DNA of 64,000 nucleotides from Amoebophrya sp. A120 (GCA_905178155.1 CAJINV010000005.1:3044833-3108832), one strand, 5' to 3'; positions 1 through 64,000 are shown, counted from the stretch's first letter. A program made the numbers and translations. The notes: a model not told the origin generated them from the letters alone.

Positions 1-278
1 TATCCTGAGTAAAAACGTACCCACACCAGAGTCAGGATGGGGATTTTGCAACACAAACCTAGGAGTTTTGTGAGTCACGCATGACAAGTTGCACTCTGCA
101 GCGTAGTGCAGGTTAGCAAGTGCAGCCGCATCACAGAGTCATCTTCTCATCCTGTTCACAGCATTACAAATTCCAAAACACGACTGGAAATGGCTCTCAT
201 GGGGATGCGCATTACAAGTTTTCTGTCTTTGCAAATCTGCGTTACAACTCTGGCGTGGGGACGTTTTTACTCAGGATA
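1..278. mobile_element. Introner/MITE #1, family C
   Basis: TIR TATCCTGAGTAAAAACGT...ACGTTTTTACTCAGGATA; left flank lies outside the window; right flank ACTTG. Confidence 0.9.
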
Positions 279-3200
279 ACTTGAAATCTTTGTTCGCACC
301 CGCCTCCTCGTCTGCAGTAGAGCAATCTCCTCCTTCGACGTCCCCTGTCGTGAAGAACACACACTCTGGCGGAAGCTACCGCGACGACAAGGGCAGTGGC
401 AGTGCGACCATGACGTCTCCTGGGCCGGGGGGCGAGAACAAATCTACTGCAGAGGGGCCGAGTACTAGCACCGGTAGTTCAGAAGACACCGCGGTGGAGC
501 AGTCTGATTCCGAGCCAGACGCGGCACAGCAGCAGCAGCAGCAGCAATCCACGAGTCCTCCAGCAAAGCAAATGTCTACTGCGAAGGACAACGTGCACAA
601 GATTTTCAGTGACAGATACAAGTCGGAAGAGAAGGAGGAAGGAATCAGCGAAGATTCCAACGGCGCGTCCAGCAACAGCAACCTCGGTGGCCTGATTGGC
701 AGCATGATGAAAGGAAGAGCTACTTCTTCAAATGAGCAGGACGAGAATACTTTCCCCGGAGGAGACGAAGATGAACCTGCGGAAGGAGACACGAGCACGT
801 CGGTGGAAGAAGAGACCGGAGACAGCGCCACGGCGGTGTCGGAAGAGGACCAGCAACCCCCGGCTCCCTCGCCGGAGGACGGTGGGGCGGACGGAAATCC
901 GAACACCGCGCCCGCGCCAAGTCCGGATACTAGTTCATCGGCCTCAAATACCGATCCGATCAACATCACACCGCCCAGCTCCGAGACCCAGCCCGGGTTC
1001 GTGCTCCCCTCGCAGGCCCTGACGCACCAGGACCAGGTCCGGCTGACGCTCACCGTGGGGACGACCTCCGGACACAAGCTGCAGGGGAACGCAAAGACCT
1101 GTGGCGAGGTGAACGTGTTCGCGAACGGGGATCAGGTGCTGAATTTGACCACCTGGGCGGTGGAGCCGGAGTCCACGGGGGTGGTGTCGTTGACCGAGTG
1201 CACGGAAATCAACTTTCGGCAAATCGGGGACGTGGACATCCGGTGTCCGAAATTGGTCCTCGGCGTCGAAGTGCCCAGCGCGAGCGACGCCGCGGCCGCG
1301 GGTGGGCAGAACAATCACGAGTTTGTGGCCGCGCCCGGCGAGGGCGTTTTGCTCCAGTTGCGGAAGTGCGAAGGATTGGGCTGGGACTGGCGCTATTCCG
1401 TCCCCGCAAGCGCTGAGCCGGCGAAGTGCGCCTGGGGGACGGCGGGGGACGTGCCCTTAATCCCCCCGAACATTTTGAACGCAAACGCAGCGAATGCATC
1501 AAACACGGCCACGACGACAGCCGCGCCGGCTGCTTCATCTGGGGGAAATAACCAGCAATTCCCGGTCGCCAGGGACCCGAAGAACCAAGGCGGAAGCGGT
1601 ATTAAGTCGGACGATGAGTCTACGTCTAGCGGAAAATCAGGCGCAACGTTGCTGAAAGCTACAGCGGGTGGTGGTGGTCCTTCTTCTCGTGGCAAGAACA
1701 CATCAGGTTCTGCTGCTGGCGGAGCTGCGGCTTCCTCTACTTCTCTTGCGAAGAACGTCCAATCGTGGCTAGAATACGGGCGCTCTTTGTTACCGCCGAA
1801 TCCGTTAGGAAGCAGTGCTGGTGGTACCTCTACTGCATCTACAGACGACACGTCCCAGAAGACGTTGTCTTTCGACTTGCAGGACACTGGCAAAAATAAA
1901 GGACAAGCACCCGAGCAGAGCGGTTTGAGGAAGACGAAAAGAACAGGGAACAAAGAAGTAGCAGCGAGTGGAAAAGCAACGTCAAGTGCTAGTGGTGGGA
2001 AAAAACTTTCCGCGACGTCGTCCACGTCGCTGCTAGAAATACAGCAGTTCGTCGACGCCCCGGAAAAACCAGTTTCGAAAGCGAAGGAGAGAAAGTTGGA
2101 ACAAATCTTGAAAACTGCGTTGTTGCAACTACCAAAGAGGGAACCCGTACCTGCTGCTGCTGATCCACCGGAATTTCTACAGGTCGAGCAGGAAAGGACA
2201 ATATCGAGGAGGAAAAATCGGGAAACAAGCCGACAAACGGTCGGAAAAAGCCACAAAAACCATCAGAAACCCGCTACAAATAGCAATTCGGGCATCGGCG
2301 GTTTGATTTCCAGTTTTCTGAAGAACGCGGGTTCGGACCCAGACACGTGGAAAGAAGTCCTGGACGCGGTGGATTCCGATGATAAGTTGAAGGCGCAGTT
2401 GGGGAAAATCCTCCGCGACAACCCGTCGCTATGGGCGAAGTTGCTTGCTGCCGTGAAGGACGACGAGAAACTTGCGTCGCGGGTGACGGAGCTCTTCGGC
2501 AGAAATGTAGAAGGGGGCGAGGACGACGAGGATAGCGACAGCACATCAACATCAGGAGGGGACGACACTGCCACCACAACCGCCGCCCCCGCTGATTCCT
2601 CGTCCACCGTCGCTCTAGCCGTTACGCCCTACCCAACCCCCCTGCCCGACACCCCGTATCAAAATGAAAAATCCCCCCACCCCATATCAAAGCGAAGTTT
2701 GTGATGCTGGATTTGCGTACACAAATCAGATTTGTCATGCTGGAGAGGACTGCAGCCCCATACCAAGCCTGAGCAGAGAGGTTTTAGACTAGGCTCTTAG
2801 CATGAGAAACGTCTGCGCTGCAGGCCCAACAGCATTGCAAATCGCCTGCATAGTGCGGCGGAGGCTGTGGAGTTGCATTCTTGCAAGACAGAGATGATTT
2901 GTGGTCGCAAATCAGCATTGGAAATTTTCTGCGACGTACCTTTTCGATATGGGGAGGGGGGATTTTTCCTCACAATACCCCGCCGCCCGGGGTCACCGTT
3001 GCGTGCGGGAAGATGTGCATCGGGGACACGGGGTTTTGCGTCCTACTGGGAAAAGTTTCCGCCTTCATCAACACGAACAAGCCGAAGCCATTGGCAAAGC
3101 CGGAGAGTGCGAGCCTGCCGAAAGCAGTAGCGAACTCGGCCTCGTCCAAGGCGGCGGCCAGTCCGTCGCCGAAGCCCACGTTGCTCTCCCCGGCACAGAA

Positions 3201-6200
3201 GTTGCTGAACCGAAAGAATGGGGACGAAGGACCGCCTTCTTCGGATTCGTCTGGTAATTCAGATGATCCAGACGAGGGTACCCCAGGAGAGCCTTCTAGT
3301 TCCACCGCGTCTTTTTCCCTGGGCACAGATCACGCGAAGGCGAAAGCAGAAGCGTCGTTGCAGGAAGTGACGCGGAAGGGGAACACACGGGTGAACCTCT
3401 GCAGAACCCTGGACCAGCAGGAAGAGGTCGGCGAGATTTCCGCGACGTGCTGCGCGCAAATCACGCTGATGGGATCCGCGTTCGCGGGCGTCGAAGATGC
3501 GAAGTTCTCGCAGTATGGGCCGGCTCAGCTGGAACAAATTGTTCAAGTGGAAATAACGATGTATTTTTTGGCTGAAATTTTTTGTCCTGCATAAGTGGAC
3601 GAAGCAGAATTATCTGCATGCTCTTGCTCCAGCTATGCATGGCAAATTCCAGATGCAGATTTCAGTTCGGTTTGGAGTATCAGACACTTGTCAACTACAT
3701 GTTAGGAGACAACGAACTCCATGATGGCCACTAAGTCTAGACAGAGCATTCGCATTGTCGTCCGCAGCTTGCATCACAGTTCCACCTATGATCATTCGAT
3801 TCCAGCTGAGCAGGGCATACACAGTGCGAGGCGGTGGCGCCGAGCTTGCTGCTGTTAGGGATGAGACGAGTGGAAGAGACGAGCGACGGGGTAGCGAAGA
3901 CTACCAGCAATTTTGGCAGCAACTACGGGGGAAGTGGAGCTGCAGAAGCGGAACCGTTGTCAGTTTCAGAAGGAAGGGCTTCGACTTCGTTTGCAGAAGG
4001 AGACGAAGAGAGAATGACAATGAAAACTCTCTCGTTGACAGTCGAAAGCAGGGGGAAGAAAAACGAGAAAAAGATGACCTCGGCTGGGGAAACCAAAATG
4101 AAATCATCTGCCAAAGATTCTACTGCTGGAGTAGAAGATGATCATGTTGAGCAAAGTAATAAATCGGCTGCCGGTGCGACGAAAACCTCTGCTGGTTCTG
4201 GAGAGAAAAAGCAAAAGGATAACAAACCGGAAAAAGGTCGTACTAGTACGTCGAAACTTGCAGCAGTGCTGGACGATCATGTTGTTAAGAACAAGAATGT
4301 AGTCAAAAACAGCGTGACCACCGTAGATCAACTAGGTCCCGCCCAAAAGAAATCGGATCTGACGATGAACTTGGTGCTCACAGACCAGCACAAAACCGGT
4401 TCAGACCAACAGCAAGATCCAGTTGCCGGAGGAACGACGGATATTGGGAAAATCCTCGAGGACACGGCAAAGGCAAAGGCCGCCGCCGTATCGCCGCCGC
4501 CGCCGCGGGACGCGAGTTTCGTGTACCACGCGGAGAACGGGGATTTGCGGCTGGACACGCTCGCTTGTGACGAGTTCATCATTCGCACGGCCACCACGGA
4601 GGGCGCGCAGCTGAGCACGTGGCGAGGGAGTCTGCGGAAGCCCTGGGAGGGCAGCGACTGCAAGAAGATTGTGATGCCGATTCCGAATACCCTGCTGTTC
4701 ACGGAGTGCAAAACCATCAGCACGGGAGAGAACAGCAACGCCGTGGAGTTGAATCTGGACGAGAGCGAACAAACCAACACGACGACGCGAATGGATGCGT
4801 TGATGCTGAATTGTCAGAAACCCGGGTTTATCAAATGTAAAAATGTCTGGGTCTGGAAACTTGTAATGCTGCGTCGGGAATAGTGGATGCTCTGTAATGC
4901 ACAGCCAAGCATGAGAAATAACTGCGCTCCTTTGTGCTGCGTTTTTCGCATGACAAACTGCGTTTTTGCATGAAAGGCAAAGGGGTCTCTTCTTGGACAC
5001 GCATCACAAACTTTTTGGTCATGCAAGACAAGCATGACAAATCTCGGAATCTTCCAGACCCAGCCATTTTTGCATTTGATGGGGTTTCACTGGGCGCCGA
5101 CCAGTAAATCTACACCAGCAGACGGAACGGAAGATTTGGTTTCCTTGAATGAAGCGAATAGACAAAAAGAGATCTTGAACAAGAATACCGGCTTTGCGTC
5201 CGGTGCCGGAAACTCCGAAGAGGACCATTCGCACACGTACGTGAACGGACAGGAGCAGCCGGTGCCGAAGGAGGAACTGGAGGAAACTACCACGCCCGCG
5301 CCCATGAAGGAAACCGGATTTACTGGCCAGTGCCGGGAGATCTGCTTCGGGGCTGTAGTCCCGGTGTGCGTCAGTTTGGAGAGCTCCTACTTGCCGAAGA
5401 CGCTCACCGCGGAAGTCTCCCTCGCGGAGATCGACGCGCTTCCCGGCGGGCTGGTGGATATCCACGACTGCAACACGTTCGAAAAAATGGACTCGAACGA
5501 CACCGCCTTCCCCGGAAAGCGGTTGGCGGTTTCGGGCTGCAACCGGATGGAAGCGCAGGGGAACGCCTTCTACGACCTTGACCAGCGCGAGTCGGTGGTT
5601 CTCAAGGGCTGCATGGCACAGGAAACGACGGAGCAGAGCGGGCTGCCGGTTACGGTATAGGGAAGTAGTAATTTTTTGCGAAAATAATAGAATCCTGATT
5701 AGCATCGTCTATCTTTCATGTACAACAACTTGCGCGGCCGTGCAGCTGTTTTTTTTTCGTATAAGAGCTGTCGCTTCATAGAGTTCTAGTTCTAAGTACT
5801 TAGTTCTATTCGGCACCAAGTACTAAAAACTACAATCCTCCGCAGTCCATGCCGCCGACGGAGGGCTGCGATTTGGCGGGAAAGACCCCGAAGCTGTTCA
5901 CCTTCGAGTCGCAGGAATTGTTCAAGGGGGAGCCCACGCAGTGCTACAAATCGCTCCACGCCGACTCCCCGCAGATGCTGGCGCGCCGGAAGGCGGTGGC
6001 GCGGACGCTCGGGCTGCAGGACTGCCGGGTTATCAAAAGAAAAAATCCCCCCTCCCCATATCAAAAACGAAATTTGTATTGCTGCATTTGAGTACACAAA
6101 TCGACTTGTATTGCCAGAGGGCCAAGCGACGCAGTTGCTCCCTCGTTTGGAGGCAATTTCTTATGCTATTTCCCGTTTCCAGTTGCCTCCTGTCATGTTG

Positions 6201-9200
6201 AAGATGCAAGGCGTTCCTGCGCCAGCCAGCCCCACAGTCCGCATCGCTTCCCTTCTAGCATCACAAAGCTGTTCCTGTTGATTTGTGACCACAAATCTGC
6301 ATCACAGATTTCCGCTTTGATATGGGGAGGGGGCATTTTTCATTGTAATATGGGTCACCGGGGCGCGACTAGAAATCGTGAACGGGCCGGACGAAGTCAT
6401 GAAGCCAGAGGAGGGGATATGAGAGTGCACAACCCCCCTCCCCTCATTTGTCATGCAAAATCCCAAATCCAGTCGCTGCCCTGTCGCACTGTTTGCATGA
6501 CAAGTTCTGGCTGTAGCCAAAATAGCACTAGTACGCTCCAGTGCAAATTTGTCATGCAAAGCCGACATCCTTGCTGATGCTTGTAGTGCCATTCATGCTA
6601 TAAAAATGAGGGGGAGGAGGAGTTGTGCACTGTCAAAGGGGAATATCTTCAAGTCCTGGATTACGTCGAAACACGATCGGCAGCTTATCAGAATAAAAAA
6701 TTCCCCCTCCCCACATCAAAACGAAGTTTCTGATGCTGGATTTGCGTACACAAATCAGATTTTTCTTGCTGGCGCCGACTGCAGACCCATATCAAGATTG
6801 AGGTGATAGGTTTTGGCCTAGGCGCTTTGCATGACAGACGTCTACGCTGTAAGGTACAGCAGCATGACAAACCGCCTGTAGAATGCGGCGGAGTCTGTGG
6901 AGTTGCCTTCATGCAACACGGAGACGATTTGTGGTCACAAATCAGCAACGCAAATTGTCGAAAACGTGGCTTGTCAATATGGGGAGGGGGGATTGTCCCT
7001 TTTGATACAGCTGTCCTGCGACGCGACGGATCTGAGACCAGGAGACGATACGGCGGAACCTGTACTTACTAGAGGAGTGCGTTGTAGTTTTACAATTTTC
7101 GGTGCATATCATGATGAAAATAAAGTCAACAAACGAAAACCGAAGCGAAGCAGATGCTGCGTGCAGAAGCCGCAGCTCTTTTTCATCATCAAGACATCGC
7201 GGAGGACAAAAATTTGAATAAATCAACAGTCTTCCTGCTACGGGTTTCTGGCTATCCCCCAGAAAAAGACCGACAGGTCATATTTGTAATGCAAAAATAA
7301 ATAGACAAAAAAATCTGTATTGCATGCCCTAAACAGGATGTTATGGCCTCGCCCATGACAGATTTTCCTGTGTATTTATTTTTGCATTACAAATATGACC
7401 TGTCGGTCTTTTTCTGTTGGATACTGGCTAAGCAGTACGGCACCAAGACCGAAGTGGAGATCTACCCGGAAGATGTTTCCGACGGAGAAATATGCATTGC
7501 AAAAATGTCTGGGTCTGGAAGAGTACAAACTTGTAATGCGCATTTCAGAACACAGAAAAGTCTCTCATGCATAGGTAGCAAAAGCTGCCCAATTTCTGTC
7601 ACCAAAATGGGGGACTTGTCATGCGCATTCGGCATGCCGGAAGCTTCTCGAAACCTGTGATGCTAGAGCTTCCATGCCAGCCCTTCTGTGTCATGCAAAA
7701 ACAGCATGACTCTTCCAGACCCAGACATTTTTACATTTCATAAGAAAATGCCGATATAAAGGTCAAACTCAAGGACGAACTGAACGCCGCCTTGCTCGAC
7801 GCGTTACCAGACATCAAGAAGGAGTGCAGCTGCATTATGGAGGTCTTTCTTTTAGCCCTGTGGGTCATTCTTTCAAGGTTTTTCGCTTATCCCTATGGAC
7901 GATCGTGATTTTGATTAGTTCAAGATGGGTCATGTTCTTTCGTATCAGCGGATCTCGAAAAAGAATTGTGGTTTTTTCACGTTCATCGTTGATTTATGAC
8001 GGCGCCCAGGAACAAATGAAGGAGAAAGTCCGTCAAAATAAATCTCACGCAGGCGTCCGTCGCAGAGGTGGGGCAACTGAACCTCATCCGCGAGATATCA
8101 GAAGGAAAAATCCCCCCTCCCCATATCGAGACGAAGTTTCTGATGCTGGATTTGTTTACACAAATCAGATTTGTCTTGCTGGCAAGGACTGCAGGCCCAT
8201 ATCAAGCCTGAGTAGACTGGTTTTGGCCTAGGCGCTTTGCATGATAGACGTCTACTCTGTAAGTAAAACAGCACGACAGACCGCCTGTAGAATGCGGCGG
8301 AGCATGTGGAGTTGCCTTCATGCAACACAAAGACGATTTGTGGTCACAAATCAGCAACGCAAATTTTCGAAAACGTGCCTTGTCAATATGGGGAGGGGGG
8401 ATTTTTCCTTTTGATACGAGAAGCAGCGCGTGATCAAGATCGGGGTGCTATTGAGAGGAAAAATCCCCCCTCCCCATATTGAAAAGGTATGTTTCCAAAA
8501 ATTTGTGTTGCGGATTTGAGGTCACAAATCACATCTGTCATGCAAGACGACAAGGGCAGAAGCTTTCGCCCCATTAGGGAAGCGATTTGTCATGCTGGTG
8601 GGCTTAAAGGGGAGCCGTTTGCCATGCTGAGCAACTAGACCCATACGCCCCTACCTAGCCTGGGGATCTGGCCGCAGTGCCGCTCTGCAATACAAAGCTG
8701 ATTCGTGGCCACAAATCAGCATCACAAATTTCCGTTTTTATATGGGGAGGGGGGATTTTTCATTTTGATAGGTGCGGACGCTGGAAAACGTTCCAGTGAA
8801 CAAGGGCATCCAGGAACTGCTACTGGACGACGCCTTGGCTGAGTACCGGAAATCCAAGGCAAAAGCGGCCGCCACGATGAGCCAGATTTCGAAAGAATTT
8901 GTCCAGTTGGTCGACATTGGAGAGGATGAAACCTACGAAGAACCTGCCGCGGCGCTGCTGCAACTCGGCGCGAACTTCCTCCAGGACGAACATCTTCGAG
9001 GACCCGCGTATGCATTTGTAGAAACGTCGTGTGTCGCAGCTACTAGCAGAACCAGTTTTATCGTGAGTTGCCTTTTTGCGAAATAATTTTCGGAAAACGT
9101 ATCAGCTCACGTGAAAAATAGAAATACGACAATTTAGACTGCGTCAAATATGGACGATTTCGATCATACTTTTGTGCAGCTGCATACTGCGGGTAATATT

Positions 9201-10498
9201 TGGACCACGCCAAACGGGAACAATGCTAATTTCGATGAATTTTCCGGTTTAGTGGACTTCAAAACGGTACCCACATCAGCCTTGGATGCGTCGTTCCCGA
9301 CCTTGCCCACGTTATTGGAAGAGGAAGAGCAGGGCTTTTCTCTTGCGAATTCCAACGAAGCAAATCCGTATAGTAGTTACGCCAGAGGTGGTGTAACAAC
9401 ATCTTTCCCTTCCAGTAGCTCTTTGAGTGTATTACCAGAACAACCCCCCTTCTCCTTCCTGCAACAGCAATCCTTGTCGCAAGCAAGTACTTCTTCTGCG
9501 TACCGGGCGCCGACGAACCCAAAGATGATCAAAACGATGTTTCACGTGAGTCTGACCGGCCTGGGGCAGGAGCAGGCGCTGGCGCGCGCGTTGGCCTCGC
9601 GAGCGGGGAAGGAAAGGTTTTTGACCACCTTCATGGAGCTCACGGCCAGCACCGGGCTGGGCACGGAGATTGGGCTCTCCATGAGCGACATCCGGTCCGC
9701 GGCCATCTGCGACACCAATCTGCTGAGCGAGGGGGAAGAGGAAGAGAAGACGTCGAATCTGCTGGAGCTGGGCAGAGATGTTGACGAGCAGCAGGGTACT
9801 ATACCTTCTGACAACACCATGAAAATGTCGTCCAAGGAAGTTGCAGACGCTGTTCCTGGTGTACAGGACGAGAATAAGTCCCCGGGTAGTACGAGTGGAA
9901 CTACAGCTTCTACTTTGGTCAACCGTAAAAAGGCCATGGTCGGCGCGGCCAAGGAATCCTTCTCCATCGCAGTAGCCACGCCGACAAAAGCGGTAGTTTT
10001 ATGATAATGTGGTCGCTGATCTCTCTGTCTTGAACTTTTTAGTTCTTTTGTCACGTAATTAAAGTGTCTCTGTGTGTCTGTGCGCAGGGCAGCTGCACGA
10101 AGCTGGGATATATCTATGTCGCGAGATAACAAAAAACCATGGCACTATTACAACAGTTTCCGGAGGCCCTGGTCGGCGCCCTTGGGGCGGAGAAGGTTAC
10201 CTCCACGGCCGCGCCCTTCGGTCTCGGGACGCCGGTGTTTCTCGGGAAAAAGTGCGAGTTTGTGGTGGTCCACGCGTTGGAGAGGCCGGACGTGAACGCG
10301 CTGTCCTTTCAGAAAGCCTCGTTTGCGGTGATGGGCTGCGACTCCACCGAGTTGGGCAAGGGCGAGCCCAACATCGACGTCATGGCAACCCGGTGCACCG
10401 GCGCCGCCGTTGAGGATTATGCTGCGAGAAGCGGGACCTTCAACATCCGAGCGAGCGGGTGCGAAAGCACGCAGAACACGGTGCCGGCCCCGGTTTAA
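279..10498 (+). CDS. Gene 1 (5'-partial, multi-exon): large low-complexity protein with Cys-containing beta-helix-like repeats; function unknown
   Basis: ORF fragments 281, 2881, 3834, 5034, 5849, 6549, 6897, 7343, 8772, 9150 and 10139 join in frame after removing 10 TIR elements (+1 TSD each) and about 6 GT-AG introns. Stop TAA at 10496-10498, followed by an AT-rich spacer. Two GT-AG intron boundaries (near 3547-3824 and 9010-9137) are uncertain. Confidence 0.8.
2657..2977. mobile_element. Introner/MITE #2, family B
   Basis: TIR TATCAAAATGAAAAATCCCCCC...GGGGGATTTTTCCTCACAATA; TSD CCCCG; junction DTP|PPGVT. Confidence 0.95.
3547..3824 (+). other. Probable canonical GT-AG intron (boundaries uncertain)
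   Basis: AT-richer segment with stops between ORFs 2881 and 3834; CAA|GTGGAA...ACACAG|TGC joins in frame. Confidence 0.45.
4829..5081. mobile_element. Introner/MITE #3, family A
   Basis: TIR TATCAAATGTAAAAATGTCTGGGTCTGGAA...TTCCAGACCCAGCCATTTTTGCATTTGATG; TSD GGGTT; junction KPGF|HWAP. Confidence 0.95.
5655..5845 (+). other. Canonical GT-AG intron
   Basis: ACG|GTATAG...CCGCAG|TCC; AT-rich; junction LPVT|SMPP in frame. Confidence 0.75.
6031..6350. mobile_element. Introner/MITE #4, family B
   Basis: Family B TIRs; TSD CGGGT/TGGGT; junction DCRV|TGAR. Confidence 0.93.
6418..6637. mobile_element. Introner/MITE #5, family I (single copy here)
   Basis: TIR TATGAGAGTGCACAAC...GTTGTGCACTGTCAAA; TSD GGGGA; junction EEG|NIFK. 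Confidence 0.9.
6686..7007. mobile_element. Introner/MITE #6, family B
   Basis: Family B TIRs; TSD CAGCT; junction DRQL|SCDA. Confidence 0.95.
7077..7229 (+). other. Canonical GT-AG intron
   Basis: GGA|GTGCGT...CAACAG|TCT; junction LTRG|SSCY in frame. Confidence 0.65.
7253..7423. mobile_element. Introner/MITE #7, family D (long fold-back)
   Basis: ~65-bp TIR TATCCCCCAGAAAAAGACCGACAGGTCATATTTGTAATGCAAAAATAAATA...; TSD CTGGC; junction GFLA|KQYG. Confidence 0.95.
7491..7742. mobile_element. Introner/MITE #8, family A
   Basis: Family A TIRs (TATG...CATA); TSD AGAAA; junction DGE|NADI. Confidence 0.95.
7843..8052 (+). other. Probable canonical GT-AG intron
   Basis: GAG|GTCTTT...ACGCAG|GCG; junction CIME|ASVA in frame. 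Confidence 0.6.
8096..8416. mobile_element. Introner/MITE #9, family B
   Basis: Family B TIRs; TSD CGAGA; junction LIRE|KQRV. Confidence 0.95.
8449..8770. mobile_element. Introner/MITE #10, family B
   Basis: Family B TIRs; TSD GGTGC; junction KIGV|RTLE. Confidence 0.95.
9018..9137 (+). other. Probable canonical intron (donor position uncertain)
   Basis: AT-rich gap with a stop between ORFs 8772 and 9150; candidate acceptor TTTAG|ACT is in phase 0. Confidence 0.4.
9993..10156 (+). other. Probable canonical GT-AG intron
   Basis: GCG|GTAGTT...CAACAG|TTT; junction PTKA|FPEA in frame. Confidence 0.6.
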
Positions 10499-11797
10499 CT
10501 AGGTAGGGATCTTTGACAACGTGGCGGGCTGCTCGGGGGGAGGCAAGGATACTTATTTTTTTGTAGAAGTTGATGTGCGTGGTCAAATGGGCAGGAGGGG
10601 CAGGGCAAAAACAAGTAGGATCTAACAGAAATATGAAATTCAAAAAATTCAGCCGCATTTTTACTTCGCAAGATGGAAGCTACACCAAGGCTTTGATTCC
10701 AACACAACTAAACAAGAGTCAAATTCCGACTCAAGTCAGAACATTTTAGAATAGAAACATACGTCGACACTGTGAAAATAATGTCCAGCGACTTCGCAAA
10801 GAGTCTAAGTATGTCTCAAAATGAAATTTGTACACTAAGGTTTCATCGTTTTTTGAACAATATTATAGTAATGCTGCATTGAGTCTTTTTCCTCCTCGGC
10901 ACGTTTCGCATTTCGTTTCGAATTTTTTTTTTTCAATCTGCAAGCCCGCGCTGTGATTTCGCAAAACTGCAAGAGCAGTACGAGGACCTCGTACCATATT
11001 CGCAGGATTGGCAATGCTAGTACTGCTAGAGCCTAGTGCAATTTATTCCCAAGGAAGTCATGATTTTTCGAAAGTCGCGATCAGAAAATGAATGTGATTC
11101 TTACTAGAACGGTGAGTGTAAAAATAATGTACGGCCTCTAGGCGACGCTGCACAAGCAGAATTACTGCGAACCAACAAGTTACTTACAAACTTTATGTGA
11201 GGATGCAGTCGCAGTGCCCTACCATGCTCCTGCTGGGTCCTCACAGTCACGCAATAGTCTGCGTGTTTGCGTGTCGTCCTGCAACGCGAGTAGTGCTTTA
11301 ATTTTTCTTTTTGTGCGCAACCAACGAGAACTGAACCTGAGAGTGAAGTTGCGAGTCTGTTGAGTGCAAGTCCGCGGAGTTCATCTGAGATTCAAATTTT
11401 AAAAACCGGATTTTCAGAGCGAAACAAGGTGTGGCGTTTTCGTGTGATGGAACAAGCCAAGTTCATCTTGAGGGTGAGTCAGTTCTTTCTCCGGCGTCAG
11501 TAAAAGATCATACAACGCTGCAGCGAGGACCGCATGAAGATCTCCAAGGTCATCTTCGTGGTGCAGTAGATCTGTTAATACTAGCTGTGTGGACGAGCAG
11601 CTGCGCAAAAGAATTCGGGTTTTTTCAAGAGGGAGCAAAGAGTGATTGAACTTGAAGGCCGCGGCTGCCGGTCCTTCGTCAGAAATAAGCGAAAGAAAGG
11701 CATCAGCCGAGGAGCAGGAGGTGAGCGCACCTGCTTCACTCCTAGTAATCGCCATAGACGGATATAATCATGGCCGGTGCGGTGCTGGCAGCTGCAG

Positions 11798-14700
11798 ATG
11801 AGGCATTTGTATAAAGGTACACTTTCTGAAAGAACGACGAGGACCACCAAGACCAGGCTTCGACAGAACAAAAGGGCAGCATCTTCAAAGCGGCTCATCT
11901 CGTGGCGAGGGCGGCGTGTAACACGGTGTGATTTACTACAGCTTGCGGCTTTTTTAACTACCACCTCGCTCGCGTACGCCAACGATGCTCTGCATTCATC
12001 CCAGCACGGCGTCGTCGTCGCGGGGCAGGAGAAGGAGCAGCGCGAAACAAGAAGACCTTCTACGGAGCAGGCAGCCGCCACTGTATCCTCCTCTATCCTG
12101 AGTAAAAACTGTTCATCCACGAGGGCGACCTCATAGTCATTCGAGATGGTGACCTCCACCTCGCCACACGAACGAAAAAGGTTTCGGTGTGGCGCATGAC
12201 AAGGTTTTGACACTCGCAGTGAAAGAAACTCGTGGTTCTTAGCTAGTAGTGTGGCTCGATGACTCACAAATCGATCAGCTAGATATCGTGATGATAGATA
12301 CTAGCAGGACTAATTCCAAATTTTACTCTGAGAGAAAAAATGCTGTTTTTCAGGCTGATGCGCATGAGAAACTACTGCATGATTGTTCTGGGCACCATGC
12401 AAATCTGCATGACTGCTCTGGGGTGTCGTGGGTCCTCGCGTTTTTGCTCAGGATACTATCCTCCTCCGCCTCGGGAACAGGGAGACCGGAGCGACCGCCA
12501 GGAGATAAAAGAGACGATTTTTATCCGCAGAAAGATCGAAACAGGAGCGGGGCGACGGCACCGCCAGACGACGATATTTCAGGAGGAGAAAACTACGATG
12601 GCCACGAGGACACGAACTCGCATGTTCTGGCCGAAGAAATCGAGTACACTGCGGGCAGTTCGAATACTGGCGAAGAAAACGGGTGGCACGTCCGGACTTT
12701 GCACGAGGAAAAGACGCGACGAGAGGAGGACGAAAACAATAACGAAAATAATCCCACAGATAAACGAGCACGACAACTCCAGTCAACTACGGACAACGAA
12801 GCAGAGAGCACAAGCACATCGTTTTCATCCGCGCATGCGCAGGATGAAAAGAAATCCAAAGGCGAGGTCGTGGACGATTTTTCACCCGAATCCTACTTCA
12901 AGCACCCATGGAATTGGCACAGCGAAAGCAGAAGAGCAGGAAATATTAATGGGGGCGATGCTGAGAGTGTTGATGGCGAGGGGGACTACCACTTCTGGAG
13001 CGACGTCGTCGGGGCGAAAAGTAGGGCAGGATCAGCTTCTAGGAAAGGACAACGCGCTGACGATGAAACAGACACGGGACGATCGCGGACCGCGTCAAGC
13101 TCCTGGAGGTTGCAAGAATCATCAGAACATCAAACGGCAGATAGTAGAACTGCAGGAGCAGAGCCACAGCGAGGCGCTTTTTCCGAACAACGACCGGATC
13201 AGGACCAACACAGCACTCGTCCCAGCGCAGGAGAAGGTTTTCCTGCCAGCGATGTTCTTATTGAGAAGAAATCACCTCCTGCAGAAGTGGTTCTCGCGAA
13301 CACTGGGCACCAGCAAGAACACACCAGGGAAACCTCCACGGAAGACGTTCGAAGTAGTACCAAGACAAGCAAAAATGGCAAGCAACCGCAAGTGTCCGAG
13401 ACCACAGCTACCGGCGAGGGGTCCCGGAAGTGGCGGTACCACTACTGGAAGTGGGACGAGGCGGAGATCGCGCAGATGCGCGACAAAACCCTGAATCCAA
13501 AGCAACAGGAACTGTTCAAAGACCGCCTGACCTGCGATCCCTTGAAGCTACAGCTGGAGGTCGCTGGGTCTTTGGAAGTAGCCCAGGACCTGCAGCGCTC
13601 GAAGATGGATTTACTTTTGGCTAGAACCGCGCGGAATCTCGTTGTCGACTTTTTTGGCAAGTCGCTCAACGGTCCGCCCGAGCGGCTCACGGTCAGATTA
13701 GCGCACAACACCGAGAAACCGCTCGCGAACGTAACGTTAATGGAGGACGAGCGGGTTTTAACGTCACAAGGAGGTGCTGCTGCTAACGGAGGTGCGGATT
13801 ACGAGGACGACGTCGACACAGGCGAAACTAGTACAACTCCAGGGGTGATCCAGCTAGATTTTGAAAGACGCAGGGACACACCTTTGTGGTCGAAGCGGAA
13901 TGATGATAACCAACAGAGGGTAAAAATAAAAACCTCTACAGAGGGGCAAAATTATGCTGCGGATGGAACGAAAAATAAGTTTGAAACATCTTTGAAAAGC
14001 TCCGGATTGCTGGGGGAAAACGAAGGAGAGCCTTCTGAAGAAAGTAGCCCTGCAGGTCGTGGTTCTCTTCTAGGCGTGCAGCTCCCAGCAAACTTTTTGC
14101 AGACTGCGATAGAGACCACGAAAAGTGCAACTTCTGCGCAGTTAGGTCTGGGAACGACATCAGCGGTTGCCAGAATAGAACGGATAGCATCTTCTTCGAA
14201 CAAAAGCGGCCGTGATGCGCAGAGTATCAAGAATTGGAAAAAGAAGAGACGAGAGCAGACGAACAAACAACAATCGCAAACGACAATCACTCCCCAACAA
14301 GATTACAAAGAGATCGCGTTCGACTTGATCTCGCAGACCCTGTTGACGAAAAAAGTGGAATTCCTCATTGCCGCCACGTTTACCATTATCCCCGACATTT
14401 GGTGCCCGGAAAACCGAAAGTGGAGAAGTCTGTTCCAAAAAGCAATTCAGGAAAAACTCTCCTTCAAGGACTGCAAAGTGACGAAAGTGCACGGGGTCCG
14501 GTTGTATTACCCCGGGATGAGCAGTAAGCCCGTGAACGATTTTCTCCCCGACGTTTTCCCGCTTGCCTACCCTGTGAAAGAGCCACCGTTCACGTGTCGA
14601 GACCTTGTGAAGGGCGGGAACCTGTGTGGCGGCCACGGGTTTCTGGGGTACGGGCCCTACCAGTCGAAATTTGGGACGACAACGACGACCACCACAACAA

Positions 14701-17700
14701 TCCACGGGGTGAACATGCTGATTCCCCTGGAGCTGAAAGTCAAGCTCGGCTCCGTCCTGTCGATCACGGATTTGAACATCGACCGGGCCTGGCGGGACAC
14801 CATGGAGCAGGGGTTCCGAAACGCGGCGGTGTTGACGCTGTCGGAGTTCAACGACGGGGTGAATACGACCTTTCCAGACGGATCCGCGAGAATCTCCTTC
14901 CGCGGGTGTTTTTCCTACACCGAGTTCCAGTCCCCAACGCAAGTGTTGTTGCCCTTACCAACGAATGCGTCGATGGGGAATCTGGATGACAACTTGCCGG
15001 TGGAGAGAACTTTCACCGCCATGTTTTTGGTGACAGTTTTGACGAATCCGTTCGAGAAGGAGAACAAGCAGGGAACATCAAAGTATAATAAACCCACTTA
15101 TCTCCCGATAGGCTTGCTTGGGAGCAACGCGACCTTTCAGCAGAATTTCGTTCTGAATGCAACGGAGCTGCTCGCCAGGCCGGAGCTGAATCACACGAAC
15201 TTCCTCGTGAACGCGTCCCGGTTCTACAACAGCACGCTGATCGCGGACAAATACGGGGCCTTTGTGGGCGACTTTGAGCCGATCGAAATCGTCGACGCGA
15301 AACTGGATGTGAAGCAATCCCAAACGAGTGTTACTACTGTGCAGCAGACGGGGGCGATCGTCCCGTCGAACCTGTTCTTCTTCCTAGTCGTGCCGTATTC
15401 CATGCAAGAGGCCGACTTGAACAACGACGATGGGTGGAAGCTAGCCACCCGGACCATGTTTGCGAAGGCCGTGAACGTGCAGCTGCAGAAGGTGAAATAC
15501 AACGAAACGGTGTTTGTGACCAATGACGAGAGGTTCATCAGTAACGAATTTACCAGTTGGGGAGTGTACAACGTGCTGGACGATACACTGGGGAATGTGT
15601 TCGGTTTGGACGGAAATAAAGGGACAAATCAGAACCTGACCACAACGGAAAGCGACTTCAACAATTTAGACGACTACGAGTCGAGACTGACGATGAAGTT
15701 CAAACTACCCTGAGGAAAAACGTTCCCACCCCAGAGTTGTGATGCAGATTTGCAATGACAAGGACATTTGTGATGCGCATACCCACGGTAGACATTTTCA
15801 ATCGTGTTTTGCAATTTGTGATGCTATGAACAGGATAAGCAGATGGATCTGTGATGCAGCTGCACTTGCTGACGTGCACTACACTACGGAGGGCAACTTG
15901 TCATGCGTGACTCCCCGAAACACAATCACCCGAAATTTTGGGTTGATCAACTCACCCGAAACACAATGCCACCCTGCAGCAGCACAGTCTGTTTATGTCA
16001 TGCGTGACTCCCAAAAGTCCTAGGTTTGTGTTGCAAAATCCCCATCTTGACTCTGGTGGGGGGACGTTTTTACTCAGGATACAAACAGCCGCAGCCGAAC
16101 CCGATGGAGAGAATCTTGGAAGAAACCAACAACACGCTCGCCATGTATAAAAATACACCGGGAGGTGGAGGTTTCAGCAGTTCAACGTCCGGTGACCAAG
16201 AAGATGAAAACAAAACCGGGGAGCTGGTGCGCGCCGTGCGGATTCACTTCACGGTGACGGATTGCGCCGAAACAGACGTCTGGCGGGTGTCGCAGGCAGA
16301 CCTGGCCTGGCAGTCCTTTATCCCAGAGAAAAAAGCTGGCGGGCATATTTGTAATGCAAAAATAAATACACAAAAAAAATTGTCATGGGTGGCCCCATAG
16401 CACATACAGATTTTTTGTGTATTTATTTTTGCATTACAAATATGCCCTGCCAGCTTTTTTCTGTGTGATATCCTTCGACTACTACGAGGAGACTTTGCGG
16501 AAGGAGATCGACCTGATGGATTTTTCGAGCGCCAAACTGGAATTCGCAACCAAGCCGGTGGTTTTGCGAGCGGTGTTTCGCCACGAGGCGGTTTCCGCCA
16601 ACACGTACGACCGGGTGCACGTACCGATCGGGTTTTACCTCGTGCTGTTACTGCCACAGTCTGTCACGGAACAAGACTTGAGTGTGGACACGAGATTCAA
16701 GAAGGGGCTCGAAAACGGATTCGCGAGCGCGCTGGGGATCTTGGCCCAGCAGGTCATGTTCGAGCGCTGCGAGTTCCGGGATCTCTTTTCCAAAGTGTAC
16801 GAGGTGGCGGAGGTGGACATGATTGAAAGACAGCGGACCGCGTTTCTCCAGCGAGAGGCGGAGAAAATGGAAAGAGATTTGTCGCGGCAACCAGGTGCCT
16901 ATCAAATGCAAATATGTCTGGGCCTGGAAGGTTGCACCTTGTGATGCTGTCCCTGCATCCAGAAAGATCTGTATTGCATGACTAGCTAGAGCAGCCCAGT
17001 TTCCGCGACACGGAGAGGGCCTTTCTACATGCGGATTAGGCATAAGGAAGCCCCCTAAAAATCTGCGGTGCTAGTAGGTCATGCATCACAGGCGACATGG
17101 ATCATACAAAATGTGCATGACAATAAACTTGGGAATCTGCCAGACCCAGACATATTTGCGTTTGATAGTGCCATCAGGTCCTTGTCCGCGGTGCCGGATC
17201 CGTTGCAGATCAAAGCGCTGCGAGTGGTTCTGATGGTGGACACGAGCGACATGTTGTTGATGCGCAAGCTCTTGCAGCTCCGATCCGCGGATGCAGATGT
17301 GAGCATTTTCAACCGCATTCTGCAGGAAACCAGGTTCGTGTTTGGCCACGAGTTCCGGGCGGTGACGCCCTCCCCCATGCAGCGACTGCTGGTCCTCCAA
17401 GCCGCGCCGGAGTCCTCCTGGTGGGACAAGCGGTCCGCTATCAAAAGGAAAAATCCCCCCTCCCCATATCGAAAAGCAAAAGGAAACTTGTGATGCTGGA
17501 TTTGCGTACACAAATGTCTTGCTGGAGAGCACTGAAGGCCCCTACCAAGTGTGAATAGCGAGGCTTTGGCTTACGGACTTAGCATGAAAAACATCCGCGC
17601 TGTAGGCCGAACAGCATGGGAAACCGCCTGCACAATGCGGCGGAGCCTGCGGAGTTGCCTTCTTGCAAGACAGACGCGATTTGTTGCCGCAAATCAGCGT

Positions 17701-20700
17701 CACAAATTTCCAAAAATATACCTTTTCAGTATGGGGAGGGGGGATTTTTCCTTGCAATATCCGCCTGGCAGCTGCTCGAACCCGGCCCGATCTCCGGACC
17801 GTCCGGCCGCAGCTTCCTGCTCAATTACGACGCGATGGAGCTTTTGCCAATCAATCCCGACCTGCTCGCCCGTAACCACACGCTCCGGGACATCATCTTG
17901 TCCGATCCAGACTATCTGCAAGCGAAGATCGCGGGACTCCGCGGGGCGTTGCGACTCGGCCCGGACACGGAGATCACGCTGCACAAAACCTTTTTCCTAG
18001 GCTATCGTATGTAAAAACGTCCCCACACCATACTTGTAATGCAGATCTGCATGCTGAAAATGTTTCTCATGCGGAGCCCCATGAGAAGCCTTTTCCATTC
18101 AAGTTTTGAAATTTGTCATGCTCCAATCAGCATGATATACTAGATCTGTGATGCTGCTAAGCTAACTGAAACAGCACTACACTACGAGTCGAAATTTGTC
18201 ATGCAAAACAGCCATGACATGTGGATTTGTCTAGCCGATTCCCCATCTTGACCATGGGGTCGGGACTTTTTTACATGGGATATCGGCCAGAAAATGTTCT
18301 GGAGCATGAACCTGACCGCGAGCAAGCCCGCGGATCCGCGAATGGTCTACAAGTTTGTCGTGAAACCCTTCCGGGACCCGGCGATGGCCATGCAGGAATT
18401 AGCCACAGGCAACACGGTCGGGACCGGTTTGGGCGCGACCGATCCGAGCGCGGGGATGGGGCGGGAGCAGAAAGCCGGGTTTCAGTTCCAAGTCACCGGC
18501 GCTGCTGGTGCTGCTCAGGGGTTAGCGTTGCTCTCCACCGAGGAAAGGTTCGACCCCGTAAGTGGGAGACCCAGGTACCCGGAGTTCGAGTGGCAGGGTG
18601 AGAATGAGCGAGATGTGGATCTTCAATATGGAGTCAACAACAACAATAAAAATTGGAGAAATAGGAACGGGCTAGTTTTGATGTCTGATGTGGACAAGTA
18701 CCAGCACAGGACGGATGTTGCCGGAGCGGAGAACAATCATATGCTGCTCGTGGAGGACGAACACTTTTCCCAACAGGCGGTAGAGTACGAGCGAAAAGTG
18801 AAAGTTGACCCCAAAACCGGCGAGGAGACCGAGGAGTTGATCCCGAAACTGGTAGATTCCCCGATGAAGCCGAAGCCGTTAGCTGCCCTGATGTTGTTGC
18901 AGGAAGAGGAAATAAGGGGAACAACTCTTGGAGATGATGTTCTTGAAAGAGCCGGCGGTGCTGGTAGAACAACAACCTCTGAAGATGATTTCATCTACAA
19001 CGAGGGAAGTGGTTCAGAATTGTTCCCCGATCATAGGGCGGACGAGTCAGGAAAAATGATCCCACACCTGCCGGAACTGAACCTGATACAAACGCAGTCG
19101 CTGTCTTTGAATAGCCAGGGGAGAACAAGAAGTACAACCAAGACCGCTGCAAGGACGACACAGTACCTTGTGAAGAACAAAACGCAGTGCTGTTTGTACA
19201 CGACCCGGTCGTTCTTCACGATCAAACTACTCGACCCCGCCTTGCCCCCGTTCCAAGGCATTCTGGTGGACACCTTCTATCAAATGTAAAAATGTCTGGG
19301 TCTGGAAGAATGGAAGGCTTGTCATGCTTGTCTGGCATGACCCATGATGCTTGCAATGCATGACCCAGCATCACAGATTTTTGGAAAGCTTCCTGATGCC
19401 ATTTCCGCATGACAAATGCCCTCCTCGCGTAGCACCAATGTGGCTCCTCTTGCTGGTCATGCAATACAGATCTTTTTAGAGTCCAAAGGTAGCATCACAA
19501 GTTCCAACTTCCCAGACCCAGACATTTTTACATTTGATACCTTCCCGAAAATCGCCAGTCTGACGAGCTTCGCGGAAATGGCGAGCAACTGGACGAGCCC
19601 GTACCTGGACAGCAGCGTCCGGATGGTGCGCGTGACCGCCGCGCAGCCGTTGCTCCGTATGCCGCTGATCGTCACCCTGGGGCTGCTCCTGGACGAGAAT
19701 TTGGCGATGATTGCGAGGGAGGACGACGCGAACGCAGATAAAGGGTACCAACTTGGGAAGGCGCGGTCTGTCGCGACGGCGCTGGGGATCAGCAGCTGGC
19801 GGGTGGAGTACGTGAATTCCATCTTTGGCCAAGCGACGCTGGGGGACGGGGAGCAGTCGTACTTGCACGAGTTCAAAGGGAAGGAACTGAAATTAGAAAA
19901 GAACAAAACCGACGGCACGGTCAAGTACGTGCGCCGACCGGAACACTTCAACGTGACTTCCGGCCCCCACTACGCGGGGCAGCGGCTCTCGCCCCACGGG
20001 CCGGAGTCGAGGGTGACGAAGTCCACCGTGCACGAGTTCCGGAAGGAGGCCGGGGGCTTCGGCCCGCACATGGCGCTGCTGCAGAAGGACGAAATGAGGA
20101 AGATTTACGTGCTAGATCCGCGCGTGGACAACAAACGCCCCCTTTTGATGGACACGAGGCAGGTCTACTCCCGGTTTGCCGTGCCCGCGTCCGCGCTGTC
20201 TTCCATCTCCGAGCCGGAGCTGCGCGAGCGGTTGTTGGACGCTTTTCAGTTGGAAATGCAGAAACCGGAGTACAGCTACCAGTCCTTGATCGGCGCCCGG
20301 CCGCGGATTTTGGAGATTTTGAGAATCGCGGTTTTTATCAAGGGCGACGATCGGCCCTTCACGTTGCCAGAATTCCAGCAGCTGGCTTTGAACACGACCA
20401 CCACCTCGACCACGACCAGTTCAGTTGTCGGCGCGAACTTGACAATCACAATCGACAACCACTGCGAAAGGAACCTGACGATCTGGCGCAGTCACAACTC
20501 CGGCCGGGAGGAATTTCTGAACTTGGCGCCCGGGACCGTGATCGCGGGGGTTGGCTGTGTGACGGACACCGGGCGAAACCCAACGGCTGACGGCTTTGAC
20601 AGCAGGAATAAAAACGATAACCTCTTCAGCCTAGACACCTACTCCGGGTCGACGGAATGTGAGTTACTCTACATCTCCGCCCCGAAACAGGACCCAACGT

Positions 20701-23700
20701 TAAGATCCGGCAGGTTCGAGCTGACCGCGTGCAGGTACCACGAGCAATCGATTCAAGCCGTGGAATGCACGGCCGGGAAGGTGTCAAGCAGTAACAACAC
20801 GATCTACACGTTGGACCAGGGAATTTCCTGGCTTTTTGGATTCAATTGTAGATCTCTATTACCGATCACGGATTACGGTGAGGTTGACAAGAACGATAAC
20901 CTGTTCAACAACGCGCAACAACCCGAGCAGTTTATCAAATGTAAAAATGTCTGGGTCTCGAAGATTGCCAGGTTTGTCATGCACATTTTGCATGACTCCT
21001 GATGTCTGTGATGCATGCCCTAGCATCACAGATTTTGTGAGGGCTTCCTGATGCCTATATCGCATGACAAATGCTCTTTCCGTGTAGCAAAACTTGGACT
21101 CTCTTTGCTGCCCAGGCAACACAGATTTTTTTAGAATCCAAAAGCAGCATGACAAGTTGGATTCTTCCAGACCCAGACATTTTTACAGTTGATACAGTTC
21201 TACCTGCAGCAAAACTACAGCAACGCCGCGGGTTTAGAGTGCGAGCAGATTCTATCACACAAGAAAACTGTTTCACTGTGATGGTTTTGCAAGATCTGCA
21301 TGACAAGTTTGTTACACATGACACAGAATATTTGCCATGCGCGCTTCCTAAGGGAAAATACAGCTAAAAATCCAATGTCTTGCATGTGTAGTAAGACAAA
21401 CGCATTTGCGTTCCGTTCCATGCATCACAAGTTCACAGTGAAGCAGTTTTTTCTTGCGATAGATCCTCGCTTCCTGGCCGCTGCAAGGGGTCTACTTGAA
21501 CGTGTCCGGGTCCTTTTATGGAAGCGTCAGGTTTGAAATCGACAAAGTTGAAACGATTTGCCATGCATAAAATGCAAGGCATGAAGTGCCTGCCTTGCCG
21601 GGACGGCAAGTGAGGCCGATTGTGAGCCTGTTTAAGGTTTGGGATAGAGCTGCTAAAGTAGCATGACAAACGACGCCTTCTGTCCCTGAACAGCGTGACA
21701 AATTGGATTCCGGTGCTCGGGAAACGTGTCATGCGCCGCTTTGAAATTGGGCTTTCAACTGGTGTCCGTTTTATGCATGACAAACTATTTTTTCAACTTT
21801 GACGATTTCGATCCTGCCACTCCCATACCTTTCAGGCGCACAACTGCAAGCGGGTGGAAAAACTGTCCCCCGAAGACGCGAAATCCGCCCGCGATTACGA
21901 CATCGCGGTGGACTATGAGGAGGTGGTATCCGGAAACGTGACGTCCTCTTTGGACCTCTCTGGTGACACCGCTTTCCTCGAGGCGCACGAACGAGCGTTC
22001 AAATTGGCCTGGAATTTGTTGACTGTGAAAACAAAAGCGGTGGAGATTCTGTGGGACAGTACGGAGACGGATTGGAACCGGGAGTTCGTCTACCAGCGAA
22101 GAATCCGGATGCACTACTCTGTGTCCGTTTACCCCAGAGTGTTCCAGAACCACGCACTGCACGCCGTCGGGCATCTGATGATCCAGCAGCAAACGGAGTC
22201 CGCGGTGGAGTCGTTGACGCATTTGGCAGGGTATTTATCCGAGTACCCGCCGCGGATCGTCAGGGTGCCGCATTTGCGCATCCTACCCGCCTGCGCCGCA
22301 ACCACGATCCGCCGGGTGTTCACGTTGAAGTTCGCGGTCACGGAGAGGATTTCCATCGTGGCAACTGGCGAGGACTTGCTCTCCTCCCCGGGTTACGTGT
22401 CAGCGCACGAGGCGGCGTTGGCGCAGTTGCTGGGGTTGACCGCTTTGGACATCACGTTGATGAACGTGCAGGTGCTGGGCGCGATGCCGGGGTTCGAAAT
22501 GAAGGAAAAGATGAAGATGGATATGATGAAAGTGCAGGACGTGGAGCTCTACTTTCACATCCGGGAGAACGCCTGCAGCAGCAACTTAGGCCCGCTGGAA
22601 GAGCTTGCCGTCAGGTTCCGGGTGCATTCCATCGCGGAGGCGTTCGCGATCCGGGACAAATGCGTTGCTGGTGGGTTTACTGAGAATCCATTTGGGAGTT
22701 TCGGAAAGAATCTTAAACCGGGTGAAAATATTAAGAATCAACCGGGAACAAGTACTTCTTCTGGAGAGAACAAAGAGCAAGACCTGCACCGCACCTACGC
22801 ACTGTCCGACGCGATCGACGACCCGACGCCGCAGTCCCCCTTCGGAAAAACCGTCGCCGCAGCGAAGAAATATCCCATGCAAAAACGTCCCCACCCCATA
22901 GTCAAGATGGGGATTTGGCTACACAAAGCCGGCATCTTTTGGCTGTCGCGCATGACAAGTTTAGGTTCGCCGTGTCATCGCGTTTAGCTATTGTAGGTGC
23001 ATCACAAATCGATCCCCTCAGGCTGATTCTAGCATGACAAACTGCCAGATAGCATTACAGAATGCTCCTCATGGGGCTCTGCATGACAAACGTGTGAGGC
23101 TTGCAGATTTCCATGACAGCTATGGGGTGGGGAGGTTTTTTTTCAGGATAAGAAGCCGCAGCCAGTTTTCAACAACGGCACTCTGAAACCGCCCGTGACC
23201 GAATTGTCTGTGGACGTCACCTATCAAATGCAAATATGTCTGGGTCTGGAAGAATGCAACTTGTCATGCTGTCTCTGGATCCGAAAAAAATCTGTATTGC
23301 GTGATCAGCAAGAGGCGTCCAGTTTGTGCTACACGGAGAGGGCATTTCTCATGTGGAATAGGCATCAGGAAGCCCTCTACAGATCTGTCATGCTAGGCCA
23401 TGCATTACAGGCATCAGGGGTCATGCAAAACAAAGCTTGCATCCTTCCAGACCCAGACACATTTGCATTCCATATCACCGCGGACGGCAAGCCGGGCGAC
23501 TGGTGTTGCGCGGAATTACGCAGGGGCTTGGAAGCGGAGCTGGGGTACGAGTTTTACCGCTATCTGCAGCAGTGGGCGGAGGGCACGAACCCGATAGACA
23601 GCGCGGTGAGGAATGCAGAGTTTGACAAATCCTCTCTTGCCGGAGCGGTAGAGGATTATGAGAGATTGAACGCGTCCAGCTCGATCACCACCTGGCATAT

Positions 23701-26700
23701 CAAATGTAAAAATGTCTGGGTCTGGAAGAATGCGACTTGTGATGCTAACTTTGGATTCTAAAAAAATATGTATTGCATGACCAGCAAGAAGCGCCCAGTT
23801 TGTGCTACGCGGGGAGGACATTTGTCATTCGGGGTAGGCATCAGGAAGGCCTCTAGAAATATGTGATGCTAGATCATGCATTACAGACATCCTGAGTCAT
23901 GCAAAATATGCATGACCCTTCCAGACCCAGACAATTTTACATTTGATATGGCACACGTACATGCTGAAACAGGGCGTCAAACGACCGTCGGACACAACAG
24001 AGCTGGAAGAATCCGCGAGGTTTGTCGACCGCAAGAAGGCGAACAAGAAGAAAATGCTGGTCGACACGGACTATCAACTGCAAAAATGTCTGGGTCTGGA
24101 GGAGTGCGAACTTGTGACGCGCATTTCACAACACATAAAAATCTCTCATGCATAGGCAGCAAAAGCTGCCCACTTGCACTTTCTGTCACCAAAATGTGGC
24201 ATTTGTCATGGGGATTCGGCATTGCGGAAGCTTCTCGAAATCTGTGGTGCTAGAGCTTCCATGCCAGACCTTATGCGTCATGCAAAAGCAGCATGACTCT
24301 TCCAGACCCAGACGTTTTTGCACTTGATACGGACTTCCCGCCCTGTGTTCTCGGTGCGGAGTTGACCTGGACGGGGTTGTTTGAACGGGGCCAGGCGGGC
24401 TTCATCGGGGAACGGTGCGCGGCGGCGGCCATGGAGAGCCGGGACCAGCAGAAGTCGCTCGCGGTTCTTTCCGGTATTGCGGACCAGCAGTTCGTGTCTA
24501 TTCGCGCGGCGCTGTGCGCGTCCACGCAGTGGCTCTGGGATGACGGGCGGCTGCGGGTTTTGGGCATGAACTGCCGCGACCAGATGGGCTACAGCGCGAA
24601 CGGGCTGAACGTCCCGGTCCAGATCGGCTCCTTCGCGGTCACGGACTGCGGCCGCTCCACGCCGGCGAGCTTTCGAAGTGGCTTGTGGCGGGAGGAAGGG
24701 AAGCAGAAGTGGTCGGTGGAATTGGAGCGGTGGTTCCAGCGCGCGGTGAAAACCCGCATTGGAAAAAAGTCCGCGAGCAAGCGGTTGCATCTGGACAGGT
24801 GTCGGAACTTGATCGCCACGACGGTCGCCGGGTTCGACGCCGGGGAGTTGCACGATATCGATTTGTATCAAATGCAAATATGTCTGGGTCTGGGAACTTG
24901 TGATGCTGAAGTGAGGATGACTGAAACGCTTTCGAATGCAGCCAAGCATGACAAGTTCTTGCAACGCTGTCTCATAGGTAACACGCATGACAAACTGCGT
25001 TTTTGCGTGACGAAGAACGCTGCGCGTTTGCTGGTCATGCAATACAGAGTTTCTTGGAATGTAAGACCAGCATCACAAGCTCACTTTTTCGAGACCCAGA
25101 CATTTTTGCATTTGATAATTTGTCCGACATTTACATGGACAACTGCGAGGAAATTGACTTTTCGGTGGAAAAAGACACCACGAACACCATGCGGGTCTCG
25201 GCGTACAACTGTGACAACATCCGACTCGAGTGGGGCCCGGAATCCCACCCCTTCAAAACCATCCCGATGTCCTGGCAGGGGAACGTCGACGGGCTGAATT
25301 GCCAGGGGGTCGTGGAAGTTCTCGCGGATAAGTTGTTCCCCGCAGACGAGATGAAAAACAAAACGGTCGACGTGAAAATTGACAAAACAAACAGCTTTTT
25401 CGACGTGAAATACTTGGAGGACCCGGGAATGGAGTTGAGCGTGAACAGCTGCGAACGCGCGGAAATCTCCTCCCCGGTGAGCCAGGGAAATCTGTCGAAA
25501 ACGGTGCTGGAGAACTTGCAAGACGCAACTCTAGTCGCGATGGGCTGCAGAAGCTTGAATCACACCGGTGTCGGACCAGATTTAGTGCCGTTTTACGAGG
25601 ACGCGAGCGCCAAAGCGGCGTTCTTACAGATGAGAGCGGAAGCTGCTGGTGGTGCACGTTCATCTGCTTCTTTTTCATCCGGAGGTGAGGACAAGCAGAA
25701 GACGAGTCGTGAAAGAACGTATCAAGAAGAGTTTGGATTCAAAAAATCTTCCCAGTTGCCTTTCAGCGACGCTTTGTCTGAACGCGAGCAGTTCGGGATG
25801 GATCAGTATGAGGATTACCAGGTGACCACGGACCTATTGCACCAACAACTAGTTCAGCAGATGAACGCGTCGTCGCAAGTGGCCGGTCAAGTGATGACCT
25901 ATCAAATGCAAAAATGTCTGGGTCTGGAAGAATGCAAGTTTGTCATGCTTGTTTGGCATGAGTCGAGAATCTGTGTTGCATAGGCACGAAAAGGCCGTCT
26001 TACGTGTCATGCAAAAACGCAGTTTGCCATGCGGAATGTGCAAGACATGACAGCCAAAAAATTTGTCATGCATAGCTGCGTATTGCAGTGCGTCTGCCAT
26101 TTACTTTGAGCATTACAAGTTTCCAGACCCAGACATTTTTGCAATCGATATGACCATGAACTTCGCGTTTCACCCACTCCGGTTTGATTTAACCGGTCGC
26201 GACTGCAAGTCGATTGAGATCCGTTACAGCAAGAAAGACCAGTCGTTTGTTGCGAACAGCCTCGCCGCCATCGAGGCGCCGCAGGGGGAGTTACGGAAGG
26301 GGCCGTTTTACCGGGCCGCGCACCGGAAAGAGTCCTACATGTGCAGTCGCGGGGACTTTCAATTTTCCAATTGCACCGCCTCGACCATCACTCCCGGGCC
26401 GAGATTCGCGGAGCAAGGCCAGTGCTACAAGCGGATGAATCCGCGGGGAGTGGCCAGTGTGATGATCGTGGACACGAAGCGGGCGCCGCGGGAGGTGAAG
26501 TCCTTCGGCGCCAGCATGGAGGGGAGAAAGTGTAAGGGGATCCTCATTTACGACTCCCTGGACCAGAAACTTCTGGTCAAAATGGACCAAATCGCGCACA
26601 AGGACAGAATCGCGGTGGTCGCGGCCGGGTGTAAAAAGACGGAGGAAAAAGTCGACCCCTTGTACGGCTTGTTCGCCAACCTGACGGGGAGAAGCTGCGC

Positions 26701-29700
26701 CGAGGTGCAGGTGCTGCGGAAGGACCAGGACCCGATTGTCCGGAAAGATGTGGAGTTGCAATTGACCCACTGCGCGTTACCGTTGACAGAGCCGGACGAG
26801 CAGGCGCAGTCCCTGGTCTTCGGCGCCGCGAGGTGCGAATTGGTCTCGGTCATCTCGCAGCGGTTTGGCCGCGAAACGAATTTGGCGAACCCGGGCGGGG
26901 TTGTCGGGATCGCGGCGATGGACTGTTTGGAAGTAGTGAAGCGGTCGAATTTAACGATGGTGACGGATCCGAACCTGACCTCCACGCGGATCTATCAAAT
27001 GTAAAAATGTCTGGGTCTGGAAGAATGCAAGTTGTCATGCTACGTCCGAATCATGCAAAAATCTGTGTTGCATGAGTGCCAAAAGCTGTCCACTCTTGAC
27101 CAAGTTGGGAGGGAGTTTCTCATGCAGGATAGGCATGAAAGAGACCCCACAGACTTTGTCATGCTAGGTCCCGCATTCCAGACCTCAAGGGTCATGGAAA
27201 ACCTGCATGACAAGTTCGCACTCTTCCAGACCCAGACACTTTTACAGTTGATAGGATCGACGGGGATCTGATTTACAACGACACGGACTTGCCCATGGTG
27301 AATCTCACCGCGATATCAGATGTAAAAATGTCTGGGTCTGGAAAAGTGCAACTTGTCATGCTAAATCTGAATCATGTAAAAATCTGCGTTGCGTGATTAC
27401 CAAAAGCTTTCCACTTTTGACCTAATCGAGAGGCAGTTTCTCATGCAGGAGAGGCATGATAGACCTAACGCAGAATCTGTCATGCTATGTCCTACATACC
27501 AGCCCTCATGGGTCATGGAAAACCTGCATGACAGGTCTGTCATTCTTCCAGACCCAGACATTTTTGCAGTTGATACGCGAAGAGGTGCCGCGAGGTGACG
27601 GTGGACCCGGTGGCGGACGGGAGTAGATTGTCGCGGAGGGATGCGACGATCGAAACGATCAATTGCGCAAACGCGACGATTGAAACGTCTGGCTTATCGC
27701 AATCCGCGCTTTCGCTCCTGTTGCTGAAGCGAAAACAAGACCCGAAAGGTTCGATCTCCACGGAAAAGACCGCCGAAAGGAGAAACACCAAGCCCCCGGT
27801 GTCCACCGCTATCGAGGTGGAAACGTGCCGCGAAATTTGGGTGCAGGAGGACCGACCTTGGTCGGAGCGGCAGAAAATCCGGGACGTGACGGCGACGGTG
27901 GAAGGCGTCAACTGCGCTTCGCTGGATCACAAAGTCGGCCCACTAGGGATGAACATGAACCTGACGAACTGCAGTCGCATGGTGATGAAAGTGGAAACGC
28001 CTCCAGTTTCCGGAAAGGATTTCACGTCGGTGTTTTCCAGAGGCGGGACGTACAGTTTGAGCCCGCTGGAGTTCACCAACGCAAGCGCGGGGTTGACCGC
28101 CTGTCTGAACTCGACGATTTTGCGCGTGACCCCAGAAGAGCAGAACCAAAAGAACTCCAAAGCGATCATCGTGAAGCAGCAGACGGTTGAAGAGAAGTTC
28201 CAGATCCAAAACGTCGCGTATGAGATCAAGAACTGCAAACGGATCGGAGTGGAGTCGGAGATGGTGAACCGCGATATGGACGAGGTGCAGGACGCAGCGG
28301 ACGCGGTCATTTACGCGAGGAACTGCATGCGGTTGACGCACATCAACGGGTCCGACGGCGTTTCTCTTCGGGGTAGGGACTGCCGGGAGGTTTTGGTCAC
28401 TTTCCCCCGTGACGCCCCCGAACCGGTCGACACCGAGCCGTACGAGCTGCACGCGAAAAGGTTTCCGATCACGGACAACCGCACGAAAATCGTCTACGAC
28501 AAGTACAGCAAGGAAACGAGCTACGTGCCGTTTGTCGACATTTCCGTCACCGTGAACCCGAAGCCGCTGAAGTTACTGAACGCGGAGTTGACGCTATGCC
28601 GAGTGGGGGGTTTCATCGCGGTTGGGTGTGAGTCTTCGTCGTCCATCGCGACGCCGCTGAACTACACAAGGAAGTACAAAACGGACAACGACGTGAACCC
28701 TATTGTCGAGGAGATGATCGACGCGCGAACTTTGTGTAGCACGACTACCGCCCCGCCGATCCCGAGCCTGTACGCCGAGGGGTGCGACGCGATGTGCGTG
28801 TCCCCGACGAAACTCTACCCGGCGGGAATCATCACCCCGGGCCAGGCCGCGAACTACTACAATAAACAGGCGGTAAAGGCGCTGCAAGCCGGGCCGAAAC
28901 CTCTGCCAAAGGGGTCGAGCATCCCCTTCTCGAAGGCGTTGCCGTTTGGGAAGGTCGGGCCCGTGCAGTGGACGCTGAAGCAGCCGCCACCTCCTGCTCC
29001 GGGAGGGCCTGGTGGGGTGGCTGGGGTGGCGGGTGCAGCTCAAACACCAACCGGTAGTACGACACCGAAGAAACCGTTTTTCCTGCAAGAGGTGTACGAC
29101 CCGCAGACAGAGAAACTCGAGAAGCAGCAAGTTTACATCAAACCCGAATCGGCTTTAGGGGTTGTGCTGCAGGAGCGGGCGAGGGAGTTGTACCAAAAGC
29201 AGCCGTTGCGGCAACATATCAAATGCAAAAATGTCTGGGTCTGGAAGGATGTAACCTGTGATGCGCATTTCAGAACACACAAAAATCTCTCGTGCATAGG
29301 TAGCAAAAGCTGCTCACTTTCTGTCACCAAAATGGGGGATTTGTCATGCGGGTTCGGCATTGCGGAGGCTTCTCGAAACCTGTGATGCTAGAGCTTCCAT
29401 GCCAGACCTTCTGTGTCATGCAGAAACAGCATGACTCTTCCAGACCCAGACACTTTTACATTTCATGCAACACGGGGCGGCAGGACCTCGTCCGGGAGAG
29501 CAGCCGTTCCGCGTTGGAAAGTTTTCTGGTAGTTCAACGTCGGCGCAACAAGGAGAGATGAGGGTGAGCTACGAGAGAAATGCAGCTGGTGCTCAAGGAG
29601 CGCATGAGCAACGTGATGGCGGTCGTGCAGCAGGTAGTACCACTCCTGAAGAAATGTCTTTGTTACAAATGCAGGAAACCGAAACCGAGCCGCCGCAGGA

Positions 29701-32700
29701 GGAAGTAGACGATGAGGGTAATGTGGTTGAGGACCCGTACCCGGAGGAGAAAGACACCGAAGCCGAGCAGTGGCAGGAACTGCTGCAAGCCGAGTTGCAA
29801 AGGTTCGGAGAGCAGCAGAAGGAAGTGCAGGCACCGGCAGCGGGCAGTAACACATCAAATCAATCTTCAACCAACACAACGTTCGCTATCGGCGTGGACC
29901 CCTTGACGGTTCTAAATCAGTCGAAGTTGCATTTCGGCCCTGACCCCGGCACTAAAGATCCGAAGGGGGTCATAGTCGTGCCCGTGGGTGGGGAAAGAGT
30001 TCTCGCGAACCCGACGGACGCGACGGGGGACCTGTCCGCCGCCATGAAGGAGCTGTACAACGAAAACGCGAAAGACGGCCCTTTTGTGAAAATCAACGGC
30101 ACCAGTCGCGTGCAGTTCAAGCCGTATAGTAAGTACTTTGAATTCAAACCCCCGACGAAGAAAACAAGACTTAACCTCTACCTCCCCCCGCCCGCAAAAT
30201 TTCAGCCCGCGACCGGAAAACCTTTCGCCGTCCGACTGATGTGGCAGAAACTCTGTCCGCCCGGGACAGACTACTTGTCTTTCATTGGCCGAAAATCCGT
30301 CTTCGAGGGGTTTGACTGCGAGGACGCGTACCATGAGGAGGTGGTGATGCGGAAGAAAAACAGCCCTTTGGGGATGAATGTGTACGGGAGTAAATGCAAG
30401 AAAATGGAGATCAAAAAGCTGGTCGGCCGAGCGGATTTGCCGCTGCACTACCGGTATTTAAGATCCGGCGACTTCTTCCTCCACGATTGTAGGAATAGCA
30501 CGATCCAATCCTTCGGCCCCCAGGTGGTGACCAAGGAGAAGAAATTCTCCGCGACGACAAAGGGGGCGAAAGTAGGGACGCAGCTGTCCAAATCGAAGTT
30601 AATCCGCGCGGAGGACAACTCCATCGCGGTTTCGAAATGTCGGCGGGTGCGGGTTTGGGACGAGGTGAACGGCACCCGGTACCTGGACGAGTTCAAGGGG
30701 TCGTTTCTCGTCGAGACGGAAAAATGCAGAAAGGTCGACACCTTCACCCGCTCGCTCAACTCGCTGCCGAAGGCGGGAAGAGAGTATTTGATGAACGAGG
30801 TTTATCAAAATCAGAAGCTGAACAGCACGGTTATGCTGTGTAAAAACATCCCCACACCAGAGTCAAGATGGGGATTTTGCAACACAAACCTAGAACTTTT
30901 GGGGGTCACGCATCACAAGTCGCAGTCCGTAGTGTAGTGCAGGTTCGCGAGGCCAGCTGCATCAGAAATCCATCTGCTCATCCTGTTCACAGCATTACAA
31001 ATTCCAAAACGAGACTAAAAATGCCTCTCCTGGCGATGCGCATTACAAATGTTCCTGTCATTGCAAATCTGCATGACAACTCTGGTGTGGCGAAAACAGA
31101 GTTGGAATATAGTGGCCGGGAGATGATGGTGATGGCACTTAGGTGTCCGCCTGACCCACCCGCCCTGCGTCTCAGTCCATCTGCGGCTATGGCACAATGG
31201 GGGGGCAAAGTGCGTCGCATTTTGTTTAGCATGACAACTCTGGTGTGGGGACGTTTTTACACAGGATAACGGTGGTGATGACGTTATCTGGCACCGAGTG
31301 CCGAACCATCGTGGTGCAATCGATCGACGACGTCGAGAACACGCCGCCCTATTGTGCCGCGCGGGGTGCGAACTTTGAGTTACTGGATTGTGTCAACATG
31401 GTGTCTCGGCCGCGCGATCAAGCAACCCCGGTCATGCAGACTTGCCAATTAGACGTCGTAACGAAGTGGAAGAACACGACCGGGGTCTCCTTCACGGAAG
31501 CGAAGTGCAGCGACTTGATCGTGACGAGTCTCCCCGCAACGAGCTCGTCATTTGGCTTGAAAATGAAGGAGCAATCGATCAAGAACGTGGAGGCGATTTA
31601 TCAAATGCAAAAGCATCGCACTCGTACTAATCGCAGACACGCATGACAGATCTGATTCCGAAGGTAAATCAGCATGACAAATTCCATTTTACATTCCGAG
31701 GAAATTTGTCATGCGATTTATACTAGTACGATACTTTTGCAATGCATACGATTTATCTGGAAGCGATGGACTGCGGCCCGGAGTTCAAGGGGTCGGAGGA
31801 AATCAAGGGCGCTTTGGACATTTCCGGCACGACGTGCGCGCAAATCCGGATCTGGAAGGGGGGAAAGGAACAGGAGGAAAAAGTGGAAGGCTGGATGTTC
31901 GAAAACAAAATGCTTCCCTACCGGCCGAAGGCGCTGCAATTCCCCGGGCACTTCAAGATGAAGGGCTGCGTGGGGTCGTCCACGACGAAAACGTTGGAGA
32001 ACCAGTGGGTGCCGGACGTCCCGCCGCCCTTCTGCGCCGCGGACTGCCTCAGCGTCCGAGCGGGGTTTTACTCCTATCTTTCCCTACCGAAGGGGCCGCG
32101 GGACGTGGATTTAAGTAGGGAGAAAGTCTTCAACGACACGGTTTCGGAATGTTTAGCCACGGCGTTTGACTTTCCGAAGTCAGCAGTGCGGTTCGAAAAA
32201 GTTTACTTCCTCTACCCCTTACCCCCAAGAAAGGAGTTTGACTGGTGGAAGACAGAACTGCGTTGGGAGAAAGTGTCCGAGAAAGACGCGGAGAAGTGGG
32301 GGTTGACCGATCTGCCCGATATATCGCAAGAAAAAAACTATGTGAGTGTAAGTCTGTGATGCAGAACGTGCGAAACTGTTACACTTGTCATGCTGGACAT
32401 GCACCAGAGGCAATTTCCGTGCGTGTTTTCACGTACTAGCTACGCATGACAGGTTTTCTGTGTCATGCAGAGCAAACTTGTGATGCTATTCCTCCAAAAA
32501 ACTTACACTTACACAGTTCTTTTCCTGGATACGATACCTACACGTGGAAGAAGGTGAAAACGGTGCACATGAACGCGAACACGACGCTACAAATGGGAAA
32601 CTTGACGAACAGTGCAAACGGGAGCAACAAGACCGGGTTTTTATTGCTGGAGACCAACGACGTCATGGAGGAGGAGCAGCAACATCAAATGCCCTCTCAG

Positions 32701-35700
32701 GTCGTGGAAGAAGATCAGATGTTGAAAAAATCTTTGGGTGTAGAAGTGTATGGTGACGAGGAACAAGTACTAGATGCAGGCCAAGGCGAAGGTAGTTCTG
32801 ATGAAGATTCGGACATGACTTTGGAGGGAGAAGCGCTCTACGGTGCAGATTTTGCTGCTGTTTCTAGTCGTGCAAAGAACAAGCCGCGCGGGGGCATAGG
32901 TGGTCGTGGACAGCAGGAGCAACGCCAGCCGGTGGAAGAGGATCTCGAAGAACGGGCTGGCTTTGTTGAGCAGGACAACTCCGAGGAGGACGAAAAAGAG
33001 GAGAAGCAAACGTTCCAGCAGTTGCAGCAGAGGCAGAAGCAGCACAGAAGGTGGCGCAAGATCAGCAAGATTTCCTTTTTACAAATTGATCAAGAACCTC
33101 CCCCTCCGGGGTACGCGAGCTGGACGGAGTTTTACAACGAGGTCCTGATGAAATCTGGGAAACCGAAACTGAACTGCCCGATCTGCCCAAAGCCGCCGCC
33201 GAAACCGCAACCAAAAGTGCGGGTGAGTGTGAAACCGCCGCCCGGGCAGCCGAAACCGAACTGGGAAATGCGGATGAAGACGATGCCCCACGTGCAGCCG
33301 GAACAGAAGTACCTGGAGGAAAACATCCCGGAGTTTCTGCCCCGCACCCCGAAGCACAATGTCGTGCCCGCGCACGTGCAGTTTGTGGTGCAGACTCCTC
33401 TGCATCTCCAGTCCTGGATTTCCTTCACCGACCAAAACGAAACCATGTGGACGGACTTGCGGCAGTGTATGAACAGCAAACTCCGGAAGGCGGACTTCGT
33501 GAATCCGCTTCTCGATATGTTCCCGTACACGCAGTTTTTGCAAATAGTCAAAGAAAACCAGTGGTCGGTGGAGCTCGCCCCCCCGGTGAAGCACGTCCCG
33601 CCCGCACCGCAACCGCCGGTGTGCTGTCAGTTCACGAAAAAATTCGGAAAATGCCTGAAGAAAGCTGCCGCACTGATTGTGTACAACCCAGATTTGCAGC
33701 TGCCGTGTAAATCCCGGAGTCCGAAAGACGCAGAGGAGATGCAGCGGTGTCTATTCCTGCCCGGTCTGAATGTCACAGTGAAAGACGTGGACGACGCGCT
33801 GCACATTGAATTTCTCAAGGAACAGTACCGACGGCTGTTACGGCACGCCGGGTTTCGCAACAAATACGTCAACGACATCGTCGCGCACCTGGGCCACCCG
33901 TTGAAGCGCAATCTCCCGGTCCCGATGGAGGTGATGCCGCGGAAGCCGCAGATGAAGTACCGCGTGAACGAGGATTACATACCCATCCAGGTAAAGTCCG
34001 CTACTTTGCAATTCAACATCACGAACGGCTACGTGATCGACAACTCGAAGCTGTTCGCGAAGGTTGGCTTTCCGAATTTAAAGGCGAACGGACGGGACTT
34101 GCCGATCAGCGAGAATCTGCGGTACGTGCTACGAGAACGGTACAAAACGCTGGACACGCTGAATCACGCACTGTCCTTCGACGGGGCGAGCGATTGCACG
34201 GTGACGGCGAATTATCCAGGAAAAAAACTGTGTAAGTGTAACTTTGTAGGAAGAGCAGCATCACAAACTCGTTTTGCATTACAAACAGCGAAAACCTGTC
34301 ATGCGCCGCTAGCACGTGGAAACACGTGTGAAAGTAGCCTATGACACACATGCAGCATGACAAGTGTAACAGTTTTGTATTTTCTGCATCACAGAGTTAC
34401 ACCTACACAGCTTTTTTCTTGCATACGAATCCGCCTGGACAAATCGAGGAGTACGCCTTGAACTTGACGGAGCAGTTGCATGCGACGAAGAACACCCTGT
34501 TAAATTTCATGCAGAGTAAGAGGCAGACGAGGAGTGAAGCGGCAAGCTCGCACCAGGAAGTCAGTTTGGGACAAAACTCGGTGGTGTGGAGCAATGGGGA
34601 GATGGTGGTGGACAGTTCTGGCTTGGATGAAAATGAAGACGAAAAAGAAAAATCCACTGGGACTATCCTCCTACAAGATGTTGACAGTAACGTCAAGCCT
34701 GCCCCAGCCGCTGCGTCGAAAGAACTACAGGTTCATCATGGACGACACCACCAGCATCCCAGCGCCCTGTTGCTCGAGAAGGGCCGTGAATTCCAAAACC
34801 CGCCCGCACCAGCTGCACAAGGTAATACAACTATTTCCGCTACGACGCAAGGCGCGGCGGGGAAGGCGCAGGCGCTGTCCGGGGTGAAGATTCTGAACCA
34901 AATCCCGGACTTCCCCTCGAACCAGACGAAGGTTTCGCTGTCAGAAATGTTCAACAGGCTCGGCATGGTGGAGACGAAGTCGTTCGATTTGCTCGCGTTA
35001 GCGGTGGAGAAACGACTGCGGCAACGGCGAGTGATCGGCGGCGCGGGCCTGCACTGGGTCATGGCCCGGAAGTTTTACGACGCGTTGTTTGAGGCGCCGT
35101 CTGCGCCGCGGAAGGAGGCGCCACGGCCGTTAGGGCCGCAGAATTTGCGAGGAATGGCGAATCTGAAAATCTCGATGCACGCTATAACCCGCTCAGGTGT
35201 TACAATCTCAAATAACGTTACAATAGAATACGAAAATCTGTGATGCAAGAGTGCGTGATCTATCCAACTCTCGTAGGATTGCGCATGACAAGTTCCGGAG
35301 CCCCAAACCGCACTACAAAAATCTGGCGAAATTTGTGTTGCAAAAGGTGGAACGCTGCGCGAGTCTGTCATGCTCATCATGCAACACAAGTTCTAGATTC
35401 TATTGTAACGCTTGAGATTGTAACACCTGAGCAGGTTATACACGCGAATCTCGAAGACCTGTACCGTGCGATCGACTTGGCCAGCGAGGCGGAGTATCCA
35501 GTGCAAATATGTCTGGGTCTGGAACATTCCGAGACTTTTCATGCAGTTTTTCCAAGCTCCGCCAAGTCTGGAATGCAGGGCCTAGCATCACAGGATCTGC
35601 AGCCCCTTGGTGATGCCTGTTCTGCATGAGAAATGCCCTCTCAGCATGGCCAGAAGTGGGCACCTTTTGCAAGTCACGCAACACAGATTTTTGTATGATC

Positions 35701-38700
35701 CGCAACACGCATCACAGGTTCGCACCCTTCCAGACCCAGACATATTTGCAGTGCATACGGAGGCGGTGGTGGAGGACTTCGGGTTTAGCGAAGACTATCG
35801 ACGTGCGATGCAGAACGCGCTGTACCGCGGGGCCGGGTTCTACCCGTCGAATCCGGGCGACCAGCAGATCATGCTGCAGGCGGGGATCAAGTCCTCCTGG
35901 ACCATGAAGATGGCGCGGGACTATTTTTTCAAGCGGGGTAGGCAGCGCCAAGCGTTGCAATTCCTCGGAATCACCGCCGACTGTGCGTCGCTGATCATCA
36001 CCACGCTGTGCTTCAGCGAAATCATCGGCAAGTGGAACATCATTCCCACGTGCGTCGGCGAGGAAGAGGCACTGGATACCGCTTTGCAAAAGTGGCAACT
36101 GCGCCGGAACGCGACGGAAGAAGATGCGCTGGACAAGTTCAACGAGGGGTTTCGCGCTCTGGTGGAATTTCTCCCCGCGAGTTACGAGAATCTGGAAAAG
36201 GCGCTGGACAAGCACATCTCTGTGCAGGAGTTGCTTCGCGACGTCGGCTTCGTCGACCACCCGGAGTTCCGCGGTCTAGCCGGCAAGCCGGGGTTTGTCG
36301 GGTTCGTCGGCGCGTACGCCTACCGGTTGCGAAGCAGGGCTTTGCAGTACCGGTTGAACCAGTACAGTAGGCAATTGTTGGAGGATAAAGAGATCCTTGC
36401 CAGAGGCGGTTTGGGCCGACCGAAATTCCTTCCCGCGTTTCAGAAACTCGGGCTCCCCGGGTCCTTGGGGTCCACGGTCGGGAACTTCGTCAGTGTTTTG
36501 GAGAAGAAGTATGACCACTTGGAAATCTTGAAAGTGGCGGGGTTAGTCCCCATCGGGATCGGCATGGAGCGGAACTTCAGCAACTATTTGAACGAAGCGC
36601 TGGAGTATCCGGAGGTGAAACTGGAGGAAACCTTGTCCCGGGAGCCGAACTTGTCCATCACGCTGGATCAAAAGGGTCTGCTGTACGACCGCTTGGGCTT
36701 GATCTCCGCGGAGACGACGAGAAAAGACTTGTTGGACCGCGTGGACCTCTTCTCCAAGTACTTCGAAACGATGCGGAACTGCGGTGCGGTATCATTTGTA
36801 AAAACGTCCCCACACCAGAGTTGTGATGCAGATTTGCAATGACAGGAACATTTGTAATGCGCATCTCCAGCATGAGAGGCGTTTCTAGTCGTGTTTTGGG
36901 ATTTGTAATCCTCTAACCAGGATAAGCAGATGGATTTGTGATGCGTTTGTCCTTGCTAACCTGCACTACACTACGGACTGCAACTTGTGATGCGCCGTGA
37001 GTCGAAAACTTCTCCGGTTTGTGTTGCGAAGTCCCCAGGTTGACCTTGGGGAGATGGGGACGTCGTTACTCAGGATACGCGGATCTGGCGCAGAACGGGC
37101 TCTACTGGCTGAAGGGCTTCAGCAAGTACTTCGCGGACCCGGACACGATGGGCCCGAAGCCCGTGAATTTCCCCTTCGGCTCCCCCCTGATGGCGTGTAC
37201 GGGGATCTTCACGGTGAAGACAGATTGGAACACTTTCTACGAGAAGCTGCACACGCGGGTCGTGCGGGAAAATGTTTTGACAAGCACCAGACTTGAGCCA
37301 CAAAAAGTGAAAATCATGGCCGATATCCTCCAAACGGGGTCGGACTTGGATTTGCAGCAGCGGATCATTGACACCACGAAAAACACGACGATTCCTCTCG
37401 GGAAGTATGTGCACTTGAATTGCTTCTTGAAGAACGATATCAAATGTAAAAATGTCTGGGTCTGGAAGAATGCAACTTGTGATGCTACATTTGGATTCCA
37501 AAAAAATCTGTATTGCATGAGTAGCAAAGGGAATGCAATTTCTGCTACGCTGAGAAGACATTTGTCATGCGGAATAGGCATCAAGAAGCCCTCAGGAAAT
37601 CTGTATTGCTAGGGTATGCATCGCAGACATCATGGCTCATGCAAAACGTGCATGACAACTGTCAGAATCTTCCAGACCCAGACATTTTTACATTTGATAA
37701 ACGAGCGAATCGACATGAACACGACGATAACCGACGCGCGGCGGGTCATGGCACTGAAAACCTACCAGTACGACGTGCTCCGCTACCACGGCTGCGACCC
37801 ATTTTACGCGGAGCGGTTGATTCGACAGTTATCGGTGGATCTCTGGGACCACCCGGACATGCGGATCGCGCAACCGGTTTCCACCCCACAGAAGGAGTTT
37901 TTGAAAAGACTCCTCCAGGAGAAAACCGGGGAGGCGCCGGAACTTCCGGAGCAGGTGACGCTGTCCGAACTGGTCGACCGCGTGGAGTGGAAGGCGAAGG
38001 TGCTGCGCTCTCTCTACATATCGCAAGAAAAAACTGTTTCACTGTAAACTTGTAATGCAGAAAATGTATCTGAGAAGTATGTGTCTTGCTACACATGCAA
38101 GACAATGGATTTTTAGTTGTGTTTTCCCTTAGGAATCGCGCATGGCAAATTTTCTCTGTGATGTAGAAACTTGTGACGCAAAACTTGCAAAATCCTTACA
38201 GTGAAACACTTTTTTCGTGCGATACTACATCCTCGGCTTTCGGTTCGTCCGGGTGCCGGAAATCGCCAAAAAGTTGTTTACCGGGGAGAGAAGAAACCCC
38301 TTACCCTACTTCGACGAGCACGAGCCGATCTATTTGTCCCTGGAGTTGGGCCGGAAGTCCATGCTCGGCACGTTCCGGTCGAAAGTGAGACAACACGCGA
38401 GACGGGTGGACGTACTTTTAAACGCCGGTTTACCAGAGGATTACGCGAGCACGCTAGCCGTAGCGATGTTCGATAAGTTACCCACAGAACTTCCCATTCC
38501 CAAACCGCCCTCACAAGCGGAGACCGATATTCTGTGCTCTCTAGGTGTGGATTATTTGAAGCAAAATGTGTCGGGTTTGGTGAACGCGAGTGACCGGAAG
38601 GAGTACGAGCTGCAAGTTCTGAAAAACATCGGGTTCAACTGCAGCTACGCGCACACCATGTCCCGCGCCCTAGACGACGCCCCCGGGCACGGGTGTTCGG

Positions 38701-41700
38701 CCTCGAAGTTTCAGGGGGCGGAGCCGATCACCGAGCCGGCCAGCGGGTGCGAGAACCGGAACGCGCTACAGCAACTGGGGATGAAAACGACGAGTACTTG
38801 GGGAGAATTGTACAAGGTTTTGAAAAACAAGACGCCCGACATGCTGGCGAACCAGGGTTTCGGTTTTGACCTCGACTTCATCACGGCGATCCACGAGAAG
38901 CTGCTGGTGATGCCCAAGGAATGCTTTTCCGACGAGGCTTTGGACGAAATGGTCACGTCGAGAACCAGGACAAGCTTGCTGCAGAAGTTCGCGGACAGGA
39001 GAGAATCAAAATTTTTGCGGAAAGAACGCAAAAATCTACACCAGCTGCGAGGGAGAAGTTACGAATCGGAAGGATTTCAGCAGCGGCAACTCCCGAATTC
39101 GCAAAACAAGTCGGACATCGTCGGGTATCAGGTGGCCATTGTCCCGGTCTACAAGTACTTGAAGGGCAAGGCGATCCAGCCGCTCACGCCCTCGCAAGCC
39201 CAGGCCATGGCGAACAAGGCGGTTGGGAGCACCCTCGCCTTGAAGCCCGTGGCTTGCCGGCGGGGGAAGGATGATTTGCCCTTGACCTCTTGGCCGTTGC
39301 CGCGAGCGGGTTACGGGTGCATGAACTTAGAGGCGCTGTCGCGGATGCGGGCGGTTTCCGATCCGGCGCAAATCACGCTCGCGTGGTTCGCGGGGGTGAT
39401 CGACAAGGTGATCGAGCTATCAAATGCAAAAATGTCTGGGTCTGGAAACTTGTAATGCTGCGTTGGGAATAGTGAATGCTCTGTAATGCACGGGCAAGCA
39501 TGAGAAATATTTGCGCTTCTTTGTGTTGCGTTTTTCGCATGACAAACTGCGTTTTTGCATGACAGGCGAAGGACTCTCTTCTTGGACACGCATCACAAAC
39601 TTTTTGGTCGTGCCAGACAGGCATGAAAAATCTCAAAATCTTCCAGACCCAAACATTTTTACACTTGATACCGCGCTCGCCTTAGTCACCCGGACTGCGG
39701 ACGAGTTGAAGCAGGAAAAGATCCCGCCCGTCGCCGACCCCGAGGGCAGCAGAGACGCAGGGGCGCTGGTTTCCCTGCGATGTAACCCGAGGGACGCAAC
39801 GTTGCAAAACTTGGTGGACGGGCTCGGGAAATGGTTCCCCGGGCCGCCACCCCCGCCGTGTGTGCAGACGACAACAGTGCCGCCGTTTGTCCCGCGAGAA
39901 TACAAACGGTTCATCTCGCAGTGCGAGTTCACGACAGAGTACGTGGAAAATCAGATCTTCAAAAAGTACCTCCCGAGAGTGGACGACTACCCCGATAAGG
40001 GGATTTTATTGCCGGAAAGATTCCAGGACCGACTCGCCTTCCCTGCTTGCTTCGGCCTGGATTTCAACATCTCGGCTCCGGGTGTGAACATTTCGCTGAA
40101 AAGGTTGGAAAAGCAGGTGCAGCAAAACACGACCGTCATGCTCTACCGGCACGTCCTCCGCGATTTCGGCTACACGAAGGTTTTCGCGGAAACTCTAGCC
40201 TTCGCGGTGATCTACGGCACCACGAATTTTCCCTGGATGAAGGACTGGCCGAAGCTGCCGAAGTTGGTGCAGGGCGCGTGTCCGGTGGAGAACGGCACGA
40301 AAACGTCGGCCGAGAACCCTCTGAATGTGACGTTGACCACTTTGCCGGACGTGGTGGAGCGCATGACGGTGTACCACGAGTTATTGCGGAACGCGGGATT
40401 CTGCGACACGTATACCACGATGCTGTTGAAAGCGGTGAATTTGAACACGGATCCTGCGGAGGTCTTACCTCTGCCGATCTTCACTGAGGAGGACAGGCAA
40501 AATGCCACGTTGATGCCGACGGCCGGGACGTCGAAAACCTTGCTGTTAACAGTGTTGAAATCGAAATCCACGGAGGAGAAGGAGGTTGAGGAACTGGAAA
40601 GGGAGAGACGGGATGGAAAAACCGCATTACTGCAACTCTCCGCATCCTATCGTCGCAATAAACGGTTCGAAGCGGAAGAATTGGAATTCCAGCCGCAAAA
40701 CCCCTCGGCCACGACCAAATTTACGCCCAAGCCGAAGAACGAGACGGAGATCGACTTCTGCCGCGCGACGACCGTTGCTCTGCGGCTGAAACTCGGGTTG
40801 GATGCGACGGCGACGGTCGGGAAATTGGTCACTTGGTTGGAGTTGAAGGGCAAAATGATAGAGAGCGTGAATCAGCTCATCAGTTCCGGACCCATTTTCA
40901 AGCGGCAATTGATCAACGCTTTGGCCATGACGGAGACCCAGCCGTCCAAACCGCTGCCGGAGTTGCCACCGCAGTGCCAGGATTGGATTCCGCTGGAAAA
41001 TCTGGGCGTTCCGGTGAAGGAAGCTTACTTTGTCGATAAAAACTACGACTACACCATAAGAGATCTCGGCCGAGTATCAAAATGAAAAATCCCCCCACCC
41101 CATACTCAGACTAGAAATTTGTGATGCAGATTTGTGGTCACAAATCAGCTTTGTCATGCTAGAAGGGAAAAGGTGCGGACTGTAGTGCTCGTTGGCGTGG
41201 GGAAGCCTTGCATCTTCAGCATGACAGGGGGCAGCTGGAAGTGGGAAACAGCGTGACAAATTGCCTGCAAACGAGGCCGCAGCTGCGTCTCTTGGCCTTC
41301 TAGCATTACAAGTCGATTTGTGTACTCAAATACAGCATCACAAATTTCGTTTCCAATATGGGGTGGGGGGATTTTTCATTTTGATGCCGAGCCCTGCGCG
41401 ACCACAGTGTTACTAGTTCAGTGCTGGGGAAGAAGGGCTTTGGCTTCTCCGAAGAGTTTGGGCTCAACATCGCGAGCCAGTTGCACAACAGTACTTGCAG
41501 CTTTGACAAGATCGAAAAGCCGAAGGAACTGTGTAAAAATATGAAAGGATTGCGGGAATTGAGGCTTCTCCCCAGTGCTACTCTGTGCCAACTCGGAGAT
41601 AGACTACAAACTCTGGTTGAGGAGGGCAGGACTATTGAACAGGTTTTAGGCGTTTTACCCCTGGAAGTGCGCGATGTGCAGCTGTCCCTGCGCAGCAGCA

Positions 41701-44700
41701 CGTTCAACCGGAACTTTCAGTTTCCGATCAACAGTTTGACAAAGCCAATTTTGACCAAGCTTGGGTTTCAGGACCTAGACGTGCAGAGCCGGGTGATCGA
41801 AGTTTCCAAGGTGGTCAACAAAACGGAGACCGTCCGGCTGTACAGGAGGCTCTTAACCGTGAACGGGATCGACCGGGGTTACGCGGACGTGTTACTCCCG
41901 CTTCTGCTGTTCGACTTGACCAGTGTAGCAAATTTGAACAACGGCTTACCCCTCCCGCCACCCAACACCGCTTTGTACGCGCAGAACACCGCGGCGCTTT
42001 TCCGGCTCGGGCTGTCCGGGCAATCCAAAATTTTGGACTTGAAAAACGCCTTGGACTTGCGGATCAACAGATTGATTTTCCTGTCTTCCATATCCCACGA
42101 AAAAACTGTTTCACTGTGATGGTTTTGCAAGATCCACGATCACAAGTTTGCTACACATGATACAGAAAATTTGCCATGCGTGCTTCCCAAGGGAAATCAC
42201 GCTTAAAAATCCAAAGCCTTGCAGGTGTAGCAACCAAGACAAATAGTTCTGTGTATACACTCTGTGCATCACAAGTTCACAGTGAAACACTTCTTTCTTG
42301 CGATATTCCAACAGCGACTACCCGGGCCGGGGGAAAATCGGGTTAGACGCCGGGTACGTAAGGAAACTGACAAAAGACTACGAATTCGCTCTCGAACAGC
42401 CGGACGAGAAACTCCCCGAGGGCTGTGGGCGGGAGGATATATTGACTTTACGGGACGTGATCCACGTGAATCCAACCTTCGGCACGAGGAAGGATTTGAT
42501 CGCAGAAACCGAGAAGCTCATGGCGATTTCGACGACGACAACCACCCCGTGCCCCGAAGTGCTATCAAATGCAAATATGTCTGGGTCTGGAAGAATGCAA
42601 ACTTCTCATGCATATTTTCCATGCCCCATGAGGTTTGGAATGCAGGACCTAGCATGACAGGTTCTGCGACGTCCCTATCATGCCTATCCTGCATGACAAA
42701 CTGCTTCTAAACTTGTTCAAAACTGGACAGCTTTTGGTAGTCATGCAACACAAATTATTGCACGATCCAGACTTAGCATGACAAGTTCGCATCCTCCCAG
42801 GCCCAGACATATTTGCAATGCATAAGTGTGGGACCCGTACAACGATACGCTGATGGACTGGCCGGGGGAATTGAACGCGACCTGCATCAAAGCCTTAGTT
42901 ATGGAGTGCAAATATGTCTGGGTCTGGAAGAATTGAAAGTCTATCATGCTCTGCTAGCATGACTCCAAAGTCTGCCATGCTCGTTACCCAAAAGCCCTTT
43001 TTTCTGTCATGCCGAAGCGCGGTTTGTCATGCAGAATACGCAACACCTAGCTAGTCAGAAACTTGTCATGCTGAGCCATCACTTGAGGCGTCCTCAACAC
43101 TCGCCAACAAGCATCACAAGTTTCCAGACCCAGACAATTTTACAGTTGATATCAGTCGAGGCTGTCCGGACGAGCGACCCGGCGGCGCCGGTCCCTCTCG
43201 TTTGCGAAAACGAACTGCCGAGGGAAAACTGGGGTTTGTATGCGGACGACGATTCCGGGACGTCGTTGGCGCAGTTGAACGGAAATGACGATCCGATCAC
43301 GGTGGGACTGGTCAAGGACTATTTGGACCGGAAAATCGCGCAGAAAGCAATTTTGAGGTCGATCTTCGACGACCCGACCTGTGCGGACTACTTGAAACAA
43401 CTCGGCGGGGCGTTACATTCCGAGAACATCGAAGTTGGGTACAACAAGATCCTCGGAAAAAACGACACGATGCCAATACCGAAACTGCTCCCCGATCCCT
43501 TCAACATGGGCAAGTTGCAGCAACTGAGACTGTTGATCCGAGACGTGAACAATCCGAAAAATGGCGGCGTGCCGACGGTGCAGAACTTCACGGCGGTGAT
43601 TCAGCGCTGGGTCGACTTGGAAAAGGTGATCCGGGATGGCGGTGTGAGTGGGGTGATCGAATCGCGAAATAACGTCGACTGCGTCCGCGAGTTGGCGAAT
43701 TTCACGATGGACGGGGAGTTGCTAGCGGCCGACGTCGTGATCCCCATGTACTGGATGGAAAGTTGCGGCGGGCCGCTGGAAAACATGGGCTTTTTCAAGA
43801 TTCAGACTGCTGCTGGACCCTCGCTAGCGGAGATGGTCGGCCAGGTGTTTGGGAAGGAAAAGGGACGAATGGGTGCTGTTGACGGAATAAATTCAGACGC
43901 TGGTCGTGTTGAAGAGCAAGCATCTGGACGAGCAGTGGCGTTGCTACAGGACGAACAAGAATACGACCTCCATGTGCGGCCTCCTGAAGAAATAAAGACT
44001 GCTCGTGCTCCTCCTTCTACCGTGACCTTGCAGGAGGGAGCAGCTCTTCTCCCTGTAATTACAGATGATCATCAAAGCCGCACGTCGGTAACTGGCCTCG
44101 AAACAAGCAAAACCCTGACGAGGAGAGAAGTTGCAACTACTTCGACAGATGAAGAACTTCTACACACTGCTCTCGAGAAAACCGATGTCTCTAAAACTGG
44201 TGAAAACAATTGCGAGTGCGACGAGGAGCAGAAGCAGCAACTTTTAGAAGAAAAGCAGAAACAAGAAAGCGGTAAGCAAGACCCCAAGATCGTCGTGAAT
44301 ATCTGTCCGTGCAAGATTTACCCGATCAAGAAACCGGTGAAGAAGTTTGACAGCTCGGCCTTCGGAAAACTCTCCGCGTCGACCGGGTTGGTTCCCAAGG
44401 GGCTACCTTTGTCCGGTTCCTACAATCCAGGGTCTTTGAACACGGCGATCCCGGTTTTTCCCGCGCTGAAAGACGTGTGGCTGCCGATAAAACAGGTGAC
44501 CATTTATCTGAACAACAAAGTGTCGCAGAGAGACAGCCTTCAACGCCTCCAGTTCACCGAAACCTACACCAACGAGCTGGCGAAGGCCCTGCAATTCGCC
44601 GATACGAAGCCGAACGACCCGATGCCGCTGCCGACCCCGAGGGACACCTTCACCTTGGAGCGGTTGAAGAAAATGAAGCTTTACCCGCAGATGGCTATCA

Positions 44701-47700
44701 AATGTAAAAATGTCTGGGTCTGGAAGAATGCGCGATTTGTCATGCTGATCTGGCATGGCCCTTAAATCTGTATTGCGTGGCCACAGACAGCCTCTCTTGC
44801 CTGTCATGCAAAAACGCAGTTTCTCATGCGGAATAAGCAGCACAGAAGCACGAAGCAACTTGTCATGCTTGGCGGCGCATTACAGTGCATTTGTTATTGA
44901 CTGACTTGCGTCACAAGTTTCCAGACCCAGACATTTCTGCATTTCATAATGGTCACGATCAAGCAATTCGCCACGCAAACGCAGCGGTTCTTCGAGATTT
45001 TGGACATTTTGGCGGACGGCGGCGTGAAGAACAACATCGCGGATTTCAAACTGGACCTTTGCCAAGACGAGCTGGCGATGGCGATTTTGTCGGGGGACAA
45101 GGAGGCCGCTATCCCGAATGTTTGCAAGCAAAACAAGATCGTCCGGCGGTGGTGCAGCAGTGGTTTATCTGCGAACAAAGACCAGAAGATCGGGCCGATC
45201 GCGTACTACTTGATGCAGAAGATGAAGCAGAAAAAAGTTTTGCTGACTTTGAACTTTCCCTCTCAATACGCAAAAGTCCTCTCCGAGCAATTGATGCAGG
45301 AGCAACTCACCCCGACGGCGTTGCTGCCGCCTCCCGATATCGTCCATTTTGCGGTTTCCGTGCAGATTCTGAAGCAGATGCGGTTGGAGCAAGGGTTTGT
45401 GAACCCGTTGATCCTGAAACCGTTGCTCGTGATCGACTTCGTGAATAGGGTCAAGGAGCTGGTCGACTTGTACGCGATCTTCGACGACGCACTGGTGGTG
45501 GACATGGATTGCAAGAAGGATTTGGGCCTCGCGATTACGGCTGGAGCAATGAAAAATTCTCAACCACCGGCGAGTTGCTCGAAGTTTGTCATTCCGATGC
45601 AGTTTTGGGATGTCAAAGACGTCCGGGAGCTCGGGAAATATTTCTACCAGCGGATCCCGATTCGGAAAGCGGTGATCCGGCTCGGATTCACAAATTCCTA
45701 CACGAAAGAACTGCTGCAAGGAATCCATGGCCGAGCGAAATTCCGAGTACCGACGAAAGCGGAGGTGGAAGATTTCCGTCTGGCGGAAAAGATCGGGTTG
45801 AACGAACAGAACGACTCCCCCGAGCGGTTTGTGGAGCGATTCGGCTACGCCATGGCCCTGCAGGGGGTTTTGTCCGACGGCTTGATCCGGGATGTTTGCG
45901 ACTTGGATCTTCCCTTCCCGTGCGCCGACAAGGTGGTTCTCATGGTCCTCGGGGAAAATCCTGATTTGTCGATCCCGGCGGAGTGTTCGGCGGACGTGAC
46001 GCCGGCCTTCCGGGAGAATTACTGCTTGCTACCCACGAGTAAAGCGGGGGAGGTGGTCTCCTGGTTGGAGGGGAAAATCTTGGCGAAAAGGGCGTTAGAC
46101 GGGCTGAAGATCACGAACGGAAAGATCCGGGAGCGGCTGGCCGCGGCTTTGCATTTAGACGTCGCGCAAGCGGAGGCAAAAATCCCGCCACAGGTTTTGC
46201 AAGTCTCCAAGAAGTTTTCGGCGTTGAATTTAGGGAACGCCACGTTCGCGGAGTACGCGAAGGGGATGTCGCAATTCGGGCGGCAGATTGAGGTGATGAT
46301 CCACGCGGGGTGGACGCGACCCGGCGCTTTATTCCTCGCCGACCACATGCAGGGCGCTTTACCGGGCGCCACCGTGACCGATGCGGTGCTGGCAGACACG
46401 AATTTCCGAAAGCCGTCCGATCCGTCGAAGGTCCAAGGCCCTTTGTGGAAGCAGGCGTGGTTCATGCTGGGGATCCGGGAGAACGGGGATTTGTCAGAAA
46501 TCGTCGACGCGATCGAGCGGAAGTCGAAGCAGTACGAAATGCTGGGTGAACCTGCCTTCCAAAACGAATATGGCCGGTCGCTGAGAAGATTCGTCCTGGA
46601 AACCCCCCGAACGGATAACAACGAGGACATCGTGATTCCGAAGCCGAAGGAGAAGAAGGACATCCTGACGCTCCGCGCGCTATCCCTGTCTCCGACCGCA
46701 ACCTTGAAAGACTTGGCGAACGCGTTGGAGCGGAAGTGGCGGCAGAGGGAGGCGTTGTTCTCCGTCGGGTTCACCTGCCCGTATGCGCGGCTCATGTACA
46801 ACACGCTGGATATGGATGTGTCAGGATTGAAATCGACAAAGTTGAAATAACTTGTAATGCATAAAATGCGATACAAAAAGTGACTCTATTGCAGAGGACG
46901 CACGGGCGGCAGATTCTAGTCCTGGTAAGGGTCAAAAGTTGGACTGCTGACTAGCATGACAGAAGGCAGCTCTTTTGCCCTAAACCGCATGACAGACTCG
47001 CTTCCAGGACCGGGAAAATTTGTCATGCACCGACTACAGACTGTAGGTCTAAGCGGTATCCGTTTTATGCATGACAAATTATTTCAATTTCAACTTTGAC
47101 GATTTCAATCCTGACACTCCCATACTGGAGGATGTCTGTCTCGGCTCCGCCGCCACCGGCACCGCACCCGCAAAGACGAACAACCAAGACTACACTAGCG
47201 ATAAGGTCGATTCCGCCACGGTTTTCGGGCTATCATCTGGCGCGAAATTTCCGTCGAAACTTCAAGACGTCATTCTGCTGGACCGACTCCCGCTGCAGAA
47301 AAACACGACCGCGCAACAACTCGCCGGGTTTTTAGACACAAACGGCGGCTTTTACGACGCGATCACGCACATCAACTTGACACCGAGTTACACGAAAACG
47401 CTGTTTGAAACTTTGCTGCGAAGTTACGCGGAGTCGCCGCAGCAAAGGATCCCGTTGATCACCTCGAAAGAGGATCAGCAGGCGTTATCCCTGATCGGTG
47501 TCTCCCCGAGTTCCACGCTCCAGAAGCTCGCCGCCGTTTTATCCCGGATCTACTGGTGGCGCTCGGCGCTGGAGCGGCATCTGCCGCTCGCTTTCGCGAA
47601 AACGGTAGAGGATGTGTTGGTGAAGCGGGCCTTGGGAAATCCCTTGGACTCGGTCCCTGTGCCCGCCGTGAAGTCCGAGGCGGAGCGGATCATGCAGAAG

Positions 47701-50700
47701 GTTTTCAAAGTCGACATCGCCGCAGCGCGGGCTGCTGGAGGAGCCGGAACAAGTGCAAATCAGCCAAGTTCATCTACTTCTCTGGCGAACATCGGCGCGA
47801 ACGGCGAGTTAGTACAACAGCAACAACATGGGGGGCCACGGATTCCGGATGCGGGGGAGAACTCTGCGACCTTGCAGGGGCTGATCAGGGAGTTGGAGTG
47901 GAAGTGGTGGCAAAGAGTCGCCTTAGCGAAGCTCGATTTCGACTGCGAGTACCGGATATCCTGTGCAAAAGTATCGTACTCGTATTGCAATCATGCATTA
48001 CAAATCCTTTTGTTAAGGTAAATCGGCATTACAAATTTTATTTGTCATGCTGAGGAAATTTGTAATGCATTTAAGTATACGAGTACGATACTTTTGCACT
48101 TCATACCGGATTGAGCTGACTAAGTGCTTCGCCCTTGGATTCCTGGCACCCGACACGCAACTCCCGTCTCCCGGGGTCGACACAGATCGGTTGACGAAAT
48201 TGGGAAACCTGGGCGTCGGCCCGGCAAGCAGTTGTTATGATTTCGTGAAGAAGATGGACGAGCATGTGATGCGATTTCTCGCCAGAAATTGGCGCGAAGC
48301 GTTGGCCGCGTGGACGCGGAGGGACGCGCCAACGGCTTTATCGACGGATTTGTGTCAGGACGTCCGGATTCGAGACACGGTCTTGCACGATTCCGCAGTT
48401 CTCGCCTTTTCCTGTATCAAATGTAAAAATGTCTGGGTCTGGAAGATTGCGAGATTTGTCATGCTTGTCTGGCATGACAAAAAAGTTTGTGATGCGTGTC
48501 CAAGAAGAGACCCTTGTCACGCAAAAACGCAGGCTCTCATGCGAAAAACGCAACACAAAGAAGCGCAGATATTTCTCATGCTTGGCTGTGCATTACAGAG
48601 CATTCACTACTCCCAACAAAGCATTACAAGTTTCCAGACCCATACATTTTTGCATTTGATATCCTGTCAAACGGTGCAACACACCATGTCGAAGAAGCAG
48701 AGAGTGGGGTTTGTCGCGAGAATGTGTTCGCGTATCCTTGTGTTCCGCCACGGGTGGCAGCGCTCCAAGTCCAAACCCGCGGTTTTCGACGGCGATATCA
48801 CGGTCGCCGGGTGCAACAGCACGAGTTTACTCACCCCGAACGCGAACCGCGCGTGGGCGGCGCCGCGAGTGATTTTGAAGCCGTTTTTGATCCGAGTGGA
48901 GACGGAGGAGGAGCTCCACGAGTCTTTCAGTCAGAACAAGCTGATCGATGATCCGTATTACACGGCGGCCAGAGCGGTCGGCTTGGCCTACGCTCTCGAC
49001 GTGCCGGAAGACCAGGTGAACCTGATCGGTTTGAAAATCCGCCCGGTTTCGATCGCGCAAGACCCAAGTTCCATGATGCTCACCGCGGTGGGTGCGAATG
49101 GGGAACTGGAAGTGGTTAGTGATGAAGATGGGTCAATAACAGCAACATCTTCTACAAGTGCAACATCTTCTCGACGGGCTGAAGATAAAAATCCCTACTT
49201 AATAGGCGAGGACGTCGGAGACGACAAAGGGTCGGACGGCGGGGGCAACCCGGCCGGGATCACCTCCTCGGGCGAGGACGAGGCGGCGAAGCTGGTGTCG
49301 GTTGCCGGCTATGCATTGCAAAAGTATCGTACTGGTGTAAATTGCATTACAAATTTTGCCAAGAAAAAAAATGCAATTTGTCATGCTATTTCAGGTAGAA
49401 AGTTGAATTTTTCATGCCTATCTGCAATTAGTACGTGGGAGTACGATACTTTTGCACAGGATACCGGCAAAGGCTCGGCGGCGGAGAAGCTCCAGGCGGC
49501 GAACGTGTACAGGATGCATGTTTTGGCGGACTTCATGGTATCGGCGATCAGCGAGAAGGATTTGGTGCAGGAAATCCAAACCGCGGCGTTCCCCTGCGCG
49601 GTCAAAACGAAGCAAGCCCTGATCGCGAACGAAAAGTTCTACCAGGAACCAAATGTACCCGCGCCGATCTTGGGAAGGGTTATCGCCGTGCGACTGCTGG
49701 AAGATTCGGTGCCGGCCGCGCCGGGTACCACGATTTCTCAAGTCTCCAAACCCTGGCCGCCGTACTTGCGAAAGGTGTCCAGTTTCAACGCGAGCAATTG
49801 CGAGCAGGTGGATGTGTCACTGGGCGCACCGGTGAGCCCAGTGAAAGACTCCGAACCCGGGGTTCTCGAGTACGCCTCCGTGTCTAAGCAAGCGGCGAAC
49901 ATAGCGAACAGCCAGCAGACCGCGAACGCGAAACAGGCGGCCATAGCTGCGAAGGCGAACGCGGCTGCGCAATCAAATGTGGCAAAGGCGAAGGCTGCCG
50001 CGGCGGCGAAATCTGCTTCGGGGCAGATCGTCATGCTGCAGACAGAGAAAACGGAGATGAAGATGTTCTCACAGAGCAACAAGGCACTACTACAAGAGCA
50101 CCAAAGTAGTAAAAACGAGCATATGCTTCTCGCAAACAGGATGCAGCAGATGAGTCGCGTGGTTTACCAGGCGGAGGCGAAGAACATCTCGTACCAAACC
50201 GTCCCGGTTGTGAAAGCCGAGCTGTGCGACCGGCTCTCGTCCACCGACGTTTTCTCGAAGGACTTGAACGCTACGGGGGGTTGCAACCAGTTTTACCTTC
50301 AGCAATTCTCGTCAGAGAGCTTTGAGAACGGGTCTCTGAAGCAATCGTGGCACAGCCGCGCGTTCCTCGACATGGAGGTGCGGAATGCGAAAATGTTCAA
50401 TTGTGAGGCGATCGACCAACGGAACTATCTGGTCCCCGTCGCTCGCGTTGCGCTAGAGGCGGTTGCGTGCGACTCCGTGGAGATCGAGTCTCCCGGGCAG
50501 GGGGCGAATTACGTCGCGGCGAAAACGCCCGCGCGCGTGATCGCGCTGTCCTGTGCCGGTCACGCGTGGAAGGACAACGAGGGCGTGCACGTGGAGGAGT
50601 GCTCGAGAATTCGCATCTTCCAAAATGAGGTGGACACGGAGGAGGACGCGCTTTCCTGGCGGGGATCGGCGTTGTTGAAAAACTGCGACCGCACCACGAC

Positions 50701-53700
50701 AATCTTAGTCCACCCGGAAGCAGACTACGTGGAGATCGCGGGACAGGTTTCTTTGCTCGTGAACGCCATCAACGCCACGGGGGGGAAGCAGGAACTGGTC
50801 GCGGCTAGAGGGTGTCGGTTCGCGAACACCGCGGGGATCGGGAGGAGAGCGCTTGATCCCGGCAGGAATGTCATCGTGAAAGCGGAGAAGTGCAGGACGA
50901 TGCACCACGAACGGATCGGAGCGGATCTGGTGCAAGCGCTATCAAATGTAAAAATGTCTGGGTCTGGAAACTTGTGATGCTGGGTGGCGTCTCATGATGA
51001 GGCTACAGATGCTGGCTCAGCATGACAAGTTTCTGAGCTCCTAGGTGTTGCCTATTCTGCATGACAAACTGCGCTTCTGCATCACAGAGGAACGGAGCTC
51101 TTGGGTAACGTGCATGACAGATTTGAGAGTCACGCCAGACAAGCATGACAAACATGAATTCTTCCAGACCCAGACATTTTTACATTTGATAAGCGCGCAA
51201 CCTGTACAACGTGCGGCCGGTATTAAGAGGAAAAATCCCCCCTCCCCATATCGAAAAGGTATTTTTCCGAAAATTTGTGTTGCTGATTTGCGACCTCAAA
51301 TCACGTCTGTCTTGCAAGAAGGCAACTCCACAAGCTCCGCAGCATTGTGCAGGCGGTTTGTGATGCTGATGGGCCTACAGCACGGACGTTTCTCATGCTA
51401 GACGCCTAGGCCAGAGCCTCTCTACTTAGGCTCAGCATGGGGCTGCATTCCTCTCCAGCAAGACAAATCGTATTTGTGTACGCAAATTCTGCATGAGAAA
51501 CTTCGTTTTGATATGGGGAGGGGGCATTTTTCCTTTTGATAGCCGGATCAGGTAAACGTGCCGACCGCGACGGTGAGACCGCGGAACGAGGCGTTGTTTC
51601 ATGGGACCAGGTGCGAGAGGATCGAGGTTCATAACGAGGAACGGTTCCCGATCGTCGAGAAGGGGGATTTCATTCTCGAAAACTGCACCCACCTGGAGAT
51701 GGTGAAGGAGCCAAAGTGTGCGAGGGAGCAGTTGACGCCAATTGACTGCAACGGGGGGATCACGATCGGGCGGGAGAAGATTCTAGACGGGGTGGAGTTT
51801 ATCACCACGACAAACTGCACAAGTTACCGGGTGAAGACCACGCCGTTATCGGGTGTGAACGTGGAAACAGACTGCGACTTCTTCGAAATACAGCTGGCAC
51901 AGACGAAAGGCACGACGCCGGGCACCTTCGCGACCGCGAAGGCCGCGGCGACCGGGGGTGGCGGGGCAAGTCAGAGTGCTTCTTCTACGCCGCAGCGTAT
52001 GCTGCGAAAGGGCGGGACTTTGAAATTGGAAGAGTGTGCGGACGTTTTACAAGAGATTCGGGAAACGTGCACCACCACAACCACCACCACCACCACGACA
52101 ACCACCACGACGAATACGAGGATGAAATTGTTTTTTTTGGGAAGAGTTTTGAACGCTTCTGTAGCTGTCGCCGAGCGAAATCTAATTTTATGCATGCAAT
52201 GCATTAATGAATTGGCAGCTCATGGTCATGATGTTCTGGTAAAACGCAGTGGCCGGGGGACAAGCACAAGCTGAACAAGAATGAGAATTCGAAAAGACAA
52301 ATATGCGAACCTATGCTAGAAGGTCACCCAAGTATCCCAGAAAAGTTCTGTCTGCATAAAACCAAACACCACCACCACGACGACCACCACCACTACCACA
52401 ACCACGACGACGACAAAGGCGAAGTTTGCGTTTTTCGTACACTGTGCAAACATCACCTTTCCGGAATTCGCTGGGGGCAAGGAAATCCGGATTCCCAGAG
52501 CCGAGAATGTGACCATCAAAGCGGTATTGTGTTTATTTTGAGCCAGTTTTTCATTTTATATCTATGAGCAGCGTCGGTGTTTTTTTCGTCTGGCAGAGAA
52601 ACGCCTGAACTGAAATAAAAGTAAAACTACCGCATGACTTATCGTTATCCTCATCCCCACGACCTCAGACCTGCGACGAGGTGGAGCACCGCCTGAGCCC
52701 GGCTTTCCACGTGTACGGGAAGGTCTGTTCGTCCGTGGAACTAACGCCGGGGATCACGCGCGTCGGCGGCGGCGACGTGAGCATCTCCGGTTGCACGCCG
52801 CTGCCCGAGCAGCCGGAAGTGTGTTTGAACCCGACCACCAACCAGCCCGATTTGCCGATCTTTGAGTCCGGCAACTGCGATCAGATCATCATGCAGGACT
52901 TCCATCAAATGTAAAAATGTCTGGGTCTGGAAGAATGCAACTTGTCATGGTAAATCTCAAGCATGCAAAAATCTGTGTTGCATGATTACCAAAAGTCGTC
53001 CAGTTTTGACCAAGTCGGGAGGGAGTTTGCCATGCAGGACAGGCATGAGAGAGATCGCGCAGAGTCTGTCATGCTAGGTCCTGCATTCCAGACCTCATGG
53101 GTCATGGAAAAGCTGCATGACAAATCGCGCATTTTTCCAGACCCAGACATTTTTACATTTGATAACTTCACGGGCAAAACGAGCGTGGTGCACGGTTTCA
53201 AGTTAACCGCTGCGGGCGAGGGGTGTGAGTCTACCGCACAATCGAAAGCGGCGCAGACGGACCCGAACGGAATTGACGTGTTGGCGAAGATGTGCAAGCG
53301 GGTGGTGGTGGAAACGGATGCGAAGTACGTCCCGGCGTATAACGGCCTGTTCCAGGCGCTGGACTGCGAGTATTCCCAACTCGTGAAATGCCCGAGGAAG
53401 CGACAGCGATTCTTGAAAACGAATTCCGCGAAAGTTCTCCTCGGGTTCGGGCCGAAGAAGCCTCCGATCGTGGTGCACGCGGAAGTGCCGAACGGAACTC
53501 TGTGGGAGGGACCGGCCTTGGATGAGCCGAACAAAGAGATCCCGGGCCGGTTCCCGCCTTTGGGCGTGAAAGACGTGAAGCCGTTGGACTCTGTACTGCC
53601 ACCGTGGTTCAAGTTGAATGTGACAAACATCGGAGTCATGCCGAATTTAGAGTACCCCTACAAATTCCCGAATCCGCCTTTTTTGCCCAACAAGGAAACG

Positions 53701-56700
53701 CCGGAGGTGGTGCCCTTCGGCCGGGAGGAGTACAGGATCCAGGAAAAACCGATGAAATTGGACCTGCCGAAAATTGCGGTCGAGAAGCAAGTGCTGCCCA
53801 AGTTCTGCAGGGCAGCGAACGGTATTTACGTATGCTGAAAACAAATAGGATCATTATTTTTTTATGCTGAAAACAAATAGGATCATCAATGACTGTGTCC
53901 TCTAGTGAAGATAAAAAGTTCTATTACAATTGCTTTTAGCGAACACTACTTTTACCAAAGCAGACTCGTTCATTTCCCCCCGGTGCGAATCCGCCCCAAA
54001 CTGCGTCGAGGAGTCATGTGATTGCGATGAGGGGTACCGCGTCCGGAAGTGCCGGAAGTGCGTGCAGCCCCTCGGGGTCACCACCTTGCCCCACGAGGAT
54101 TTCGTCGCTGGCACCTGCGCCACCTGCCGCATCCCCGATCCTTCCGAGTGCGCGAAGTACAGCACGGATTACTGCGTCTACGTCGACGAAATGCCGAAGC
54201 TGACGCAGCAGCGGGCGATATCATTTGTAAAAACATTCTGCTAGACAAGTCAGGGAGTCAAGATGGGAAATCTGCTAGACAAATCAGCCAGCTTTGGCCG
54301 TTTGGCATGACAAGTTTGTCCTCGTAGTCTCATCCTATTTAGGCAGTTCAGCAGCATCACAGACCTAGCACATCATGCTGATCATAGCATCACAAATCCC
54401 AAAACATGACTAGAAAACGCCTCTCATGGCGCTCCGCATGGCAAACTTTTTTGGCATGCAGATCGGCAGGACAACTCTGGGATGGGGAGGTTTTTACTCA
54501 GAATAACCGAACCAGATGTTGGTGGACTTCCTGGGCGGTTTCTCCCAGCCCAGTACGCCGCAGTTCCGGTGTATGGGAGTGTCAGGATCGAAATCGACAA
54601 AGTCGAAATTATCTGTCATGCATAAAATCCTACACAGAAAGCGACTCTATTGCAGAGGATGCAAGGAAGGCGGATTGTAGTCGTGGTAGGGGCCAAGTGT
54701 TGGGCTGCTGACTAGCATGACAGAATGCAGCTCTTTTGCCCTAAACCGCATGACAGATTCGGTTCCAGGACGGGGAAAATTTGTCATGCGCCGACTAAAA
54801 ACTGTGGGTCTAATTGGCAACGAATTTGCGCATCACAAATTTTTCGATTTTGTCAATTTAGATTCTCTCACTTCCATACGGTGCACGCAGTGCGCGAACT
54901 TGGCGTTTACCTTGAAAAACGGGAAGTGCGAGTACGATTTGGAGAGGAAAACCGAGTTGACGGTGGGGAAGCTGGTATCTGGCGCGTGCAAATTGGATCC
55001 GAATTGCGCCGTGTTCCGCCCGAAGTGTGACGATGATGACTTCGAGTGGTGGCCGTGCAAGAGGTGCTCTCCGGAGTTCCCGGTTTTGAAAGAGGATGGA
55101 AGATGCAGGAAGGCAGGTAACAAAGGTCAACCTAGTTGTCCTCGTGTGGTTTTTTCGTTCTACTTTTGATGTTCTCCAAATGCGCTTTTATACATGGCAG
55201 AAACGAGAGGGATTCTACCCCTGATTTTTCCACCGTGTGACAAACTAAACGTCTCAGGTGTCCTCTACGAAGAGAAGTCTAAGTTTGATATTGCGGACAG
55301 CGGTTTCTACCCGCCTTCCTTCGTGGATTTTGGGAACGGCACGATCCTGCACACCTGCCAGCAACTCCCGCACAAAATGTCGATTTCCGGGGAGCTTCCC
55401 AATGTCTTGGACCCCTGGCCACCGACGAAGAAAACTAGTACAACGTCTTCCACTGCTGCAGCCGGTAAACAGAACAAGACAAACCTTCTGTTCGAGAATC
55501 ATGAAAGCGACAAGAACAATTTCGCAGCCAGCACGGAGTTGGAAGTCGACCAGGAGACGGGGCAGCTGCAAATCATGCTGGAGCAAACCCCGACTATTCA
55601 ACAGCAGAAGGAGCCGCCCCCGAAGTGCGGTCCCTTTTTGAAAACCTTGAATTTCACCGACATCCTGCATGCCCCCTTCGGCGTGGTGAAAATTTCTTTC
55701 CGGTTCTGGACGCTCTTCTGGGACCGCCCGAGCTTCATCTACGTGAAAATCAACGGGGAAAACGTGATCGCGCGGGAGAGCGGGAGGATTTGCGAGTTGT
55801 TTGACAACATGCACAGCTTCTACGACAGTTTGGGGAACGGATTTGAGTACTTGCTGGAAGACGCGCCGCAGGGGACCCTGGTGTGTTTCACCAATTTTAC
55901 CATCGGAGCGTTTTATCACTTAGAAGACGGGTACGAGAAGTTCAATTTCACGGACGTTATTGATTACAAGTACTTGCCGGCGAAAATACGACCAGGGGGA
56001 AAATCAAATGTGGCCAGTGCCGCGGGTGCTGGTTCTCAGGGAGGAAGCAACACTAGTACAACCGCGGGGGCAACTCCTGGAGGTGCTGCGGGTGCAGCTG
56101 GTGCAGCTGCTGCGAACGGGACGGCCTCCGCAACAACAGCTGCCACACCTGGGGCTCAAACAGCGTTGTTCGCTGCGGATTCCGCCTTGTTGGCCGCAAA
56201 AGGAAAAACAAAGGCAGCACAAGAAAAGACAAAAGCAAAACCCACACCACTGCAACAGGCGAAGGAAATCATGAAGGAGATGAAATTACCGCTATCCTCT
56301 GAGGAGAAGGCGAAAAAACAACTGAACTACCGCGCTCTGGCAGCGAAAGCGCTCGGGCTGCAACTCGAAGATACGATGGGGATGAACAAAGGGAAAAGTA
56401 ACAAAATATCGCTCACACAACTTAACGGTCGTTTGACGAAGCAACCGGGTGGAGCAGCCGCGCAGCTGAACACCAGTAATACAACCAGTAACGCAACTGA
56501 CAACAACGACACCAATCCGCTAAATCGCGACCTCGTGCAACTCGACCCAAGTTCCGGAAACGTAAAGATCGAGATCGGCGCGCAGAACCACACACTGCTG
56601 ATCGCTTTTGACCAGTTGAAGGTCACATTCGACCTGGATGAGCAGTTCGGTATTGAAGAAGACAACAAATACGACGCGAAAGAGCGAAAAGCAGCCGAGC

Positions 56701-59700
56701 CCCTGTTCCTGCCCGCACCGGAAAGATTTTACCCGGCTAGCTGGAACGCGACGCCGAAAGAATTCCGAGGGCCGTGCGCGCAGTCGCCCCATTGCGTGTC
56801 CATGACCCGGAACTGCGAGCCGATTTTGAACCTCTTCGAGTGCAATCAGTGCCTCGAGCCGGATTTCGGAATCGTGTTGGAAGCGCCGACGAACAAGACC
56901 GAGGGGCAGTGTGGTCTCTGCTTGCCTTATCCGAACCGGGATGAGTGCGACATTCAATCCAACAAGTTTTGCTTCATGGAGTTGAAATCAAAAGAAATAC
57001 CGGTGGATGAAAACTACAAGCAGATCGTTGACGACAGTACGTCCAGTCAAGTTCCCGTCAAGGGGGAAATCAAGGGAAACAACTTTTTCTCCTTTTCCGA
57101 CTACTTTCCGCAGACCATCCACGCCCTTTCCCAGTTCACGGGGATCGGGGACAACGACCAAAAATCAGTCCTCGTTTTCGAGAAAAAACCGTACTTCCAA
57201 TGCACGAAGTGCAAACTCGGGTTCAACCGAACGGCAGAAGGGAAGTGCGTGGCGGAGTCACCAGTGAAAAGAGCCCTCGTCATATTGTGAGGAAAAATCC
57301 CCCCTCCCCATATCGAAGCGGTATGATTCCAAAAAATTGTGTTGCTGATTTGAGCCCACAAATCACGTCTGTCTTGCAAGAGGACAAGTGCAGAGGCTTC
57401 CGCGCCATTATGGAAGCGATTTGGCATGCTGTTGGGCCTAGGGGACGCCCGTTTGTAATGCTAAACAACTAGACCTAGGCTGAGGATCTGGCTGCGATGC
57501 CTTACCGCAAGACAGCGCGCATTTGTGTACGGAAATTCCGCATCACAGCTTCCCGTTTTGATATGGGGAAGGGGGATTTTTCATTTTGATACGCCACCGT
57601 CGGGAAAATTGCCGGCGGGTTCTGTTCGCGCGACCCCGACTGCGAATTTTTCGGGAAAGAATGTAAAAGCGAGGACATCCAGTGGCCTTGCGAGATCTGT
57701 GGCTGTGAGAAACCGGTTTTCAACGAGAAGACAAAGCTTTGTGACAGGGATGGGGAACTCTATCGGGAGAGTAGAGAGGAAATTTTAGACGGGAAGGGGT
57801 GGAGCAGTCAATACAGCCTCGTCTTAACCAAACAGCAAGCGTCGATGGAAGAGAAATCCGACGGGGATTACTGGCCGGAAGTCCTGGAAGCGCTAAACAT
57901 TCCGCAAATTTCCAAAGAGCTCCCCGATTGGCCGCGGTTGGACGGTTTGGATTTGATTTTTCACGAGTCGTTCTGGGAGAAGGCCACGAAATTGAAGCAA
58001 AAAATTGACAAGTCGCTCGGCGGTGTGAACTTAGACGACCAGGTGGTGTTACACACCTGCGACGACATGAGCCGGCATTTGACCGGGCCGCTGTTGAACG
58101 CGACGGCGGAAGAGGAGGATGATGATGAAAACGCGGCCTTTTTGCAATTACAGGAGAGCAGGACAAGCACCAGAGATAGTTCTACAGGAAGTAAGGATGA
58201 GGAGAGCACTAAAGAATTGTTGTCACAGAAGATGAAAAAAATCCCCGCACCAACCACCGTGACCGCCAACCACGTCGGGCTGTCTCTCAAGGTCGATTTG
58301 AAACACGCAAATCTCCAAGACGCCGAGGCCGAAGCGAGCGGGTTGCTGCGGGAGAAGGAGACAACACAACTGCGGAAAAATAGAAAATATGATCCCAAAG
58401 CCGACCCGTCCCTGAACAACAACAACACCGGGGTCACACAGCCGGACAAAACGCGGCAGAGTCTCCAGGACCGCATCTCTCTCCACGAGGCGCTCGCGTA
58501 CAAGCCGCAGTGCGGGCCGGTCTCGAAGAATTTCAACTTCACGAAAAAAATGCGAGTGAACGCCCAGGTCACCGTCTCCCTCCGCTTCTGGGCGCTGTTC
58601 TGGGACAGGCCGTATCAAAATGAAAAATCCCCTCTCCCCATATCGAAAAGGAAATCTGTCATGCTGGATTTGCGTACACAAATCAGATTTGTCTTGCAGT
58701 AGAAGACTGCTCGCAGATCGCAAGCTCAGACGGGGGCCTTTTGGTGTAGGCACCTAGCATGGTAGACGGCTGCCCTGTAGTCCTTACAGCGTTACAAGTC
58801 GCCTGCTTAGTGTGGCAGAGAGCCTGTATGTGCCTCCTAGCAAGACAGACAGGATCTGTGGCCGCGAATCTGCATCACAAATTTTCAGAAGAGACGGCTT
58901 CAATATGGGGAGAGGGGATTTTTCCTTTTGATAGACCGGGTGAAGCGTTTATCAAGTTCAACAACGAGACCGTCGCGACCGACACGACCAACGGGTTTGC
59001 CTGCGGCCGGGGGCAGAAGCACATCTCGTCCTGGCAGCCGTACGTCGGCCGCTCGCCCGGGACGGGGATTTGTCTGATCACCATGCGTATCAACTGCAAA
59101 TATGTCTGGGTCTGGAAGAATCATGCTGCTTTTGCATGACACAGAAGGTCTGGCATGGACGCTCCAGCATCACAGGTTTCGAGAAGCGTTCGCAATGCCG
59201 AATCTGCATGACAAATCCCTGATTTTGGTGACAGAAAGTGGGCAACTTTTGCTGCCTATGCATGAGAGATTTTTCTGCGTTCTGAAATGCGCATCACAAG
59301 TTTCAACCTTCCAGACCCAGACATTATTGCAATCCATAATGCGGGCGAAAGTGAAGAAGCAAAATCATCAAGATTTCAGAATCACCGTCGGCTCGAAAAA
59401 CGTCTCCCAGCCGTTTGCGTTCGACGACGTGCGGATCGTGTACGACGCAGCGGACCCGGGAGAAGTGAACCCGCCCGAGTGCGCGCAATTCAACGACAGC
59501 AATTGGGCGGTCAACTTCACGCCGGCGGCGAACGGGTTCTACGGCCAAAAAGGATTGAACTACACGGAAACCGCCGACTACAAGATTACCGGGGAGGATG
59601 CAGACTTGCAGACCACTGTGGACGAAGAGTTTGACGAGTTTAAATCGCTGGAGAATTGGCTTCGGACGCCGGAGGGGCGAGCCTACCTGGGCACGACCGC

Positions 59701-62700
59701 GGACGGACTGGCGATCGCGCGGGCAATCAAAGCGAAGTACCACATTCTCGAGTCCCTCGCCTCCGCTGTAGAATCGGACATGATCAGCAACGAGACGGCG
59801 ATGAAAATCGAGCAAAAGTATCTAGAAGAGTTCTCCCTCCTGAAAGACCTACCGGAGGTGGTGAAAAAACTCGAGGAAAAAGCGAAGGAGGAAGACCTGA
59901 TCGCGCCCAAAATGTCGAAGGAGACTTACGAAGTGAACGTGAACCAAGAAGAAAACAAAATTCCGAACATTCCGGTATCGAACGTGCCGTTTCTGATCCG
60001 GAAAATCGTGCGAACTTTGCGAAAGATGAAAAACAAGGCAACGAATAGACACGTGGAAGACAACATCGTCGACGAAGCATTGGATACCTTGTACAACTCG
60101 GACGGTGGGATAGCAGCAGATGAAACCTCTTCAGATGCTGCCTACGCAGACGAAGAGAGTTCATCTTCCACCTCTTCTTTCGAAGGAACGGACGAATACG
60201 GGATGAACTATCCTTCTGTCGTCCGAGAAGCAAAACTACTGCCCGAGACGAGCATGACTGAACAACAGTTCGCTCTGACCGCGGAAAAGCGGCTGCAACT
60301 GGAAAACGAGCTAGCCCACCAGGAGGAACTGCGAAAGCAGGAATGGTTCTGGCCCTTCACTAGTAGTTCGAACAGTGCAGATGAAATCCCCCCGGACGAG
60401 ATCTTCACCAACGAAACAGTCACCTTCGACATGCCGCTCGGCCCCAAGACCACCCCGCCCTTTATCTCCACCGTCGCTTGGACGGACAGGCTGCCGGGGT
60501 ATCTCCCACCGGGGGGGGAGATCGTCGGGTACGAACCGGATGGCACCTGGTATCTGGATTTCCTCGGCGCGAAAAAGCACTGCGAGGAGTTGGAGTACTG
60601 TGGGGGGGTGATGTCGCATGGGCTCGGGTGGTATTGGACGTTAAAAACGGCGGAGCACCTAGCAAAGGACAGCCGGCCGATCGGCGGGAGTAAATCGCCC
60701 TTCTTCACCTATTTGATCCCGGGCCGGATCGTGCAGAACGGCGGTTACCAGCAGTGCCCCGAGGAGGAGCTCCGGAACTGCGTCTTGTCGAGCTGTCTGA
60801 AAAAGCAGTACAGCAACTGGCTCTACGACAACTTGTTTTTCTTCTTCCCTTCCGCCACGGAGCTCGCTGCCGCCGGCTACATCCCGCACCACACGAACGT
60901 GATCAAATCCATACCGTCTTTACCGGGTCGGCCGAATTTGACGATGCCGGGATTTACTATGCCGAATGTTAGCATGAGCATGCCGGGCATGCCCGGGTTT
61001 CCGGCAATGCCGAATGTCTCCCTGCCCGGCATGCCACTTCCCTCTGCCTCTTCGATGAATTTCACGAGTTACTTCCCGACGATCCGGTTACCCAACGGAA
61101 CCTACTGGAAGTCGAAGGTGCCAATCCCCGCGATCAGAATCAACAGCAGTTACTGGCTCAACGCGTACAACGCTTTTCCGAATGCAAGGCTAGGGAATGG
61201 GAGCAGCAATGGAAGTAATACTTCTGCATCATCATCAGCCTGGAGCTACTTGAGAGATTTTTTCGCGCAGAACAATCTGTCCGCCAAGGAGGTCGAGGAG
61301 CAAATGGGCATTGATATCAACAACCTGGCGAACAATGGGTCCGAAGCAGTAGCGGAAAATTTATCCTCCTTTGTTCTCCCCCCGCCGACGAATGATTCTG
61401 ATTTTTACAGCAATGAAAGTGCCGCTTTATTTCCTTTTGCGAATAACAACACCACTTTCACCGATTTTTACCCGCACCAGAATCAGGAGATTTTGGTGGA
61501 AGATTCTGCCACCGACGCCGACCTCATCCCGCCCCCGACCACGCAAAACTACTGTCGGCTGTGCGAACCGCACTACGGGCTGCTGCGGGACCCGGAGCAG
61601 CTCGCTCTGGTGGGACGCTGCGTCCCCTGCAACCCGGCGAACCCAGGGTGCAAAGTCCCGTCCGACCGCGAGTGCGTAACTGGGGTGAACAAAACGTTAC
61701 TCCAGTTAACGATGGTGAAGTACCAGTACAAGTGTTTGCAGTGCGAGTCTGGCTACCAGCTAGACCAGGACACGCAGCAGTGCAGGGTCTCCACCTCCTC
61801 GGAACTGATTATTTCCGATCCGGTTGGGAAGACGGGTCAGCAGCCGGTCGCCCATGATCTATGGCTGACCGGGTCAGAAGGAATCGCCCCGGCCGTCACG
61901 TTCATCGTGTGCCAAAAGGACCCCAACTGCCAACTGTTCGCAGACAACTGCAACAAGACGCGGCTGTGGCCGTGTTTGCAGTGCGGTCCGTCCGCGCCGG
62001 TGATGGACAACAAGCTGTGCCGGAAGAAAAAAAGCCTCCTCGACGAACGAGGGACGGAGTTAGTGGGTATCGGCTGGTCGAGCAACAGCACGGTCTACTC
62101 CGGGACCGCGAATTTGCGGACGTGTAAAAAAGTGGAGTATTACAACTACAAAAATTACAGCATTTCCAACTTCGAGGAAAGTATAATACCCAGCGGAGAT
62201 CTGATGTCGAATGCAAATTTCTCCATGGGCGGCGGTAACAGCAGCAGCAACGCAAGCAAGAAGTCCTCAACAAAAGACAGCGTCGCTGCTGTCACTCTTC
62301 CGCAGTTAGCGAGAGAATTGTTCCACCTCCGCCAGGACGACCCATCGGTGCCTAATTTGCTAAACCCGCAACCTGGCCTGGACATGCTCGGGAAACGGTG
62401 CGACGCGATCAAGAAAACCATGAACTTGGAGGAGCTGGGGCTGCACCGTTCCGGCTACATCAAAATCTCGGTCGAAGTGTGGACCCTGTTCTGGTCCCCG
62501 CACGACAGTCTGCAGGGCACGGCCTCGGTGAAAAGGGAAGAGCGGGTGTGGCTGAAGGCTAACGGGGTGGAGCTCGACGGGGTCACCATCAACGACGGCA
62601 ACTGCCGAAGGACGGACGTGGGGTTCTTAGGCACGACGGGGGAAAATTTCGATAGCGACGGAGACGATTTTTCGTCCTACGCTTCCGCGCTCAAGGACGC

Positions 62701-64000
62701 AACTGGAAGTAGTGGTGACAAAAATGATACTTCTGCCTCGCTGCAACCAGATCCCGTCACTCTGATCCAGCAATTCCCGGCGACGGCTTCCGCGGCGTAC
62801 CGCATGCGTCGCTCGAGACCGCTGGCCACCTTTGCCGGCTGGCCCGCGGAGTCGGCGTATTACTTGGACGACAAAAAACATGGCGGACCGGTTTGCGTGG
62901 GCATCCTTACCGGGTACGCTTTTTACAAGTATCCGAACAACATGGAGGTCGAGATCGGTGTAAGTCAGCCGGACCGGCTCAATTTCGCGCTGGACCAGTT
63001 CCACGTCGACTATGACGCCGATCAGCAAGACTTGTGGAAGAACGCCAGCCTCGGCATTCCCGAAGCGATCGTCCGTGTGGCCGAACTCGAGGCGAAGGAG
63101 CAGGGCGTGGCGGTGCAGGAGGTTCTGCAGGGAATCGATGGACTGACTTCAAATGAAACCAACACTACGAACGAGACGAATGAAACGGGATCAACTTCTC
63201 TGTTCAACGGAACAACTGACGCAGCCGCGACTTTGTTCCCGCTTCCCACGCTCGCGTTTTCGACCTACACCCAGCTGTGGAGCGCTTTTTTCGACATGTT
63301 CTACCGAAAAAACGCGACGGGGAACTTGACAGTGGACGGGAAAATTGTGGTCGCGAATAAAAGCACCGGCAACGTGGCCATCACGGATTGGAATTACACT
63401 TGGAACGAGTCATCTAGCACTCGTCGTACTGGCGATGGTTATTCCTACAACTCAAATACAGCACCAGGAATGACGAAGGGTAACAACTCTGCTCTGAACA
63501 CGACGTCCGGTGTGCCTGTCAACCAATTTTCCCCGAATTTCGGCTACAACCCCTTCGAGCAGCAATTACTCCTGCTCCAAAAAGCGCAGCGCGCCGCGTC
63601 GCAGGTTCTCTCGACGTCGCATGAGGATCAGCAGGAACATTCAAAGGTGTATTCGGATAATTCCCTTTCGAGGACGTCAACGTCAACCACGGCGGGAAGA
63701 AAAGCAAAAGACCAGAACGTCAGAGAAAACAGAAAATTGCAAAAGAAAAAAGAAAATGGAAATCTGCACCCAGTTATCGGCGCTTTGACCTCCGCACAGC
63801 AGGCGCTGGATAAACTGACGCGGCAAAGGGAGGACACCATCAAGCACAGGCGGGCACTAGACGCTGGCGACGACTATGGTGAAGACGGGAAGAAGAGTTC
63901 CGCGGCGGAAAATCGTGGCAGCGGCAGCACGGAAATAGAAAAATGGCTGAAGGACGGTGAAGACCTCGACCAAGAGAAAAAATCCGTCGTACCCACGATC
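11798..64000 (+). CDS. Gene 2 (3'-partial, ~51 exons): giant (>=13,097 aa) repeat-rich, probably secreted/surface protein or polyprotein; function unknown
   Basis: Removing 46 TIR elements plus one TSD each (12,367 nt) and 4 GT-AG introns (545 nt) from 11798-64000 leaves 39,291 nt = 13,097 codons in one frame. The last exon (59339-64000) runs off the window, so it is absent from the ORF track. N-terminal hydrophobic stretch LLQLAAFLTTTSLAYA. The start codon is uncertain. Confidence 0.82.
12094..12455. mobile_element. Introner/MITE #11, divergent family C-like
   Basis: Short TIR TATCCTGAGTAAAAAC...GTTTTTGCTCAGGATA; atypical 11-bp flanking repeat GTATCCTCCTC/CTATCCTCCTC; junction TVSSS|ASGT. 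Confidence 0.8.
15706..16081. mobile_element. Introner/MITE #12, family C (reverse orientation, with nested insert)
   Basis: TACCCTGAGGAAAAACG...CGTTTTTACTCAGGATA; TSD CAAAC; junction KFK|QPQP. Confidence 0.93.
16319..16470. mobile_element. Introner/MITE #13, family D
   Basis: Long fold-back TIR; TSD TCCTT; junction WQSF|DYYE. Confidence 0.95.
16900..17167. mobile_element. Introner/MITE #14, family A
   Basis: Family A TIRs; TSD GTGCC; junction QPGA|IRSL. Confidence 0.95.
17439..17759. mobile_element. Introner/MITE #15, family B
   Basis: Family B TIRs; TSD TCCGC; junction KRSA|WQLL. Confidence 0.95.
18003..18282. mobile_element. Introner/MITE #16, family C
   Basis: Family C TIRs; TSD TAGGC/TCGGC; junction FFLG|QKMF. 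Confidence 0.92.
19278..19539. mobile_element. Introner/MITE #17, family A
   Basis: Family A TIRs; TSD CCTTC; junction VDTF|PKIA. Confidence 0.95.
20933..21194. mobile_element. Introner/MITE #18, family A
   Basis: Family A TIRs; TSD CAGTT; junction PEQF|YLQQ. Confidence 0.95.
21253..21461. mobile_element. Introner/MITE #19, family E
   Basis: TIR TATCACACAAGAAAACTGTTTCACTGTGA...TCACAGTGAAGCAGTTTTTTCTTGCGATA; TSD GATTC/GATCC; junction CEQI|LASW. Confidence 0.93.
21517..21827. mobile_element. Introner/MITE #20, family F
   Basis: TIR TATGGAAGCGTCAGGTTTGAAATCGACAAAGTTGAAA...TTTCAACTTTGACGATTTCGATCCTGCCACTCCCATA; TSD CCTTT; junction SGSF|QAHN. Confidence 0.93.
22871..23150. mobile_element. Introner/MITE #21, family C
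   Basis: Family C TIRs; TSD AGAAA/AGAAG; junction AAKK|PQPV. Confidence 0.92.
23222..23474. mobile_element. Introner/MITE #22, family A
   Basis: Family A TIRs; TSD TCACC; junction VDVT|ADGK. Confidence 0.95.
23698..23948. mobile_element. Introner/MITE #23, family A
   Basis: Family A TIRs; TSD TGGCA; junction TTWH|TYML. Confidence 0.95.
24072..24329. mobile_element. Introner/MITE #24, family A
   Basis: Family A TIRs; TSD CGGAC; junction VDTD|FPPC. Confidence 0.95.
24866..25117. mobile_element. Introner/MITE #25, family A
   Basis: Family A TIRs; TSD ATTTG; junction DIDL|SDIY. Confidence 0.95.
25900..26150. mobile_element. Introner/MITE #26, family A
   Basis: Family A TIRs; TSD TGACC; junction QVMT|MNFA. 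Confidence 0.95.
26993..27253. mobile_element. Introner/MITE #27, family A
   Basis: Family A TIRs; TSD GGATC; junction STRI|DGDL. Confidence 0.95.
27314..27575. mobile_element. Introner/MITE #28, family A
   Basis: Family A TIRs; TSD CGCGA; junction NLTA|KRCR. Confidence 0.95.
29217..29467. mobile_element. Introner/MITE #29, family A
   Basis: Family A TIRs (right end CATG); TSD CAACA; junction LRQH|GAAG. Confidence 0.95.
30832..31268. mobile_element. Introner/MITE #30, family C (with nested insert)
   Basis: TATGCTGTGTAAAAAC...GTTTTTACACAGGATA; TSD ACGGT; junction NSTV|VMTL. Confidence 0.93.
31599..31748. mobile_element. Introner/MITE #31, family G
   Basis: TIR TATCAAATGCAAAAGCATCGCACT...AGTACGATACTTTTGCAATGCATA; TSD CGATT; junction VEAI|YLEA. 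Confidence 0.92.
32322..32531. mobile_element. Introner/MITE #32, family H
   Basis: TIR TATCGCAAGAAAAAAACTATGTGAGTGTAAGT...ACTTACACTTACACAGTTCTTTTCCTGGATA; TSD CGATA; junction DLPD|TYTW. Confidence 0.92.
34213..34425. mobile_element. Introner/MITE #33, family H (opposite orientation to #32)
   Basis: Family H TIRs; TSD CGAAT; junction VTAN|PPGQ. Confidence 0.92.
35183..35440. mobile_element. Introner/MITE #34, family J (single copy here)
   Basis: TIR TATAACCCGCTCAGGTGTTACAATCTCAA...TTGAGATTGTAACACCTGAGCAGGTTATA; TSD CACGC; junction SMHA|NLED. Confidence 0.93.
35495..35757. mobile_element. Introner/MITE #35, family A
   Basis: Family A TIRs; TSD CGGAG; junction SEAE|AVVE. Confidence 0.95.
36790..37077. 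mobile_element. Introner/MITE #36, family C
   Basis: Family C TIRs; TSD TGCGG/CGCGG; junction NCGA|DLAQ. Confidence 0.92.
37438..37699. mobile_element. Introner/MITE #37, family A
   Basis: Family A TIRs; TSD AACGA; junction LKNE|RIDM. Confidence 0.95.
38019..38224. mobile_element. Introner/MITE #38, family E
   Basis: Family E TIRs; TSD CTACA; junction RSLY|ILGF. Confidence 0.94.
39418..39670. mobile_element. Introner/MITE #39, family A
   Basis: Family A TIRs; degenerate 6-bp flank TCGAGC/CCGCGC; frame is restored by a 3n-compatible cut, e.g. removing 6 flank nt (VIE|LALV). Confidence 0.9.
41075..41386. mobile_element. Introner/MITE #40, family B
   Basis: Family B TIRs (right end GATG); TSD CCGAG; junction DLGR|ALRD. 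Confidence 0.95.
42091..42305. mobile_element. Introner/MITE #41, family E
   Basis: Family E TIRs; TSD TTCCA; junction FLSS|NSDY. Confidence 0.94.
42563..42824. mobile_element. Introner/MITE #42, family A
   Basis: Family A TIRs; TSD AGTGC/AGTGT; junction PEV(R/W)DPY. Confidence 0.93.
42900..43151. mobile_element. Introner/MITE #43, family A
   Basis: Family A TIRs; TSD TTAGT/TCAGT; junction KA(L/S)V|EAVR. Confidence 0.93.
44696..44948. mobile_element. Introner/MITE #44, family A
   Basis: Family A TIRs; TSD ATGGC/ATGGT; junction QM(A/V)TIK. Confidence 0.93.
46811..47124. mobile_element. Introner/MITE #45, family F
   Basis: Family F TIRs; TSD CTGGA; junction NTLE|DVCL. Confidence 0.94.
47957..48105. 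mobile_element. Introner/MITE #46, family G
   Basis: TIR TATCCTGTGCAAAAGTATCGTACTCGTAT...ATACGAGTACGATACTTTTGCACTTCATA; TSD CCGGA; junction CEYR|IELT. Confidence 0.94.
48415..48661. mobile_element. Introner/MITE #47, family A (reverse-complement relative of #3/#39)
   Basis: Family A TIRs; TSD TCCTG; junction AFSC|QTVQ. Confidence 0.95.
49310..49463. mobile_element. Introner/MITE #48, family G
   Basis: Family G TIRs; TSD CCGGC; junction SVAG|KGSA. Confidence 0.94.
50940..51191. mobile_element. Introner/MITE #49, family A
   Basis: Family A TIRs; TSD AGCGC; junction LVQA|RNLY. Confidence 0.95.
51221..51541. mobile_element. Introner/MITE #50, family B
   Basis: Family B TIRs; TSD GCCGG; junction NVRP|DQVN. 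Confidence 0.95.
52071..52415 (+). repeat. Two coding ACN (poly-Thr) tracts, 52071-52112 and 52368-52415
   Basis: (ACC/ACG/ACA)n in the gene 2 frame; mucin-like linker. Confidence 0.8.
52146..52319 (+). other. Probable canonical GT-AG intron
   Basis: AGA|GTTTTG...TGCTAG|AAG removes the in-frame TGA at 52272; junction FLGR|KVTQ. Confidence 0.55.
52524..52668 (+). other. Canonical GT-AG intron
   Basis: GCG|GTATTG...CCTCAG|ACC; junction TIKA|TCDE in frame. Confidence 0.8.
52903..53164. mobile_element. Introner/MITE #51, family A
   Basis: Family A TIRs (left end CATC); TSD ACTTC; junction MQDF|TGKT. Confidence 0.94.
53822..53963 (+). other. Canonical GT-AG intron
   Basis: AACG|GTATTT...AAGCAG|ACTCG; junction AAN(D)SFI in frame. 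Confidence 0.7.
53831..53886. repeat. 24-bp near-tandem duplication inside a canonical intron
   Basis: TATGCTGAAAACAAATAGGATCAT at 53831 and 53863. Confidence 0.85.
54219..54505. mobile_element. Introner/MITE #52, family C (degenerate)
   Basis: TATCATTTGTAAAAAC...GTTTTTACTCAGAATA; TSD GGCGA/ACCGA; junction QQRA|NQML. Confidence 0.88.
54572..54878. mobile_element. Introner/MITE #53, family F
   Basis: Family F TIRs; TSD CGGTG; junction QFRC|TQCA. Confidence 0.94.
55117..55200 (+). other. Canonical GT-AG intron
   Basis: GCAG|GTAACA...TGGCAG|AAACG; junction RKA(E)TRG in frame. Confidence 0.7.
57283..57591. mobile_element. Introner/MITE #54, family B
   Basis: Family B TIRs; TSD CGTCA/CGCCA; junction AL(V/A)|TVGK. 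Confidence 0.93.
58613..58933. mobile_element. Introner/MITE #55, family B
   Basis: Family B TIRs; TSD GGCCG/GACCG; junction FWDRP|GEAF matches the uninterrupted paralogous motif FWDRPSFIY near 55715. Confidence 0.95.
59088..59338. mobile_element. Introner/MITE #56, family A (reverse-complement relative of #8/#24/#29)
   Basis: Family A TIRs; TSD ATGCG; junction ITMR|AKVK. Confidence 0.95.

Follow-up and report, generated by a model that had tools for sequence, protein, structure and literature searches.

Farhat et al. (2021, PMC7789003) describe the introners of Amoebophrya sp. A120 as elements that start with TAT, followed by seven variable bases and an A run, and that have short direct repeats, non-canonical ends and splice sites that vary relative to the hairpin. 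Tens of introners in a single gene have already been stated in a later paper (Gozashti et al. 2025, PMC12130899). Giant genes are known from Prymnesium, where, according to the PKZILLA report, the annotation was broken into fragments, the proteins reach up to 45,212 aa and poly(A) reads extend only ~10 kb from the 3′ end (10.1101/2024.01.29.577497). The A120 annotation itself already lists a 44,016-bp exon; with this exon and the PKZILLA precedent for fragmentation, giant size is not the surprise of the locus described here. Its new content is the giant protein itself, the lack of known domains and a candidate maturation motif. The PKZILLA products are enzymes and titin is a muscle protein; all have domains that can be recognised, and their genes have GT-AG introns, whereas the chain discussed here has about a third of 45,212 aa, is likely secreted and is without a Pfam domain.

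Several families of secreted alveolate proteins offer further comparisons. MIC4 and AMA1 are PAN/apple-domain adhesins of apicomplexan micronemes. Ciliate secretory-granule proproteins, far smaller than a chain of ~13,700 aa, offer another parallel. They are reportedly matured by the aspartyl cathepsin CTH3 (PMC4142616); the idea proposed for our locus is similar, with extrusome cargo of an alveolate synthesised in precursor form and then processed by an aspartyl protease. Finally, plasmepsin X substrates carry sites such as NFLQ, SFIQ, SLVQ and a PFFFIQ peptide (PMC10113190, PMC7146544).

The window analysed here is a stretch of 64,000 nucleotides. From the ATG at 11798 to the window end it encodes 13,104 codons with 0 stops once introns are removed (39,312 nt spliced), while the longest single frame without splicing has 1,641 stop-free codons. 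Our gene model has 51 exons and removes 46 introners and four further introns or gaps. A sequence-only reading had proposed one continuous frame, masked by introns and still open at the window end; this was confirmed by assembling the spliced coding sequence in silico, with its two suggested junction peptides (GSFQAHNCK and FWDRPGEAFIK) both present and its order of protein regions in agreement with ours. Its length of at least 13,097 aa was close to the computed count, and the difference from 13,104 probably arose because the boundaries of the gap at 52.1-52.36 kb were set differently. Since the public protein P0001 adds 615 aa past the window, the whole chain comes to ~13,719 aa and 1.52 MDa. 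The parasite origin assumed in that reading is borne out by P0002, a protein of the locus that carries the source name Amoebophrya sp. A120. That reading did not recognise the introners as a published class, nor did it mention the [LF]LQ motifs or the public model that already contains the C-terminus. All mapped features are listed in Table 1.

Table 1. Mapped features of the giant reading frame (positions counted from the first letter of the window).
Feature	Position	Strand	Remarks
Spliced reading frame, 51 exons	11798..64000	+	13,104 codons; P0001 extends 615 aa past window
Weak hydrophobic segment, aa 46-62, after basic N-terminus	11933..11983	+	candidate recessed signal peptide
First introner	12094..12455	.	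5-nt duplicate poor (2/5); +5 or +11 removal both keep frame
[LF]LQ motifs in linkers	14094..58147	+	e.g. 14094, 16843, 20076, 25621, 29080, 29660, 33076, 58139
Six beta-alpha-beta modules	15333..49051	+	starts 15333, 16600, 19644, 22298, 32033, 48863
27 introners, all element+5	15706..38224	.	starts 15706, 16319, 16900, 17439, 18003, 19278, 20933, 21253, 21517, 22871, 23222, 23698, 24072, 24866, 25900, 26993, 27314, 29217, 30832, 31599, 32322, 34213, 35183, 35495, 36790, 37438, 38019; basis: frame
Two-Cys beta repeat, first clusters	25183..31987	+	aa ~3072-4792; 12/18 curated units
~65-aa helical-pattern repeats, 12 copies	34896..48139	+	aa 5618-8914
Introner breaking the +5 rule (weak link 1)	39418..39670	.	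253, 256 or 259 nt removal required
12 introners, all element+5	41075..59338	.	starts 41075, 42091, 42563, 42900, 44696, 46811, 48415, 49310, 50940, 51221, 52903, 59088; basis: frame
Introner, joint in X1	47957..48105	.	154 nt skipped = 149+5
Two-Cys beta repeat, second cluster	48698..53385	+	6/18 units, both sides of Thr-flanked gap
Thr-flanked non-coding-like gap (weak link 2)	52111..52364	+	two in-frame stops; modelled intron 52239-52340, putative boundaries
GT-AG intron	52524..52668	+	frame-consistent; predicted
Three modules: Cys-rich segment + all-beta 'FWALFWD' domain	53716..63058	+	53716-55997, 56670-59488, 61544-63058
GT-AG intron	53822..53963	+	frame-consistent; predicted
Introner, joint in X1	54219..54505	.	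292 = 287+5; left duplicate kept at positions 1-2
Introner, joint in X1	54572..54878	.	312 = 307+5
GT-AG intron	55117..55257	+	joint in X1 and X2; used in public model P0002
Introner, joint in X1 and X2	57283..57591	.	314 = 309+5
Introner, joint in X1 and X2	58613..58933	.	326 = 321+5
Best-conserved segment vs A25 orthologue (43%)	60365..60778	+	PAN/apple-like lead

The sequence was scanned for inverted ends with flanking duplicates and then searched with the termini so obtained; this yielded 46 elements between 12094 and 59338, all bounded by TAT...ATA inverted repeats. They measure 149-437 nt and account for 24% of the region, and 42 of them can be grouped into six families with 3-21 members each. 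Their ends show the published pattern of an initial TAT, then seven variable bases and then an A run, from which a few deviate (CAT, TAC, or ATG at the right end). The 5-nt flanking duplicate is perfect in 34/46 and matches at 4/5 positions in 9 more (43/46 with at least 4/5), and codon phases are spread evenly (16, 15 and 15). When the boundaries were slid, none of the 46 introners gave GT-AG or GC-AG, and GA-AG or AT-AC was possible in three. Inverted ends, direct repeat, non-canonical boundaries and repeated families are thus shared with the published A120 introners, and nothing sets the 46 apart; as they show every A120 introner feature that was tested, the introners themselves are already known. 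The longest element (30832-31268, 437 nt) repeats its own subterminal motif, and behind this second copy lies additional internal sequence that probably represents an end that was duplicated or nested. The short elements 7253-7423 and 16319-16470 contain a second, inner inverted repeat and are nearly full palindromes.

Removing each element together with one 5-nt duplicate carries the frame through 27 consecutive junctions before the first exception, and this fixed rule fits 45/46 introners. At 24 of the 46 junctions there is one open frame on each side, and the rule fits 23 of these (chance ~2.5e-10). The first introner is also flanked by an 11-nt duplicate (10/11 match, window 12083-12466). 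Ten elements have mismatched duplicates (18003-58933), and for half of them the choice of copy is synonymous. Two non-synonymous cases concern position 5, with T in the right copy and C in the left, which would fit a left copy that is wholly exonic and an intron that starts at TAT.

Exact joints were found for 5/18 introners and for one of the four other introns in contigs of the likely-RNA runs X1 and X2. Both runs come from one sample, and their RNA status is a tool's guess, none being recorded as RNA; the search took in the 18 downstream ones of the 46 introners. Raw-read run X7, with only 4 reads on the locus, was left out. All five introner joints skip the element length plus 5 nt, and where the duplicates differ (54219, 57283 and 58613) the bases retained at positions 1-3 are those of the left copy. 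Introners 57283 and 58613 belong to the same family but lie in opposite orientations, and each of them is spliced out; this would speak for a machinery that recognises the paired ends rather than a signal with a direction. Splicing of a single family in either orientation was not mentioned in the PMC7789003 main text according to a word search, although the supplementary Figs S19-S25 may cover it. An empty-site DNA allele could mimic the element joints, although it does not explain the GT-AG joint in the contigs. In addition, one 379-nt X1 contig runs from 54037 over joints upstream of the P0001 start, and introner 59088 is also spliced out in P0001. The contig depth of X1 and X2 drops toward the 5′ end, the pattern that a poly(A) bias would produce on a single long mRNA; this was not counted as evidence, since contig depth cannot rank gene parts. 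The GT-AG intron at 53822 contains a ~25-nt direct tandem repeat near its 5′ end (53828-53890).

Two joints of the model are weak, and no read joint was found in the X1 and X2 contigs at either of them. At element 39418 the standard 258-nt removal leads to a stop ~35 codons downstream, and the full model removes one extra base. With 5/5 observed and 45/46 predicted introner joints following the element+5 rule, which shifts the frame here, the element could be spliced in the same way; the product would then be truncated near aa 6,725, and the gene would be broken or consist of the first half only. We regard this outcome as highly improbable, because the 7,000 downstream codons are stop-free, transcribed, spliced and conserved in A25, and because published splice sites are themselves variable relative to the hairpin (PMC7789003, main text). 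The locus provides two clean tests of introner splicing. One is the family whose members are removed in either orientation; the other is element 39418, for which fixed-distance and duplicate-guided rules predict different products.

The second weak joint, at 52.1-52.36 kb, lies between two Thr-codon tracts, and the sequence scores as non-coding from ~52120. An intron in this gap is GT-AG only if 119 nt of non-coding-scoring sequence stay exonic, and the GT-AG model therefore probably retains intron sequence. Four GT-AG introns had been reported by the sequence-only reading: three have ordinary G/GT...CAG ends, and the first (52239-52340) is GT-AG only by keeping these 119 non-coding-like nt. 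The gap bases were confirmed by a contig of the DNA-like run X5, and the likely-RNA contigs have no cover at 52.0-52.9 kb (focused placement on 51549-54218). The two in-frame stops, the lack of convincing splice sites and of a read joint, and the separate public models on either side would fit at least two tandem genes, divided at the gap (stop at 52272, ~9,960 aa, then ~3,700 aa) or by an internal spliced leader; that genes of the genus Amoebophrya sit in co-oriented blocks, according to the main text of PMC7789003, was counted on the same side. However, the downstream part would have no start codon or signal segment: there is no in-frame downstream Met after the stops, and no second signal-like segment was seen in frame downstream of the gap. 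The frame is identical on both sides, the Thr tracts are duplicated, as an intron would have it, and the two-Cys beta repeat is present before and after the gap. The public models P0001 and P0008 begin at Met codons within open exons, which counts for a single chain. Tandem genes are accordingly unlikely, and all exons, the two weak joints included, probably belong to one intact mRNA.

The public annotation holds this chain in fragments. P0001 is identical letter for letter to aa 10862-13104 of the model (2,243 codons), across three element joints; P0002 covers aa 10452-10755 and P0008/P0009 cover aa 9243-9537. Together, the three separate models cover 3,457 of ~13,719 aa, about a quarter. The protein searches were limited by length or region (1,181-3,370, 953-2,720 and 269-858 aa, and a profile search), and the fragment count is therefore a minimum: only P0001 matched in the first length window and only P0008 in the last, with no match within 953-2,720 aa. 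The expected splitting of the gene is thus real, while the dozens of false genes foreseen earlier compare with three found by these length-limited searches. Four of the seven profile hits (P0003, P0005, P0006 and P0007) were discarded because BLASTP did not match them to the chain. The A25 fragment P0004 is colinear with the chain over aa 11140-12319, with 33-43% in blocks. One search of a metagenome scan gave no match, and metagenome locus L001 was dropped, with 47 residues, E 3e-4 and no matching plus-strand ORF among those listed. Near 55260-55450, P0002 lacks three residues that are encoded by the DNA, probably owing to a spurious 9-nt intron call. No description of a giant Amoebophrya protein was found in the literature searched, which covered few subscription papers. 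More generally, sparse-RNA annotation recovers only fragments of very long genes, and the rule of element plus duplicate works from DNA alone.

The protein begins with the hydrophobic N-terminal segment that had been noted before; it is present but weak, the best 13-residue mean hydropathy being 1.46 (aa 46-58). In this candidate signal segment the first 30 nt score as non-coding, and the AG directly 5′ of ATG 11798 is a candidate spliced-leader acceptor. A long low-complexity region follows. Six of seven beta-alpha-beta candidates beat at least 199/200 shuffles, and these six modules are what had been called SEA-like; the modules are real, and no SEA domain was named by Pfam or fold searches. 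The structure model of such a module has a pLDDT of 65, with only the first beta-alpha-beta confident and a best fold match of Z 4.2. Each of the 18 curated two-Cys units scores above at least 97/100 shuffles, a result that is partly circular as the units were selected by their Cys pattern. The Cys-ladder beta-helix is known from proteins of the CAP/cofactor C type; for the repeats described earlier as beta-helix-like, the two-Cys beta repeat itself was upheld and the beta-helix label was not confirmed. The helical-pattern repeats all (12/12) beat 200 shuffles.

The proposed Cys-rich triple modules near the C-terminus were found as three modules. The model of their FWALFWD domain has a pLDDT of 49 and matches generic beta-sandwiches only (best Z 4.3). 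A kinship of this domain with the two-Cys beta repeat was considered and rejected, since no resemblance was seen on comparison. The Pfam cut-off was passed by 0/45 exons scanned (6 short exons were left out) and by 0/3 proteins, the PDB sequence searches gave nothing usable, and the leads of the Atlas search with P0002 were all under 0.9. For the best-conserved segment, PAN features reached 0.85-0.87 and TM 0.40-0.44, both under the Atlas bars, and a Pfam search with E values up to 1 listed no PAN match. A PAN/apple-like domain, in one copy, is only a lead for this A25-conserved segment. Compared with the PAN/apple adhesins, one conserved segment resembles PAN clusters by features and predicted structure with sub-bar scores; in contrast to them, the chain would have a single copy in 13,700 aa, no Pfam hit and no transmembrane tail.

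N-x-S/T sequons, reported as numerous by the sequence-only reading, are in real excess: we counted 177 against 90 expected, and none of 200 local shuffles reached this number (maximum 113). The excess is uneven and most marked in aa 3301-6690 and beyond aa 9975; it is weak in aa 1-3300 (32 vs 23.2; 24/500 shuffles reach it) and in aa 6691-9890 (26 vs 17.8; 12/500). Downstream of the Thr-flanked gap, the counts are 12 vs 4.3 and 60 vs 26.5 expected, and such an excess in a stretch that lacks a signal-like segment of its own counts for a single chain. The overall excess points to secretion, and together with the Cys modules it supports the earlier suggestion of an extracellular or secretory-organelle protein, in the form of a secretory-pathway protein. 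No membrane anchor, GPI-like anchor or hydrophobic tail was seen in the ~13,719-aa chain.

The linkers between modules contain a short motif, [LF]LQ, that occurs 23 times with the P0001 tail (22 in the window frame) against 7.9 expected, an enrichment of ~3-fold. After [LF]L, Q is the most enriched residue (22/154, p 5e-6 before correcting for 20 residues). The surroundings of the motif are poor in order-promoting residues (p 0.0004), whereas those of seven control motif sets are not; several LLQ copies sit in ordered helical regions. The site at 58139 is conserved in A25: its linker cannot otherwise be aligned, yet TALLQ of A25 stands opposite AAFLQ. No enrichment was seen for the wider consensus, with [FLM][IV]Q at 10 vs 9.8 and [FLM][LIV]E at 21 vs 27.4. 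As [LF]LQ matches plasmepsin X cut sites, the chain is, by this analogy, likely a protease-matured precursor, with only the LQ form enriched. The plasmepsin X/IX substrates of Plasmodium (Rh5, Rh1, Rh2, Ripr and SUB1) resemble the proposed precursor as secreted invasion-type precursors with x-hydrophobic-hydrophobic-Q/E sites; they differ in having one or two sites each, against ~15 in linkers and enrichment of LQ only here. No sequence homology to these substrates was found. In the literature searched, with few subscription papers covered, we found no description of an LLQ/FLQ motif in dinoflagellates and no paper on a plasmepsin IX/X-type protease in Amoebophrya or dinoflagellates.

We favour, with a probability of about 0.4, the reading that one gene encodes a secreted, glycosylated precursor of ~13,700 aa that is cut at linker [LF]LQ sites into adhesive or structural subunits of a discharge organelle. 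The same frame, joint and sequon evidence would fit equally well a secreted giant glycoprotein that stays largely uncut, as a scaffold or coat fibre, with [LF]LQ serving as sorting or assembly signals or being compositional. The long repeat arrays would suit a rod, and the enrichment of LQ alone, without the wider plasmepsin consensus, agrees with this; against it, the motif lies in disordered linkers and keeps its position in A25, as expected of accessible cut sites, and no membrane or GPI-like anchor was seen. We regard an uncut fibre as somewhat less probable than a precursor that is cut.

In the favoured precursor reading, a message of ~41 kb would be made and its transposon-derived introns cut out. 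Each introner would leave with one flanking duplicate, in either orientation (observed for 5, predicted for 41), and because it leaves with one duplicate the pre-insertion frame is restored. All exons, the two weak joints included, would in a second step probably be joined in one mRNA. The product would very probably enter the ER via the N-terminal hydrophobic segment and be N-glycosylated and disulfide-bonded, with no membrane anchor. A plasmepsin-X-like aspartyl maturase could then, at roughly even odds, cut ~10-15 linker sites to give pieces of 100-1,900 aa. The weakest step is the last, in which trichocysts, or electron-dense bodies that form late in infection, would store the pieces for use in attaching to the host or entering it. 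Amoebophrya forms its trichocysts in the sporont stage, and a role in attachment is assumed for them (PMC9478091).

A bolder proposal, which we consider doubtful, is that syndinian attachment and invasion cargo is made as a single 1.5-MDa polyprotein, which a plasmepsin-X-like protease would process at twelve or more [LF]LQ sites, and that this maturation code, known from malaria invasion proteins, predates the apicomplexan-dinoflagellate split. If true, such a polyprotein with a shared maturation code would open a route to a hidden class of secreted precursors in syndinian genomes. The locus offers a candidate organelle cargo without known domain and a testable proteolysis motif common to malaria invasion proteins.

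An upstream co-oriented gene (window 279-10498, with its start before the window) also contains introners, two-Cys beta motifs and a beta-alpha-beta-like module. A link between this gene and the giant frame was rejected, as the upstream gene terminates with the stop codon at 10496-10498 and the next 1.3 kb score as non-coding. The pieces of the upstream gene (1,946 aa) hold 7 [LF]LQ against 0.66 expected. Finally, in the giant chain the third-codon-position G+C of the low-complexity linkers is below that of the modules, which may be the mark of younger or faster-evolving sequence.
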